NCBI GenBank assembly: GCA_002256025.1
Contig: NKIB01013149.1
Coordinates: 1-63,596 of the forward strand
DNA length: 63,596 nt
DNA from: Asterionella formosa
Lineage: Eukaryota
Direction: 5' to 3'
Shown here: piece by piece, positions 1 through 63,596 of the stretch
How positions within the stretch are numbered: the first letter of the stretch is position 1
How the letters are laid out: each line of letters begins with the position of its first letter
The notes under the pieces: generated by a model
What the model saw: the letters and a program-made list of their open reading frames with translations, nothing else
The model's database searches: none
What the model was told of the DNA's origin: nothing
Translations under genes and position numbers: made by a program

Positions 1-721
1 CGTAGCACGGATTTTAAATATGGGTAGTCTGATGGTGCAATTTTGGTTTCTCTAAGTAATAGTGCTGCAATCGGTGGTGCAATTGTGGTGCAAATGCCAA
101 TGGGCAGGTGAATTTACGAATAGTTTTTATCTTTTTCAACCCTGTTTGGGAAAATCTCAATAATACCACGTCCAACTCTGGTACCAGGTACATACCGGTA
201 TGCCAGTACAGACTACGGTACCCCGGTACCTCGTACCCGTAATATGCCCAAAAGCAGATATCACTTGTACAAAGTTGTTTGGCACGGTCCTCCCTTGTAC
301 CATAACTTACGGTATGATTTTATCTACCGGTATTAGAATTAGCAATTCTTATACATAAATTGTATCATGTATATACAGATGATGTATGCAGTACCGGGAT
401 ATAGCATAGCTACATAGTAATCCGCATAAAAAATATTATTGAAGGATGCAAATCCTGGTACATAAGAAATGTACATATATATGATATCATGTAAACCACC
501 ATCACTTTATTCTAGTCTGTCTGTACGACATGTTCATTCACAAAGTACAGTACCGGGTACCGGTACTGTAATAAAAATAAATAGATACCGCTATTTTAAT
601 AGCAGTGCGAAGCCAATTAAGATTCCAAAAGGGGCCGTATGCAACACCGGTACTAACACAGCTTCCAGCTATTGCGGACAACAGACCTTTCAAGAGCGGT
701 TCATCATTGGCTTCGTCCAAC

Positions 722-3259
722 ATGCCTCCTCGACGCCGGAACAAAGGAAAACAAGCGACTTCGGGTCCAACGCTTCGCCCCGCGGCGTCGGGGGACTCTG
801 ACGAAGAAGTCACCAAAGAAATCAAGGAGCCCCAACTCGTTCTCACAAGTGACAAGCGTAGGGGCATTTACGAATGCGATTATTGCCACACGGATATTTC
901 GCAAGTTCCGAGAATCCGGTGCGCTGTTTGTCCCGACTTTGATTTGTGTCTGGAATGCTTTGCCACAACTGACCACAGTGCTGCAATCGCTCGCCTCAAG
1001 GCAGCGGCAATGGCGTATGGGGCCTTACAAGACAACGAAAAGCAGGGGTCTATTTCTGGAATTTCTTCAGTAGCTGCAAATCATGTTCACACTCATGGAT
1101 ATCGGGTAGCTGACAGCACGAGGTACCCACTTTTCCCTTCGGCTAGAGCGATATCACAGTCCACCAAATCAGATTTGGGCGACTCAATTGATGCAGATGG
1201 TGACGACGAAGACAACAAAGAAGAAATTGAGGATGATACTGTTGTCGAACCGGAGGAAAAGGAAGAAAATGATGGGCTCGCTCCTCTCAGCGAAGGCGAC
1301 AAGATGGATGTGGACGATACCGATGAACCTCAGGCTGATGCCGAACCAGTCGCAGACGAGACGACAACAGAAGAATCAAAGGCATCTAAGGTTGCATGCG
1401 CAGAGAAGGTCGACGACAGCTTTGTTGATTGCAAGACCATCATTTTGCAAGATGATTCCAAATCCATTTGGACTATCGAGGAAGATTTACGCCTCCTGGA
1501 TGCCATCTCCACATTTGGCCTCGGAAATTGGGCTGACATTTCGGAAGCAATAGCGGGACAAGGATCGTCCAACAAGACTCCCAAGCGATGCATGGAGCGC
1601 TATTTTGATGATTACTTGGGACGATACGGTCACATCCTTCCCATGTATACAATTGTCGGAGAAGCCGAAGATGTGGAAGAGACAGAGGAAGAGGAAATTA
1701 AAAGCGACGATGGTGAGGAATTTAGAGCATCCAAGAGGCGCAAACCCGATCGTGCTACTTTGATGCGTTCATCAAGCGCAGTATCAATTGCCACGGTTAG
1801 TCGCCGAAGTAAAAAGGTGAAGGTTGTACCAACAGCAACGCTCCCAGGTTACGAAAACGTTTGGCCAGATGGGTACGTACCACCCATCAAGCATGCCGAG
1901 CTTGGTCTTGAAGTGGGAAGAAATATAGCCGTTCGAGCCGAACTTGCCTTTGTCAAAGCAATTACGAATGCTGCAACCAAAGCCGAAGCTGATCAGATCA
2001 GAAAGGAATGGACTGAAACCCGCCTCAACCAAGTTGATGGGCCAACTGCTCTCCCTATGCGTCCCGAAGATCTCACCACTTTGCCTGGTTCGGAGTTGGC
2101 AGGTTTCATGCCTCGTCGTGGCGACTTTGATATGGAATGGGACAACGAGGCAGAGCAAGTCATTGCCGACATGGAATTCTCAACCAATGACCTTCCTCAA
2201 GACCGTCTACTTAAAATTCAAGTGATTGAGATATACAACCAAAAACTTGACGAGCGAGAACGCCGAAAGAAATTCCTTTTGAACCGTGATCTTTTGGACT
2301 ATCGCAAAAACCAGCTGCTCGATGCCCAAATTCCTAGAGATGAACGAGACCTGGTTCGTCGCATGCGACTGTTCGAGCGGCTTCATACGCCTGAGGAACA
2401 TCAAGCATTTCTCGGCGATATTATCCGGGCCAAACGACTTCGAAAGGAGATCGCCAAGCTTCAAATGTACCGAAGAATGGGCATCAAGACATTGGCGGAA
2501 GTTGAAAGATACGAACTAGACAAGAGCCGCCGTGAATTTCATAAAACAGCTCAACTTCAAAAAGAGGTGGATGTCAAGGGTGCACACGCGACTTCGACCC
2601 CAAAATCACTAATGCAAAAAGATGTTGCAACAAGTATATCTTCTGGAAATTTACAAGAAGATATCACGTCCTCCTTGTGGAAGCAATACAGAACAAGTGA
2701 TCGCAAGAACCGCCGAAGCATCAACCGATCCAATTCAGAAACGAACGCGAGTCCGGACACGAAGCAACCTAGCGGGACTTCATTGGGAAGCGTTGATGTA
2801 GCCGATGTCGAAATGAATGAAGCTGCAGAAGAAACGGTAGTTGCACCGAAGGGAAACGACCTTACGACTCCTGATGGAAACACAGCAATTGAGGGCAACA
2901 CAACGGAGATACCAAGTGCAAACACTGGGGAGTCAAGCCCCGAGCCAGCTGTGCCCATTATTTCCAATAAATCCCCCGGATTTGAGCTCCTCTCATCGAA
3001 GGAAACGGATTTGTGCCAGAAACTGGGTCTACCTCCAATGCATTATCTTTGCGTGAAGAAGGCTTTGATCTTAGAGTCACTTAGACGAGGCCTTTTGGAC
3101 AAGGAAGGCATTGGATCAAGTAAGCGATCAATTGTTAAGATTGACGTCGAAAAGAGAGGGGAAGTGATTGACTTTATGCTCCAAGCTGGGTGGATCTCTA
3201 CCAAGGCAGGGGCTTCTGCGTACCAACGCCACGTCGTCTCGACTCAGAACGACGAATAA
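722..3259 (+). CDS. ADA2: Transcriptional adapter ADA2 (SAGA/ADA complex subunit)
   Basis: Single long ORF, first ATG at 722 (MPPRRRNK). ZZ zinc finger (CDYC..CAVCPDFDLCLECF..H), SANT domain (WTIEEDLRLLDAISTFGLGNWADIS), ADA2 box (GFMPRRGDFDMEWDNEAE..IADMEF) and C-terminal SWIRM-like region (LLSSKETDLC..KIDVEK..VIDFM..GWI). Confidence 0.93.
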   Translation: MPPRRRNKGKQATSGPTLRPAASGDSDEEVTKEIKEPQLVLTSDKRRGIYECDYCHTDISQVPRIRCAVCPDFDLCLECFATTDHSAAIARLKAAAMAYGALQDNEKQGSISGISSVAANHVHTHGYRVADSTRYPLFPSARAISQSTKSDLGDSIDADGDDEDNKEEIEDDTVVEPEEKEENDGLAPLSEGDKMDVDDTDEPQADAEPVADETTTEESKASKVACAEKVDDSFVDCKTIILQDDSKSIWTIEEDLRLLDAISTFGLGNWADISEAIAGQGSSNKTPKRCMERYFDDYLGRYGHILPMYTIVGEAEDVEETEEEEIKSDDGEEFRASKRRKPDRATLMRSSSAVSIATVSRRSKKVKVVPTATLPGYENVWPDGYVPPIKHAELGLEVGRNIAVRAELAFVKAITNAATKAEADQIRKEWTETRLNQVDGPTALPMRPEDLTTLPGSELAGFMPRRGDFDMEWDNEAEQVIADMEFSTNDLPQDRLLKIQVIEIYNQKLDERERRKKFLLNRDLLDYRKNQLLDAQIPRDERDLVRRMRLFERLHTPEEHQAFLGDIIRAKRLRKEIAKLQMYRRMGIKTLAEVERYELDKSRREFHKTAQLQKEVDVKGAHATSTPKSLMQKDVATSISSGNLQEDITSSLWKQYRTSDRKNRRSINRSNSETNASPDTKQPSGTSLGSVDVADVEMNEAAEETVVAPKGNDLTTPDGNTAIEGNTTEIPSANTGESSPEPAVPIISNKSPGFELLSSKETDLCQKLGLPPMHYLCVKKALILESLRRGLLDKEGIGSSKRSIVKIDVEKRGEVIDFMLQAGWISTKAGASAYQRHVVSTQNDE

Positions 3260-3366
3260 GGACCGAACAAAAGGATGCAAGCAGTATGGGATAGTAATAG
3301 TTGCAAGCTTCATTTTTATGCTACTACTAAATGCATGGAAGTTAGTTGTACTTTCAATATATTTTT

Positions 3367-4434
3367 CTATTTTTTGGCAGCGTACGATGCACCTTGGTCC
3401 AAGTTGTCTCTGTCAGGCATATCAGATGAAAACGAACGCCAGTATGGAAACGCACCTTCCTCTGTCAGTTGCCAAGCTTCGTCAAAAGCTTCCAATAGCT
3501 GCGCCGAGAGACCATTAGTCTGAGACGCAGCAGTACATGCTTCCAAATTTTGCTCCAGCTGAGCAATGGAACTAGCCCCGATAAGTACACCGTCGTCCTC
3601 CGTCAATCCCGAATGTCTCATTAACCATGTATACGTCGCTTCGACCATTGTAATAGAGTCTATTTGACAAGCACGGCGAATTAAATCGATGGCTTCAAAG
3701 TTCTTGTCGGTGTAGAATCGTGGCAAATAGTTGGGATTCTCCAGGAATCGCCCCATTTGCACATTGCCCTCGGGCTTGTGTTTCCCCGTCAACAAGCCAG
3801 CTGCAAGTGGGTTATATGCAACAAAGGCGCAATTGTTAGCCTTCAGTAAAGGCAAGAGCTCTTGCTCGACCCTACGATTAAGCGGGTTGTAGAGACCCTG
3901 ATATACAGTAGGCCGGGTCAAGCTGTGTTCGTCACAGAGAGCAAATGTCCGCTTCATTTCACTAGCATGATAGTTGCTCATGCCAAGACAACAAAAGATA
4001 CCTTCTTTCACCATGGCATCAGCTTCTTTGAGAGATTCCAGCAGATCGTGGTCCGTGTCGGGCTGGTGGAGATAGTATTCTCCCACTCCTGACATTTCCA
4101 TGGCAGCAAGGGAAGCCTTCATCTGACTCCTCAAACCAGCCCTCGAAAGGCCGCCTACCTCTGTAACTGACGGGTGAGCCTTGGTGCCAATGGCTATAAC
4201 TCCTGAAGAAGGCGTACCGAAAGCCTTGACTATCTTTCCAACAATTAGTTCTGTGTCGCCTCCGGCATAAATACGAGCTGTATCGACATAGTGGATATCA
4301 TGTTCTTGCCCAACGTTATGCTTAATAAAAAGCTTGAGCATTTCCAACGCCACTGGCTCGTCAACCCTAGACGATGTTTGACTCCAACCCATTGTCATGG
4401 TACCTAGATAAAGCCGAGGCACTTGGATTTTCAT
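3367..4434 (-). CDS. Aldo-keto reductase, AKR7/aflatoxin B1 aldehyde reductase-like
   Basis: LYLGTMT, DTARIY (catalytic Asp/Tyr), TKAHP, YYLHQPD, LGMSNY, PTVYQGLYNPLNR, AYNPLAAGLLTGK and LIGASSIAQLEQNL motifs. ATG at 4434 (MKIQVP). Confidence 0.9.
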   Translation of the reverse strand: MKIQVPRLYLGTMTMGWSQTSSRVDEPVALEMLKLFIKHNVGQEHDIHYVDTARIYAGGDTELIVGKIVKAFGTPSSGVIAIGTKAHPSVTEVGGLSRAGLRSQMKASLAAMEMSGVGEYYLHQPDTDHDLLESLKEADAMVKEGIFCCLGMSNYHASEMKRTFALCDEHSLTRPTVYQGLYNPLNRRVEQELLPLLKANNCAFVAYNPLAAGLLTGKHKPEGNVQMGRFLENPNYLPRFYTDKNFEAIDLIRRACQIDSITMVEATYTWLMRHSGLTEDDGVLIGASSIAQLEQNLEACTAASQTNGLSAQLLEAFDEAWQLTEEGAFPYWRSFSSDMPDRDNLDQGASYAAKK

Positions 4435-6179
4435 GGTGAGCTTTCGCGTAATTCGCCCCTCGGTCCAGGTGAATACCGATATCTGAAACACTAGAGATGA
4501 TAGATCATAAGCAACCGCCCAAGACCAACAAAAAATAATTTCGATCGCGTTCCGATTGATCGATTTTGGCTTTTGCTATGATGATCATGGCTTAGACTGC
4601 TATACGTAATGTCCGTCGTAGCTATGATACTTTTTAGGGAATAAGGACATAAAAATTACCGGTATTTACAGCTATAGGAACCCTTGTGGTGCTGGAAGTA
4701 AAGTATGATGGGACGATTCAAAGCTACATATAAGAGTGCCGCCATTCCATGTATTTTTTGTGGAGCATTGTAGGGAAAAGGTGTTCAGCAGGAACTCCCT
4801 GACTGATGTTTGAAGGGGGTTCGATCCCTTTGAAAAACAAGGACCCAAAATGTGAACTGGTTTCAAACCAACTCCCAAACGTTTTAAATGTTCTAAACTT
4901 AGTAGTGATTAGTTTTTTACTATTTTCATTTATTTCATTAGAATATCAAGAACTTCAATCCACCTACGTATGATGTTTCAAAAACTTCTTGAAGTGAGGT
5001 TATTTTTACACATTCTAACAAATCAACCACAAAAACAACAACATCAACTATTTTAAGACGAAATCATGCCACCTTCCAGTGGTGGCCATCTCATTTCCGA
5101 AATTGGAGTTAGTGGTAAAGGAGGAAAAAATATAGTTGCCGATGAAAATCATAATTGGTGGTCCTCTAAAATGACTTTTCTTCCGATCTTGCTCATTGAT
5201 TAATCACCACTGAAATCGACTTGACAGAAAATGGATCAGTGGACATCTTGCTGTCGAGGTTAGTCTCCTCGAGGATTTAACTTTCCTTCGTTTGTCCAGA
5301 AATGCCATAAATTGAACAATTCCTGGTCAGTTGGCCCAATTGACTTCGCTAACTCTCCTTGATGTAGGGCCCTACAACAATCATATCACCAATTGAACCA
5401 ATCACATCACCAATAGAAACAGTCTCTCAACTGAACAGGAATCATATAATCAACTATAATACATTGTCGAAATTGCTGCAGGAAGATATATGTATTGCAA
5501 AAGTTGTGTTAATAAATTTGCAAATGAATATTGTAAACAATCACTTTGTGACTTTGTAACTTCTTTTATATCAAATAGGAAGCAAACGCTGTCCATCGAA
5601 CAGCAATGTGAAGCATTTCTAGACCAGGATGTGTTTGACTTCCCTATTTCAAACTTTGATCAACGACTGTATCTAAGCATATGGAAAGGGTGTACCTGGT
5701 ACCAGGTACCGGTATATTGGTGAAAGCTCCATTTAGCGACATCTCTGACTTGATATTAAATTTCTTTAACCCTACCTCGAGTTAGGGGAATAAAGGTTAT
5801 CTAATAAACTGCATTCTGGTATTACTAGGTACTACGTATTACTCTGAGGGTGCCTGTTGAATCCACAAGTGTGACTTGAGTTCAGTTGTGTCAATAAGAC
5901 AACAACGTCCAGAATACAAGCATACAGGAGGCTTTATCGATCTAAACCAGGTAACTATAAAAGAATGAGCATAGCCCATATATTATATAGTGTACCTGGT
6001 ACCTGGTACCTATTTTGGTACCCTTGTTGGTGACGCTTTTTTGGCCGATGACGTGGCCTTGTTCTGTTTCTTTTTAGTCACATGAATCCATTCAGTACCT
6101 TGATTATAGTTTGATGAGTCCCTTTCCACATTTCCTAACAGTGCCTAAAAACCAAATCGAATCCTTTCAAACGTTTACC

Positions 6180-7163
6180 ATGACGATGAACCTCCTACTA
6201 CTTTCCAGTCGTACTGTCAGCACCGCAGCATTCTCCCTCGTGCTGTATAGCAAGAAAACGGCACGAATTTGTCTCCAAAATGACTATTCACGGTGCTTCA
6301 GTACTCGTGACGAACGTCAGGCGATCCGAGACAAGGAGCGAGCAGACAAAAAGGCTCGAAGGGAAGCTCGTGCCACAAGGGATGAGGAGACTCGTACATA
6401 TCTAAAAATGGTAGCACAGCCCACGGCAGAACAAGTGAAACTGGAAATTGAAAAGAGAAAAGAGCACGAAGAACAGCAAATGAGGCTCCGAGCCCTAGAA
6501 GTGCTGTGGGCCCGGGAACGTGCTGCCATCCTAGCTGAAGTAGCGGCCATGACTCGAATTCTTTATCGCACTTGTTTGAAAAGTGTCAAGCTCATGAGAC
6601 CTGGAAATGGTCACGATGAGATTGAGTTCAGGCGCTTGGAAGCAGAGCAAGCGTCACGATGGGAAAGAGCGCTCAAGGATAGTCTGGATGGAATTGGTTC
6701 CATGGTACCCATTGTTGATCGGCCCAACGAATTGGAATCGAGATACAATTACTATAATGCGCACGTGAAAGAAAGATTCAAAGGAGACTTTGGTATCCTG
6801 GATCGTGATCCCTGGACAGAAGATTGTGTTGAACGCTTCCTCCTTATATTTCGGGAAGGAGAAGCAGCTCGCAAATGGGTTTTGGAAGATTATAAATTTG
6901 TCGATCAATTCCCCAATCGCTTGAGCGAGGAACGAACAAATCAGCTCCAAGAGCGAATGAGAAAGTTGGTGAAAGATGTGTATCGTGGATATGGATGGCA
7001 ACTGGAGTCTGAGAGAGTTTATGAATGCGCCGGAGAAATCGACATATTTGGCAGCACGGTTGAAGCTCCAGCTACTGGAAAGACAATGCATGAGCTACGT
7101 GAGGGAGCTAGGCATATGAGTAGTCTGGAACTCGAGCGCAATGCAAATGTGACCAGTTCGTAG
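6180..7163 (+). CDS. Hypothetical protein with possible mitochondrial leader, coiled coil and LYR-like motif
   Basis: Intact ~327-codon ORF. Ser/Arg/Thr-rich N-terminus ending ...SRCFS, a charged coiled-coil stretch, and ILYRTCLKSV resembling LYR motifs. Start ATG uncertain. Confidence 0.6.
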   Translation: MTMNLLLLSSRTVSTAAFSLVLYSKKTARICLQNDYSRCFSTRDERQAIRDKERADKKARREARATRDEETRTYLKMVAQPTAEQVKLEIEKRKEHEEQQMRLRALEVLWARERAAILAEVAAMTRILYRTCLKSVKLMRPGNGHDEIEFRRLEAEQASRWERALKDSLDGIGSMVPIVDRPNELESRYNYYNAHVKERFKGDFGILDRDPWTEDCVERFLLIFREGEAARKWVLEDYKFVDQFPNRLSEERTNQLQERMRKLVKDVYRGYGWQLESERVYECAGEIDIFGSTVEAPATGKTMHELREGARHMSSLELERNANVTSS

Positions 7164-7833
7164 AAGGGTTGTATTATATTCAATATTGGTAATAGCACTG
7201 ATCACGAAGCATGTCTATGTTTCAAAATGCAAGGTCCTCTTCTATTCTTCTATATTAAGTTACATACTGACTCATACTTCGCTTTTATAACAATATATAT
7301 ACTAACTACTACTTCCCTTTTCCAGAAATATAATGTGTTCATGAGCAAGTTGTGGTCGATTTGCTGAAATCAACAATGTGATGCAGGACAGATGCATTAA
7401 CAAACTAAATAGGGGATGTCATCAATTGTCTCTTTGAATTAATTGGATCACTACACATCAAACAAAGGCAAATGGCTAAAAAAGACATTGACAATGACCA
7501 GTGGGTCAGAAAGGAGGCCAGATGCAAAAGAAAGCAAGTCTTGCTTACTTTGTTTTATTCCCTCCAAGCTCAAAATCATTCTCCTTTTCCAGTCAAAGTG
7601 ATGGAAACAACCAATTACAAACAGAACTAGTATATCAATTAGGATTTGAATGTTCATATGCTAGCCTCATCATACATAAAAATTAGCAGCACCCAATGAA
7701 ACTATTGTACCATTATATGCATGCTGGCTGGACTCATGCTCAGGGTACCCAAGGTAGCACTTGTAAATGCTTGCATATAATTATTAAGCTTAGATTATTT
7801 GATTCTTTTGTATGTATATACTGGTATCACACA

Positions 7834-7896
7834 GGGGAATGGCTTAGTTGGTTAGCTCACCTTCTGAGGTGGTGGGTTTGATTCCCACATTCTCCA
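7834..7896 (+). pseudogene. tRNA-derived element (pseudo-tRNA or SINE head) lacking a normal anticodon arm
   Basis: Acceptor stem GGGGAAT/ATTCTCC plus A, A-box TGGCTTAGTTGG, T-arm GTGGG-TTTGATT-CCCAC. The anticodon region is shortened. Shares sequence with the head at ~54798-54860 on the minus strand. Confidence 0.65.
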
Positions 7897-10800
7897 CCTG
7901 CTTTGTTTATGCAGTCCCTTGGGTTCCAGGAAGGTCTGGTAGCGCATGTAATATGCACACATTTCAGTTTCGTTGCACTCCCAATGGATTGTCTCATGCC
8001 TGCCAGACCAGATAGGCAAGCTTTCGATAAAAAATCCTTAAGTACTTTAGGAAAATGTACTCTTATTGACCGATGACTATTTGCAGAATCAGTCTCTGAA
8101 CACGACTCAGATTTCCTGACTGATAAATGGTCTCAGCAAACCGTCTACCGGTACGACTAGAAGTTATTGATTGGTGAATTCCATTAGCAAACCGTCATCC
8201 AGTTTCTGAGTAGTAGTAGGTGAGCACAATTTCGATGATAAGAGCACGACTTAGATTTAATGGATGATAATTTAACATTGACGAAAGTTACTTAAGAGAT
8301 TGTGGAATGAATAGCCAGTCTATCTCGTCCGACAGGCATGAGACGATCTATTGGGAGTGCGTCGAAACTGAAAGAGGCCCTCTTAGGGGGGGGGGGGGCC
8401 AAGTCAAGTGCGACTTCACAACCTCCAAAACTGTCAAGTTCCTTAGCAATATCGTACTATTACTTAATAGTTTTTTATACTGGTATAACACAACATAGTA
8501 CAGTTTAGTTGTCATGAGCGGCTGGAGGATGCTGCATCATGATGTCGTCTCAGCAGAGCATTGATAATGACAAAAATGACAAATTTTTCAATGAAAATGC
8601 TAACGACGCTTGGCTATTAGGGACATATATTAAGCACAATATAGACAATACAATCGAAAAAGAATTATTCTTGTAAAAACACTAATTTTGACAACGAAAA
8701 TTGAAATAGCCGATGGCGCATTTTTCATGTGATTTATTGATTCACAGTTCTAAACGACAATGTTATGAACATGATTGACGCTTCACGGTAGCTGTACAGC
8801 GACTATAAAGACAACAAAACAATAAAATGAATAATTAAAGCAAAAGATGTGAAACAAGTTATTTATTCGCTTTTATTTGATTGCTTGTATTGCTTGACGC
8901 CACAAAGAGGATGCATAGTCACATGGTAATGATGGAAGCATGACAGTGATAAAATTCCAAAATGTTTTTTTGAATAATGGAACCATGATGGTAATAACAA
9001 TTCAAAATTATTTGTTTTATTACCAGCTTTCCCAGTATACTAGCTATTATCTTCATTAGTCAACCGTCAATATATACATAACAGTTGTATGTTCTGTACC
9101 TGTATAAATTATTTTACAGTAGGTTCATTTGTACCATCATGCCAATCACTCCATTTGTCACGAGTGTTTATCACGGAATTTGCATCGTGATTATATATCC
9201 AAGAAGTGTCATATGGATGGTTGTTGGCGTATCTCAAAAAATGCACTTAGTAGCTAGACCTGCCTTGCATCCAACTTCTTAATTCCAATTTGTGTGTTAC
9301 CCAACCAACTTCCCCAAATTGTCTGTAAAGTCTGTATGGTATCCTACAACTATGATGATTTATTAATATTTTACCGACCTGGAAGTACAATGATAATAAG
9401 AACATTATCATCACACAATGTATATCAACTGATCAACAACATTACTCATCAACATCATAAACCTTCTCATTTTTATTATTTTCCATTCTCAAGATTGCCC
9501 GATGTAAATTATTACTACAACGCATCCTAAAATCAGCTCAACTCTATGCTGTCATTTAAATTGTTTCATCGTAAATCTATCGTAAACATGATCATAATTC
9601 TAATCACAAGCATTGTTCAAAATAGATTGAAATGGATTGTAATTTAACAATCAAAATTTAGCAATGCTATCTATTATTCTACAAGCCAGCGACCCAACGT
9701 TTCTCTCTCTACTCAGCTCAATGTATATTGTTCCTGTCTCGAAATTTCTTCCTCTTTTTCTGAATCTTGTGCCAAGCAATGCCTTACTAATGTTGCGTAT
9801 CTCTCCCTGCTGTTAATTTCATTCTGAACTCGCCGACTATTCCGTTGTTTGATCGGTTTTATTGTCCTATGCAGTTACAATAACAATGAGAAAGAATGAC
9901 TTGTTAGCTAGACATGATACACTGACACAACATCACGCCATTCCATCGTATCCTCTTGCTTCCTTCACTTGCCACAGCCAAATCAAAGCAAGTGATGCAT
10001 AAGTCTGTAATAGTAAATTGTCAGTAAATTCTTGAATAAGTAAGCAAGTTTCAGGTTTCCAATGTTGCCAAATAAAACTTACCGATTCATTTTCGTTAGC
10101 TTAACTTTGAGAGAAGGTAAAGTGGCGTGTCCGTCAGTTATGGTCCATCAGAAGTGAATAAGTCAAACTACAAGAGCACTTACCAATTTTGTTTTGTTTT
10201 ACATTGGTGCTCCCCAACAAGCGAAACGAGCTGTTGATTCAACTGAGAAAAAAGGAAATGTGCGTTTACAATTTGTTGTTGTCCTGCCTCCCAATGATTG
10301 TCATCCAAGTACCACATTGATGGCTTCATTACCTTAAACATACTCCATCCTTCGAAGGTGCAATGTGTCGAAGCCACAATTGTTTTCGTTATTGCGTAAA
10401 CTTGTTTTCCTTTCTTGTCATGTGCTTTACTAGCTACGACATTTCTTTTCATGAAGCAGGCATTGTTTGTTAACATGACAGAACGATTTCAAATATATTT
10501 GCCATGTAAATACCTAGTTATAAAATTTGTAAATATATAAATATATCAAGTGTCGTAACTTTATAAAAATCAAAGGCACTCTCAATATGGAACATCTTGT
10601 ATTGTTGAGATGATCATATTCGCATATAGATAATTCGAAAATATTCAATGCACAATATGTCCATTGTTTTCCACGACTTCATGTATCAGTACTGTTTTTT
10701 TGAAATTTGTTTGCATCAACATTTTCTACGTCCGTTGGAACTAATTATTTAGACCATTCAATTGGTGTACTAAGTCATAACCCATTTGCTTGTATCATTA

Positions 10801-10967
10801 TATCTACGCAAGGATTTTGGTAGTAATTTGTTTAAGCCCCTTTTTTGGGCGGGAGTTCTTCATGTGTACCGGTACAACATACGACAAATGCATTTATCAT
10901 ATATATACAGAGTACCTGTAGCAGGTAGGAAGTGATATACTGGGGGTACCAGGTAGTCAGAGTACCA

Positions 10968-11301
10968 GGTAGTAAGCGAGCAACAGAGCACCATATGTTC
11001 ATGACTGCTGCTACTGCAGCGGAACAGTAAATCATCATAGTTTCAGGATCGTATGATCATAAAATTGAAAAAGGATAGTCGGAGTAGTAAGCGAGCAACA
11101 GAACACCATATGTTCATGACTGTTGCTACTGCAGCGGGACAGTAAATCATCATGGTTTCAGGAATGTATGATCATAAAATTGAAAGAGAGTAGTCGGAGT
11201 AGTAAGCGAGCAACAGAACACCATATTTTCATGGCTGTTGTTACTGCAGCAGGACAGTAAATCATCATATATTTAGGATTGTATCATCATATAATTGAAA
11301 A
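10968..11301. repeat. Tandem repeat, 115-bp unit x ~3; probable subterminal repeats of the Plavaka-like element
   Basis: AGTAAGCGAGCAACAG recurs at 10971, 11086 and 11201. Each unit contains CAGTAAATCATCAT..AGGAT..TATGATCATAA, which resembles the element-end sequence at 19542-19917 (inverted) and 50076-50375. Confidence 0.85.
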
Positions 11302-13049
11302 CAAGATATGCTATTACTCAAACTTGGTTCTGATTTTGTATATGATAAAGTAAGTAGCACTGTTGGTTGTATGGTGTCATATCTAGACAGCGTAAAACAT
11401 TATATGTAGTGGCTGATGATTCATTTCATTGTAGCTAGCAACACCTGATTTTAAGATCATCGAACTTTAAGGAAAACCATAAAGAGGTTCATGGAAACAA
11501 GCGACATGTGGCAAATACTGCCGGTATGGAACAAAGAAGCAAGTATCAAAATGAGTTAACAAGAAAGAAAAAGCGAATGGACGATTATCCAAAGGAACCC
11601 AATCGGCGACAGGGAGTTAGTGGGAGTACTACCCCATCGTCGATGGGGACACAATCAGCTACTAGTACAAAGGCTCCCGTAATTGATACTGATAGCGATG
11701 ATGACATTTCTTTTTCAGTTGTTGATACAAGAAAAATGGCTCCAGTTGATGATACCATTAATAACTCCCGAATGCAGATGGACAACATGGTACCATATCA
11801 TAAACTTTCTAATCGCACGGACCAACAAGTACATGACAAACTGAGGGAAAAACATTTTGCACTTGCCAAAGGAAATTATCAATTGGTAAATGAGCTCAAT
11901 CACTACAAAGGTCGTAATTCGGTTCAAAACTCGTCCATACAAGGTTATCAAGAATCTTCAGTTTCAGCAGCCTTATCAGAACGTCGTTCCGGCTTAGCTA
12001 AAATTGAACCATCAATTGTCACAAATGCTGTAAGTTTTATTTTCAAGACCAAGAAGTTTTGCTGTGAACATGTAAGTTTGATCGTGAATTGCAGGTACTG
12101 TAAAACAGAATATCAATCTAATGTGCTTTTTCCAGGTCCCGAAAGAGAATCGTTCTTACTCCAGTGTGTTTTAAAGGCAGGACAAGCCGTGGAAAACCAT
12201 TATTAACAGGAGACAAATCTGGTGTGACCAAATTTCAACTAAGTCTTCGGGCACATTGTGAATTGCAATCACGTTTTGTTGGTTCGCTGATCATTGCCAG
12301 TACAGAAGCATTTTGCTTCTTGGTGCTGAAAGAAAAATTCCGATTGCAACAAAAATATTTGGGTTTCAATCCAGATACGCAAGAAATTTCAGAGAACCAT
12401 ATTCGTCATTCTACTGATTTTGTCGACCTTGGTAGGAAACCACTTATCAAAAAAGTGTGAGGGAAGAAAGTTCAGTTTCAAATGGTGGTCTCACAGATCA
12501 ATGGACTGATGATTTACTCGGTTATTATAAGGAAATCTACACTGGACTTTCACAAAAGAATCGATCTGAATATGGAAGAAATCCTAGTGGAATTGCTAAT
12601 TCCACCACAAATATCATCTACCCGGACTCATACTTCTCATTTCCCAACGTAAGTGAAGAGTATATGGCATCAACATGTTGAACCACTTCAACCAAATGTT
12701 CCTAAGAAGAATATTGATTACAATGAACGCATTAATCAACGGGACATATTGATGATGACGTTGATTTTGAATGGATCTATTAGAATCCAATGCATGCTTA
12801 GTAGTTACATAATTAATATAGTTAGTGTGAGACTTCTACAATGCACAAACCATATCATAGATGTTAGGAAAACATTGATGCTGCTCTATGCTACTAGTAG
12901 TGGCGGTATACCTCCTTTTTTACTACTATGGTGGAGTGATAACTTCACGACTCTGTGTTGTCCAGCACAGCATGATCGAAGTGATGCTAAATTTATTATT
13001 AATAATTCATTTTCATTCTATCCTGTTCATATCCTGACTTGGTCATCAT

Positions 13050-15770
13050 TTGAAAAATGCAATGTATTTGCGGACTATGCAATGGTGTTATCTGTTTAAC
13101 TACAAATTTTGGAAGAACAAATCCCCATCTGAGTCTCACAACCGAAATTGTAGCAACCGTGTTTTCTATGCATATGGTCACTGTCGACATTGCATGCAAG
13201 AACATCGAGTTCCTGGAATACATAATGAAACTATGTATTGCGGTAGTGCATCGAATCATTCAAGCAAAGAAGTTAATGATTACAGTGTAACTGCTGCAGC
13301 ATTTAGGGGGAGTAGACAACAAAAAGAGATTATGTGTCCTTTCCTTCTTGAATCAAGTGGCCACAATCATCCATTTCATGACGACAGCGACAATTCAGTT
13401 TATAACAATATTCAATCACAACAAGACGAACAATTGAGACTAAAAACTCTCCAAGAAGGATTGAATTCAGAAACCATGATGCAATATTCAGATTTTCAAG
13501 ATCACACCGGCTTTCTCCCTGAAAATGCAATGGAAATGCCCCTTCCTCCTCAATTTCAACTTCCAAGTAAACATTCTCTAAACATGCATCCAATCGAATT
13601 AGAACACATGTTATTCCTTAACGAGAACTACCTTCCACCAGTTTACTTTGATCATCTAATGAAATGGCTGTTCAAGTCAAAAGCAATGAAATATTTTGAT
13701 GGAAGTATCAAGCTCCATCCTACCAGACTTTGAAGAAAGGCGAAGAAACGCATGGATATTTCATTTCCACCAACATTAGCTGGTGGTCAACTGTTGACCA
13801 AACAAATACAGATTGATAACAATTCAAACATGATCATCTCAAGGCAATTAGTATCTCTTTTGCCAGACATTGAAGTCAGTGATCTGGAGAAACAAATGAA
13901 TAATAAGTTATCTGGTGACAACTTGTCCTTATGTCGACTCAAATTATACCATTCTTCCAAACAAGTCATACAATATTTGGGTTGATGGTCTTGGTATGAC
14001 AATAGTTTATTTTCAGATTGGAATGATCATTGGTGATACAGAAGAGCACAACAAAATTTGTGGTTTCAAGGGTGGTGATGGATTATATCGACGATATGTT
14101 TGTCGTGATTGCCTGGTTTCAACTGAAGATGCTGATAATCCCGATATTGGTTGTGAACGTTGTAAAGTGTCAGATGTTAAAAAGTTTTTAAACAAACTTC
14201 TTGACAAAAATGCATATCCCGATGGAAAATTACCATGTATCCCACCTGAGTATTGTGTCTCTCAATCTAATGGCAAATACGCAACAGCAAACGAGTGGTG
14301 CCGTGTTATATCGCATGATCCTATTATGCCTGCACTAATAAATCAATTTTTTGGTGGTGACTTAGAAGGATTATTTGGTGCAACTCCATTTGAGGTTCTT
14401 CATCAATTACTACTTGGAATATTTAAGTTCTCATATTTTGGAATCTTTGTACAATTATCGGAATATCCCTGAAGAATGGACATGTTTTAAAGAAAGAAAA
14501 TCTCCAGATATTCCAGAGAACATCTCTGATCAGAAACGTATCACTGAAACAACAGACACTGCTTTTCTTGATCAAGAGCAACCGAAGAAACAAGCAAAGA
14601 CCAAAAAGGACACATACACCAGTTACCAAAAATATCTACACTGGCAAAATCAAGACCCAACAATTGTACCAGCACCAGGAATGTATTTTCGAAACTATAC
14701 TATACTTCGAACAAAGTGCTAGATATATCAACAGTCATTTGGAAAGGCAAAGCGATCGTGATATTCTAAAATTGTCATACAGATCTGGGATGACAGCTTT
14801 GTCAAAAATGTCAGGGCAAGAAATTCCCGGATTATGTCCGTAAACTATTTTTTCAATAGGTGGAATGATGGGTTCAGAGAACATGCACCTAGAAAAGGAT
14901 TTCACATAGCTGTTATGGTTATGTATATCTATCAATGATACTTACGAATGGCAAAATTTCATGGAATGAAACATTACCCTCATCTGATTAGGAAGTTCGG
15001 ATCTCCTCTTAATTTCTTTGAAGGATATTTGGAGTCTCTTTTGAAAGACAAATTGAAACGAGCGACCCAGTAAGCGTGTCAACGGACAATTACATCGATT
15101 AAAGGCATGACATTTTAACAAAGGTCATATGAAACAAGGCAGTTTGCCTTGGCACGGAAAATTGTTTTTGTAAGTGATTCATTACATACAGAAAACAAAC
15201 AAAAGAAGATGAGTAAAGTATACATCAATGTAACTGAGGGTATTTCAACAGAAATTGATTTCGAAGGAATGATTTCGGATACAAGGATGTTGCCTAGTAG
15301 GTCGCCTGAAAATTTTGGAATATCGCCTACCAAGATCTATTCACCATCCCTTCCTGTTAAAGTTCAATTTTCTGCTTCATCATCAAATGGTCTATGTACT
15401 ATAGCAGGTGTCCTTAATAAGATTGGGCATGTATCACGGAGTAAGGATGCACCCTTGTATCAATTGGTTCATCCTGATTTACCGAAGGGGGCCAACTACG
15501 TAAAGAGCATTGCGAATTCAGCAATAAAAATAGCAAGAATCAAAAGTCTTAAAGATGGGCGGGGTTGGGCCTGTTTCCATTATATGGATTGACTTATATT
15601 ATCATGTTAAAATTGAATGTAATGTTCCCGGCCAAACTACTATTTATAGATGCCATCCGAAATGGAATAATGATTCAAATGCAGGAATCTCTGGTCGTGA
15701 ATGGTTTGACTGGGTTGAAGTGAATTGGTTATTAGAAGGTTTTCACAATCTCATCATTCCTCAGGAATGA
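13050..15770 (+). pseudogene. Fragmented Plavaka-like (CMC/CACTA-related) transposase
   Basis: Across frames: IGMIIGDTEEHNKICG..YVCRDC; GLFGATPFEVLHQLLLGIFK; AKFHGMKHYPHLIRKFGSPLNFFEGYLESLLKDKLKRA (~14951-15070); YRCHPKWN..GREWFDWVEVNW. These match my recollection of Plavaka transposase motifs. Many stops and frameshifts. Confidence 0.7.
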
Positions 15771-16314
15771 TGAGATTGGATGATCCCTATGGTCTATTAT
15801 TTGTTATTTTTCACTCCCAAAGAACCTAAGATAGTCCTTCTCGTTTCGTCCGAAATTTTGCTTCTCCACTTTTCAATTACAGTTCGATATGAGTCTGCAA
15901 ACTTCTTCAATTTGATCCCAGAAGGGATAGCTATCATCAGTTACAAAATATTTTTTCAACTTTTTGTCAATTTTGATGCATCTAGAAATTTGGCCAAGAG
16001 GTGCATGATTATACCATTTGAAGGGAGCAACTTTTTCATTCATTTTTTGAATCATGGATTTCACGTTGACAACATCATCCTTCTTGAAAGATGAATTGTA
16101 AGGAAGTCGTCCAAATACTTCGTTCAACATTTTTAAATCTAAATAGGAGCTCAAAATTTTGTCGATACAAAATTGAAGAACAGTTATTATTTCCAACTGA
16201 AACATATCCTCACAAATGTTTGTCGTTGTCACTTGAGGCCAAACTGTTCCAAGATGAAAGTATGTTGACTTGGTTGGTGGGTCAGATGTAACAGATAACA
16301 AATCGTCTGTTCGA

Positions 16315-17071
16315 TCAGTTGCTACCACCTGATGTTTTAAAACTTTCCAGGACTCCGTCTTCAAATGGAATTGTGCCTGGCTGGTTGCCAAGAAATTTGG
16401 TTTTGCCATTCCTTTCTAGTTGCAATAGAGTTTCCAATACTTTCACAATTGTAAATGGTCCACATGACCATCCACTATCATCTTCTGGTTGAAATAACAT
16501 GGAATCATGTTCAGTGGCCATCATGACAAGCGATCTGCAATGGTGCTCTCGTGCCAGTATAGAAAGATTCCGATAAACCAATTTCTTCAGGTGTATGGTA
16601 TTCTTGTGGAAGATATCCTATATCGGTGCATATTAATTCCAATTGTTTCGTGCATCCAGGGATGATGCAGTACTTACGGTTAAGGTGAAATACTTGATCA
16701 TAATGTTCGTCCAAGCTTGCATCTTTTCCTGGATCACGGACTTGACATACCAATCCATCATTTATAGCAAAAAGATAATGCACAAAATGATTGTTTTCCT
16801 CCGCATCTGATCTTTTGCAATACACAATTAGCACATAGTTACTTTCGTGATGAAGTGGATGACAATCACCTTGGTATATATATGGATTGTTATTACCCTT
16901 TTCTGGGTTCTCATCCAGATCAAATATAACCTTTACATCAGTTGGATGAAGTTCATGAATTATATAATGGATCATAGAGCAAGGTAATTGTTTCAAGGTC
17001 CCAATATGCAAGATCTTTAAAGTCTGAAGATGATTTTTTGATACCTTTGACTCCATAAAATACTGTGGCAT
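16315..17071 (-). pseudogene. Fragmented Ulp1/C48-like cysteine protease (transposon cargo)
   Basis: NNHFVHYLFAIND..VRDP (His..Asp) in ORF 16511-17071, and FQPEDDSGWSCGPF (Gln..Cys) in frameshifted ORF 16315-16581. The order is H-D-Q-C, as in C48 peptidases. Confidence 0.55.
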
Positions 17072-18761
17072 AATTGCATATTTCTTGTGGGCTACGTGTG
17101 TACAAATCTTACCACAATTTTAGCTAGTTGTCCATGCGTTTTCGGCAAACTCAAGGAAAAGCAGTTTGCTTTGGCATAATAACTCTACACATTTCACATG
17201 CTGACTCTTCACAAAAGTAGCTAGCTGCCTTCGGGATTGTTCTCGATGATTTTACAGAGAAATTCTTTTTCTTCCATGTACGATTTGGAAAAAGATTCAA
17301 ATTTTTTCTTCAAACTTTGTTCCCGACTCAGTGCATCAACTGCCTTAGCATCACATCTCTGTCTGCATTGATCTTCTTAAATTCGAGGTCTTGATCTAGC
17401 TCGGACTTTTTCTTGAATATCTTTTCTTTTAGAAATGCAATAGTTTCTCTGCTCTGCTTTCATGATGTTCGTCTTGATTTGCGTTCTGGACATATAGTGA
17501 GACATATTTCTTGGTTTTGCATCTTTTCAACCATTTCTACTTCAGAAGTGTTGTCTGCCACATTTCCGCCGGTATTTTCATTCATCGCATGAATTTGTTC
17601 ATCAAATGAAAGAGAATCACTGAGTTCTTCTTCATTGTCAGCGATTTCAGGAGAATGAGGAGCAAAATACGACACTGGATTGAACTGTGACTCCGTAGGA
17701 CTAGAGTCTTCATTCACGAAGACCAACTGTTTGGGTTTCCTCCTTGATCTTCGAAAGCAATCTTTCCTTCTTTTCAATCTCTGCAACTATTGAATCGGCA
17801 TACTTCATTATTTTTCTGGAGTATTACGAATCTGTTCAAATTAATCCGATCGTTGAGTGTATTCAAAGGAATCTTCAATTGATTTCATAACTTTCTTCAT
17901 CTTCTTTTCCGAAAACATAAAGTCGTGTAGCGTAAACAATGGAAGTAAGTCACGTTTCTTGTTTGACTGATCCCTTGCATGAAATCCATGAAATGCCATT
18001 TGGAAAGTTGTCAAATGGCCAGAAGACTTTGATGTAAAACAGTGGAAGGGAAACGCGGAGCTTTTTGCGGCGCTTGTGGAGGTGCAGCTGGTGTGATGGT
18101 AACCAAGTGTAGTAGATGTTGAACAGAGCACAGCAGTGTAATATGCATGTTCCGCCAGCGTAGCATTTATACAATATACATGCCGGCATAAATACAGCTA
18201 TAACAAGGAAAATGACACAACAATTAACGTGATGGCTGGTTGTTGAGGATACCGGTATGTGATATGCATCAATCCATATCACAAATCATATTATAGTGAT
18301 GTACATATCAATGCATCCGTATACTTAGATCCTATCCACCGTATAATACTATCATATTAACTGTTGGCTTTTACTGTATACATTAAAAGTTGAATTTATA
18401 TATTAAGTGACATAATTATTATTTATTTATTTATTTTCTGTGATGTATTGATAACACTTGCGTACATATTTTATCGTATTTTATTGTCATGGTATATCAT
18501 ATTTTGATCAAAATTATATCATATACATTTTAAGAAATCATCACAGTTCTATGATCAATGCATCATAGCTATGTGATATACTTTATTCAATATTTTGTAT
18601 CATACTTTGGTGATGTATGCATCGATGTAAACCTATCGTGATATCACATTATCATCTTATCAATCATGATGAGATGATTGGGAACTGCAGTATTCTGCAT
18701 CGTAATATGGAGTATGATATTATAACACGCACTTTTGTAGCTAAGTCACTCCTGTAATGTA

Positions 18762-19214
18762 AACAAGTCGACAGTGCACATACACACACGCTAATCAGGT
18801 TTGAGGCAATGGACAGCGGTTCAAACAAGCGAATGACGATACGGGTACCATTTTTTCCAGTGGCAAACCGCAATGATGAAGGACACTTGTCCCTCTATTG
18901 ATGAGGATGACACGGACACCGACTTTTCCAGGAGCAAACAACAATGAAGAGACCCACTTGTTGCTCTTTTGATGGTAACAAAGATGCGGACAAGTTCAAC
19001 AGTGAATACAAGAACAACATACCAATGAAAACAAGTCGACAGTGTATGTATGCACACGCCAAGCAGGTTTGAGGCAACGGACAGTTCCAACAAGCAAGCA
19101 AATGACGATAAGGATATCAAATTTTTCCTACGAGCAAATAACAATGAAGAGAGCCACTTGCTGTCGCTCTCTTGATGGTATCAAAGATGCGGACAAGTTC
19201 AATAGTAAATACAA
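18762..19214. repeat. Imperfect direct duplication (two copies, second internally deleted)
   Basis: AACAAGTCGACAGTG..CAGGTTTGAGGCAA.GGACAG and GAGCAAA.AACAATGAAGAGA..CAAAGATGCGGACAAGTTCAA each occur twice (~18762-19012 and ~19030-19214). Confidence 0.8.
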
Positions 19215-19541
19215 GTACAGCATGCGAAATGCGGAAATGAGCGATATAAAAAAGAAAATGTAATCAGAATCATTTTATAACTATAGCTATGTGGATAGTA
19301 GTCTGTTACATTTTCGTATCTCCTTCTTTGCTGAATCTCAATAGTAGATGTAGTATCATGTGAGAATTGAAAATGTCAACAAGAACAAGTAGAATGTGTT
19401 TGTTTTCGGGTTGATTGGCAAGATTGTCATGCTGAAGTAGACAAAACGGATTTACTTTGTGCGCTGTGTGCGGAACCATTACGAGTTCGAATGATTTCTT
19501 CTTTCCTGTAAACTCTTAATTGAATGATTATGAACAAAGGT

Positions 19542-19917
19542 TCACTGCATATGACGATTACTCGAAGATATAATGATCACTTGACCAACAAATTCAATCT
19601 GTTATCGCAAACATTCATTCCGCTTGTCATCGCTATTATTTCGTTGTTGTTGCAAAGATCAGAGTGATGACGGATGGAAATGACAAGCCAAATTACATTA
19701 CTTTAGCTGGTACATTATCCTACGAAGAAATTCGAATACAGGAATCTAATAGAAACAATACATATAAAAATTAAATAAATGTAGTCAAAAGGGTTTCTAT
19801 TTTTTAATTTTAAGGGCATTTATCAAAATTATTAGATGATATAACGAAAAATTATGATCAGATGATCACAATCCTATGATGCATCATGGAAATATGATAG
19901 TTTTATCTGCAGATGTG
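19542..19917. repeat. Dispersed repeat (probable transposon end), inverted homologue of 50076-50375
   Basis: ATAACGAAAAATTATGATCAGATGATCA.AATCCTATGATGCATCATGG and flanking blocks match the reverse complement of 50076-50375. This copy ends ...AGATGTG, i.e. 5'-CAC on the minus strand. Confidence 0.8.
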
Positions 19918-21063
19918 CCTGATCAACTCCATCAATTGGGATGATGCCTTGAACCAAACACAATCATTTGGCCTCACGATTGATCCACAGCAGGCATGCT
20001 GCTCACAGCTTCTTCGATTGGTAGTACCTCCAAGGCCAAGGATTTCGCCATCACAAATGTCATCTGCAATTCTCATGTTGCTGCATGAATACCCCTACTA
20101 CCGGTACCTGCATACTGGTATGTGAGAATATTTTTCATAAACCTGGCATGTGATGATACTTTACACGGAACAGTAATATTCGAAAATAAAAATGAATTAA
20201 TAGAATACGTTTATGTTATGTTATGTTATTTTTTCTTTACACATACCAGATGTACAAGGGGATACAAGACAATGGGGGGATACGAGACACCGGGTTTTAC
20301 GGCATGTGAATCGATGATCAGAAACTCGTCCTTCACGCTGTGTACGCTGTTTACGGGATCTTCCAGAGCATATTTGGTTCAGCCAAAGCAGGTCAAGAGC
20401 TGTAAGTTTTTTCAGGAATAAACTGTTAGGGTTAATTACCATCATGTGGTGTTACATACTATCAGTACCTGGTACCAGTACTACTCCGTACTCCAGGGTG
20501 TTACCTGGTACCTGGTACCTGGTACCAGTCCCCTTATATGATAGTAGTACTTGCACATGTGTACGGTAGGTACCTGGTACCAGGGTAGTCTACAGTAAAC
20601 TACTCCTGACAGCAAGGAGTACCGGTACCCTGGCACCCCTCTCTGACTCAGTCAACAAACCATCCTCGGCCACGACACCACATGCATTATATCGTAAACG
20701 GTTGTGTTTCATGGTGCAAGGAACAACAAATACATACATACCGAAATATTTATTTATGTGTAATGAAAGTCTTGACAGGTACCAGTAATACCGTAGCCGT
20801 ATAGTACCTACACAGCTCTTAAGCCTGTACTACCTCCGAGAGTGCCTGTTTACTGTGCTTGTTACGTCATCATCTCTTGTCCACATGCATCGTCATTGTC
20901 AGGGCTGATGATGTGATCTCGTTCCGACGGCGGATTTTGCGGGTCATTGTGACGAAGTTCTGTGTTTGCCACCACTGCCTCCAGCACCACATTAGTTTAA
21001 CAATCCGACGTAGCTTCACAGGTATCCACCACAATCTTCCTATTGCAGACATTGAAAAATAAG

Positions 21064-21830
21064 ATGAAACTCGTTCTTGCACTCAACGTTTTCGGCGCTG
21101 CCGCTGCCTTCCTTCCTTCCAACATGGTGGCTCGTCACCAAACGTCGTTACAGATGGGTGACGACAAGGAAATGTCAAAAGCAATTCCTTTCGTCCCTCG
21201 CCCGAAGCTTCTGGACGGAAGTCTCCCTGGAGATGTGGGTTTCGAGTACGTTTCTGCCTTGTACACTGCTCATTCTACGTCGCGATGTTTAATGACCTAT
21301 TCCGCTAACGCTGACTCCTACTGACCTTCCTCAGTCCATTTGGTTTCGGTGGTGTCGACAAGGCCAGTTTGCTTCAGATGCGCGAGGCCGAGATCAAACA
21401 CGGCAGACTAGCAATGCTTGCCGCTGTCGGGTGGCCTCTGGCCGAGCTATTTGACAAGCCTATCGCCGAAACTCTCGGCCTTCCTTCACTTCTCACCAAT
21501 AGTGGGGAGTCACCTTCTGTTCTAAATGGTGGTTTGGAAAAGATTGATGCAGCCTACTGGATTGCTGTTTTGTCGCTTGCAGGAGTAATCGAGATTGAAA
21601 TCACGAAAGTCAAGGAGACACAAGGCAAAAATTATATTGCAGGCGATGTTGGTTTTGACCCACTTAGTCTACTACCAAAGGAAAAGCAAGCCAAGTTCGA
21701 GATGCAAACTAAAGAAATCAAGCACGGAAGAATCGCAATGATGGCTGTTCTTGGATTTGTTGTTCAAGAGCTCTTTTATGGCAAGCCTGTAGTTGCTGAA
21801 ACTCCGTTTTTCTTCCACCCACTTTTTTAA
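21064..21830 (+). CDS. Light-harvesting chlorophyll a/c-binding protein, probably Lhcz-like; exons 21064-21245 and 21335-21830
   Basis: Signal peptide ending AAAA-FLP (ASAF-type plastid motif). GDVGFDPFG is restored by splicing a GT..AG intron at 21246-21334. Also REAEIKHGRLAMLA, GDVGFDPL and KEIKHGRIAMMA. Confidence 0.93.
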
Positions 21831-24069
21831 TTTTCTTTCACGAGGGTAAAATGAGTCCCAGTGCTTATAAATCTTTCTTGCTAGATTCCCAATGCTTTTT
21901 ATATGGATTGTTGTTAATAGTGCAACTTCTTGCTGATTTGACTTTCTTCTTGTTGGAATTTCCCAGTGAGAAATGAAATGCCACTTCAAATTCATCAATG
22001 CTCTAAGAGGGGCAGCAAGCCCCCTTGCACAATATCAATGACAGTTACACAAAATGAGATACCCGTACTACTGCAGCTGCAGCTAGCACCAAGTTCATGT
22101 AGTGAACTTGATAGTTCAACTTGTTTGCCACTTGAGCATGGGAAGGAATGGGATTTGATGAAAGACTTGATATAAATATCTATTGGATTTGAACCAGGTA
22201 TTAATCACCAAAACGTCGTCATTGGAGTGCAAATCTTGTGCTAAAATTATTAGTTCTAAAATATCCTGTCCAAAAATTTCCATTGTAAGTGCCCACTTCC
22301 ACATATATAATATGATTGGGCAACATGAATTACTTACCTCCATTTGATTGGCCCGGTTTGCAAGCTTGTGCAAACCAGCAGTGCTGGCCACACTGCTGGT
22401 TGCACATGTAACATTTTTTGGGATGTTTGTAGGTTCTGTATCCACTACGACTGGTAGCTGACCATCATTGATCGAACTTGTACCAGTACTTGAATGCACT
22501 TTGCCATCAAAGAATGGACAGAGTGCACTGCTTTTCCTTCGATGATCATTTCGGTAAAAATGTTTACATTAACCAATTATCTTGTCGACTTTTCTTGCTG
22601 TCTCATGACTTTTTGTTAGTGCAACACCAGAGCCATAAGTCTTACCTGATTTGTTGCCTTGTCTTTCTTGTTTTCAAATCATGCAGCATGTATTTTTTCG
22701 TTTCGTTTACTTTTCCGTTTGAATTGGGCTTTGTAGGTTGCATCATTGTTCCATCGCTTTTCTTTCTGTCGCCAGAATAAAAATCGTTCCGTCGCTTTTC
22801 CTTCTGTCTCCAGAATGATTCTTTCAGTTGTGACATCTCCATTCCAAATTGCTTGTAGTATGCATCCTTCTTTGTGTATTGTGTAGCTCCTTGTGTGTGC
22901 TGCCCAGCAACCAAAGCAACTAAAAATTGCAGGCCACCGGATCCAGCAAACACCTTGTTTCTTGGACATCGTCATGACACTGCATTGTTCATTGCTTCGT
23001 TAATCTGAGTCAAAGGGAGGATGAAATAATAGCAGCTTTTCGCCATTGACTTTCGTTTCAACATGCAACATCAACCATGGATATAAGTTTCGTTTCTTTT
23101 TCCTTGTCATGATATTTTCCATTGCTGTAATTTTTTCCTGCTTTTACACGGAACCATGTCTCAGAGCTGTAATCATGGCAGCCAAACAAAAGGATGATTG
23201 GTGCCTTGGAGGATTCAGTGAATTCGGTCAGAGCAAGGTTGCGATTTTTCTTGATCCATGCCCCATTGTAAATCTTTAGTCGGAGGTGCCCTACAGTTGT
23301 CAGGATTTAACAAGTAGGTTCTGGGTAATTATGAGCTTAATGATTAGTGTATCTATATTAGCTCCTAGTCCAAGGGGGCTCACAAGGGTCTTGATGAGAA
23401 GGGTATGTACTAGGTGTCAGGAGTCCATGCTAGCTAGGTGTCATGTTTTAGCCTAGCATTGGTATGTCTATTCTAGAGATACATCTGTACCAATAGTTAT
23501 CACGTAACATATAGCTGCGGGTACATAATGCAATATGTACTACGAGCTATATACTAGTAACCGTGTGTATAGCATGACGTACTAATCATGATCACTCTCG
23601 TGTACATGTATATGTACTACGTATGGGTTCCATGGTAGCCGTGTGCGTAATGTAAAAGGGTACACCTTTCACTTATGGTTGACGTGGTATACATACACAG
23701 TGTTTATTGCGTAAATCTCTACAGCGAGAGTAAACAAGTATATGGTCTGTATAGAAGAGCCTATAAGGTTAACGTTATATGGGACTTATACCATCTAATG
23801 ATATAGTATATTTACCGTGGTACCTAGTACATACTGTACTATAGGTCAGGAGGCAATCTGCTTTTGAAGGACGTTCGAGGGACTTGATAAACCCCTATCC
23901 CTATATAAATGTATCGTTGCACAGGATCGATCACTCGCCCACACTAAGGGAAAAATGTTCACCTATGAAAAGATTTTTGCGATGAATATTAATTTGTTCA
24001 GTACAATGCATAGTTAGTTTGTTGAAAAGTGACTGTACAAATGTATGTTAGGGTACAACATCCATCACT

Positions 24070-24250
24070 TGTGCAGCCACTGTTATTTTCCATGGGCCAA
24101 TTAAGTCCACGACTGCGACATCTGACCATGGTAATAATGGGGAATTCCGAGGTGTTAGTTCACCATAACACCAGGTAATTTTGTTTGTTGACAAGCTTAA
24201 AATGTGCTTACAGTATGTTTTACTCTGGCTTTAATGTTGAATGATAAAAA
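24070..24250 (-). mobile_element. Ty3/Gypsy integrase remnant
   Basis: The minus strand reads ..CQQTKLPG.. then GELTPRNSPLLPWSDVAVVDLIGPWKITV, the PWxxVxVDLIGPW start of a Gypsy integrase core. Disrupted. Confidence 0.65.
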
Positions 24251-25110
24251 GGTGTAGCAGTTGTAGCATCCAATCTTGCTTGTCATACCCACATGACTTG
24301 CTGCCACCACGCATTTGGCATAAAAAGAAATGACAATCAAACTCTTATCTTCCTTGGACAAGGTCGCTTGACCTTTTGGATTAGGAATTATGAATTCGAG
24401 GAGCTTATTCAAAGTATTGAGAAGGGCTTTAAAGTCCATAATAAACATGTTGGACAGTTCTATTGAATACTTTCAGAGGATATTGAAATGATGCTGATGC
24501 TCAAGGATATCATAAGGAAGATGGTGAATACCTCATCACCATGACTTTGTCGAAACTTTCATAAGGCTAAGCATATGGTTGTAATTCATCGTTTATCCAA
24601 TCAGAACAGGCGATATATGTTAGGCACCCTTTGAAGTAAGAGAAGATATCTGCTGGGCGGAGGAAGGCAAAGGCATGTGTTAGTAGCCATCTCATGGAAT
24701 TTACTCATAGCATTTAGCAAAGCTTCCATGGTGCTTCCATGAATCACATCTTGGACAAAAGACTCCGAACGTCCATCTGGTAGCAGGGGTAGTAAATGAA
24801 GGTTTCAGTCTTGATGTTTTGTACATTGTAATGCTTGATCAGTGGAGCCATTAGAGACTTGAAACTACATCAACATTTTGAATTCTAATTTGACTCTTTT
24901 TAATTCAAAGTGAAATATCTAATTAGAAGTAGTAGTATTCATTGAATAGATGAGCTTATTTGTTAATCATTGTTTTGCAACCATGTCAACTAAGTTACAC
25001 CAAAGTATTCAATTGGGGTAAGTTGAGGTCTGACATAATACTTGATATAGCTAACTGTAACCCAATATATGCATGCATTGGCTCAGGTTCGCTCACCTGC
25101 AGTTCCAGCT

Positions 25111-25968
25111 TGTCAAAGTATGTCTGTTATGTTGTTGATGTTGACAGGTGTCTGAAGACTAGATGTAGTCTGAGGAATGTTTTCACGGAAATAGACAGTA
25201 TTTATATAGCAAAATAAGACGCAAATGAGCGGCGTGAGAAAGATCTTGACCGGTCATTTCAGGGCAGTACTGGTGGAGCGTGCTAGAGTAGGCGCCATAT
25301 ATATTTCAACATGGCTGGTAGCAACTATATCTGGTATGGTTACCCTTACAACAATGGATGATGGAAAAATGTTGAAACTCACCAATGTGCTCTATGCACC
25401 AGAGTTCAAGCAGAATATCATCAACATTTCGAGAATCATCGACAAGGGCAACAAAGTTTATGTTTGACGATGACAAGATGACAATCAGAAACAGCAACGC
25501 CTTTTGATTTGCAAATGCGATGAAATGAGGAGCCAACACAACAATCTATCAACTATGATAAAGAAGACGAGAGTGAATGGACAAAAGTTGAAAGAAAGAA
25601 GAGTACTACAACAAAATCGATAAGTGAAATGAACAACAAAAGTGACAAAGAAAATGAGAGGGCACTATGAAAATTCCTGTAGGATAGGATGTGTCGAGTA
25701 TACACATTAGGATGATGTGGTACCAGGTATGTCGAGCATCAACAGGGGAGGGAGTCAGAATGTGTCTGTTAGGCTGCTAATGTTGACAGGTGTCGGAAGA
25801 CTAGATGTAGTCTGAGGAATGTCTAAACGGAAATACCGGTAGACAGTATTTACCGGTATATGCACACTGGCAAAATAATACGTAAACGAGCGGCGCGACA
25901 AAATCTTGACCGGTCATTCCAGGGCTGTACTGGAGCGCGCAAGAGGAGTCGGCATATATATTTCAACA
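25111..25968 (+). mobile_element. Miniature, internally deleted Ty1/Copia LTR element (858 bp) with both LTRs and TSD
   Basis: 5' LTR 25111-25311 (TGTCA..TCAACA) and 3' LTR 25753-25968 (AGTCA..TCAACA). Purine tract AGGGGAGGG abuts the 3' LTR and TGG follows the 5' LTR. Internal LKLTNVLYAPEFKQNIINISRI resembles the Copia pol protease-adjacent region. Flanked by CCAGCT at 25105-25110 and 25969-25974. Confidence 0.85.
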
Positions 25969-26294
25969 CCAGCTACCGGTATCATCTATGAATTGACAGC
26001 AAGAAAGCTCGCGCCATTTTTTTTCATCACTCTACGACATACCGGTACAGCCAGATTGTACATCAGACTATGTAGCTCACATCGATTATTTTAATATACC
26101 GTTACTATGCTGTTATTCCTCAATAAAATATGCACCGGGTATATATACCTGGTACAGGTAGACTGCTCCAAGAAGGCCAAGTACCGGTATACGATTTGAA
26201 GTGTTTACCTGTACCCTCAACTAATAATAATCCATACATCACCGGTAGTAGTGCATGGAAACCACTTTTCCAGTTCTGGAACAGCGATTCGAAG

Positions 26295-27318
26295 ATGATC
26301 ACATCGTTCTTTGTACCCAAAGTGACACGCGATTTGACAAATAGAACAGAAGCAAAGCGAGCTCGTGAGATACCGGAGTCGTCCAAAACGGAAACTGGCA
26401 AAAAGCCAAAACTTTCGGAAGTTGACGAAATGTTGTCATATCTCGATGACGACATCAACAAAGAAAATTCATGGAAGACTGCTTTGGAGCGCCACACTTC
26501 CTCTCAGTCGTTTGGTGATCTCGCCAAATTTTTGGCTTCTGAGAGGTGTGTTCAACATGTGTCAGATTTTGTTCGGAATTATGTCGTTTTTTGGATTAAC
26601 CTTGCTACCACCATAAATTTTGCAGAAAATTCAAGATAATCTATCCTCCTCCAGCTGACACCTTCTCAGCTTTCAATTGGACTCATTTAGAAAATGTCAA
26701 GGTGTGTAAGCTTTATTCTTCGGTGAATGTCTCAACGTCAATAACTAACACATACAGTGCTAGGTAGTGGTTGTAGGTCAGGACCCATATCATGGGCCAC
26801 AACAAGCCCACGGACTGTGCTTTTCAGTTCGTAGAGGTGTAGCAATCCCTCCTTCTCTAAAAAATATTTACAAGGAGCTTGCAAATGATCCTGATGTAGG
26901 ATTTCCTGGTAAGAAGGGCATGCCTCGACATGGTTACCTAGAGCGTTGGGCCAAACAAGGAGTATTGATGCTTAACTCAGTCATGACAGTCAGAAAAGGC
27001 GAAGCAAATAGCCATAAAAGAAAAGGTTGGGAGAATTTCACTGACGAGGTTATTCGAGTGCTGGCACACGAAGCAAAGAAAAATGACAAAGGTCTCGTGC
27101 TTTTGTTGTGGGGAAACCCTGCTGCTGAAAAAGCTCAGGCTATCATCAACAGTGGTGGCAAGCATATAGTCATTCGAACCTCCCATCCAAGTCCACTTGG
27201 AGCTACTAAGACTGATGCTCCTTTTATTGGAAGCCGATGTTTCAGTCGTGCCAACAAGGCATTGGTGGAACTCGGTCATGAGCCAGTTGATTGGAATGTC
27301 GATGGCGAGCTTAGCTAG
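26295..27318 (+). CDS. UNG: Uracil-DNA glycosylase (family 1); exons 26295-26545, 26626-26701, 26764-27318
   Basis: Splicing two GT..AG introns gives ..[59 protein letters not shown]..HPSPL. The N-terminal MITSFF is PIP-box-like. Confidence 0.93.
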
Positions 27319-27650
27319 CTGCGGTTAGAAGGAATGATAATTCTCGATTGAATTATATTCATGGAATGACCCTCAAGCCTTTTTGTCTGGTATACTATGG
27401 GAACTATAAACTGGTTAATGATCTTGTAATTGGCAATACAGTATTATTACAGGTGGGGTTGTTCAGCTTAGTGTGGCACCCCAAGAGATTGGAATGTTGA
27501 CGGCAATCTTTGCTAGCTGTGCATCAACCGAGAGATAATTCTCGATTAAATTGTTTTCGTTGAATTACCGACAAACGTTATTAATTGTTTGGCTTACTAT
27601 GTGAACAATAAACTGGTCCGTGATCTTGAAATTGGCACTGCAGTATCCAT
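27289..27650 (+). repeat. Diverged tandem duplication (198-bp period) of the UNG C-terminus and 3' UTR
   Basis: GATTGGAATGT.GA.GGC..CTT.GCTAGCTG..GATAATTCTCGATT..ATAAACTGGT..TGATCTTG.AATTGGCA at 27289 and 27487. The copies encode DWNVDGELS* and DWNVDGNLC*. Confidence 0.8.
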
Positions 27651-28379
27651 TCAGCTGGCAGTGGTCAGCCTACTAGTAGTACCCTAGAGTCAGTTATGAA
27701 ATGATATTAATAAAGGCATAAAGATCCAAAATGGATGTTCAAATATGATCTACTACTATAATATTTTCTCGAGCACACAGTTTTGTTATTTGCCATTTGT
27801 TAATGCGGCTCAGAAGCAGATGGCATGTACTCCATACCCTGTGACCCAGAGAGAATGAATAGTAAGTGGTTATTATCTGATATTTTGTATTAAGCATAAG
27901 CGGAAGTTGCCTTTCTATAGTTCCTGCAAAACCCTACGGAAAGCAGAGAAATGCAAAAAAATTTAGGGTTGCCGAACATCAGTTGGAATTGGGTAATGTT
28001 TGGTGGCACATATGAATAACAACGAGGATTCCATTTGTATCAATGATATGTAATATATGGCGCAAAAATTCAGATTCCTTTCCAACTCAGTTGAAAGCTA
28101 TTATCAGCAGTCTAGGGTTTTACATGCAGGCTCATAGATATCGAGGAGCCGTCAATGATAATACGATGGGGACTGTCACACTAAGGAACAATTTGAAATA
28201 ATTGTTGGATTTTCTTGTCGATTTGATATTTCTCAGTTTATTCATTAAATAGTACCGGTAATAGCTCACTTTTTTCAAATGCAAGAGTCAACAGTACTTT
28301 GCTGTATTATTTTAAATATTCTTGCTTAAGCGATCCATATCACATTTAAGTTGTTGTTGTTGACAACGCCTCGATGCCC

Positions 28380-29030
28380 TTGGTGTGCATTACTCTGGCG
28401 GAGCACTCAATAATGAATTTTCCGTCATCGTCCACCTTCAGTAGGCACTCTATCACTTGACAATTCTGACGAATGACTCATTTAACTCGAATACTGCAAC
28501 AAGGAACCCAAAAGACTTTATTGAGGATCAAACTACAATGATTCTATCAAGGACACAATTGATGGAATCTTTAAAGCCGTTGTCCTTGCTGCTCAAACAC
28601 ATGGCACATGCAGTTCATTTTGGACCGCTCTAATCATTTTGGCTATCAATTCATTTGCAAAAGTATCAGGCATCAGCTACTCATTTCAAACCCTTAATAC
28701 TCCGTTCTCATGATAAAGTTTAAGGAAATTCATCACTATTATGTATCAAGGATTGTCATTGGCAAATAGCCAGCAACAAAAATGTTCATAGGTTGCATGC
28801 TGATCAAGAATATATATATATATATATATATATATACTATATAGTATGCATAGTTAGCCTTAATACGGAAATATATAATCAGGGTAGACATACAAACAAA
28901 TTTGTAATTGGGAGACTATAAACATGCTACTGTAGTATCCTCTTCAACATTGATGTTGTAAATGCATAGACCCAGCATTTTATAATCTAGAATTTCTCCA
29001 TCAAAATGGTGAATGTTTGGTTACTCCTTT
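28380..29030 (-). mobile_element. Possible highly degenerate mariner-like transposase remnant
   Basis: Minus-strand fragments HFDGEI (cf. FDGKIG), LNKVFW and QNCQVIECLLKVDDDG lie in the order expected for the C-terminal half of plant/stramenopile mariner transposases. Very decayed. Confidence 0.35.
28810..28836. repeat. (TA)n microsatellite
   Basis: Uninterrupted ATATAT run. Confidence 0.9.
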
Positions 29031-30646
29031 GAAATCTAATGAACCATATCATATAGATTGGGAAACTCAGGTGAAAATCGATATCGCATGCTACCAAAAC
29101 ATCGTACTATGAGCCTGCAGGGCTTTTAACGTAGCGCCCTGGGTGAATGGTACCTCCTCCCACCATGGCGGAACCATCTTTCTCCCACTGATAATTCCCT
29201 AGTCCCCGCTGTCACCATGCAAAGTACTCATGATCCAACGCAGAAAAAAAGAAATCCACGAGATAATCAGGGCTGAAATCGAATTTCATGGCAAGTGTTG
29301 AACATGTCTGTCAGCAGAAGTGATTACACGAGCCCGAATAAGGACATTTTCTCGGGGGCTTACCATGCTCTTGATTCGAGCTTATTAGAACCAGAACTAC
29401 AGCAACAGTACTCCAAGCATGGCCCTGTCGAAATTAATGAAATATGAAGACACATCGATGTACCATGGACTTGGATTACAAGTTTGTAATGATTGTAGAT
29501 TGATAGAGCAATCACTGATGTTTGCTGTATGATTGTCAACCTTACGTAAAATCATGTACTTATATAATTTTTGGAATGTTCTCTAAGCTAATTATCTATA
29601 ATACTAGGGCTACGGTCGCTACTATTCTACCGGTATATGTAGTCTGAGCACGCAACATCATTCCATCCATATCGTAGGGGGATATTGCTATTTATTATAA
29701 AAATCAAGTCACCAAGAAATATTTGTGACAACAATTTTGGCACAAATTTATTGGTATTTCGAAGCGCACCCAATAGTTGGTAGATGCTACGAATCTGTAG
29801 CTCTCACATAGTAATAGTTGCCAGAAAGATGTGGTTTCTACACATTTATATTTGTTTTACTTTGCTTGCTTTTATGAAAGAGTGAGCTTAATGTAAATGT
29901 AAATTTGAATGTATAACTTTGAAACTTCCAAGCTCATGCATGGTTCAAAATAGAGGTGATCTTTGGAGGCAAGGTTCATTTGTGTTCCCAACTTGAACTG
30001 AGAATAAACTACATCCTCTTCCTTAGTAATACACATTTGTCTTAATCTTGGCCTGTCTCAACTTAGGCCAGATGCTGTTTGATCGAAGACTGCTTACAGA
30101 ATGATCCTGTTAATCATAAATAGATCATATCTAGTTTGCTTCTTCAATGTTCCTTGATTTTGTGGACATATATGTAATTGTCTAGTCAATCATTTCTTGA
30201 TTTGGCCTCTAGGTCTGATTGCCTTCTAGAGTCCATTGAAAAGGTTAGTTCCTCTCTCAACTGTGGCATTTCACATGCAATATTCAACCATGTGTCCTTG
30301 AATGAATCATCTAGTGGATTGTGGTGGTCTTCATGTTCCTAATCAGGTCACTAGCGGAGAAAATATATTGACACTCTCATAACCTGATCTGGAATCAGGA
30401 ATCTGTACATGTTTCAACTCCAATGATGTCTTTTTCCTATTTATAAAAATAAATATGATCATAGGCACCATAATCCTTGGTATGCTCCGCTGCATGCTCC
30501 ATTTACCAGTATACCGGTAATCATCAGAGATTACCGTAATTCTTGTTGTGTCAATTTGAACTCGAGCTGTTTCGTCCTCAAAGCGCTTTTGGCTTCACCT
30601 TCAGCACTCGTATCATTTCTAGCCCGCTGATTCAGCGCATGGAATA

Positions 30647-33600
30647 ATGGAAGAAAGTCAGGAATCGACGAATGAGCACACGTTCAGCCAGGAAGGCCAA
30701 GGTGCTGAAACACCGCAATCGCCAGCAAATCTTGTTTCAGACGTTGTGGACGCTGTGGATGATTCTTCTGAACACGCTGTTGAAAGCGCTGATAAAGATC
30801 TAAGCGAATCCGATTTACTACTTGCCAAGATGACCACAGGGTTTCTCGCGCTTAGAGATCGAAAGAAGGAGGTTCCGCGGATTAGGCTGGCTGCTGGAAA
30901 TGGACGCACAGCGCTTCCGATCTACTCTCACGCGATCGTGAGCGTCATCGACCCCACTTCAACTGGGGGCGCTACCGTTCCAAATGACTCTTCGGTGCAA
31001 CAGAAATTCATAAAGTCACCTTTGGCTGGCGGGAAATCAGCTATCAATGAGAGTTTATTGTCGCGTGACCTTTACGAAAATTTCAGCGCCATCTTTACTC
31101 GGAACTTCGACTGCACCCTCCATTCCATCCCTTACGAGAGTATTCGCGGCGGTGCCACCGGAACTATCCAAAATTTGCCAGTCCAAACTATCTTGACGCG
31201 AAGCTACGGAGCTGTAGAAACAGCTGCACCTGGGGATGTCCCTTGGGGAGGGACAGCAGGTGCGGGTGCCGCTCTAACTGATCCAGCTGAATGGCATAAT
31301 AGCCCTCACTGTCATGTATTCATCGCTGCGTGTGAAGGAGTGGAACACTACCGAACAAAGGTACGGCCTGCTCTACAGGCTTTTGTTAGTCAGATCGAAG
31401 CAGCCTCCGGTAGTGCTACGCCTGCAACAGCCCGAGGATCCGGTCTTGCTGCCAAAATTCCTATGCTTAATGGAGGCTGCAGTGCACACTATGTGATTAT
31501 TTATGTGCCGATCCGGACGAAAGATTCTGGAGCTTCTTTCATAGGTCACTCTCCCGCAACGATCTCGGACGTTGCGACATCAGGAAGTCGTATTGGAGCA
31601 GGTATCGCCTCTCGTCTTACAGCTGCCCGTAGACAAATACAGAGCAATACAAGTCGTGAAATGTCGGATTCCATGCACAGCGGAGGAACTAACTCCACTG
31701 ATTTCGAAATAGACTTTTCTGACTCTGGGTCTGGTAGTTCCAATGCTTTTATCACAAAAACAGAGAAGGAAATATTAAAGAAGTTTGTCGTCGACTTTCC
31801 TAACGGAAGACCATGTGTCATGTCCACTCTCACGGAGCCCATCGAAGGGGTTTCCGCGACATTAATGCACCCTTTAAAAAGTCAGGAATGGGCCAATTTT
31901 CTCCGCACGATGGCAAGTGCAATTGTTAACGGCTTCCAAGATCGGTGCCGTCGATACGACGACGAGCTGAGGCGATTAGAAGCCGTTCGTACCGGTCTTG
32001 GCAACAAAAATGACAAGGTTAAATCTGGCGAACTTTCCACGTTCGATCTAAATCACTTCTTTCTCGTGAAAGAGAGTCTTGCATTCACCTACGAGCAAAT
32101 GCAGCTGCCAGCAGAGGCGCTACTTCAATACGAAGAGTTACGTCTTTTCTTGCCAGGGTCAGTGAACGAGAAAAAGGGCATTGCAATGAACGATTCAACT
32201 GGAAAGCGCAAGGAAAAGAAATCGTCCCCTTCGACGAAGCTTGTCGATGATTTTGACGAAGAAGCGAGGAAACTCGCGATTGCTGGTGATACCATTGGCT
32301 TTCGACGCCGCTTGCGGTCCATGACTGATATAGAGTCAATTGAACAATTAGTATTGCAATACATCTTTGCTCGTGAAATCGATCTTCTCTTCCAGCTTGA
32401 TTCTCCCATTGTAATCCTTGAGCGTGCGCTTGAGTTTGTCGCATCTATGTACCAAATGAAGATAAAAGGTGTGGGCCTTCTTGAGAAGAAGAATCCATCC
32501 GAAGTCGACACGGCGCGTCGGAAGAAGGAGGCTGAAGAATGGGCCCTAGATTTCTCATGGGATGTCAAACGCGCTTGTGACGTGTTTTTTCGTGTTTTGG
32601 AATTCGAGAATGACAACTCCTTTGTTGATTTTTCCTTCAATAGAATCGATCTAGACACCACAGATATTGAGGATCTTGATTCATTGGATGTCACTACCGG
32701 TAAGTCTGAGATCGACGTTGACCCAGAGCAAGAGTCTCTTGAACGTGCTATGGCAAGCAAATTATGTGACATTCTTGAGTTTGCCCGTCTTCGCTACTTG
32801 CAACTTGGTGATTCTCAGCTTGCAGTGGCCAACCCTATTCGTGAACTTTGGAATGGAACACCTAAGGACATGATGCAAGACTGGGTTCCTTGGGAAGCGG
32901 GAACGACAAACGTTGCAATTACCAGGAACGAAAATGGATCATTGCGTAGCTTTAAAGCTGCAATTGCATTTGACGAAGAATCCTCTTTCATTGCCTCGCA
33001 AAATAAGATTGCTCGACTTTCCGAAGGTGCTTGCCACTCGAAAGAATCGTATGAAGAAAGGTACCTAGAACTCTCAACTGTAATCGCCAATTTCTGTCGA
33101 CAAGCTGGTCGCAATCGACTGGCTTCTCGGCTTCAAGCTGAACGCGCCGAGCTGCACATGCGAAACAAGGAATACAAGCTGGCAGTCAGAGCTCTTCTTC
33201 CTGTCATTAATAGCTGTGCAAGTGACCGTTGGGATCGAGGCCACTTTTGGCGTCTTTTCCGTCTTGCCAGTTGCCAAAGAATGACTGGGAAAGTCGCTTC
33301 CTACTTGAACACGCTCACACAATGCTTCGGACCGCAGTTGTCTAGCATAGCACCCCCAAAAGCTGCAGACGCTTTGCAGCGAGATTTCGAGCTTATTGTT
33401 GCAAATGAAAGTTTGAAAGGTTTCCGACTTGGTATTGCCTCGTTCCTTGAGACTGATATGGAAGTTGGTGCTACAGCATCTGGAAAGACTTCCATTTTGT
33501 TGAATTTTGTCCACAAGAAACTCGTGAAAACTTTCTGCAATGTTGGCGAAGACATCAAGGTCGTGCTGACTGTCACAAGTTACCTGCCCAGATCTATTGA

Positions 33601-35140
33601 AATTAAAAAATTGAGTGTATTGTTGGTATCTCTAGAAAAGTACGAAGACATTTTTCACCGGCGTGCTGCTGCAACAAACGAGGACGCATTCCAGATACTT
33701 AATTTAGAATCACCGATCACGCTTGACTGTGGGCCAAATAATTTTGAATTTCATTGGAAACCAATGACGACAGGCCAATTCGTTCTCTCAACCGTTCAAT
33801 TGCAGTGGAACAACTCTTGTTTTCACTATGACAGTGCAGTTATTCGGAAACCAATATCTGGCATCGAGGTGCTCCCAAGTGCTCCTACTCAAAGTATTGA
33901 GTTGAATCCACTCTTCCTTATACCAGGGCAGATTCAGCTCGTTCGAATAACTTTCAATCCTGGAAGTGACGTAGTCGAAAAAGGTACCGTGGAATTGATT
34001 TGTTCTAATGGCCTCCAAGTCATTCCACCTGGTGCGGACCCGAAATCCGAGCAGTGGAGTGAAACATGCACAGTGGATTTACCACCAACAAAACCAGGTC
34101 AACCGGTCGTGCTCACGACATTGGTCAAGTCGAGTATGATCAAAACCATCGAACAGAAGCTAGGCCTTCACTCCCGATCGGATTCAGCTTCAGTGGTCAC
34201 TGGACATGTGCAAACGATGCAAGCTAAGGTGACAACTTCATATCACCATGCGCAATTCTCCAAGGTTGATGGCGTAATCGACACTTGCATGGAGACGGCA
34301 TTGGAGGCAATGGTTACGACTTTAGACAAGCCCGCTTTCACTGTCGACCAGTCGGAAGCGTTCATCTACAATGAACGAATATTAATCAACGTATCCCTTC
34401 ACTGCAATACGCCAGTTCCTTTCTATATCAAAGAGTGGAGCTTGAAATTACCAAAGTTGTGTGTCACTGATGACGGCGATATGAACCAGAACGCATTTAT
34501 CCATGCAGTCGCAGAAGGCGAGCAGCTGTCGTTTTGCTTCAACTGCCTACAGGCTGAAACAGAGTATGAAGAAGTTGATGCTCCCTTCTTACTTATTGTT
34601 CTTCAGGATGAGTTTGGAAAGACCTTCAACCAAGTATTACCTTTGGATCTCGATTCCTTGTACGACAAGATGCGGCAGAACGACGAATTCAGCAGAATGA
34701 ATTCTGTAACAACTGAGCTGAAACTTCCTGTAACCCAAGGACTCGTGGGAGCACCTGTTAGTTTGGTGTATCGAGTTGACGCGTCGAGTTTGTCGAAACC
34801 CAAACGAAAGAATAGTATGGAAAGTAGCGGAGGTACTGGAGATGATTTCTCTTTGAAATATATGTTGTCTTACGAAGGTACTGACTGGATCGTTGGTGGG
34901 AAAACACTTGGCATCCTAAGCTGTGTCGATGTGAAGGAATTTATGTTGGAGTTTGTTGGCATCCCTATCCACCCTGGGATCATCAAGACTTTCCCTTCTT
35001 TGCGAGTTGCCTACGACTCAACGGAAGGACACGACGTACCAAGAATCACTGTTCATTCGCGAAATCCTGATCTCTTCAATTCATTGGCATTTGTTAATCA
35101 CGTGGCCCTTGCGTGTTCTGCTGGGCTCGAAGCATACTAG
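30647..35140 (+). CDS. TRAPPC10: TRAPP II complex subunit TRAPPC10/Trs130-like
   Basis: 1497-aa intronless ORF. Contains PHCHVFIAACEGVEHYRTKVRPALQAF, YDDELRRL and FDLNHFFLVKESLAFTYEQMQLPAEALLQYEEL (TRAPPC10 N-terminal signature), GRNRLA, and C-terminal WIVGGK..GIPIHPG..FPSL. Confidence 0.8.
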   Translation: MEESQESTNEHTFSQEGQGAETPQSPANLVSDVVDAVDDSSEHAVESADKDLSESDLLLAKMTTGFLALRDRKKEVPRIRLAAGNGRTALPIYSHAIVSVIDPTSTGGATVPNDSSVQQKFIKSPLAGGKSAINESLLSRDLYENFSAIFTRNFDCTLHSIPYESIRGGATGTIQNLPVQTILTRSYGAVETAAPGDVPWGGTAGAGAALTDPAEWHNSPHCHVFIAACEGVEHYRTKVRPALQAFVSQIEAASGSATPATARGSGLAAKIPMLNGGCSAHYVIIYVPIRTKDSGASFIGHSPATISDVATSGSRIGAGIASRLTAARRQIQSNTSREMSDSMHSGGTNSTDFEIDFSDSGSGSSNAFITKTEKEILKKFVVDFPNGRPCVMSTLTEPIEGVSATLMHPLKSQEWANFLRTMASAIVNGFQDRCRRYDDELRRLEAVRTGLGNKNDKVKSGELSTFDLNHFFLVKESLAFTYEQMQLPAEALLQYEELRLFLPGSVNEKKGIAMNDSTGKRKEKKSSPSTKLVDDFDEEARKLAIAGDTIGFRRRLRSMTDIESIEQLVLQYIFAREIDLLFQLDSPIVILERALEFVASMYQMKIKGVGLLEKKNPSEVDTARRKKEAEEWALDFSWDVKRACDVFFRVLEFENDNSFVDFSFNRIDLDTTDIEDLDSLDVTTGKSEIDVDPEQESLERAMASKLCDILEFARLRYLQLGDSQLAVANPIRELWNGTPKDMMQDWVPWEAGTTNVAITRNENGSLRSFKAAIAFDEESSFIASQNKIARLSEGACHSKESYEERYLELSTVIANFCRQAGRNRLASRLQAERAELHMRNKEYKLAVRALLPVINSCASDRWDRGHFWRLFRLASCQRMTGKVASYLNTLTQCFGPQLSSIAPPKAADALQRDFELIVANESLKGFRLGIASFLETDMEVGATASGKTSILLNFVHKKLVKTFCNVGEDIKVVLTVTSYLPRSIEIKKLSVLLVSLEKYEDIFHRRAAATNEDAFQILNLESPITLDCGPNNFEFHWKPMTTGQFVLSTVQLQWNNSCFHYDSAVIRKPISGIEVLPSAPTQSIELNPLFLIPGQIQLVRITFNPGSDVVEKGTVELICSNGLQVIPPGADPKSEQWSETCTVDLPPTKPGQPVVLTTLVKSSMIKTIEQKLGLHSRSDSASVVTGHVQTMQAKVTTSYHHAQFSKVDGVIDTCMETALEAMVTTLDKPAFTVDQSEAFIYNERILINVSLHCNTPVPFYIKEWSLKLPKLCVTDDGDMNQNAFIHAVAEGEQLSFCFNCLQAETEYEEVDAPFLLIVLQDEFGKTFNQVLPLDLDSLYDKMRQNDEFSRMNSVTTELKLPVTQGLVGAPVSLVYRVDASSLSKPKRKNSMESSGGTGDDFSLKYMLSYEGTDWIVGGKTLGILSCVDVKEFMLEFVGIPIHPGIIKTFPSLRVAYDSTEGHDVPRITVHSRNPDLFNSLAFVNHVALACSAGLEAY

Positions 35141-35144
35141 TATT

Positions 35145-37460
35145 TTAAATGGTGGCTAATATCATATTTTGGTGCTCTCGGCGATGTCGAAGTGCTGTTA
35201 GGAGCAGTTCAATTTGCTCTTGACTCTTATTGACCGAAACAGTAGGCACGATCTTCTTCGGTTTCAAGCAGTCGAGGCACTCTATTAGTTCCGGGAAGCT
35301 GGAGTGCTCACTATAAGCCACTCCATGGACAGTAAACGCGCCACTTGTTCTTGTGGAGACGAGTCCAGCTCCCTTTCCAGAGGTCATGGCCCAACCAGTT
35401 GGTCGGAAACCGACAACTCGATCGAAGGTGCGAGTGCTGAATACCTTCGAACCCATGTCGACGTAGCTCCCCATCTTTCTAAAATTGATGTGACCCAGCG
35501 GCACCACCCACAGACAAGTTTCCTCACGCTCTGTAGTTAGAATATTCAATTGCTCCTTAGGCAAATCGAGTGCCTGTAGAACCTTCATCCTGTTCTTATC
35601 GACACATACGCGCATCCCAAGCCTTTCCGCCACAGATAAGTAAATGCGCTCTTTCCTTAGATCAAAGAAAAAGGACACGAGAGTAAGTATACAAAAGTTT
35701 ACCACTCCCTTTGTATCTATTTATGTCACCTACCCTATCGTGTATGCGCCAAACAAAAATAATGTCTTGCCCGGGCGTGCATTCTCACGTACAGCAACTT
35801 CAATACAAGCTTGGATTGCTTCATTTTGGGTAGGTAGGCAATATTTTTCATCACAGTATGTGGTGTCCAAGTACAACTCGTCTAACCGATGTTGGTTCGC
35901 GAACAACTTTTTCAATGGTTGTTGTTGCAACATAATCTCAGCATTCCACCTAAAATCGCCGACGTGCAGTATTCTTCGTTTCCCGACTTCGAAGAGAAAC
36001 ATGACGGCTCCTGGACAGTGATTTGCGTCAAGCAATGTGACCGTAATTGGTCTGCCGTTACTCTCAACCACGGTCGGTGTGTACATTGGTATAGGATGTA
36101 ACCATTTCTTTTCAACGCCAAGCTGCTGGTTGACAAGATTCGCTGTCGGTAATGAACAATAAATAGTGCCACAGTTCCAATCTTTTGTAATTCCCCCGTA
36201 ATGGTCGCTATGGAAGTGAGTTAACCAGTAGTTCTTGGTTCGCGACGATTGCGCGTACATGAAGCCATCAACATTGAAGTCCGTTCCCGTAATTCTCTTG
36301 TATGCCGGGCAATTGGAATGATCGCTCTTCATGAAGTTGCCACCCCAACTGCCAACTCTTTTTGTTTTTTTCGTCTTCAAAATCTCGCTGGCCTTCGCTA
36401 CCCTGCGAGCACCGAGCAACAAGACTTTGTTTAGGGATCGCACAGGTGCGTGAAAGAAATTTTTCAGGGTGGTCTGTACTGTTTCGGATGACCTCGTACC
36501 CAAAGATCCTTTTGTATCTACGGCTTCTGTTGCAGCTAAACTTAGTTCAGTTTCCGCTTGTTCGTGCCAACTTGCGGCCAACTTGCAGTAAGGATTAGTG
36601 CCGTGAACAGCACTAGCGACTAACTGCGCTGATTTGACAATCTCTTCTTGTTCTTCCACGACAGTATCTCTTCCCGAAAAACCGTGTTTCTTCGAACATC
36701 GCTTGATATGATTCAACCGGCCCTTGATTCCGCTCGTTCTTTCGAAGTTCGATCCGCAAACAAGGCAGATGTCACCGGGGAGTTCTACTGTTGATGTTAC
36801 TTGATAAAATGATTCGCCGACAATATTTGAAGCCAATAGCTCAGGTAAAATGGTTTGATCTAAAACAACACTGCTTTCTGGTTCACAGGAAATATTTTTC
36901 TGGCTCATGGCTGCAAACTCTGCAAGTGTAAATTCTTCGTCGTCATCTTCGCTACTAGAATCCGCATTGCTGCTCCCCTCGGGCAGTAACATCGCATCTT
37001 CCTTTTTTGTTTCGAAGGTCATTCTAGAGTCATTACCAGCCTGTTCTATATCCTCAACTTTGGCGGCATGAGAGTCTCTCACAAGTAATTCTCCCCTTTC
37101 TGGCTCGTTCGGAGTAGCGATAAATTTTGAGTTTGGTCTACTATTATCTGACAAATTATCCACAGAAGTTTTCAAGCGCTTGGTCTCACGATGGATTTCG
37201 TCATTTTCAACAGAATAATTTGTGTAAGGATATGCATCGGGAGCTTGATCTACCATTGGTAATTCCTTTCGACAAACATCGCATCGTACGATACCTAATG
37301 CAATGACAGCGCAAGTTTTGGAACACATACCGGGAAGAGGGATGGTTATAGCGAATGCATTTTCACATTTATTGTGAGCAACATTAGCAGAATTGTTCTC
37401 ACCTTGTTCAGAGATAAAGCGTCTATGACACTTCTTGCAAGCCAATACCTTTCTCACCAT
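35145..37460 (-). CDS. SNM1: DNA cross-link repair nuclease SNM1/PSO2 (DCLRE1A-like, beta-CASP); exons 37460-35734 and 35655-35145
   Basis: THFHSDHYGG, LLDANHCPGAVMF, LHVGDFR, LYLDTTY and VAYSEHSSFPEL..IVPTV motifs, plus a UBZ-like CLVC..NHIKRC. GAYTIG|KER is joined by a 78-nt GT..AAG intron at 35733-35656. Confidence 0.9.
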
Positions 37461-38159
37461 GGTCAAGTCGGAGTAAATGTCATTGTCTATGTCGGTCCGA
37501 ACATCTTGCTGATGTCAATGTTACCTAACATGTATTGTGAACTTCGACGATGATAGAGGAATTACTTGGCAATGATAATTCATCAGACCGAATTCAAACC
37601 AAACACCAGCAAGGTGTAGTAATTGTGCTGACACTAAAACTTTAGCTGCGTTTATCCGATATTAAATTAATTTTTTTTCAGCAAAATGACCGCAACTTGC
37701 AGCTAGATGTACTATTTTGGTACGCCCAGGTACCAGGGACTCCCTCTGAACGAAAGAAATGATAGTTGCGGCGATTTACAGCGACTCAAGTCCCGAGCGG
37801 CTTAAGTTTAGGACGGTTTACGTGGAGAGCATATCATTCTTTTTGTACGTCAGGATCGTGTTACCAACAAAAATGCGTTATGTGATTGACTAGCATTTAA
37901 ATAAATTATCCGAAAGCGACTAAACATCCTTGTACATTATTGACGAAATTCTACCAAAGTAGTATTTTTCTGTAGGGCTCCGTTAGTGTTCTACTCTGGA
38001 CAGGTCAATACTGTCCGGTACCCCTCCCTTGCTTGGCCGTGGTGAAAGGCAAAAATTCTACCCAGTAGTACTGGGGGTAGAATTTTTTTCACATTTTGGT
38101 AGAATATTCTACCAACGGACCGATGGAACCCTGCAGTATGCCATGGTATTGTCCAAGAA

Positions 38160-38340
38160 ATTCTACCAGGGGTACCTGGTACCTGGTACCTCGTACTGGA
38201 GTACCGGTAGTGGTACCATTACCAGGGTACCTGGTACAGTACTGGTATTGGTACCTGGTCCCCGGCCCTGGTACCAGGCATGTGTAGCTGGTGAGTACTT
38301 TTCGGCACGACTCTTACCTGTACCTGTGTACCTGGTGCAC
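38160..38340. repeat. Densest cluster of TA-C...G-TA units (TACCTGGTA, TACCAGGGTA, TACCGGTA, TACAGTA)
   Basis: Example: GGGTACCTGGTACCTGGTACCTCGTACTGGAGTACCGGTAGTGGTACC. Similar clusters at 178-242, 544-570, 5692-5716, 5991-6022, 20464-20632, 25974-26250, 43050-43083 and 59679-59705. Confidence 0.85.
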
Positions 38341-40569
38341 TGGCTGTGTTATGTTATGTTGAGGGATTATACTACTGGTAAAACATCATAAATTAAAATA
38401 AACTTAAACATCAGCATGGCAACAAGCAATGTTGACCAGGAGAGTAAATGAACTGACACATTCCCATGCTTACAAAAATGTACTTATTTCCATGATGTTG
38501 TACAGAGGTTATGGCAAATAGCCAATGATAGTACTACAAGCTGTGAGTTTAGTGTAGAGGAGCCTGGGGAAAACAAGGATGATAACCAAACACTTGGCCA
38601 GTATTATTCCATTAACTATTACTGCAAAAAAGGCATTGTAGTACTTTATGCCACATTGTCTTTTCACTTGGAATGTAATTACCCACAGTGGAAATCCAAC
38701 AAGGTATGGCTGTGCCTGTCAATGACCTTGTCATCAAAAAGGCCATAAAACAGAAAAAGTCTGCAGACAAGACAAGGGAAACATTACAAGTAAGGCAGCC
38801 TCTAGAGTCTCACATTTAGCAAGATTTCAATCATGATGGTCATCCTTTTCTCATTCAAGTATAAAATATCCAATTCATCGCTCAATGGTAGTATAAGCTG
38901 CCAGCATGCGTGTTGTGTCTGGCAGTTCCATGTGGTCAGCCAAATTGACAATTGCTTCCAACTAACAAGAAAACTAACTGCAAATATTTGATTCCTTGTC
39001 GCTCTGATGGCCAAGCTGCATCTGTGTTGAACGCAAATTTTAAGGACAAGAGGGATGAGCCAAGCCAGGTTCTCATTGATTGCATCCCTGTCAAAAGGCA
39101 GTTGTTTTCTCGTTTCCTTGGCCATTATCCTGAGACGGAGTGTATGGACCAATGCACTAACCCAAAAACAGTGGGTTTTCTGCTAAAAACTGACAATCCA
39201 GCAAATGCTAAAGAAAGACTTAGACAATTCTGCAAGATGATGTGTATGCAGGAAAATCATGAGTTTTGACAATTGAACAATGGTAAATTATCAAAACAGG
39301 ATCTCTAAGTAATCATTAACACATACAAGTTGAAATGAAAGCTCCCAAGATGATATTGTTTGAATGAGGGTCGCACATGTCGTGGTGGTCAGCGCTGGGC
39401 AGTGTTCCTGACAAAGTTGCTTTTGCTGCAACAAATGCCAACAGCAACCCAAAATGGAAATGCCAGCCATATGCTATCAAGGCGATCAATCCTAAACAAG
39501 TTCAGAGGTAACAAACAGAGTTGAACGATTAAAACGAGTGAGCTAAAAAAATTTAAATCTATTTTCGATTGCTTCTTGGTTGAGCTGGGCTTGAAAAAAT
39601 GATGATGTGAGCCCTGTATGTCATTGTGAACCTTTCTAGTCACCTAGCCAGAGTACCCAAGATGTGCAAGACATCGGGGATTATAAACCATTCTTAGTTT
39701 ATTTATTTCAAGTTCAATGCTGACTTTGAGACTGACTAAGTATATATTACTCATGAATTCCTGGTTACTAGAGGATAAGTTCTACTTTCTTTGTAGAGCT
39801 GAACGTTGCGCATTCCATAATCAAATGCATTTGATACAAACAATGATATCATTTGTGATTAGTGATTCTGATATTTTGGAGACCGTTGAAAAGGCCAAGT
39901 TTGTCGAATTTTTTAATGACAATTGCTCAATGTTGGCTGGGTTTGAAGGAGAATTGAATGCATAGGTCAACTCTATATAGGCATAGGTCAAATCTATAAA
40001 ATGTAAGGAAATAGGACCTGGCAAGAAAGGACAGAAAGGGACATTGGTTTGTACTATGCTAGAAAATGCAGGGTCAAAAACATTTTGGCATCGTAAAAAA
40101 CCGAAGGTCCCTTCTGTACCCTCTTGTCAGAAGTTACATACAGATGTTACTTGAAGATTACCTATATATGCTTTTTGCCTTCAAACCCCACTAATGTTGA
40201 GAAGTCATCCAAAAAGTCAACAGGAATGGCCTTTCCAATGATCTCAAAAATATTGGAATATTGGAATCAGAATCACCATGTACCAAAATGTACTCATTGG
40301 AATAGGAGCCTTGCGAAGGAATTAAAATGTAAAATCTCCTGTATATATATATGCCTATGTGTTAGTTTCAAAAATGTTAAAATATTTCAAATGGAATCAT
40401 TGATATTCAAAATTAGCAATGAAAAATTCCCAATTCCAAGGAAATTTGGCAAACCTATCTGCAACTTTTAATTGTAGCCTAGAAAATTTATTTGAAAATG
40501 ATTTGCAGCGTCAAAGAGGAAGCAGTGGCCCAGTTTGTTGCAAGGTGGATCTGCACATTTTCAAAAATT

Positions 40570-42852
40570 TCATGCACTCCTGGTGGCATGAAGTGCCATC
40601 TGCTGTAACCAATGATCTGGACATCGTTCACACCAAAGTTGCCATGCCACAGATTTCTCATCATTTCCTGAAAAAGTTGAAGACAAAATGGCAAGCTCCC
40701 CCAAACGGTTATCACAATCACTCCTTATAAGTTGCACTTCTTTTGTTGTCAACAGATTGGTGTGACGATCAATGAATTTCATTTCAAGATTGAGAAGTAT
40801 CATGGCTGCTTTGTTGAATGAATCAAGAGAACTAGCATTGTCTGGATATTTCAATGTTTCAATGGCTGTATCAGATGCATCTTGAACCAGCTCACGAATA
40901 GCAAGTGCCGATAGATTTAGTGATTGCCTCCTTTGTTCCATTTCTCTCTCTGCACTTCTATTGGTGTGCTTGCGATGCCACAACCCAATCCTTGGAATGG
41001 AAACAATGGAATTAACCTTCTTGGTTGTCATCCGTAGCCAAAGGTTGTAATCTTCTGCATGAGATATTGACTCATCATACCCTCCAATTTCCAACACTGC
41101 GCTCTTTCGAAGAATAACAGAGGAATGTGCCACACAGCAAGAAAAGAGCAATGCCCAGGAAACAAATCCAGGATCCGTTGGCTGCAGGGATGTTTGGGCA
41201 GAATAAATAGTGGCTTCTTCATTTCTTGTGCTGAAAGGCAAATCGATTTCAGAAAGCTTCACATTAAGGCGCTTACGTTCAGGTTTATGTTTGGACACAC
41301 ATTCTTGAAATAGAATAGTCTGTGTTCCGACAACATCTAGGTTTGTATCACTCTGAAGAATACGTAGTTGTGCATGCAACCGTCCTGGCGCACAAATATC
41401 ATCGGCGTCCATACGAGCTACCAGATCTGAGCGACATTTAGAAAGGCCAAAATTAAGTGCCGAAGCTACGCCAGGTTTTGGTGAGGAATAAACTTCCACA
41501 GTAATTTGGATTGGGGTTTCGCGGTGACATCTAGCCATGCCATCTGAATGGTCTCGAGTATCATTAACCACAAGACTGACATTGGCCATGTATTCGTCTG
41601 TAATCTTTCTAGCCTCATCCAACATAGCATCAACGCTACCATCCAAACATTGGTCATCAATAATCACGAGCTGCAAATGATCTTGGAGACAACCAGATTT
41701 TTCCTCATGAATCGGTTGCATGATAATGGAACGAACGGCATGTCGTGCTGATGCTTGCGGGCCATGACGCACAGGAATTAGAATGCTCACAGTAGGACTA
41801 TTGTCCCATTCTTCTTTTATCTCCTTGCAAGTTGTGAGAACGACGTCGCCAATATGTGAAGAATTGAAAATTTTGTTCTGATAGTAAGGCAGGTCAAGGT
41901 GTGATCCGTTTCTCAAATTGGCCAACAGAGCATGCGGAGAATAGTGAAGGCCCGAACAAGCAATTGGAGCTTGACAGATAGATTGCACTCGATTTATGGC
42001 AATGATTACAAGCATGGGTTTTGTTGGGAAGACGCAAATCGACGACATAATCCGATTCGTCAATGCTTGATTTCCAGAAATTTCAAAACGATTAGGGTGA
42101 GTCAGTCCGTCGGGATCCACGAGGGCTTCCACTAGCGAGGCCATCGCTGATTTCTTATAGACTCCACCAGATAGATCCAGCGGGTAATCCCATTCAATTT
42201 CTCCACGATAAAGGGGGTATGCGTATACCTCTTGCCGATCAGGTAGTCGAACATATCGAATATGACTGCGTGGAGGATGGGAAGATTTCCCTCTAGTCTG
42301 AGACCACGTGATTCCAGGATGCAGCCGGCTGATGAAACAAAATATATTTGACGATTGAGACATAGCAGCAGTAGAAATTTTCAATACATGATCCAGCGGT
42401 ACCAAGAAAACGCAATCATCAGTGAGAAACATGGTATAATCAGCATGTTGATTCAAGGCCTTGACGAAAAGAGAATGGAAGGAATTCGTTTCGTCCTCGT
42501 TCCAGAATCGAAAACTCCAGCGTTCCATTTGGTCCATGGATTCTTTAATTTCTCGTTCAGCATGTCGGTACGCTGCGTGATACAGCTCGTGAACATTTCC
42601 GATTATGATTATGTCGACCTTGGTGAAACTGTTCATTGTAATGTGATTACGTTGTGTTTCAAACCTCATGGATCGAAAAAGTTGTTGAAGCTGCCATGGT
42701 CGATCTTTCGTGAAGACAATCACCTTGATTATGTTGTGAGTGTTTAGTTCTGCTTCGGCGGCCCCAAATGGTGCGTCGATCACTACTGGTGCTACCGGCA
42801 CAGGACTTGTACCCACAAAGGAAGTAACTAGGGCCAATATGGATGGGTCCAT
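40570..42852 (-). CDS. Two-domain glycosyltransferase: N-terminal GT-A-like domain plus C-terminal GT2 domain
   Basis: C-terminal half: VSILIPV, LVIIDDQCLDGS, GVASALNFGL, VARMDADDIC..RL..Q, VAHSSVILRK, GGYDE..AEDYNLWLR (GT2). N-terminal half: VIVFTKDRPWQL, MFLTDDCVF, WDYPLDLSGGVY, PNRFE, INRVQ. ATG in AAAATGG context at 42852. Confidence 0.85.
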   Translation of the reverse strand: MDPSILALVTSFVGTSPVPVAPVVIDAPFGAAEAELNTHNIIKVIVFTKDRPWQLQQLFRSMRFETQRNHITMNSFTKVDIIIIGNVHELYHAAYRHAEREIKESMDQMERWSFRFWNEDETNSFHSLFVKALNQHADYTMFLTDDCVFLVPLDHVLKISTAAMSQSSNIFCFISRLHPGITWSQTRGKSSHPPRSHIRYVRLPDRQEVYAYPLYRGEIEWDYPLDLSGGVYKKSAMASLVEALVDPDGLTHPNRFEISGNQALTNRIMSSICVFPTKPMLVIIAINRVQSICQAPIACSGLHYSPHALLANLRNGSHLDLPYYQNKIFNSSHIGDVVLTTCKEIKEEWDNSPTVSILIPVRHGPQASARHAVRSIIMQPIHEEKSGCLQDHLQLVIIDDQCLDGSVDAMLDEARKITDEYMANVSLVVNDTRDHSDGMARCHRETPIQITVEVYSSPKPGVASALNFGLSKCRSDLVARMDADDICAPGRLHAQLRILQSDTNLDVVGTQTILFQECVSKHKPERKRLNVKLSEIDLPFSTRNEEATIYSAQTSLQPTDPGFVSWALLFSCCVAHSSVILRKSAVLEIGGYDESISHAEDYNLWLRMTTKKVNSIVSIPRIGLWHRKHTNRSAEREMEQRRQSLNLSALAIRELVQDASDTAIETLKYPDNASSLDSFNKAAMILLNLEMKFIDRHTNLLTTKEVQLIRSDCDNRLGELAILSSTFSGNDEKSVAWQLWCERCPDHWLQQMALHATRSA

Positions 42853-43083
42853 TTTGACGAATCGTTCGATCCTTTCATTTGCTGAAAGCTCTGGCAATCT
42901 TGGTCATATATGCTCGCAGGTTGTTCCCATTTTTTAGTTCATTGGTGGTGGAGAAATAGGAGAGCCGACGTGATCTTGCCCTCTTCGTTTGATGAGGATC
43001 GCTTTGTCGTTTTTGTCCTTCTTGATGCATGATACATACGACTAACGGAGTACCTGGTACCTGGTACTAGGTACCAGGTACCC

Positions 43084-44593
43084 ATGTCAGAAAATACAGA
43101 AATACAAAGTCTTAACAATGTGCCTCTGCCCCCAAGAGTAAGAGTGAGAGGAAAGAACAAGGTCTGTGAATACATCAATGACAAAGGGCTAATTCAAATG
43201 ATAACTCCTGTGATGTCAAACTGGTATATACTATACATTTCCAGACCAGCAGTTGAATCATTGTCATTTCAAAAGAAATTCCGCTGCAGATTTCGACTAC
43301 CACACAACCAGTTCCTCCAATTTGTTGTTGATGCTAGAGATTCAAATTGGTTTCCTCGCTGGACTCGAGGACCTGATGCAACAGGAAGGGCATCATCACC
43401 CCTTGAACTTATGGTTTTAGGAGCATTCAGGTACCTTGGGAGAGGATGGACTTTAGATGACATTGAGGAGAATACTGGTATCAGTCAAGAGATCCACAGG
43501 CTATTCTTCCATGCCTTTATTGAAGTTGGAAGTACCATCCTTTACAAAAAATATGTTAGAACTCCAACACACCCATTGGAAGCAGAGCATCACATGTTTG
43601 AAATGACACAGGCAGATTTCCCTGGATGTCTTGGGTTCACAGATGCTACACATGTGTCAATAGAGCGATGCTTCAATCGGCTTCGGAACCAGCATATATC
43701 ATCAAAACTTCCTTGTACAGTCAGGACTTATAATGCTACTGTGAATCATCGCCGGAGGATCCTGTCTAGTACCACGGGGCATCCTTGTCAATGGAATGAT
43801 AAAACATTAATCAACTTTGATACTTTTGCTCGAGGCATCCAGAATGGTGCAGATGCCTTACAAGATGTGGAGTTTGAGCTTAAAGAAAAAGATCGGAATG
43901 GAGCAGTTGTATCCATAAAGTATAGTGGATGCTTTTTGATAGTTGACAAGCAATGGATATCTAAAATGGTCTACAACAGTGCCTCCAACCAAAAACCCAG
44001 ACACTGAACAAGAACTTACATGGTCTGAATGGCTGGAGTCACTTAGAAAAGATGTGGAATGTACCTTTGGAATACTCAAGGGACTCTGGCGGATTTTAAA
44101 ATCAGGTATCCGAATCCATGGAGTAACAGAACCTGACAAGGTCTGGCTAACATGTTGCGCATTTCATAACATGTTACTTGATATTGATGGCTTAGACCTG
44201 CAATGGCAAAATGGTGTTTTAAGTGACTGGGAAGGACCATTAGGCCAATTAAATGGAGCTGAAGCACCTTTTGCTATTCAAAGGCTAAATGCAGTTGCAA
44301 GACCGGCGGTACTTGGATTAGCCAGTTTGCGAACAACAATTGATACCTCTGGAATGGTTCCTGGTAATGATGGTGATGGACAAATTCCTGATGCAATTCG
44401 CAATTTAGTGCCGGATCCAAATGACAACTTCAATATTGAAGTGCTAACGAAGAATGTTGATACAGTTCGAGTGGTCTGGCATTTAAGTTTACAGTTCTTC
44501 AAGAGTAAACTCATTGAACATTTTGATATTTTATGGAAACAAAACAAGATTGTTTGGCCATCACGTTGTAATGTAAATGATCATCCCTACTAA
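43084..44593 (+). pseudogene. PIF/Harbinger-type DDE transposase with one frameshift
   Basis: FRCRFRLP, LGAFRYLGRG, FPGCLGFTDATHV, WNDKT, LIVD/NGYLKWS (frame broken by 4 extra nt at ~43948-43951), ESLRKDVECTFGILKGLWRILK, CCAFHNMLL, KLIEHF. Confidence 0.85.
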
Positions 44594-44688
44594 ACCATAC
44601 AATTATCTATTTAGAAACTGAAAGAAAATTAGTATGAGCATGAACTAAATTAGATTACTGGGCACCAACATCTGTGAATAAAATATCC

Positions 44689-45017
44689 GCATTCCCGTCA
44701 TCCCCTTGTTTCAATACCCAGTCAGAACATGACGTGGCTACTGTGAAACTATACCTATTACTACGTTAGTACTGTGAGACTGTAGGTTTGCCCTACCAGC
44801 ATTCCCATCATCCCCTTGTTTCAATACCCGGTCGGAACATGACGTGGCTACAGTGAAATGTATCTATTACTACACTGGTACTGTGTGACTGTAGGTTTGC
44901 CCTACCAGCATTCCCTTCTTCCCCTTGTCTCAATACCCGGTCGGAACATGACGTGGCTACTAAGAAACTATACCTATTACTACGCTGGTACTATGAAACT
45001 GTAGCTTTGCACTACCA
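44689..45017. repeat. Tandem repeat, ~110-bp unit x3
   Basis: GCATTCCC..CCCCTTGT.TCAATACCC.GTC.GAACATGACGTGGCTAC..TATTACTAC..GTAGGTTTGCCCTACCA starts at 44689, 44799 and 44908. Confidence 0.9.
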
Positions 45018-45157
45018 ATCTAATGTATATTACTGAGTATGTCGGTGCTGCATCGCTTCCGACGCCCACTGTTTAATCCTTTGTTGACAGACCATTATCC
45101 CTTTCTGCTTCCTTCTGTTACAGACACATTTCTCTTGACATTTGCACGCTATCGATA

Positions 45158-46500
45158 GTGCAATATATCACTTGTTCTCTGGGCGGAATGGCAAATGTTC
45201 CGAGTGCTACAAGGAATGGAACGATAATGGTTGTGAAGGGGATACCGATTGCAGATTGTTCAATCAGGAAAAACGTGTCTCTATGGCGTATTTCATGTCT
45301 GTTCAAGAGACAAAAGAAGAGTAGTAAGGAACGACTCTTACTGGTTAGATACTTTGATCATGATGACAAAGGCAAGGAGACAAGGCTAGATGACAGTGTC
45401 CTGGATTTTGTTCTCAACAAATTCTATGTGGTCCTAGAGTCTGGCTTGTTTAAAAAAAAATCATTTGGAACTTCAAGGAAATTTCGGAATCATATAGGAC
45501 CAGCAATGATTTTATGGAAGACTCACTTTCCTCGAGATTTTAGACTACATCAGAAAGACAACAATATGCCGCTAAATGCAGCAGAGATAGAAGACTTCCT
45601 ATGTTTCATCACTGATTCATTACGGTTAATCAAAACAGTTCTGAGAACAGATAGCTAACTTCCTTTATGTTCTCGACGGAATTGAACAAGAGCGCGTGTT
45701 TTTCCTCGAATCTTTTTTTCCTTCCAGATGAGCTTTTTGGAATGGAAGAAAAAGACGATCCATTTTTACATGTGGCGAAATCTTTTTGTACTTCCAAGAA
45801 AATCTATAACCCTCCTATTCTTTTGTTGAAACAAACATTCAAAACGACTGCAAAATACAAAGAACTTGCAAATACCACCCATGGAAGGAAAAGCCATGCG
45901 AGTGTTTCCTTTCAAGAATTATACTGACAGCTTAAAATATTCAAAGCTGGATCTGCCAAATGTAAAGCCATTTTGGCATATGATAAAGTCCTTGTTACTA
46001 CCAGGTTCTGATGATGTCTCCAACAATAGCGACAGAGTCATACCACACACTGCCACTATGTTGTTCACCAATTCTGGAAAGAATGGCTACCCAAAACCTC
46101 AGAAACCACACCAAGATAATTCACCAACAGAATGCGAAAGGGAAACACCTATGCCTTGGGGAATGATAATGTCATTGTCTCTAGGAGGGAACTGCTTAAA
46201 TGTATGGGATAGCTGTGCAGATGAGAAACATGCAATACATTTGTCCATACCATCATTCAAATTCATCTTTCTCATGCGTGGAGATATAGTCCATGGAGGA
46301 GCTTTGGATGATAGTTTTAAAAAATGGTGCTCTACGGATTCATTTCTATTTATCGCCAGCTATAAATCAAAGAAATGGACATAGTGTCGCCGAACTAAAA
46401 CGACAGGATAACAACATACACGGCACACTGATGGATCAATATGTGGTCGAAACCAGAAATGTTTGTCATTCTTATTGCAACACGACGGAACAGGGTGGTC
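45158..46500 (+). pseudogene. Fragmented ORF with a C-terminal 2OG-Fe(II) dioxygenase-like domain
   Basis: PQKPHQD (HxD), CLNVW, HLSIP..IFLMRGDIVHGG (distal His) and, after a frameshift, NGALRIHFYL (2OG-binding Arg strand). Confidence 0.55.
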
Positions 46501-46627
46501 TACTTTATAATCTAATTTTACAATTTAGCTACTTGAATTTTTTTACAACAATGTTGTATTCGATATGTATTTATTTAGTGGGGTAGTCGACAATTAAGCA
46601 AAAGTGTTAGAAGGCCTAACGCATTTT

Positions 46628-48005
46628 TCATTCATAGACGAAGTCATCCAAATTGCCACTTGGATCTTGCCTTGCAACAGGCGAGATAATGTCACCTAGC
46701 TGCTGATTTTTTGTAGTCATACTTAGTAATATACCCAAGTCATTCACAGGTGAGAAGGGGCTTGACCCGTGAATATCATCAGACAATGGACTTGATGATG
46801 ACATGAATCTACTCTTCTTTGAGTAATACTCATCCACAATGTTTTCACGTTTTCTTGTTCTCTGAGAAGACAGACTGTCAATCTGATTTGTAATAGATTC
46901 CAGTTTTCCATCTAAAATATCAAGCTTGGTTTTGATGTTTGCAAACATTATATGTTCCAATGGGTATCTAGCCTGTTGTTGAAGAAGACCTTTCACCCAA
47001 TCACGAGTGCATGCAGCAGAGTGACTCAGACCAAACAAGAATGCATTTCCCAAAATTGAATTGTTAATCAAATCTTCTGATAAAGCCAGTTTTGCTGCTT
47101 CTACTGATGCGTCCTCGACTTTCAGCTGGCCTCTGCTTCCAATGGAGCAATCAATTGACATATCAGAAGAACGACTGAAACTTTGTTCCTCTGCAACGAA
47201 TTTTCTAGCTGATGCACGGCCTGCGCTGATTCTTTCTTACCATTCTCAAAGACACAATCCTTTGTTAGCAAGAGAATAGACTTGAACTCATCTCTAGCAA
47301 ATGGTCCAAACACTTTGAATCCAATCCAGCCATGAAAATAATAATCCACAGGCATCCCAACATCATCATTCAATGCCACGCACAGCAGCACCCAAGATTT
47401 CCTCCTCCTCCTCATCATCATCATCATCCTCATCATTAGCTGGGTCGCTGTAGCTGGTTCGACCCTTCAGATATCGAAACATATGGTTTAATACATGGTT
47501 GTCATAGTCTTCAACATTATTCCCGGAAGGCAAAGTCCCATCAGGGAGTAAAAATTGCGACCCAAATGCCAAGGCTTTCTTCCAATTCAGCAGGGCATGC
47601 TGAGTTGTCTTCAAAAGAGTTTGACCAGTAATCAAAGTGGACATATTTTTCATTCTAGTGCCTGGAAGAGATCTTGTAGTGAATTGAGAGCCAACAAGAT
47701 GTCTGTTTTGATAATCACGGGAATAGCAACAATCTTTTTAGACCAAGTCAAAAACAGAAACACGATCTGCATTTCATTTTGGAGGTAGGTATTCAGCTCC
47801 TCGCTCTCTACTCCAAAGGTCTTCGAACTGACCCCTTCCCCTCAGCAGAGACTCCAAATATCCAATGCGTCCTTTCACGGATGGATCGCCATGATAAAGT
47901 ACTAGATATATTTTATTCTGAAGATTTTTGATCGTCATTGTCGGCCCTCCTGATACCTTGTCCAGAACAGCAACAGCAACAGTTCGTTGCAACTACTTTT
48001 GCCAT
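46628..48005 (-). pseudogene. Fragmented accessory ORF convergent with the Harbinger transposase
   Basis: Chain of overlapping minus-strand ORFs (47774-47992, 47366-47653, 47122-47436, 46628-47161) with an acidic tract. The position is typical of a second gene in PIF/Harbinger elements, but no firm domain was recognised. Confidence 0.4.
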
Positions 48006-48739
48006 GCAGAGGGAGAAAGAGCTCTCTGGGCTGGAAAGGGGTGCTGGCGCCATGATCGAGGATGCTGATTGGCAATCGACAGATGTTGTTATGTTCTTGT
48101 TGTTTTTGTGTACCTGGTAATATGTACTTGGAGTATATATTTACGACTATATTATATAGTAGTCGGAAATCAAGAAGAACAAGTCAGTCTGCACGCCTTC
48201 TTGGCACAATTGTAGCCTCGAGTATTTTGGTCACTCTTGCGTCAAGTATCACTGGAATGTGCTACTTGGGGTATCGAAGCAGCATATGTCGAACTTTTGC
48301 CACAGCTGGATTTGAAGTACTTAAACAGACGCAAAACGACCTCATTGGATAAGGCAAAGGAGAATTTGAGACAGCAGACAATGGATGATGACGAGGCCAA
48401 CTCAGGTACCTCCAAGCAGTTCCGGTTTGGGTGACCATGTTGGAATCAAAAATTGGCGTATTGGTGCTTATTGTGAATTCACCGAATGCTGTGCTATTTG
48501 CATCGCTCCTGTCCTGGCAAATCTATTCTGGTGGTGTTGGTCTGGTCAGCGAAATGGTGCCAAAGTATCTCACATAGCTTTGACGAGGTAGGACTGCTGA
48601 ATTGACGATCAATTCAAGCAAGAAGGTCGGAAAGAACTAAATATTTATTTAAAGATGGAGTGCACAGTGTACAATATAGTGGAATGATATGAGTTATTTG
48701 TATGATAGGCAGCACATTCCGATTAAAGATTTACGTCCC

Positions 48740-49600
48740 CCTATGGGGGTGAAACAAGCAATCATCAGATATTACTCAAGAAACCATGGAACAGGTTCTT
48801 GGTGATTTAGCTGACGTGGAAATTTATATTTGATGATGTGGGTTGTTTTTCCATTAATTTTCAGGATTAACTACATCCGTTAGATACTATTTCAAATCGC
48901 TTACAGGCAAATGGTTTCACGATTAATCCATCCAAGTGTGAATGGGCAGTTCAGGAAATAGATTGGTTAGGATATTGGTTAGCCCCTACTGGACTGAAAC
49001 CTTGATCTAAAAACAAGGTCCGAGCTTTAATTAGTTGTCTTCACCTACCAATCTCAAATAGTCAGACCTTTTCTGGGTGCGGTTGCAGACTATCGAGAAA
49101 ATTTTCCTCGCCAATCTCATGTTCTCGGCCCACTCACGGATTTAATTGGAACTGGTCTATTTGTATGCATGGTTACCTAATCATCAACAAGCTTTTGACG
49201 CCATGAAAGTATTGTTGGTTGCCAACACACTGACGCATTATCCTGATCACAATTTTCCTTTTCATATTTTTGCTGATGCATCTAATTATCAACTTGGGTC
49301 AGTCATTATGCAAAATGATTTCCCAGTTGCTTTATTATTCTCGCAAAATTTCTGCTGCTCAGAAAGATTATACCACAATTGAAAAAGAATTACTTTCTGT
49401 GGTAGAAGCCTTCAAAGAATTTCACTCTATGTTATTTGATGCTGTCATATATGTTCACACTGATCATCGTAATCTTATCTACAATACCTTACACACTCCA
49501 CGTGTTTTTCGGTGAAGGATCTACATTAAAGAATATCATCCTACTTTTCACTACTATGTGAAGGGGACTGATAGCTAATGCTATGACAGATTCCATCTTT
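48740..49600 (+). mobile_element. Ty3/Gypsy reverse transcriptase-RNase H remnant
   Basis: [47 protein letters not shown] and YYSRKISAAQKDYTTIEKELLSVVEAFKEF..VHTDHRNL. Frameshifted. Confidence 0.9.
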
Positions 49601-50075
49601 CGCCACCTGAGACTTGAGTCTTTGGTTGGGGACGATATTGGGACGAAAATTTTAGCATCAACATCTACTTCCACTTACTCAATTGAATTAGATGATGAAC
49701 AGCTTACGGGTTATGTTAACGGCTCATCCTCCATGAATTTCAAGCTCAAAATATTGTGGATACATGTTTTGCAACTGCATCATATGTAGCTCAAGCTACT
49801 ATTCAAAGTACATAGAGCATTTCATCAGGAGCATGGGGTTTTCCAACGTGATATGATATTAAATATTCCTTTAATAACAAATTTACAATTTATACATCAC
49901 CTTTGACAAGTGATAATTTACGAACGACTCTGTCATGCTAATTTCTGTCGTCAGTCTTTATAAAGGTTTCTTCATGTAGAAACCTAAATCTGGATTGCTG
50001 CCAAGATTCACTGAGAGATGAAGAAGTCGAAAATCACAAAGCGCGGCGATGTCATAATTTTCGAAATTCATCACT

Positions 50076-50375
50076 CATATCGTCAGCAAAACCATCATAT
50101 TCCCATGATGCATCATAGGATTATGATCATCTGATCATAATTTTTCGTTATATTATCAAATAATCTTGATAAATGCCCTAGTAATTTAAATAGGAACCCT
50201 TTTGAATATGTATATTGAATTATTATATGTATTGGTTTGGTTGATCATCCTCTCCAATCTTCACTCTGATTCTTTCAACAACGACAAAACATCAATGTCG
50301 ATAGGAAAGAGTGTTTGTGATAAAATCTTCATTTGTCGTTCAAGTCATCATAGAATGTCTTCGATTAATCATCAT
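50076..50375. repeat. Dispersed repeat (probable transposon end), inverted homologue of 19542-19917
   Basis: Begins CATATCGTCAGCAAAACCATCATATTCCCATGATGCATCATAGGATT and aligns by eye to the reverse complement of 19542-19917. Confidence 0.8.
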
Positions 50376-50559
50376 CTACAGTGCACAGCATGTTTGTATG
50401 CAATCGGTTAGGAGCTTGAAATGAAATCCAATGAAAACTAAATGGCTCATCACATAACACGAATATTTCCGGTCTGTCCCCGGAGCATCGAGCAGTGTTA
50501 CAAACTCAATCATAAACAACATCCATTATAGGACAGCACAATCTACTTCTATGTAACAT

Positions 50560-51205
50560 CGTCTCTCTAAGGAGAACACAAAGGAGCCTAATTTTTCTCC
50601 CCAGTGATCCCAGAACCTCTTGGATGTCAATTGCTTGCTACAGAAAATGGAGAAAAGCCGCCATGATCTGTTGATCGTTGCTGTATGGTGCCGCTAACCA
50701 AAACCTCCAGAAATCTCAATGAAATGTTTCTTGACTTGAATGCTGCCCAAGAGATCAAAACCAGTGGAAAAAGCAAAAGGGAACTAAAAATTCTCTGCAA
50801 AAATCAGGACAAGTGTGAAAGAGAAAGGAAGGTTGGGAGGGGAAGTAAAGGGATTATTGCTGGTCTTGCAGGAACAAGGATGGATTGACCCAAACAATGT
50901 TGACAAATAGATACTTACCGGAAAAAGGAAGCAATCCTTTCGGCATCATCAATCTATGTACAAGCCTGGCTGCGTGACCTGATGTCAATATAGCTACCTC
51001 GACTTCATCAATGAAGAAAGTATGATGGGCGGAGCATGTGAGAAAAAAATCGGGGTTTAGGTTTTCTTGATGCCAACGTGCTTGGCTGAACTTGCAGGAG
51101 GTGAAGGCATTGAGTAGTAACCTGGGCCTGTGCGGCCAAAGGATGAAAAATCTATGATAAGGCAGGGTGGTGAGATCCCGTATACTTCATTGTCCTGGAC
51201 CCCCC
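50560..51205 (+). mobile_element. IS630/Tc1/mariner-like transposase remnant ending in a TIR-like sequence
   Basis: Broken-frame fragments GWEG..KGLLLVLQEQGWIDPNNVDK, DFINEESMM and AELAG.EGIE..WAC resemble the KGL.xVL.ERG ... HCEL..IE..W family. Followed by CTTCATTGTCCTGGACCCCCC (ends 51205). Confidence 0.55.
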
Positions 51206-51850
51206 AATGTACACTGCCATGACTGAATTTTGACTGATTTTACTTAAGGGGGGGGGGTCCAGGACAATGAAGAGATTTCCCTTACTATAATGGACCTAAG
51301 TAAATTTCTTTAGTTCTACAGGATAGCGCACATTTTTCTAAGATGTATTAATATGACAATTATTTCCGTCATGTGAAAAATGAGAGAGTTCTTCACCTCG
51401 CAAGAAAAACGCGACTTCATGTTGTTATCGGCGATCTCAATTTTCGTTGTCATTATTAGTGTTATTACTTTACTTCCTTTACAATTGTATTTTCCATGTC
51501 GTTCTTAATACAGGTAGCAAGTTGCAAAGCGTCGTTCTCTATTTTCGTGGAGATAATTTGTATTTTCATCATGGTCAAGGTTGCGACAATATCATGAAGG
51601 ATTCTCCAGCTGCTCACAGCCACTACCTGTTATCTTTTGTGTTTTGTATGTACAAAAGAATCGCAAAATCGTTGCTAGATAATTATATACTAGTACCTGC
51701 CTACCACGAGGACAAAAAAGAATCATAGCACGTTACTTTGTCTATGACAAGAAAATTATTGGGTGTTTGGTTCCACCTCGAGAAAAATGTACAGGGGGAT
51801 CCAGCAACCATAGGTGTGGGGGTCCAGGACAATGAAGTATATGGCAGTGT
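51181..51850. repeat. Three copies of a TIR-like motif GGGGGTCCAGGACAATGAAG
   Basis: Reverse copy at 51181-51205. Forward copies at 51248-51272 (preceded by TTAA) and 51818-51850. ACACTGCCAT (51211) is the reverse complement of ATGGCAGTGT (51841). Confidence 0.85.
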
Positions 51851-53099
51851 TTAGGAGCAAAAGTCATCATAGCTGAACACATTCGAAAATTCGTAAAGAC
51901 AATATATGATGGCATACCATAGCTGCTCTTGGCTGACAGTTGCCAAGTCAATGTACAAACACAACAAGGGTGCACAAAAGACGATCCCATTTTAATCGAC
52001 TGGCTGATACATAGTTTTGAGACTCACTATTCTGCAATGGGGTGGACTTTGATCATTGCTTCCTTCGAAGCCAATCAATTCAAATGCTGTCCAGGGAAAC
52101 AATGAAAACAATTGTGGCGAAAAAGCACAGAACAGATCAAGAAATTTCATGGAATTAAAATAACGGGGTTTATATGATGCACTGCTCCTTGTGTATATTT
52201 GATCATTTCCATATTTCATTTACAGGTGCATGGATCATGACTCCTCCCTTTCATTAGATATGCAGCCATGTTGCGATAATTCTACAAGACCTCCTATAGG
52301 ATTGGTAGTCTGGCTGGTGGTCATCATTTCCGCATTGTTTATACCAGTAGCAGTCATCTATGCATGCATGCTGCGATAATTCTTACAAGACATAAAAATT
52401 CGGTAGCTTGGGGGTAATCATTTCCATACTGTGGTATACAGCGGGGGGGGGGGGGGGGGTTGCATGCATATGAGCAACTACTCCGGTATAAAGTATGATC
52501 TTTAATCATAAAGTTTGATTCGTTCATCCTAAACCTTTGATCATAACATATTAATCATATGATAAACGGTGTCATTGATGAGAAAATGAAAGATCAAAAT
52601 TTATTTTCAGGAATAAGGTTAAATTGATCTTAAAAAAATGATCAAATGATCCTAAATACATGATATTCAGTTTTCCGATGCACTATTGTGGTACTCCCAT
52701 GATAGAAGTAATACCCAGCAAGTATACAGTACTAGCCCATATGAATTTTTCGAGTGTATATGGTCAATATGTCTATATGCATAAATGTATGATTTAGAAC
52801 ATTTGAAAAACCGTTGATGACTACCGTTTGTTAAGGGGCTTAATTTAGTCAGCCACTGACTTGTAGGTACAAGAATTGACACAAAACAAATTGAAAAAAC
52901 TCAACAGGTCATGGAAAACTATGAACTCATCATGCATTGTATATATTTGAATTATGTTTAATCAAAATTGATGTTAGTATACACAGGATGTGCCATACAA
53001 TGAGAGTGTTTAAAACTATGCAAATGTTCAACTATGTATACATTTAAACTTACAAATCTTTCTATATATGTATTCATGGCTGAAACATTTGAAATCATG

Positions 53100-53449
53100 T
53101 TTTCATGTTCCTTGTCATGAATACACTTTGCTCCTGAAATGAAGGATCATCACACATGTTGACACGGAAAACGAAAGTGATAATACAACATAATGATACT
53201 TGCGGCTTAGAAGGAGTGACTATGGAGAAGGGCGGAATCAATTGATGGTAAGTCAAGAGCAAATGCTTTTCATGTTCCTTGTCATGCATACACTTCCTGA
53301 AATGAAGGATCTCAAGCAACACATGATGCGAAAAGCTGAAGTGACAATACAACACGAGGATGATACACCATGCGGCTAAGAAGGAGTGAATATGATGGAG
53401 AAGGGCGGAATCAACAAGCTGTGCATGGTACCATGTCAAGAGCAAATGC
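53100..53449. repeat. Tandem duplication, ~167-bp unit x2
   Basis: TTTTCATGTTCCTTGTCATG.ATACACTT..CCTGAAATGAAGGATC..GAAGGAGTGA..ATGGAGAAGGGCGGAATCAA..GTCAAGAGCAAATGC occurs twice. Confidence 0.85.
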
Positions 53450-54524
53450 CAGGATGATCAATTGTTGGGATTATAAATACAGAATGACTCGTCCCCTTTC
53501 AGTGATTCAATAGCTCCTTTTGGATTTGGTGGCCAGCCATCAATGTGGACAAAAGAAATCGGTAAGTGGTCGCTATCATCTTTGGATCGATCCACAACTT
53601 TTAGAAAAACTTACACGTGCGTGTAGCTTATTAAGGATAATGGTCAACAAATAGAATTTGTAAGTTACAAACGGCAGCATTGGAGGCTATTTATTTATCC
53701 TCGATACTTACTATTCAATGTTCAACTGACACATTATTTACAGAAATATACGTCAGTTGCTTACTTCCTCAATTTGTGGAAAGCGAAGATAGAAGCGAAA
53801 TGAATGCTGTTGTGTAAGCAAAACATAAACAGATAACAATGAATTGCTTCTCTTTGTTAGAATGATTGGACAACGAAACATGGTTTATCATGATGCTCAA
53901 GGGGTATCTCAGTGGCTAATTTTTCCAAAAGAAGCAAGGAGTAACATAAAGTACTTTAGGATTTTGTTGAATGGCTTAACTAAAATTTCGGTGTAACTTG
54001 AAGAAGAAGTTTCACCCATAGGAAAACCAGGCTAAAATAACCCGGAAATAAACAGGATTGACTACTGCAAAGGTTGCAGGTATTACCAGTGCATATTTGA
54101 TGATGTATATATAGGGGTGCAACGGTTACATGGCGGAGCTTGCCAAATGTGCAACCAACCTATCATATTCAATACTACGTACTACAGGACGTAATATGGG
54201 ACATAGTATTTTAATAATTCTTGTCTACTACCATAAATGTTGATATATATATCAGACTACCGGAATGACCTCCAGGAGTACGGAGTAGGTCTACTACGGT
54301 AGACTACTAGTTTATAGGTGGTACTGTATGTACAACAACATAAAATATATATTCATGATGAAATAAGGCTATTTAATTATAGAAAATGCCTTTTTATGAT
54401 ATATACAGGAAATCATAATAAATTCATAAATAAGAGAATAGAATTTTCTGCATGTGTGTATACATGCAGAAAGAAGTGCCACATGTAATCATACATGGAG
54501 CGATTCTAAAGGATAGTATGTTTT

Positions 54525-54864
54525 ATAGCCCCCCATTTGTACTCCCCTATTTCTAGGGAAGTATTTCATTGTGCTACCTGCCAACAAGACCTGTGCTTCC
54601 CTAGTTTTGTTAGCGTACTAGGTGAGTCCCCATCCACCTTTCGCGAAAGGTGATCATCTTAGCCGCAGCGTTAGGGGAAACTCTTGCCGCCTAGGAAGGC
54701 GGCACAAGCTACTTGTAGGGGGGCAACCCAATATTTCTTGCACACCACTCAAGACTGTGCGGGACGGTAAGAAGTGTGGGAGTCGAACCCAACAAATTGC
54801 GGGAATCGAACCTCACAACCTCAGATCAAAGGCAACGTGCTAAACCACTAAGCCATTCCCTTCT
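54525..54864 (-). ncRNA. tRNA-headed SINE-like element or Pol III ncRNA with a structured body
   Basis: Minus strand: A-box TGGCTTAGTGG, two B-box/T-arms (GGTTCGATTCC, GGTTCGACTCC), then a ~200-nt region closed by GCCCCCC/GGGGGGC with several strong hairpins. Confidence 0.6.
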
Positions 54865-55678
54865 AGAGAGATTCTACTGCTTTTCCCATAAGTAGAATAA
54901 TATTTTGGCATGTATGTATTCATACCGGGTTCTTTCCGATTCATTAGGCTGATTTCAGTCTCTCTTTGAAGCTCAATTTGAAAACTTTATTATTACTTTT
55001 CTTTAACTTTACAGACATCGTTGCATCGTACTTTTCTCTTGATTAAAAGGGCTATACATGATAAGGACAAAAATTGGAATTTGAACTACTAAGAATATTT
55101 AGTCATGTGTCAGTCACAACATGAAAAATTCCGAAGACACAGATCAGTCTGGACTGGAAGGACTCAATACTGCTTCAATGTAATGATGTAAACAACAATG
55201 ATTACCTCGAAGCATACCCATGGAGCACGCAAAATATGTCCAAGTCATCATTTTCCAGTTTACACATGTACTTTCAAGGTGGGAACTGTCAACATCTACA
55301 AACCTTTTCCCGAAATTTTGTGTGCCTTTCTTGGGCAGCCCAAAAACTCTGTGCTCAGCATTTTTGGTCAATCATGTCAACCTTCGTGGCCATTCTTCTT
55401 CATTTTTGTAATAAGGATTACATATCAATGCCTCCGCAAAGAGCTTGCGAAAACAGAGCATGCCATCAACCTCACCCCTCCTTACAGAAGTGTTTATATG
55501 ATGCAAGCAAGCATGGCATCTTCTGCCGTGACTGAAAGGAGCAATGATAACATTCTATTCTGTGTTTTGTCGCCCATATCATTTATAAACTAATTTGGGA
55601 AGACCGCTTTGCATCATGGACATTAAACATCCCCTCGGAATTCGTAGTGGCTTTAGAAAACCACTGTACATGTAATTT

Positions 55679-56086
55679 NNNNNNNNNNNNNNNNNNNNNN
55701 NNNNNNNNNNNNNNNNNNNNNNNNNNNNNNNNNNNNNNNNNNNNNNNNNNNNNNNNNNNNNNNNNNNNNNNNNNNNNNNNNNNNNNNNNNNNNNNNNNNN
55801 NNNNNNNNNNNNNNNNNNNNNNNNNNNNNNNNNNNNNNNNNNNNNNNNNNNNNNNNNNNNNNNNNNNNNNNNNNNNNNNNNNNNNNNNNNNNNNNNNNNN
55901 NNNNNNNNNNNNNNNNNNNNNNNNNNNNNNNNNNNNNNNNNNNNNNNNNNNNNNNNNNNNNNNNNNNNNNNNNNNNNNNNNNNNNNNNNNNNNNNNNNNN
56001 NNNNNNNNNNNNNNNNNNNNNNNNNNNNNNNNNNNNNNNNNNNNNNNNNNNNNNNNNNNNNNNNNNNNNNNNNNNNNNNNNNNNNN
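55679..56086. other. Assembly gap (N run)
   Basis: Run of N characters. Confidence 1.
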
Positions 56087-57069
56087 TTGTTTGCAGCTTC
56101 ATCATGACACAAAAAATTCAGATGATGGGGAATTGTCACCTCCAATATCAACAAATCGAACTGGAATGGCAACATTGTCAGTGTCATGAACTGCGCCAGT
56201 ACACTTGACAAGAAGTTTGAGCAGCTCTGAGTCGAAGCAAGGCATCACTTCACCTTCTGCTGCCTCCTCAAGCACATAATCACCTTCATCACAGTAAAAA
56301 GTGTATGGATCAATATCAGAAATGATCTAGAAGTGATTTTCAAGGGCATACAGCTCAGTTGTATCAGTATCATCATCTACACTCCTGGGAGCAGTGACTG
56401 CAATGGCCATCACCTCCTTACGTCTGATTTTCTTGAGCCCCCTTCTGCATCACGTCAATCTTTCAAGTCTGAACTTTTGCGATGTTCACATGATGATTAG
56501 GACCCAAATTGATTGGTGAAAGTACTTTGAAAGGCATGAAACGACGGCACCTTTGCCCATTGTCAAAAAAAATTCGTTTTTGTGCCATCCCGCACAGATA
56601 TTTTTGAGATTGTTTTGGCTGGCAGACTTCTCATGTATCTGAAATTTTTTAAGCCTTTATAAGCTTAATTGCCATGCATACCTCCAGAAGCCTACAGCTT
56701 TCTAGATTTAGATTAACTTTTCAGAAATGAAATATTGGCAAGGGATTGAAAACCCAGACTGAATCTACCGGTAGTTGATTAGACTGAAATCAGCCTAGCT
56801 GGAAAAAATCCGATACTGTTCGGAGTTAAGAGTTTACGCACTGGACCGCTATTTTCATTTTTTATTTTTAGCTATGGGGAAGCTACACACTTGCTGAATG
56901 GGAACAAAAAGGTGATTCTAGATCTTCGTTGTTCCAACATGATGCATACCGGTATTATAATAGATTTCATTCCCATTGCTTCAATTATTTATTCTTCATA
57001 TTGTTCTTCTATTTTGAGAGTGGTCCAGCGAATAAATAAAGTGGCAAGAAGCCGCTTGAACCGGAAAGA

Positions 57070-58554
57070 ATGGTACCTGAAGGACTTGCCGAAGAGCAAC
57101 TGCCAGATTCAGCGGATGCTTTCCCGTCTGACAACGAAGCAGACGGAGCATTGTTTCCTCCTTTGGAATCAGCTACGATTGAGGAACGAGAGGGAACAAT
57201 ATCATCAGCTCGTTTCAATATTTTGTCAACCATGGTTGGTGGAGGATCATTGTCCCTACCCTTTGCATTCCAAAAGGCCGGCAATGCCTTGTTAGGGCCG
57301 TTATTGATCATCATTGTTGCAAGTTTTTCTGATTTTTGTTTCAGACTGCTGATCGCGTCTGCTGGTGAGCCCACTGCTCGGAAGGGAACTGCGTCATTCG
57401 AGTCAATTTCCAAGGCTGCATTTGGTCCGAAGGCGTATATATTTTCCATGGGATTAGTCTTCTCCATGTGCGTAATTGGTGCTATCGGGTACGCTGTCCT
57501 TCTGAGAGACATGTTGATCCCGATAGCTGATGCACTTGCGCCAAATGACTCTCAACTGTATCACAATGGTGCCATGTTGACAATTGTACTGTTAGTGACT
57601 CCTTTGACCTCCCTTCAAACGTTGACGTCGCTCAAGCGCTTCGGGGCTGCATCCATGTTTTCGGTGTTTGCCCTCGGATGTTGCGTCATTTACCGCTCTG
57701 TCCAATGTAATTTTGGAGATCGCGAGGATCGACATGCGCAATGGTTTAGATATTTGCGACTCTTTCCAGAATCTCCCAAGGACTTGATAGACGCGTTGCC
57801 ACTCTTTATTTCTTGTTTTGTATGCCACTACAACATATGTACGGTTCACAATGAATTGCGGGACCCGACTCCAGCACGGTCATCGTGGTGGATTCGATCC
57901 ACTACGTGGTCTGCAGCCATTTTTTACCTAGCCATGGGTTTCGCAGGAAGCATGTATGGCAATTGCACCCCATCAGGACTTGTACAAGGAAATGTTCTTC
58001 TGGACTTTGCAGAAGACGACCCTCTGCTGTTGATGGGTAGAATCTGCCTGGCGCTAACCATTTCTCTAGCATTCCCTATGCTAGTGATTCCCGCCCGAGA
58101 TATTGTCTTGAGGGTCATGGCAACAAAGGATTCCGACGATGATAGTGGAGAATCGATATTGGAAGAAGGAGAAATATTGGAGCGCGATCTCCGTGAACCG
58201 TTGTTGGGTGAAGCAGAGGAGGGACCCAAGGACCTATCTGTGTCGTTTATTCGGCGCTTAGCCGTGGCAATTGTTGTGTTTTGGTCGGCTGCTGGCATTG
58301 CGTGTTGTGTCTCCAGTATTGACATTGTTTGGGATCTTCTGGGAAGCAGCTTGTCTATTCTACTATCCTATTTGATACCTTGCTGTTCGTATCTTGTCCT
58401 CATGGACCAGCAGGAAGATTTCGACGAGGAAGCAGGAACCAATTGGAGAAAGCGACTTTCAACTATTTTATGTTGGTTTTTACTGATACTTTTTTGCCCT
58501 CTGATGGTTATTTCGACCGCCAATGCCATCTACAACACCATCCATTCTCATTGA
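57070..58554 (+). CDS. Amino acid transporter (Aa_trans; SLC38/AVT-like)
   Basis: GTISSARFNILSTMVGGGSLSLPFAF, SFESISKAAFG, FVCHYN..VHNEL, and many hydrophobic helices. Confidence 0.9.
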   Translation: MVPEGLAEEQLPDSADAFPSDNEADGALFPPLESATIEEREGTISSARFNILSTMVGGGSLSLPFAFQKAGNALLGPLLIIIVASFSDFCFRLLIASAGEPTARKGTASFESISKAAFGPKAYIFSMGLVFSMCVIGAIGYAVLLRDMLIPIADALAPNDSQLYHNGAMLTIVLLVTPLTSLQTLTSLKRFGAASMFSVFALGCCVIYRSVQCNFGDREDRHAQWFRYLRLFPESPKDLIDALPLFISCFVCHYNICTVHNELRDPTPARSSWWIRSTTWSAAIFYLAMGFAGSMYGNCTPSGLVQGNVLLDFAEDDPLLLMGRICLALTISLAFPMLVIPARDIVLRVMATKDSDDDSGESILEEGEILERDLREPLLGEAEEGPKDLSVSFIRRLAVAIVVFWSAAGIACCVSSIDIVWDLLGSSLSILLSYLIPCCSYLVLMDQQEDFDEEAGTNWRKRLSTILCWFLLILFCPLMVISTANAIYNTIHSH

Positions 58555-58683
58555 TGCATTTCGTGTTGAATATTTTGATGATCGGAATAAGAGAAGCACC
58601 AATATGCTGCTGCATTAACCTAGTAGTTACCCGCAAACGTGCATTTTTGATTTGCTTAAATAGCGCTTTCGTTATAAGCAATA

Positions 58684-59544
58684 TTATGCCCTCGAGAAGA
58701 CGAAGAAATTGTCATCTTCATCGCGAGTGATCCGAATGCCCTCGTCGACATAAAACGTCTTGAGAGGGACCACTGGGACACTGCCAAATGCGCTATAAAT
58801 GTCACCAACAGGCACCTCAAATTTCATGTCATCCAAAAATTGGTTGAGGAGAGGAACATTGGATCCCTTTATTTGTGTTGTGGTGATTTGAAGCTCCCAT
58901 GTTTCAGGCGAGACGACCTTCAGCGATGCCGATGATATAACCGTTCCCTTGACTCGAAATGGAAATCCTGGTAAAATTCCAACCTCTACATCTACTTCAC
59001 TTACAAGTTGTTTGGTAGACACAGTCTGTCGGATGCGTCCGACTCTTGACGCAGTCGTCGCTGCGTCATGAATATCAAACCCATTTTGAGCGATCTCTTT
59101 GTTGGAGTCACCCAGAGCGGCTCGGATCGACAAGAAGAAGGGACTGGACCGAAAGAACTGAGTCGAAGACAGCACCAAGTCCCATTCGCCATTGGAAGCC
59201 GACGCTGGATCCGACGTGGGATTCAGTGCTTCAAGCTGCGTTACCAAATCAATGACGATATCCCGTTCTTCTGAAGTGGCATATTCGCCGCGGTTGGTAA
59301 CAGAGGCCAACAGAAGAAGCTCTCGTTTCAGCGCATCCCGAATGAAGGCATCGTCCGCGTCGGTATCCACTGTGACCGATTTTTCACTACTTGTCAGGTC
59401 GAAAGAATCGTAATCCGAGGGAGCTTCGCTCATCTTCGGAGCTTCTACATAGCTTCTGTGGAAACTCAGAGGAACGAACGCCTGAGCAGAGGTTGCTACG
59501 AATGCGAGGAAAAGAACGGAGCGGATTGCTGTTGTCCTTTGCAT
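58684..59544 (-). CDS. Plastid lipid-associated protein (PAP/fibrillin family)
   Basis: Signal peptide ending SAQA-FVP (plastid motif); [33 protein letters not shown]-terminal [20 protein letters not shown]. Confidence 0.88.
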
Positions 59545-59907
59545 GATTTTGTTAGGCTCGTTGGAGCCTGATCTGTCATGCATCATGGTCGCTCGCTCAC
59601 TTGGTTGTATGTAGAGGTGAACAAATTATTATTTCACTGATGTCCTGGTATCATGACACGCACCATGCATCATCACGTGGTACCAGGTACCAGGTACCTG
59701 GTAACCAGTTACTGTTCAGGTACTCCCGTTTATTCATTTTACCCGGAAGTAACGCACATGCACATGCACAGCACACGAACACGTCATTCGACTAAGGTTG
59801 CAAAAGCCAGCATGATAGTTTCCTCGAGTCCTAATAACCAAGAAAACGGCAATCCATTGGTCATAACATTGCATTTCTGAGTTCCTCGGGTGACTGGAAT
59901 ATTCAAG

Positions 59908-60669
59908 ATGAAAGTGGTGACGATGGGTTTGGTGACACTTTCAGTGTCAACACGAGCTTTTCGCATTCAATCGCATCATTTACCTTCAACTCGGAGTTGC
60001 AAAGCTAAACTATTCCAGAGTCTGAATGTAGAAGAAGCTGCTGCTTCCGAGAAGGAATCCTCTAATTTTGAAAATGATGGAATTTTCAGAGGTATGGCTC
60101 CCTTCTTAAAACTTGGTGGCATTTCTACTGGGAAAAAGATCATCTATGGTGTTTTAACCGCCGACGTCGACAAACAATTGACGAGGGAGGAGATGAGAAA
60201 GCAAGAGCGCGAGGCATCGGAGAAAATGGTGAATATAGGGGACCAAGAGCGGGCTCGAAGAGACAAAATTGGAACCATCATATTAGCACTTTCTGGGATA
60301 TATGCACTTTGGGCAGCTCTTGTTGCTGATGATGGTGGCCTTTATGGACATTTTATTCGATTCATGGTGCTCCCTTCATTTGGACTAGGATATGGTTACA
60401 AACTCAGCGCGCAGACCGGGTTATGAAACATTGCCCAGGCTGGGCTCTTGGACTTTGATGAAGGCTTATTTGAAATTGAAGACCAGAGCCTGGCTAATGC
60501 ATTGTTGGACAGGGTAAACGAGTTTAATAGCTCTACTGGACTAAAAGCATTTGCGGTGGCTGCCATATTTGGGTCATTGCCACAGGCAATATCCTCTCCA
60601 CTCGCATTTTATGGAGCCCTGTGTGCGACGCTTTACTTTGCCGAGGGAAAATTACCTAGAGGAGTATAG
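59908..60669 (+). CDS. Candidate selenoprotein (membrane selenoprotein-like), 253 aa, in-frame TGA at 60424-60426 read as Sec173; probably plastid-targeted
   Basis: ORFs 59890-60426 and 60448-60669 are one frame separated only by TGA (..SAQTGL-U-NIAQAGLLDFDEG..), with 80 open codons after it. Leader MKVVTMGLVTLSVSTRA-F, VNIGDQERARR followed by two hydrophobic helices, and a SECIS-like hairpin downstream. Confidence 0.8.
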
Positions 60670-60693
60670 TAGCAGACCGACTATGTTTGACAA

Positions 60694-60749
60694 GCTTAGA
60701 ATGACGGTCCAACCAGTTGGTAAGTGCTGACGATGGACTTGAGAAAGGT
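60694..60749 (+). promoter_or_regulatory. Candidate eukaryotic SECIS element
   Basis: ATGAC (60701-05) and TGAG (60740-43) form the kink-turn quartet, closed by GGTCCA/TGGACT. Further CAGT/GCTG pairing, an apical loop containing AA, and a weak lower helix GCTT/AGGT. The core starts 31 nt after the TAG stop. Confidence 0.65.
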
Positions 60750-61290
60750 ATCCAAACATATTCATACAATAAGAATTAGTCAATATTTATGTATACTAGT
60801 AACTCACTCATCCCATCATGACGATTTCTACCCTCTTCTTATGCGGTCCCAGTTCTTCTTGAATTGTAATAGTAATGGGGGTCTGTACATTATATGTCAG
60901 TAAAAAACTGCATTGACCCACAAACAGTATTAAAAACACAGATGTGTTGTGTTGGTCAAAAAAGCAAAAATATTTTAGCCACCACATCGACCAAGACCAA
61001 ATATGCTTTGGTCTTGTATGAGGATGACCCCTTATTGACCAAATATGAAGCATTTGGTCAATTAGACTCCAACTGTAGCCAAATAAAAGAAGCATTTCTA
61101 TTGGTTTAGATTGTGGCTTGCACCGGCAACCTAACGTTTATGGTTTAATGAGTGCATACATAGTTGCAATACATTTTCGGTACAATCTTCTTCATGTAGA
61201 CTCATACAACCATCAGTGTGTGTGCGCGCGCATTCAGTGTCGACTCATAAATATATGCATAATTTATTCAACATTGTCACCTTTATCAGT

Positions 61291-62107
61291 ATGGGTTCAG
61301 GTGTTACGTGGGAGAAAGAAGAGGATGAGGCGCTTGCTCGGTCCTGGGTTGCAGCCAGTGAAGACTCAATCACTGGGACTGGTCAGAAAGCAAGCAAGTT
61401 TTGGGGCCAGGTGTTTGAGATCTATGTACTAGGTCTCATCCCAGATGGCAAGGAGCGGACATCAACAGCATGCCGGGTTCGATGGGGAATGATAAATCAA
61501 GACGTCACAAAGTTCTGTGGCCTTTTTGCACAGTTGACAAGTGTTCCAAAATCGGGATGGACGGAAGATTAATACATTGAAGAAGCTATGGAGCTGTTTA
61601 AATTTGAAGGAAAGCAAAGGGAAAAGGCTAGGCAAAGAATTTATTTTCGAAGGGTGTTGGCATATTTTAAAGGAAGCCCCTGAGTGGAAGGGTGGTTGCA
61701 GTTACGTTTGGGATCATTCAAAATTAAAACTCGATGATTTGAAGTATGAGTTGCGTCCCATGGGGGCAAAAGCCGCCAAGAATGAAAAGCATGTTGCAAA
61801 TGCTCAGCTTGTCATTTAACAGAAGCATGTTATGATGCTTGAAAGAAAGGTGAAAACTCAACATGATGAGTTTCTATTCAAGATATTTTCAATGAATTGT
61901 GAATCAGCAGAAGAAAAAAGGTGGTTTGCCATGAAGACACAAGAAGCAATAGAGTATGTAGATGCTGTGATTGGGAAACCGGCAACCAAAAAGGCCAAAA
62001 CAGATACTACATTGCAGTTTAGCAGTTCTGCTGAGGAATTAGATGTTTCAATTTCTCCATCAGCATCTAGTACTGATGATGATGAATCGGTTCTAACTAG
62101 AAACTGA
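61291..62107 (+). pseudogene. PIF/Harbinger Myb/SANT-like (NAM-associated) accessory protein, disrupted
   Basis: WEKEEDEALARSWVAASEDSITGTGQKASKFW, RTSTACRVRWGMINQDVTKFCG, SGWTED, FIFEGCWHILKEAPEW and RPMGAKAAK. Premature stops and frameshift. Confidence 0.85.
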
Positions 62108-62224
62108 ACGACTAGAGTTATAAAAATATTTGGTTATTATTGCTCTGCTAGTTTTATTTCATTTTTTCCGATTTACATTATAAGTGTCAATAGATTTAAT
62201 TTAATATAAATAAATAGTATATTT

Positions 62225-62330
62225 TATTTATCCTCATTTCGAGTCCACAAGTGCTCAATCAAATCATTTCGCAATTGATGGTGCTCACCTTCATTCATTT
62301 AGTTCATTCGAATTGCTTTGAAATCTAGAA
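62225..62330 (-). mobile_element. C-terminal remnant of a PIF/Harbinger transposase, convergent with the Myb-like ORF
   Basis: The minus strand encodes EHHQLRNDLIEHLWTRNE, the characteristic C-terminus of plant-type Harbinger transposases. The rest is deleted. Confidence 0.7.
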
Positions 62331-62659
62331 AAGTGGGCGCGCTCTGACAATAAAAAATTATTATATCATGTGTATTATAACAAAAATCGTTGTACCCATA
62401 ACCCCAAAATTTGTGTTTGTGTTGACCGAATTTGGAAAACAAACACAAATTCTTTACAGTTATAAATAAAAGTGCATTATATAAAAAGATGTTTAGACAT
62501 GAATGACTATATAGAATTTCCCGGAATATTTCAAGACTTGCTTGTCATACTCAAAATGGCTTGCTCTTGCCAAAATAGGTATGCATATACATATGCATAT
62601 CGTTACATATCAATCAACCTCCTCAATAAATCGATCGTCATCGCTTTTAAATTTCGGCC

Positions 62660-63457
62660 ATGTCTTCATCTTCTTCTCGTCAAAGGAGAGCAGCCAGGGA
62701 GGGCTTCCCTTCCTCTCCAAGGCTGCTTGAACATCGCCGTCACCAACAAGAGCAACAACAACAGACTCAACCAGAAGAAGAGGAGGAGGAGGACGACGAC
62801 GAGAATGAAGATGACTCTGGTGCTGATGAGTTTGCCAGTGACGATGAGGACAGTAGGATAGGTGTCCCAGGTGTTTCTCAGATTGGTGTTTCTTGGGTTA
62901 CTCAGTCCCCATCAAGAAACAACAACGATTTTTCACGTTCTCCTACTAGTTCAGTTTCAAGAACGGCAACTGCCAGGCGAGCACCAATGTTTCCAAGAGC
63001 TCGCCGAAGCATGCAGAGTCGGGGTCAACAGTTCAGGATCACTGAGATTCTCTCATTGCTGGAAGGCATTTCTACTCACCTGCCAATTGGGTCCCATGAA
63101 TGGGAAGTTGTTGCATCACAGCACAAGAACGAGAATTTCCCAGACAAAGAACGGACAGGACCTTCACTTCGCCGAAAGTTTTCGCAGCTGCACAAAGTTA
63201 AGAAACCAACTGGGGAACCAACATGCCCTGCTGAGGTGAGATATGCCAAACAAATTTTTCGAAGAATCGAGCAACGAGCAGATGCAAGTGCTGAGATTGA
63301 ATCCACTGATCTTGGAATAGAGAGAGAGCCCAATGAGCCCAATATTGATGAGCCAAATGTTGATGATGATTTTATAGCGATTTCTGGGGAGAGTGAAGAC
63401 AATGGTGGAGCAACATCTGCCGCTTATGCTAATTTTTCTGGTTCAAGATTTCCTTGA
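62660..63457 (+). CDS. DUF6818-like Myb-related protein, probably transposon-associated; may be disrupted at 63457 and continue past it
   Basis: FRITEILSLLEGI..LPIGSHEWEVVA..H..FP..RTGPSLRRKF..L..KKPTGEPTCPAEVRYAKQI. Q/E/D low-complexity N-terminus. Confidence 0.65.
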   Translation: MSSSSSRQRRAAREGFPSSPRLLEHRRHQQEQQQQTQPEEEEEEDDDENEDDSGADEFASDDEDSRIGVPGVSQIGVSWVTQSPSRNNNDFSRSPTSSVSRTATARRAPMFPRARRSMQSRGQQFRITEILSLLEGISTHLPIGSHEWEVVASQHKNENFPDKERTGPSLRRKFSQLHKVKKPTGEPTCPAEVRYAKQIFRRIEQRADASAEIESTDLGIEREPNEPNIDEPNVDDDFIAISGESEDNGGATSAAYANFSGSRFP

Positions 63458-63596
63458 CCTATGGTGTCCCCTCGATTTAGAGACAAGGCAGTGTCAAACA
63501 ATACTGGGCCTGTTGAGAAAGTGCTTTCTCTTCTTTCGACACAGTTGCTTCACAAGGCTACTCAAACTGATACTGATAACCTGCAGCAGCAACAAC

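What the first reader, a model, noticed from the sequence alone, without database searches (positions are those of the whole stretch)
178..59705. TA-C...G-TA motif clusters sit upstream of essentially every host gene
Seen: runs of TACCGGTA, TACCTGGTA/TACCAGGTA, TACAGTA/TACTGTA, TACTCCGTA and relatives lie within roughly 1 kb 5' of ADA2 (178-242, 544-570), AKR (4657), the 6180 ORF (5692, 5991), Lhc (20464-20632), UNG (25974-26250), TRAPPC10 (~30505), SNM1 (38160-38340), the GT/Harbinger junction (43050-43083), the amino-acid transporter (56766, 56947) and the PAP/selenoprotein pair (59679-59705). By eye they are rare in CDS and old TE bodies. Units share their TA dinucleotides and are chained or nested. 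Inference: open promoter chromatin is repeatedly hit by a TA-targeting insert-and-excise process, and each event leaves a new TA that can be hit again. This would be a self-propagating promoter mutator, possibly co-opted as a regulatory or methylation (CCGG/CCWGG) signal.
Basis: partly seen in the sequence, partly recalled or inferred. Interest (0 to 1): 0.72.

Follow-up and report, generated by a model that had tools for sequence, protein, structure and literature searches.

The report
Transposon scars rebuilding their own target
The short palindromes crowding this alga's gene starts are most likely scars left when cut-and-paste jumping genes hopped out, and one kind of scar rebuilds the site its own jumping gene prefers, so scars pile up in chains that look like promoter signals.

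Summary
Observation confirmed for two words. TACCGGTA (22) and TACCWGGTA (24) occur in the window against 0.3 expected each; TACCGGTA has 28,528 sites genome-wide against 1,718 for the control. In 423 kb, 47 of 58 host-like ORFs carry one within 1 kb upstream, 6 of 54 downstream. Paralogous repeat copies show both words gained at lone TA sites, and chains mix orientations (22 of 50), so slippage is not the main source.

Matching donors exist. Passer-like pogo elements end in CCG and have no flank bias, like TACCGGTA. An unclassified DD37D family with a mariner-type fold ends in CCA, duplicates TA (14 of 14) and prefers G-TA-C/GGTACC, the flank of TACCWGGTA, which that scar recreates. One homologous TA was seen empty, occupied by a CCA element and scarred, in paralogues, not alleles.

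Not shown: excision itself, open-chromatin targeting, any regulatory or methylation role. Scars outnumber donor ends many-fold. This scan noted the scar reading before on other DNA of this genome. The same word is published as a presumed transcription-factor site in oomycete promoters.

The parts
178..242 (.). Chained scar cluster upstream of ADA2
   Evidence: a second contig (L002) matches 411 of 414 bases from 182 on, with substitutions only
544..570 (.). Chain TACAG-TACCGGG-TACCGG-TACTGTA, 164 bases before the ADA2 ATG
4657..4664 (.). Lone TACCGGTA upstream of the aldo/keto reductase (minus strand)
5692..5714 (.). Mixed-orientation chain TACCTGG-TACCAGG-TACCGGTA
5991..6010 (.). TACCTGG doublet upstream of the 6180 ORF
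19918..20302 (-). Decayed end of a CCG-ended Passer-like pogo element (family B), just outside the Lhc cluster
   Evidence: 71% to L023 over 422 bases, terminal repeat visible
20464..20632 (.). Large scar cluster upstream of Lhc
25112..25311 (+). Upstream partial copy of the LTR-like repeat with empty TA sites (internal control)
25721..25729 (.). +7 gain TA to TACCAGGTA at a GG-TA site in the LTR-like repeat
   Evidence: absent from 28 paralogous loci
25834..25858 (.). Two +6 gains TA to TACCGGTA at lone TA sites in the LTR-like repeat
   Evidence: the first is absent from 23 paralogous loci
25974..26250 (.). Scar cluster upstream of UNG
30504..30538 (.). TACCAGTA/TACCGGTA/TACCGTA upstream of TRAPPC10
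38160..38340 (.). Large scar cluster 713-768 bases upstream of the SNM1-like ORF
43050..43083 (.). Mixed chain between divergent GT2 and Harbinger-like ORFs
51178..51844 (.). Non-autonomous derivative of CCG-ended pogo family C (27-base terminal inverted repeat; flanking TAs no longer intact)
56766..56954 (.). Two lone TACCGGTA upstream of the amino-acid transporter
59679..59705 (.). Mixed chain TACCAGG-TACCAGG-TACCTGGTA in the divergent PAP/59908 promoter

Best explanation
The words are excision footprints of at least two groups of TA-duplicating IS630-Tc1-mariner-type DNA transposons. Insertion duplicates TA (shown). Excision with a 2-3 base stagger leaves the element's terminal bases on the flanks, and end joining leaves TA-x-TA (inferred from Tc1/mariner biochemistry). 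CCG-ended Passer-like pogo elements give TA-CCGG-TA, by annealing the two CCG overhangs through CG or by filling CC+GG (inferred); they have no flank preference, so these scars are mostly single. CCA-ended DD37D elements give TA-CC(A/T)GG-TA, from two CCA overhangs joined over one mismatched base (inferred), and prefer G-TA-C, best GG-TA-CC (shown). That scar leaves TA-CC on one side and GG-TA on the other, so it remakes the preferred target; the next element lands on it and chains of either orientation grow (landing beside scars shown; the cycle inferred). The 5' enrichment most likely comes from insertion into accessible promoter DNA, with full elements lost and 6-7 base scars tolerated (inferred, untested).
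For: Gains at lone TAs: among 1,053 distinct 3-12 base indels between paralogous repeats in 879 kb, 163 have the form TA to TA-x-TA; 12 of 61 six-base indels are CCGG and 3 of 44 seven-base are CCWGG, none beside an identical unit; minor forms CC/GG 3, CCG 1, CCCGG 1, CCA 1, CCATGG 1 match the predicted partial products of CCG and CCA ends. Donors: CCG family B 109 ends vs control 4, copies 99.4-100% identical, DDE_1 E=1e-21; CCA family 437 + 98 ends vs controls 8 and 0, TA duplicated in 14 of 14 paired copies, model pLDDT 93 with Mos1 Z 12.7, Metnase 12.4, Sleeping Beauty 11.3. Flank match: G before TA at 53 of 59 CCA ends and 95 of 126 TACCWGGTA sites, but 6 of 26 CCG ends and 43 of 160 TACCGGTA sites; background 24%. 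Empty CCA targets: GTAC 11 of 14, GGTACC 7 of 14. 16 of 59 CCA ends directly abut an exact TACCWGG. One homologous TA is empty in L165 and L176, holds a CCA element in L226 and holds TACCTGGTA in L060. Chains are 22 mixed of the first 50 listed and 10 of 24 locally.
Against: No allelic pair of element and scar, and no excision, was seen; L060 and L226 are paralogues (86.8% over 1,162 bases). About 27,000 excess TACCGGTA sites face 109 exact ends of family B, so most donors must be gone or the cycle must run far more often than elements persist. Resident ends show no clear 5' bias in a small sample. 7 of the 12 CCGG indels have one comparator, so gain versus loss is not polarised for them. CCGG could also come from CCA ends cut with a 2-base stagger, or from a CCGG-ended family that I did not find in about 0.86 Mb. 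The commonest TA-x-TA indels are C/G (64) and GC (26), and no donor for GC was established. The CCA transposase has no Pfam hit and no significant profile match to the pogo families here.
Confidence: 0.85

Rival explanations
1. The words are transcription-factor binding sites kept by selection, whatever made them.
For: Strong 5' bias peaking 250-750 bases upstream; palindromy. The same word is reported as a presumed site in oomycete promoters (PMC3520976 motif-9 as cited in PMC10031896; PMC3597505 M94; passages read).
Against: They arise as whole insertions that duplicate TA, also inside decaying repeats; number and position vary from gene to gene; each word's flank tracks a transposon's target. 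Selection could still shape where they persist.
Confidence: 0.07
2. Replication slippage or microsatellite growth of a 7-base unit.
For: Long same-orientation arrays exist (C1127:1635-1701, C3176:619-671); same-orientation pairs are slightly commoner (28 of 50).
Against: 22 of 50 pairs are of mixed orientation; gains occur with no identical neighbour; TACCGGTA is mostly single. It can extend existing arrays but not start them.
Confidence: 0.03
3. A transposase nicks or cuts TA sites without full integration, or a repair polymerase adds a short templated patch, so the scars need no complete insert-excise cycle.
For: Would explain the large excess of scars over resident donors and the lack of a clear 5' bias of resident elements.
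Against: The inserted letters and their minor variants equal the termini of resident families, and elements are found at the same kind of site, once at the homologous TA. I know no such mechanism (recalled).
Confidence: 0.05

Closest known systems
Tc1/mariner excision footprints (Sleeping Beauty TACAGTA/TACTGTA and its non-canonical forms; bioRxiv 10.1101/659086, passages read)
   Same: TA, terminal bases of the element, TA; two forms differing at a central mismatch; a spread of shorter forms.
   Different: Here the main products are 4 and 5 bases between the TAs (partial overlap of both overhangs), number in the tens of thousands, and are the top over-represented words of non-coding DNA.
Passer family of pogo (PMC9976928, PMC7386202; passages read)
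   Same: Family B has DD35D, a weak BrkDBD hit, short terminal repeats and TA duplication. Passer is reported to leave 0-4 base footprints and to favour promoters and transcription starts in human cells.
   Different: The footprint sequences are in a figure that is not held, so TACCGGTA could not be checked against them. No tree was built.
Stowaway footprints and re-insertion at one TA in Triticeae (PMC1925063; passages read)
   Same: Footprints made of terminal fragments from both ends; a new element inserted beside an old footprint.
   Different: One locus there; here genome-wide, with a target preference that the scar itself recreates.
Oomycete promoter motifs TACATGTA and (G)TACCGGTA (PMC3520976, PMC3597505, PMC10031896; passages read)
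   Same: Same or sister TA-bounded palindromes, abundant upstream of genes in other stramenopiles.
   Different: Read there as transcription-factor sites; PMC3520976 raised the Tc1-footprint reading for TACATGTA and rejected it because of abundance and conservation. Not tested here in oomycetes.

Membership tests
ITm (Tc1/mariner/pogo) excision footprint | Gain at a TA with TA duplicated | tested here: met
ITm (Tc1/mariner/pogo) excision footprint | Inner letters are terminal bases of a resident TA-duplicating element | tested here: met
   CCG and CCA ends
ITm (Tc1/mariner/pogo) excision footprint | Flanks follow the donor's target preference | tested here: met
ITm (Tc1/mariner/pogo) excision footprint | Element and scar as alleles of one locus | tested here: inconclusive
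   three states only in paralogues; read contigs were dominated by repeats and only 12 of 404 indel rows were shown
ITm (Tc1/mariner/pogo) excision footprint | Scar produced on experimental excision | not testable with these tools
   needs an excision assay
Passer (CCG family B) | DDE_1 domain with DD35D | tested here: met
   E=1e-21; spacing counted on the L023 frame
Passer (CCG family B) | BrkDBD and/or HTH_Tnp_Tc5 binding domain | tested here: inconclusive
   BrkDBD E=0.005-0.007, below cut-off; no HTH_Tnp_Tc5 hit
Passer (CCG family B) | Short terminal repeats, TA duplication | tested here: met
   empty sites in paralogues
Passer (CCG family B) | Phylogenetic placement in the Passer clade | not tested
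   no reference set held
ITm group (CCA family) | TA duplication and terminal inverted repeats | tested here: met
   14 of 14 paired copies; 28-base repeat in L197
ITm group (CCA family) | RNase H-like catalytic domain with conserved DDD triad, mariner-type fold | tested here: met
   D171, D320, D358 conserved in 82 sequences; Mos1 Z 12.7, rmsd 3.3, 195 aligned; Foldseek E=6e-4
pogo superfamily (CCA family) | Pfam DDE_1 catalytic domain | tested here: not met
   no hit; profile match to resident pogo not significant although the three Asp align. Not filed as pogo.
pogo superfamily (CCA family) | CENP-B/Tc5-type binding domain | tested here: inconclusive
   CENP-B chain Z 5.9 over 62 residues, in the range of chance
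Microsatellite by slippage | New units copy an adjacent identical unit in the same orientation | tested here: not met
Transcription-factor site or methylation signal | Binding, conservation, expression effect or methylation | not testable with these tools
   no such data; only the indirect CCGG:CCAG ratio

The most novel reading that the evidence does not exclude
A previously unclassified DD37D transposon clade of diatoms targets GGTACC and leaves a scar that regenerates this site, forming a self-feeding ratchet that, together with Passer-like pogo elements, has rewritten most promoters of the genome; the abundant TA-bounded promoter palindromes published as transcription-factor sites in oomycetes have the same origin, and some have since been taken over by host factors.
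Probability: 0.3. Interest if true: 0.85.

Novelty: new variant of a known kind. Interest (0 to 1): 0.64.

Why it matters
It shows that the most over-represented promoter words of a genome can be mutational scars, a trap for motif discovery. It names donors and a target rule, so the idea can be tested by an excision assay and by population reads. A footprint that recreates its own target gives a concrete route from single insertions to tandem arrays. It reopens the reading of TACCGGTA and TACATGTA in oomycete promoters, where the footprint origin was rejected because the words were too abundant. It also points to an unannotated transposase clade with a longer target preference than TA alone.

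Tried and rejected
DDE_3 search of the genome: no match among 16 candidates. A CCGG-ended donor: recurring TACCGG continuations were internal to other repeats and no CCGG-ended repeat pair was found in the DNA held. TACCWGGTA as CpG decay of TACCSGGTA: rejected, since the sister product is not among the common 5-base inserts and CCSGG is rare (8 vs 86). Longer terminus with a longer duplication for the CCA family: fits only 2 of 14 copies, both inside chains. The 29775-30420 repeat as donor for GC scars: its ends are not TA-specific; the GTTGAAC boundary in L041-L043 lay inside a shared alignment. Reads of four runs over 20300-40200: dominated by paralogous repeats, so no strain polymorphism at unique promoters could be read. 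Search for an allele of L028: only paralogous empty sites. One search used wrong coordinates for two rows and was redone. Profile against solved-structure sequences, BLASTP against family B and a phage search gave nothing. Literature searches listed no paper describing these words as footprints in diatoms; the library lacks most subscription papers, most hits were seen as listings only, and no supplements were read.
Full report
Setting. The window is contig C13149 of a 68-Mb assembly. A diatom is inferred from the Lhc gene, named homologues of a resident transposase in Fragilaria crotonensis and freshwater runs that hold the DNA; I did not identify the species.

The observation. The quoted clusters are at the quoted places. 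Two words carry the signal: TACCGGTA (22) and TACCWGGTA (24), each against 0.3 in 100 dinucleotide shuffles; TACCAGTA/TACTGGTA is also enriched (11 vs 1.5), while TACWGTA and TACTCCGTA are marginal. Genome-wide there are 28,528 TACCGGTA against 1,718 for the reversed control and 5,576 TACCWGGTACCWGGTA against 2. In 422,896 bases (window plus 36 stretches of long contigs, not a random sample) with 65 ORFs called host-like by length and GC, density is 3.2 per kb in the first 500 bases upstream, 0.11 downstream, 0.07 in ORFs and 0.57 distally; 47 of 58 ORFs have a word within 1 kb upstream and 6 of 54 downstream. ORF starts stand in for transcription starts, and some are internal exons.

How the words arise. 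Read depth showed that several upstream regions are multi-copy repeats, which gives natural controls. The window holds two copies of an LTR-like repeat; the copy next to UNG has TACCGGTA at two places where the other has a plain TA. Among 30 copies of this repeat and 30 of a second one, private insertions at TA included CCGG, CCCGG, GG, GC and CCAGG. Over 879 kb, 1,053 distinct indels of 3-12 bases between paralogues included 163 of the form TA to TA-x-TA: C/G 64, GC 26, CCGG 12, CCAG/CTGG 4, CCWGG 3, CC/GG 3, and single CCG, CCCGG, CCA and CCATGG. None of the CCGG or CCWGG events lies beside an identical unit. Five of the 12 CCGG events have two or more empty comparators; seven have one and are not polarised. 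Chains are of mixed orientation in 22 of the first 50 listed genome-wide and 10 of 24 locally. Slippage would give almost only same-orientation pairs, so it is at most an extender of long arrays.

Donors of TACCGGTA. A DDE_1 search gave 93 matches. Two families end in TA|CCGTA and one in TA|CAG. Family B has 109 exact ends, copies 99.4-100% identical, DD35D and a weak BrkDBD hit, which fits Passer as described in PMC7386202 (passages). Paralogous empty sites confirm TA duplication. The base before TA is unbiased at 26 CCG ends, as at 160 TACCGGTA sites. Decayed copies of both CCG families lie in the window. Two CCG overhangs anneal through CG to give TA-CCGG-TA; this step is inference from the staggered-cut model (10.1101/659086, passages).

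Donor of TACCWGGTA. This word has G before it at 95 and C after it at 102 of 126 sites, so I predicted a CCA- or CCT-ended element with a G-TA-C target and searched for it. One search found one. Three subfamilies have 437 and 98 exact ends. All 14 copies with both ends duplicate TA (15 loci examined, one gave no pair); their empty targets read GTAC in 11 and GGTACC in 7. Of 59 ends, 53 have G and 44 GG before TA, 16 abut an exact TACCWGG and 24 abut TACC(N0-3)GG. Elements also sit back to back on one TA or are separated by TA-TGG-TA. L197 is a whole-contig copy with a 779-residue open frame. It has 265 homologues, none with a Pfam label among the 120 listed, a conserved D-D-37-D triad, no Pfam hit and no significant profile match to the resident pogo proteins. 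Its model (pLDDT 93) matches Mos1, Metnase and Sleeping Beauty well above other DDE enzymes. I file it in the ITm group, unclassified and pogo-like, not as a pogo member. At one homologous TA of a repeat family, L165 and L176 are empty, L226 holds a CCA element and L060 holds TACCTGGTA; L060 has a second such gain about 120 bases on. These are paralogues, so the scar cannot be tied to that insertion.

Mechanism. Shown: TA-duplicating gains, resident elements with matching ends, matching flanks, elements landing on scars. Inferred: the staggered cut and the joining chemistry, the repeated cycle, and promoter targeting. The feedback is specific: TA-CCWGG-TA offers TA-CC and GG-TA, and two scars in a row centre on GGTACC, the preferred target. 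Against the reading: scars outnumber donor ends by two orders of magnitude; resident ends show no clear 5' bias (CCA 7:2 of 40, CCG 0:2 of 12, random 70:56 of 600); no allele pair was seen. Passer is reported to favour promoters in human cells (PMC9976928, passages), which makes targeting plausible but does not test it here. The ratio of intact CCGG to CCAG/CTGG is highest at promoters, which gives no support to a methylation signal; CCAG may also be a direct scar, so this is indirect.

What is known. Footprints of this kind are textbook for Tc1/mariner, and re-insertion beside a footprint is described for Stowaway at one locus (PMC1925063, passages). In oomycetes TACCGGTA and TACATGTA are published as candidate transcription-factor sites (PMC3597505, PMC10031896, PMC3520976; passages), and PMC3520976 rejected a footprint origin for TACATGTA on grounds of abundance and conservation. 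Ten searches listed no paper on such scars in diatoms; coverage is limited and supplements were not read. Earlier notes of this scan report the scar reading on other pieces of this genome; they are leads, not support. One proposes a CCGG-ended donor, which I did not find; one proposes a CWG-duplicating family in these arrays, which does not describe the CCA family tested here but may be a separate user of the arrays.

Verdict. Real and genome-wide; most likely transposon footprints from two donor groups (0.85), one of which regenerates its target. A new variant of a known kind; interest 0.64.

Noticed in passing
loci and window; window 10430, 17121, 17218, 23429, 30024: The commonest TA-duplicating indels are TA-C/G-TA (64) and TA-GC-TA (26); both words are enriched in the window (161 vs 92; 22 vs 8.9). 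One-base scars could come from any C-ended element; GC would need a G-ended donor, not found.
   Followed up: partly
L197 (G000:C14068) and P0001-P0120: Widespread DD37D transposase clade without Pfam label, mostly from metagenome contigs about one element long; named homologues are hypothetical proteins of Fragilaria crotonensis.
   Followed up: partly
   Followed up: partly
window 29775-30420: A 650-base repeat with AGTTG-type ends and at least 40 similar copies; ends are not TA-specific; family unknown.
   Followed up: partly
window 54945-56799: Inverted repeat pair (GGCTGATTTCAGTC) 1.85 kb apart around the N gap, ending just upstream of the amino-acid transporter, with a TACCGGTA inside its end.
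   Followed up: no
window 44690-45000: Three imperfect tandem units of about 120 bases downstream of the Harbinger-like ORFs.
   Followed up: no
genome-wide: Among mixed pairs CCTGG-TA-CCAGG outnumbers CCAGG-TA-CCTGG 16 to 6 in the first 50 listed; unexplained.
   Followed up: no
tiles: TA-CCAGGG-TA/TA-CCCTGG-TA (19 sites, G..C flanks) is a further enriched variant that the simple 3-base model does not explain.
   Followed up: partly

Follow-up and report, generated by a model that had tools for sequence, protein, structure and literature searches.

SELENOK and SELENOS are short, membrane-anchored selenoproteins that carry a single selenocysteine (Sec, U) and no CxxU pair, and they are made on ER-bound ribosomes. 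The protein considered here would share these features, being short, presumably membrane-anchored and furnished with one Sec and no CxxU pair. Unlike it, SELENOK and SELENOS hold their Sec a few residues from the C-terminus, within a disordered tail. Pfam returned no match for the protein considered here, and no sequence similarity to SELENOK or SELENOS was detected.

Two further families were described by Lobanov et al. (2007, Genome Biol 8:R198). MSP is reported there from Ostreococcus, Chlamydomonas, Volvox and Dictyostelium and, like the protein considered here, is a small selenoprotein found in unicellular eukaryotes, with a predicted membrane location and no known function. The second family, 'hypothetical protein 3', appears in Table 2 of that paper for two Ostreococcus species only and not for the diatom T. 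pseudonana, and the supplement keeps the two families separate. A full-text literature search on the Ostreococcus hypothetical protein 3 selenoprotein returned the 2007 paper only, and PMC6627142 has nothing on the family. Jiang et al. 2020 (PMC7539508) credit diatoms with 20-44 selenoprotein genes, among which diatom members of the family may already be catalogued under 'Hypo'.

Here we describe a gene in a 63,596-nucleotide stretch of Asterionella formosa DNA (contig NKIB01013149.1; the whole stretch is called the window below) that standard annotation would split at an in-frame TGA. On comparative grounds, we are highly confident that this gene encodes a selenoprotein. We are nearly as confident in the whole explanation, namely that it is an intronless, expressed nuclear selenoprotein gene with a SECIS-like element in its 3'UTR and a plastid-type leader.

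Gene structure and transcripts

Under translation table 11, the TGA at 60424-60426 closes an ORF begun at the ATG at 59908, with 172 codons before the stop. Beyond it, the frame continues for another 80 codons (60427-60666), up to a TAG at 60667-60669 that is abutted by a second TAG at 60670-60672, and the read-through product is 253 residues long, U being residue 173 (Table 1). No other in-frame TGA occurs in the gene. An initial sequence-only reading of the window had proposed this split and continuation, and all of its coordinates proved correct. Because the TGA very likely encodes Sec, the protein would have 253, not 172, residues.

Table 1. Features of the selenoprotein gene, with positions on the window
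Feature	Position	Strand	Basis or remark
5' UTR	59769..59907	+	Extent is the reach of RNA contigs; start of X9 contig
Full predicted selenoprotein CDS	59908..60669	+	253 codons, Sec as codon 173, plus TAG; homologue alignments and AlphaFold model
Predicted ER-type signal peptide, residues 1-17	59908..59958	+	Putative cleavage Ala17/Phe18 (..STRA/F..)
Transit-peptide-like region, residues 18 to ~50	59959..60057	+	Little conserved, predicted disordered; putative targeting role
In-frame TGA, very likely Sec codon (U173)	60424..60426	+	Related loci, Cys forms, RNA contigs
C-terminal 80 codons lost in standard annotation	60427..60666	+	Translation, alignments, AlphaFold model
Tandem TAG TAG stop	60667..60672	+	Close relative P0051 stops at the equivalent alignment position
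SECIS-like element, 3'UTR	60689..60756	+	Own scanner, homologue-derived covariance models and fold
Remaining 3'UTR	60757..60808	+	RNA contig ends at 60790 (X9) and 60808 (X16); approximate transcript end

The gene is expressed, and its transcripts are unspliced where they can be followed. A contig of 1022 nt from a poly(A) RNA library (X9) is collinear with 59769-60790, and RNA contigs of four runs from four studies span the TGA with zero differences there and no joint inside the gene. The sequence-only reading had held that no intron was needed, and these contigs bear this out, since the TGA is retained and never spliced out. The ends of RNA contigs give rough transcript ends only, and a gap in contig cover lies at 60824-60874. 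The lone upstream ATG in the 5' UTR, at 59812, is GTG in the X9 contig (A>G at full depth).

These data also bear on the idea that the TGA arose by nonsense mutation or faulty assembly, or marks a pseudogene, a reading that has nothing specific in its favour beyond being the default interpretation of a split ORF. The TGA is present in contigs of all four RNA runs, among them a strain that differs from the window at 14 other positions, and independent DNA runs contain 0.8-1.0 of the words sampled from the stretch. Given that the same codon also recurs at nearly all related loci (see below), we consider an error or mutation scarcely credible, and the reading of this codon as Sec is retained in what follows.

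A member of the hypothetical protein 3 family

By its sequence, the window protein is a member of the hypothetical protein 3 family of Ostreococcus. It aligns by BLASTP with the product of an Ostreococcus-like locus (P0181) at 35% identity over 154 amino acids (E 3e-22), with U aligned to U, and P0181 itself differs by few residues from the O. lucimarinus hypothetical protein 3 as published by Lobanov et al. (2007). The O. tauri and O. lucimarinus proteins carry their single Sec in the same context, G-L-U-N-I-A-Q-A-G, share with the window protein an NI...ER.RR motif before the first hydrophobic helix, and are encoded by genes in which, as in the window gene, a SECIS-like element lies no further than ~150 nt from the stop. 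The window protein begins with a predicted signal peptide followed by Ala/Phe, whereas the Ostreococcus form has an Arg/Ala/Pro/Thr-rich N-terminus; the window protein and other stramenopile-like members possess an extra C-terminal helix of ~28 residues (226-253) that is absent in Ostreococcus forms; and the SECIS core reads ATGA in the window but GTGA in Ostreococcus-like loci.

The sequence-only reading had suggested a resemblance to MSP and to bacterial Cys or Sec homologues of that family; the resemblance to MSP did not hold up. The Sec of MSP lies near the N-terminus in the unrelated context ...SLVG(S/A)UCWP..., and the Dictyostelium protein has two Sec residues, according to the 2007 report. 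The motif SLVG(S/A)UCWP is absent from the window translation, where Sec is residue 173 in G-L-U-N-I-A-Q, and the pattern that had been attributed to MSP is actually that of hypothetical protein 3. A limited search of prokaryote genomes with a single peptide pattern found no bacterial homologues. It gave a lone 10-residue match, in a Gemmatimonadales MAG, which we take to be a chance match. The family has been on record as a selenoprotein family since 2007, so the gene is nothing new in kind.

Codon 173 among relatives

All four non-self matches among close relatives (59-62% identity) terminate at the same ...GYGYKLSAQTGL, and conservation climbs toward that stop. An exhaustive search gave 238 representatives at E<=1e-3 (50% clustering). 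Among the 150 of these that were listed, at least 105 stop exactly at the site, as expected from the earlier suggestion that standard annotation truncates the gene, while 19 carry C and 9 carry W. The Cys in the C forms is known from protein sequences, only one of which (P0147) has a standard-code public annotation.

A first scan of metagenome loci with patterns from close relatives found no relative. Loci were then found with a C-terminal-only pattern from which the Sec column was excluded, and TGA lies directly before the motif N-I/V-A-Q-x-G-x-W-D-V-D in 79 of these 80 related loci. The loci with TGA represent 49 distinct sequences in 25 clusters at 70% identity, with TGA in all of them.

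The sequence beyond the TGA is also conserved. A 73-residue ORF called separately in a close relative (P0051) matches the 80 downstream residues at 45 of 73 positions (E 1e-33) and ends at the same place. The 80 residues also align with full-length relatives over the C-terminal half of the latter, in which the consensus NIAQAGLWDVDGxGLxKIED..KVN..N is conserved. This amino-acid conservation spans Ostreococcus-like to stramenopile-like sequences, and there is no conserved start codon after the TGA. The sequence-only reading had predicted that homologues would show either TGA or Cys at residue 173 and be conserved to either side of it, and had named a lack of conservation after the TGA as grounds for abandoning the idea; the homologues show the predicted pattern.

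The nine representatives written with W might suggest that UGA is generally read as Trp or Cys through a variant nuclear code, with no selenocysteine involved. However, W forms and site-truncated forms coexist in three 90% clusters. For example, P0168 (224 amino acids) equals P0167 (163 amino acids) at every residue through 163 and then continues with W onward; P0019 and P0164, as well as P0013 and P0162, show the same pairing, and the DNA of a locus that matches the W form P0013 (L001) has TGA at the site. We infer, where it cannot be seen directly, that the nine W forms are TGA codons read as W, so the occurrence of Trp in homologues, which would have counted against Sec, is apparent only. 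In addition, the Pfam match of the neighbouring Aa_trans gene reaches residue 487 of 494, with a TGA as the stop, and four of the ten window ORFs of at least 250 amino acids end in TGA. Because TGA is an ordinary stop in the adjacent Aa_trans gene, there is no codon reassignment. This, together with the presence of only one in-frame TGA in the selenoprotein gene, leaves a variant code with a negligible probability, and we regard TGA 60424-60426 as very likely to be a selenocysteine codon on the strength of these comparisons.

The read-through protein

An AlphaFold model of the 253-residue protein has a mean pLDDT of 85.6, with blocks exceeding 90 between residues 61 and 250. Values are 93-98 over residues 171-250, and the parts before and after Sec co-fold. 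Long helices are modelled at residues 112-140, 145-170, 193-223 and 226-245, and the C-terminal 80 residues begin with a short helix and a beta-hairpin, followed by a long helix and, at the end, a hydrophobic one. The earlier proposal of membrane helices is partly upheld: the long helices appear in the model, but hydropathy supports one segment only, as residues 120-143 alone pass a Kyte-Doolittle 19-residue mean of 1.4.

No fold or domain relative emerged from the searches we conducted. Pfam and NCBIfam gave nothing meaningful on the read-through protein, and Pfam gave only sub-threshold DUF matches on 10 relatives. Foldseek against the PDB had no match at E<=0.001, a wide VIA-align search reached generic helical bundles at best (Z 5.7), and a PDB sequence-profile search had nothing at E<0.6.

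The SECIS-like element and the case for a true stop

A SECIS is expected to have an AUGA/GA kink-turn core, a helix II and apical A residues. The sequence-only reading had noted a SECIS-like hairpin after the TAG, and the core and helices are present. The core is formed by ATGA at 60701-60704 and GA at 60741-60742. Helix II pairs 60706-60711 with 60734-60739, and an upper helix pairs 60716-60721 with 60726-60731 beneath an apical loop, AAGU (60722-60725). The spacing from AUGA to the apical AA is 17 nt, which exceeds the 10-13 nt expected from the classical SECISearch pattern.

Covariance models built from homologue 3'UTRs scored the window element at 13.1, 14.9 and 18.5 bits in successive rounds. 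The last of these models (R3) was made from 11 homologue elements with the window element held out, and its best held-out match is 60689-60756, at 18.5 bits and with an E-value of 0.14 over 2 x 136.6 kb. By our own arithmetic, this E-value becomes roughly 1e-4 for one strand of a 140-nt UTR, with the caution that such E-values are rough. All 12 matches of the preceding model (R2) at E<=10 fall in family 3'UTRs, and a core GAAUGACGG...UGAG is common to the window and its relatives.

Rfam SECIS models have no match at E<=10 in 59500-62000 or in the 166-nt UTR 60665-60830 alone, and Rfam reports no SECIS across the whole window at the gathering score. The Rfam model SECIS_1 matched only one of 20 homologue loci (L018, at 25.2 bits against a gathering score of 35), so we consider Rfam to be insensitive for this lineage. 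Our own ungapped scanner gave [AG]TGA-type candidates in 25 of 43 homologue loci, which had been picked by eye from 80 with near-duplicates dropped. Its background rate in the window, 0.11 per 140 nt for an ATGAN core whose helix has 7 bp or more, is too high for the scanner result to stand alone. Neither the 3'UTR (z 0.23) nor the SECIS stretch (z -0.06) folds better than its shuffled counterparts. RNAalifold predicted zero pairs on a MAFFT alignment of the SECIS candidates because that alignment is not structural, and the iterative covariance models were used instead. A tRNA search of the window found none.

It is also appropriate to question whether TGA 60424 is simply a true stop that yields a functional 172-residue product, with the downstream frame either untranslated or made as a separate product. 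The table 11 reading gives an ORF of exactly this length, most database entries of the family are of that length, and Rfam offers no SECIS match. Furthermore, strain-level substitutions downstream are not clearly constrained: 7 changes (3 synonymous, 4 not) fall in the 240 nt after the TGA versus 4 in the 454 nt before it, and these counts are too small to show selection. Set against this are the 19 of 150 listed representatives in which Cys occupies the site and the frame continues, the conservation of downstream residues from Ostreococcus-like to stramenopile-like sequences with no conserved start after the TGA, the co-folding of the two parts at pLDDT above 90, the conservation of the stop 80 codons further on, and the presence of a family-specific SECIS-like element. 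A true stop is therefore very improbable. We favour instead a model in which the UGA would be decoded as Sec, directed by the SECIS-like stem-loop at 60689-60756, and translation would terminate at the tandem TAG.

The N-terminal leader and the likely destination

The sequence-only reading had proposed a plastid-type leader, and the N-terminus does resemble the bipartite leaders of proteins bound for complex plastids. Residues 1-50 have pLDDT mostly below 50, and conservation of the leader after residue 18 is low in both close-relative and family alignments. A17 and F18 are invariant in 5 close sequences, and [AGS]-F occurs just after the hydrophobic N-terminal core in 83 of the 95 family members that have such a core. 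The green-algal members have Arg/Ala/Pro/Thr-rich N-termini, which we take to resemble chloroplast transit peptides. Phe as the first residue after the signal peptide is the hallmark of the ASAFAP plastid motif (PMC4329603). An ASAFAP-type presequence has Phe or another aromatic residue at this first transit-peptide position, and ...STRA/F in the window protein agrees with it at the level of the motif.

The divergent neighbour of the gene, a PAP_fibrillin gene, carries the same kind of leader.

From these sequence features, we judge that the protein is probably located in the plastid. One alternative is a selenoprotein that resides elsewhere, in the ER or secretory path, in the periplastidal compartment or in the outer plastid membranes. 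The direct evidence on destination consists only of a hydrophobic N-terminus and Ala/Phe, and small ER-membrane selenoproteins do exist. However, the recurrence of Phe after the predicted signal peptide across the family, where it agrees with the published hallmark (PMC4329603), and the transit-like N-termini of green-algal members both argue for the plastid, with the leader of the PAP_fibrillin neighbour as a circumstantial addition. We therefore regard a non-plastid location as unlikely, though far less so than a true stop.

Plastid import of a selenoprotein had initially been called unusual, which overstates the matter. It is established both that selenoproteins can be synthesised on ER-bound ribosomes and that organelles can import them.

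Possible function and significance

We envision that this freshwater, complex-plastid alga uses the gene to produce a 253-residue selenoprotein whose bipartite leader, a signal peptide followed by a Phe-initial transit-like stretch, would route it to the inside of the plastid by way of the ER. The mature protein, of about residues 55-253 and near 22 kDa, would be small, helical and membrane-associated, with its single Sec in an invariant G-L-U-N-I-A-Q placed right after the second hydrophobic helix. The protein may act as a redox enzyme at the membrane surface that uses a selenol as its reactive group, with Cys in place of Sec in some lineages, although we propose this catalytic role only tentatively.

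More broadly, the family could represent a dedicated plastid-membrane selenoenzyme that has a fold unseen among solved structures, that extends from prasinophytes to diatoms and other complex-plastid algae, that mostly employs Sec, and that has been invisible to annotation because gene callers stop at UGA. We rate this combined proposal somewhat short of an even chance. Most family database entries are 5' fragments of ~170 residues, and the conserved C-terminal third and the Sec are consequently missing from proteomes, from Pfam and from plastid-proteome predictions. The family is widespread and predominantly of the Sec form, its leaders point to the plastid in green and complex-plastid algae alike, and it has no recognisable fold relative. 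We believe that a putative membrane protein of the plastid that depends on selenium, in phytoplankton abundant in both fresh water and the sea, is worth following up. If these predictions are correct, major phytoplankton groups would need some of their selenium inside the plastid, at a membrane surface, and the family would offer a way into an as yet undescribed plastid redox reaction.

A profile search for named relatives yielded 10 proteins, none informatively named, and the nearest Atlas clusters (143-175 amino acids) have scores of 0.85-0.86, which fall below the 0.9 level and make them leads only. Cluster look-ups of the family gave one named organism, Ostreobium quekettii.

A transcribed, intron-free gene with an in-frame TGA codon

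The gene at 59908-60669 is a genuine selenoprotein gene, with selenocysteine (Sec) insertion inferred at its in-frame TGA codon, and the core claim of a sequence-only reading that preceded this analysis was right. Translation confirmed the coordinates and the 80-codon in-frame extension past TGA 60424-60426 that had been proposed; when the TGA is translated as U, the resulting protein is 253 residues long and carries the U as residue 173.

Features of the selenoprotein gene and its neighbourhood
Feature	Position	Strand	Basis
Aa_trans ORF, intron-free, 494 aa, ends in TGA	57070-58554	+	Pfam E 7e-45
PAP_fibrillin gene, divergent neighbour about 320 bp upstream	58684-59586	-	Pfam E 9.5e-15
172-codon ORF	ATG 59908 to TGA 60424-60426	+	standard stops
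Post-TGA open frame, 80 further codons	60427-60666	+	same frame
Two neighbouring TAG codons closing the frame	60667-60672	+	
SECIS-like helix II (predicted)	60706-60711 / 60734-60739	+	fold
SECIS-like upper helix (predicted), beyond internal loop	60716-60721 / 60726-60731	+	fold

Four public RNA runs from four different studies were compared with 59600-61100. A 1022-nt contig from a poly(A)-selected library (run X9) is collinear with 59769-60790, an 868-nt contig from run X16 crosses 59941-60808 with zero differences, and run X20 yields two short contigs, one of which spans 60193-60436. The 764-nt contig from run X18 crosses 59970-60733 with 14 differences, and thus we consider this run to represent another strain. 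Codon 60424-60426 is unchanged in all four runs and there are no joints inside the gene; an intron, editing and an assembly error at the TGA are therefore all absent, the first in line with the earlier remark that no intron is needed. A transcript of about 1 kb fits these data, with the contig ends as its approximate ends, and depth is zero at 60824-60874 in all four runs. The single upstream ATG of the 5'UTR, at 59812, would open a 22-codon uORF. This uORF is not a fixed feature of the population, since the X9 poly(A) RNA contig carries an A-to-G change at full depth that converts the ATG to GTG.

Conservation of the TGA codon among relatives

All four close relatives other than the protein itself (59-62% identity) stop at the same ...GYGYKLSAQTGL, and conservation among them climbs toward this shared end, unlike the behaviour of real C-termini. 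An exhaustive search gave 238 relatives at E<=1e-3, and the 150 listed ones were sorted by regular expression. Exactly at the Sec site, 105 of the 150 stop, which bears out the view that ordinary annotation shortens this hidden selenoprotein. The frame continues through Cys in 19 and through Trp in nine, and 17 fall outside these classes. Inspection by eye shows that four of the 17 carry a variant motif and likewise stop at the site, and that three are C-terminal-only fragments (P0051, P0142 and P0145). One full-length relative, P0018, has Ser, neither Sec nor Cys, at the aligned site (...DGSSNRAQSGLWDVD...), and would be either a diverged inactive form or else a sequence error.

Trp in homologues, which the sequence-only reading had itself set against its claim, was checked. 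The Trp-bearing P0168 (224 aa) is identical to P0167 (163 aa, stopping at the site) at every residue up to position 163, and the two share one 90% cluster; the same pairing of Trp and stop forms is found in P0019/P0164 and P0013/P0162, and the metagenome locus whose DNA matches P0013 (L001) has TGA at the site. Given these pairs and this DNA, the Trp forms are TGA codons translated as Trp by some gene callers, and the selenoprotein claim stands.

Metagenome contigs were searched with a pattern based solely on residues that follow the Sec column, so that the codon at that column was unselected. The search confirmed 121 stretches, and among the 80 loci retained, many of which are near-duplicates, the codon preceding N-I/V-A-Q is TGA in 79; in the lone exception (L024) the match begins only at residue 9 and the upstream part is not collinear. 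Once near-duplicates are collapsed, 49 distinct 61-residue windows are left, which form 41 clusters at the 90% level and 25 clusters at 70%, with TGA in all, and TGA is also present in L068, a locus missed by the collapsing regular expression. This agrees with the expectation that homologues would carry TGA or Cys at residue 173, and the DNA-level evidence added here indicates near-universal use of the Sec codon across the family.

Conservation after the TGA, likewise expected, is present family-wide (consensus NIAQAGLWDVDGxGLxKIEDxxLAxxxLxKVNxxN), and the C-terminal part of the window's protein agrees at 45 of 73 residues with a 73-aa ORF that was called separately in a close relative and has the same final residue. 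The X18 strain differs from the window by four changes in the 454 nt that precede the TGA (two synonymous, E>D and R>K), by seven in the 240 nt after it (three synonymous, four nonsynonymous) and by three in 64 nt of UTR, a divergence so shallow that these changes do not demonstrate selective constraint on the C-terminal part. As we read the alignments, the argument for this part is carried by the deep comparisons and not by the strain changes.

A general reassignment of TGA would also leave the frame open. The neighbouring amino-acid transporter gene was used to check that TGA normally ends translation in this genome: its Pfam Aa_trans match reaches residue 487 of 494, and its stop is TGA. 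Among the window's 10 ORFs that reach 250 aa or more, four stop at TGA. Because TGA acts as a stop elsewhere in the window, general reassignment is absent.

A family-specific SECIS-like element

The proposal of a SECIS element after the TAG stands in part: the site is matched by a model built from the family's own elements, whereas Rfam provides no match and the spacing is longer than the classical one. The Rfam SECIS models gave zero matches, including with the 166-nt UTR alone at E<=10, but this negative is weak because they detect only one of 20 homologue loci, all with the conserved TGA. Between 60600 and 61000, a simple scanner (NTGAN, an ungapped helix, then NGAN) yielded a single candidate that combines ATGAC (60701-60705) with TGAG (60740-60743), which alone proves little since comparable ATGAN candidates occur at 0.11 per 140 nt in the window.

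Among homologues, the scanner found [AG]TGA-type candidates in 25 of 43 loci, 23-270 nt past the stop. Many share a 5' core GAAUGACGG and a 3' UGAG, and the window's 5' core is the same GAAUGACGG as in loci L010 and L015. GTGA, not ATGA, forms the 5' core in the GC-rich loci L029, L035, L042, L047, L050, L057 and L059, several of which are Ostreococcus- or Mamiellales-like; this fits the conserved G that Lobanov et al. 2007 (PMC2375036) remark on at one position of the SECIS elements of O. tauri.

Three successive covariance models were built from homologue elements only (R1 from two sequences, with its structure set by hand, R2 from five and R3 from 11), and these score the window's site at 13.1, 14.9 and 18.5 bits, respectively. 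All 12 R2 matches at E<=10 in 154 kb are sense-strand 3'UTRs of family genes. With R3, the site at 60689-60756 ranks first among sequences outside the building set (E 0.14, 2 x 136.6 kb), and the sole other match in the window, at 8569-8604, scores 13.3 bits and is mostly deletions. By our own arithmetic from the tool's rough E-values, the chance expectation is about 1e-4 per single-strand 140-nt UTR. This family-specific SECIS model is new here.

The predicted apical loop is AAGU, and AUGA lies 17 nt from the apical AA. Classical SECIS search patterns place 10-13 nt between the two, and therefore we name the element SECIS-like, with a family-typical core and non-canonical spacing. The UTR strain differences (60671, 60679 and 60697) all precede the ATGA core and none falls in 60700-60733, although these numbers are too small to weigh. 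A 20-nt direct repeat with 85% identity, between 59912-59931 at the CDS start and 60722-60741 in the upper part of the SECIS-like element, is probably due to chance.

Relation to known algal selenoproteins

The gene is a new, probably diatom-lineage member of an uncharacterised selenoprotein family known since 2007. Its earlier assignment to the MSP family was wrong. In their supplement, Lobanov et al. 2007 (PMC2375036) give separate entries for the Ostreococcus selenoprotein MSP and for each of three Ostreococcus selenoproteins named 'hypothetical proteins'; the Sec context of MSP, near its N-terminus, is ...SLVG(S/A)UCWP..., and that of 'hypothetical protein 3' from O. tauri and O. lucimarinus is ...GFVGSAK(S/T)GLUNIAQAGVWDV(E/D)G.... 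Table 2 of that paper gives hypothetical protein 3 only for the two Ostreococcus species, and not for Thalassiosira pseudonana. The MSP motif as printed there differs from that of the window's protein, which aligns to hypothetical protein 3: the product of locus L059 is nearly identical to the published O. lucimarinus protein, and the window's protein aligns with the L059 product over 154 residues at 35% identity (E 3e-22), U on U. Compared with the Ostreococcus protein, the window's protein adds a C-terminal helix ending ...LY....K(I/L)P..., which is also found in other stramenopile-like members.

Jiang et al. 2020 (PMC7539508) describe an algal 'Hypo' family that is 80% Sec-containing, and diatoms with 20-44 selenoprotein genes. 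Pfam has no family covering the window's protein or 10 relatives. Bacterial homologues had also been anticipated and did not materialize, as a scan of prokaryote genomes with a single peptide pattern gave nothing beyond one 10-residue match in a Gemmatimonadales MAG, taken as chance. One Cys-bearing relative is an 'unnamed protein product' of the green alga Ostreobium quekettii, and the Atlas clusters nearest to the family carry Bacillariophyta and Chlorophyta labels, with scores (0.85-0.86) that make them leads only. The source of the window is probably a diatom or some other ochrophyte.

Plastid-type leaders

The N-terminus of the window's protein reads MKVVTMGLVTLSVSTRA|FRIQS..., and four close relatives read ...STNA|F..., with A17 and F18 invariant. 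Among 126 representatives with an initial M and 70 or more residues ahead of the NI...ER motif, a hydrophobic N-terminal core is present in 95, and 83 of these have [AGS]-F 6-20 residues past the core start, for which we estimate a chance rate of about 1 in 8 from rough amino-acid frequencies. Several contain a literal ..SAFAP... The 'ASAFAP' motif, which is named in PMC4329603, marks the bipartite presequences of proteins bound for red-algal-derived plastids. The leader of the PAP_fibrillin neighbour reads ...TSAQA|FVP..., which is complex-plastid-like, and both adjacent genes may be plastid-targeted. Ostreococcus-like forms begin with an Arg/Ala/Pro/Thr-rich stretch that resembles a chloroplast transit peptide. 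The leader motif counts, the N-termini of the green forms and the PAP_fibrillin neighbour, taken together, make plastid import, as predicted from motifs, the best reading for the window's protein, and the plastid-type leader proposed earlier is retained. Putative plastid-type leaders across the family are newly described here.

Predicted structure and possible function

AlphaFold2 with the family alignment gave a mean pLDDT of 85.6 and a pTM of 0.75. The pLDDT is below 50 for most of residues 1-50, with block means of 84 at residues 51-60 and 91-98 at 61-250, covering all of the protein after U173. In the model, the mature part begins at about residue 55, with a helix and a beta-hairpin that form a small unit. 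Next comes a long helix, which bears the invariant E114 and R117 and continues into hydrophobic segment 120-143, a second helix terminates in S167...G171-L-U173, and a short helix, a beta-hairpin and two last helices follow U173. Of the membrane helices originally proposed, 120-143 holds up as the single strongly hydrophobic segment, whereas the second helix is less hydrophobic. Foldseek against the PDB gave zero matches at E<=0.001, a PDB profile search gave no match, and a wide structural search reached at best Z 5.7, to generic helical bundles; the confident predicted model appears to be without a known structural relative. The family alignment has no conserved second Cys. A lone Sec that most lineages keep, and for which only Cys can substitute, suggests a nucleophilic or redox role, and we tentatively consider such a role at the membrane surface to be possible.

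Repeat-like sequences around the gene

Directly downstream of the selenoprotein gene, 60906-61100 has very high RNA word depth (up to 333 in X9 and up to 831 in X18) and is matched by many contigs at 85-95% likeness, with both flanks running into unrelated sequence. This region looks like a dispersed transcribed repeat and includes a 14-nt inverted repeat (61031-61065). Several X18 contigs link about 59698-59708 to 60898, bypassing the whole gene, and their shorter side matches by only 20-23 letters (59666-59720, 60898-60952); a GGTACC-rich tract at 59718 carries a 6-nt GGTACC insertion in one contig. These joins and the insertion are probably repeat or low-complexity artefacts that stem from other loci or organisms.
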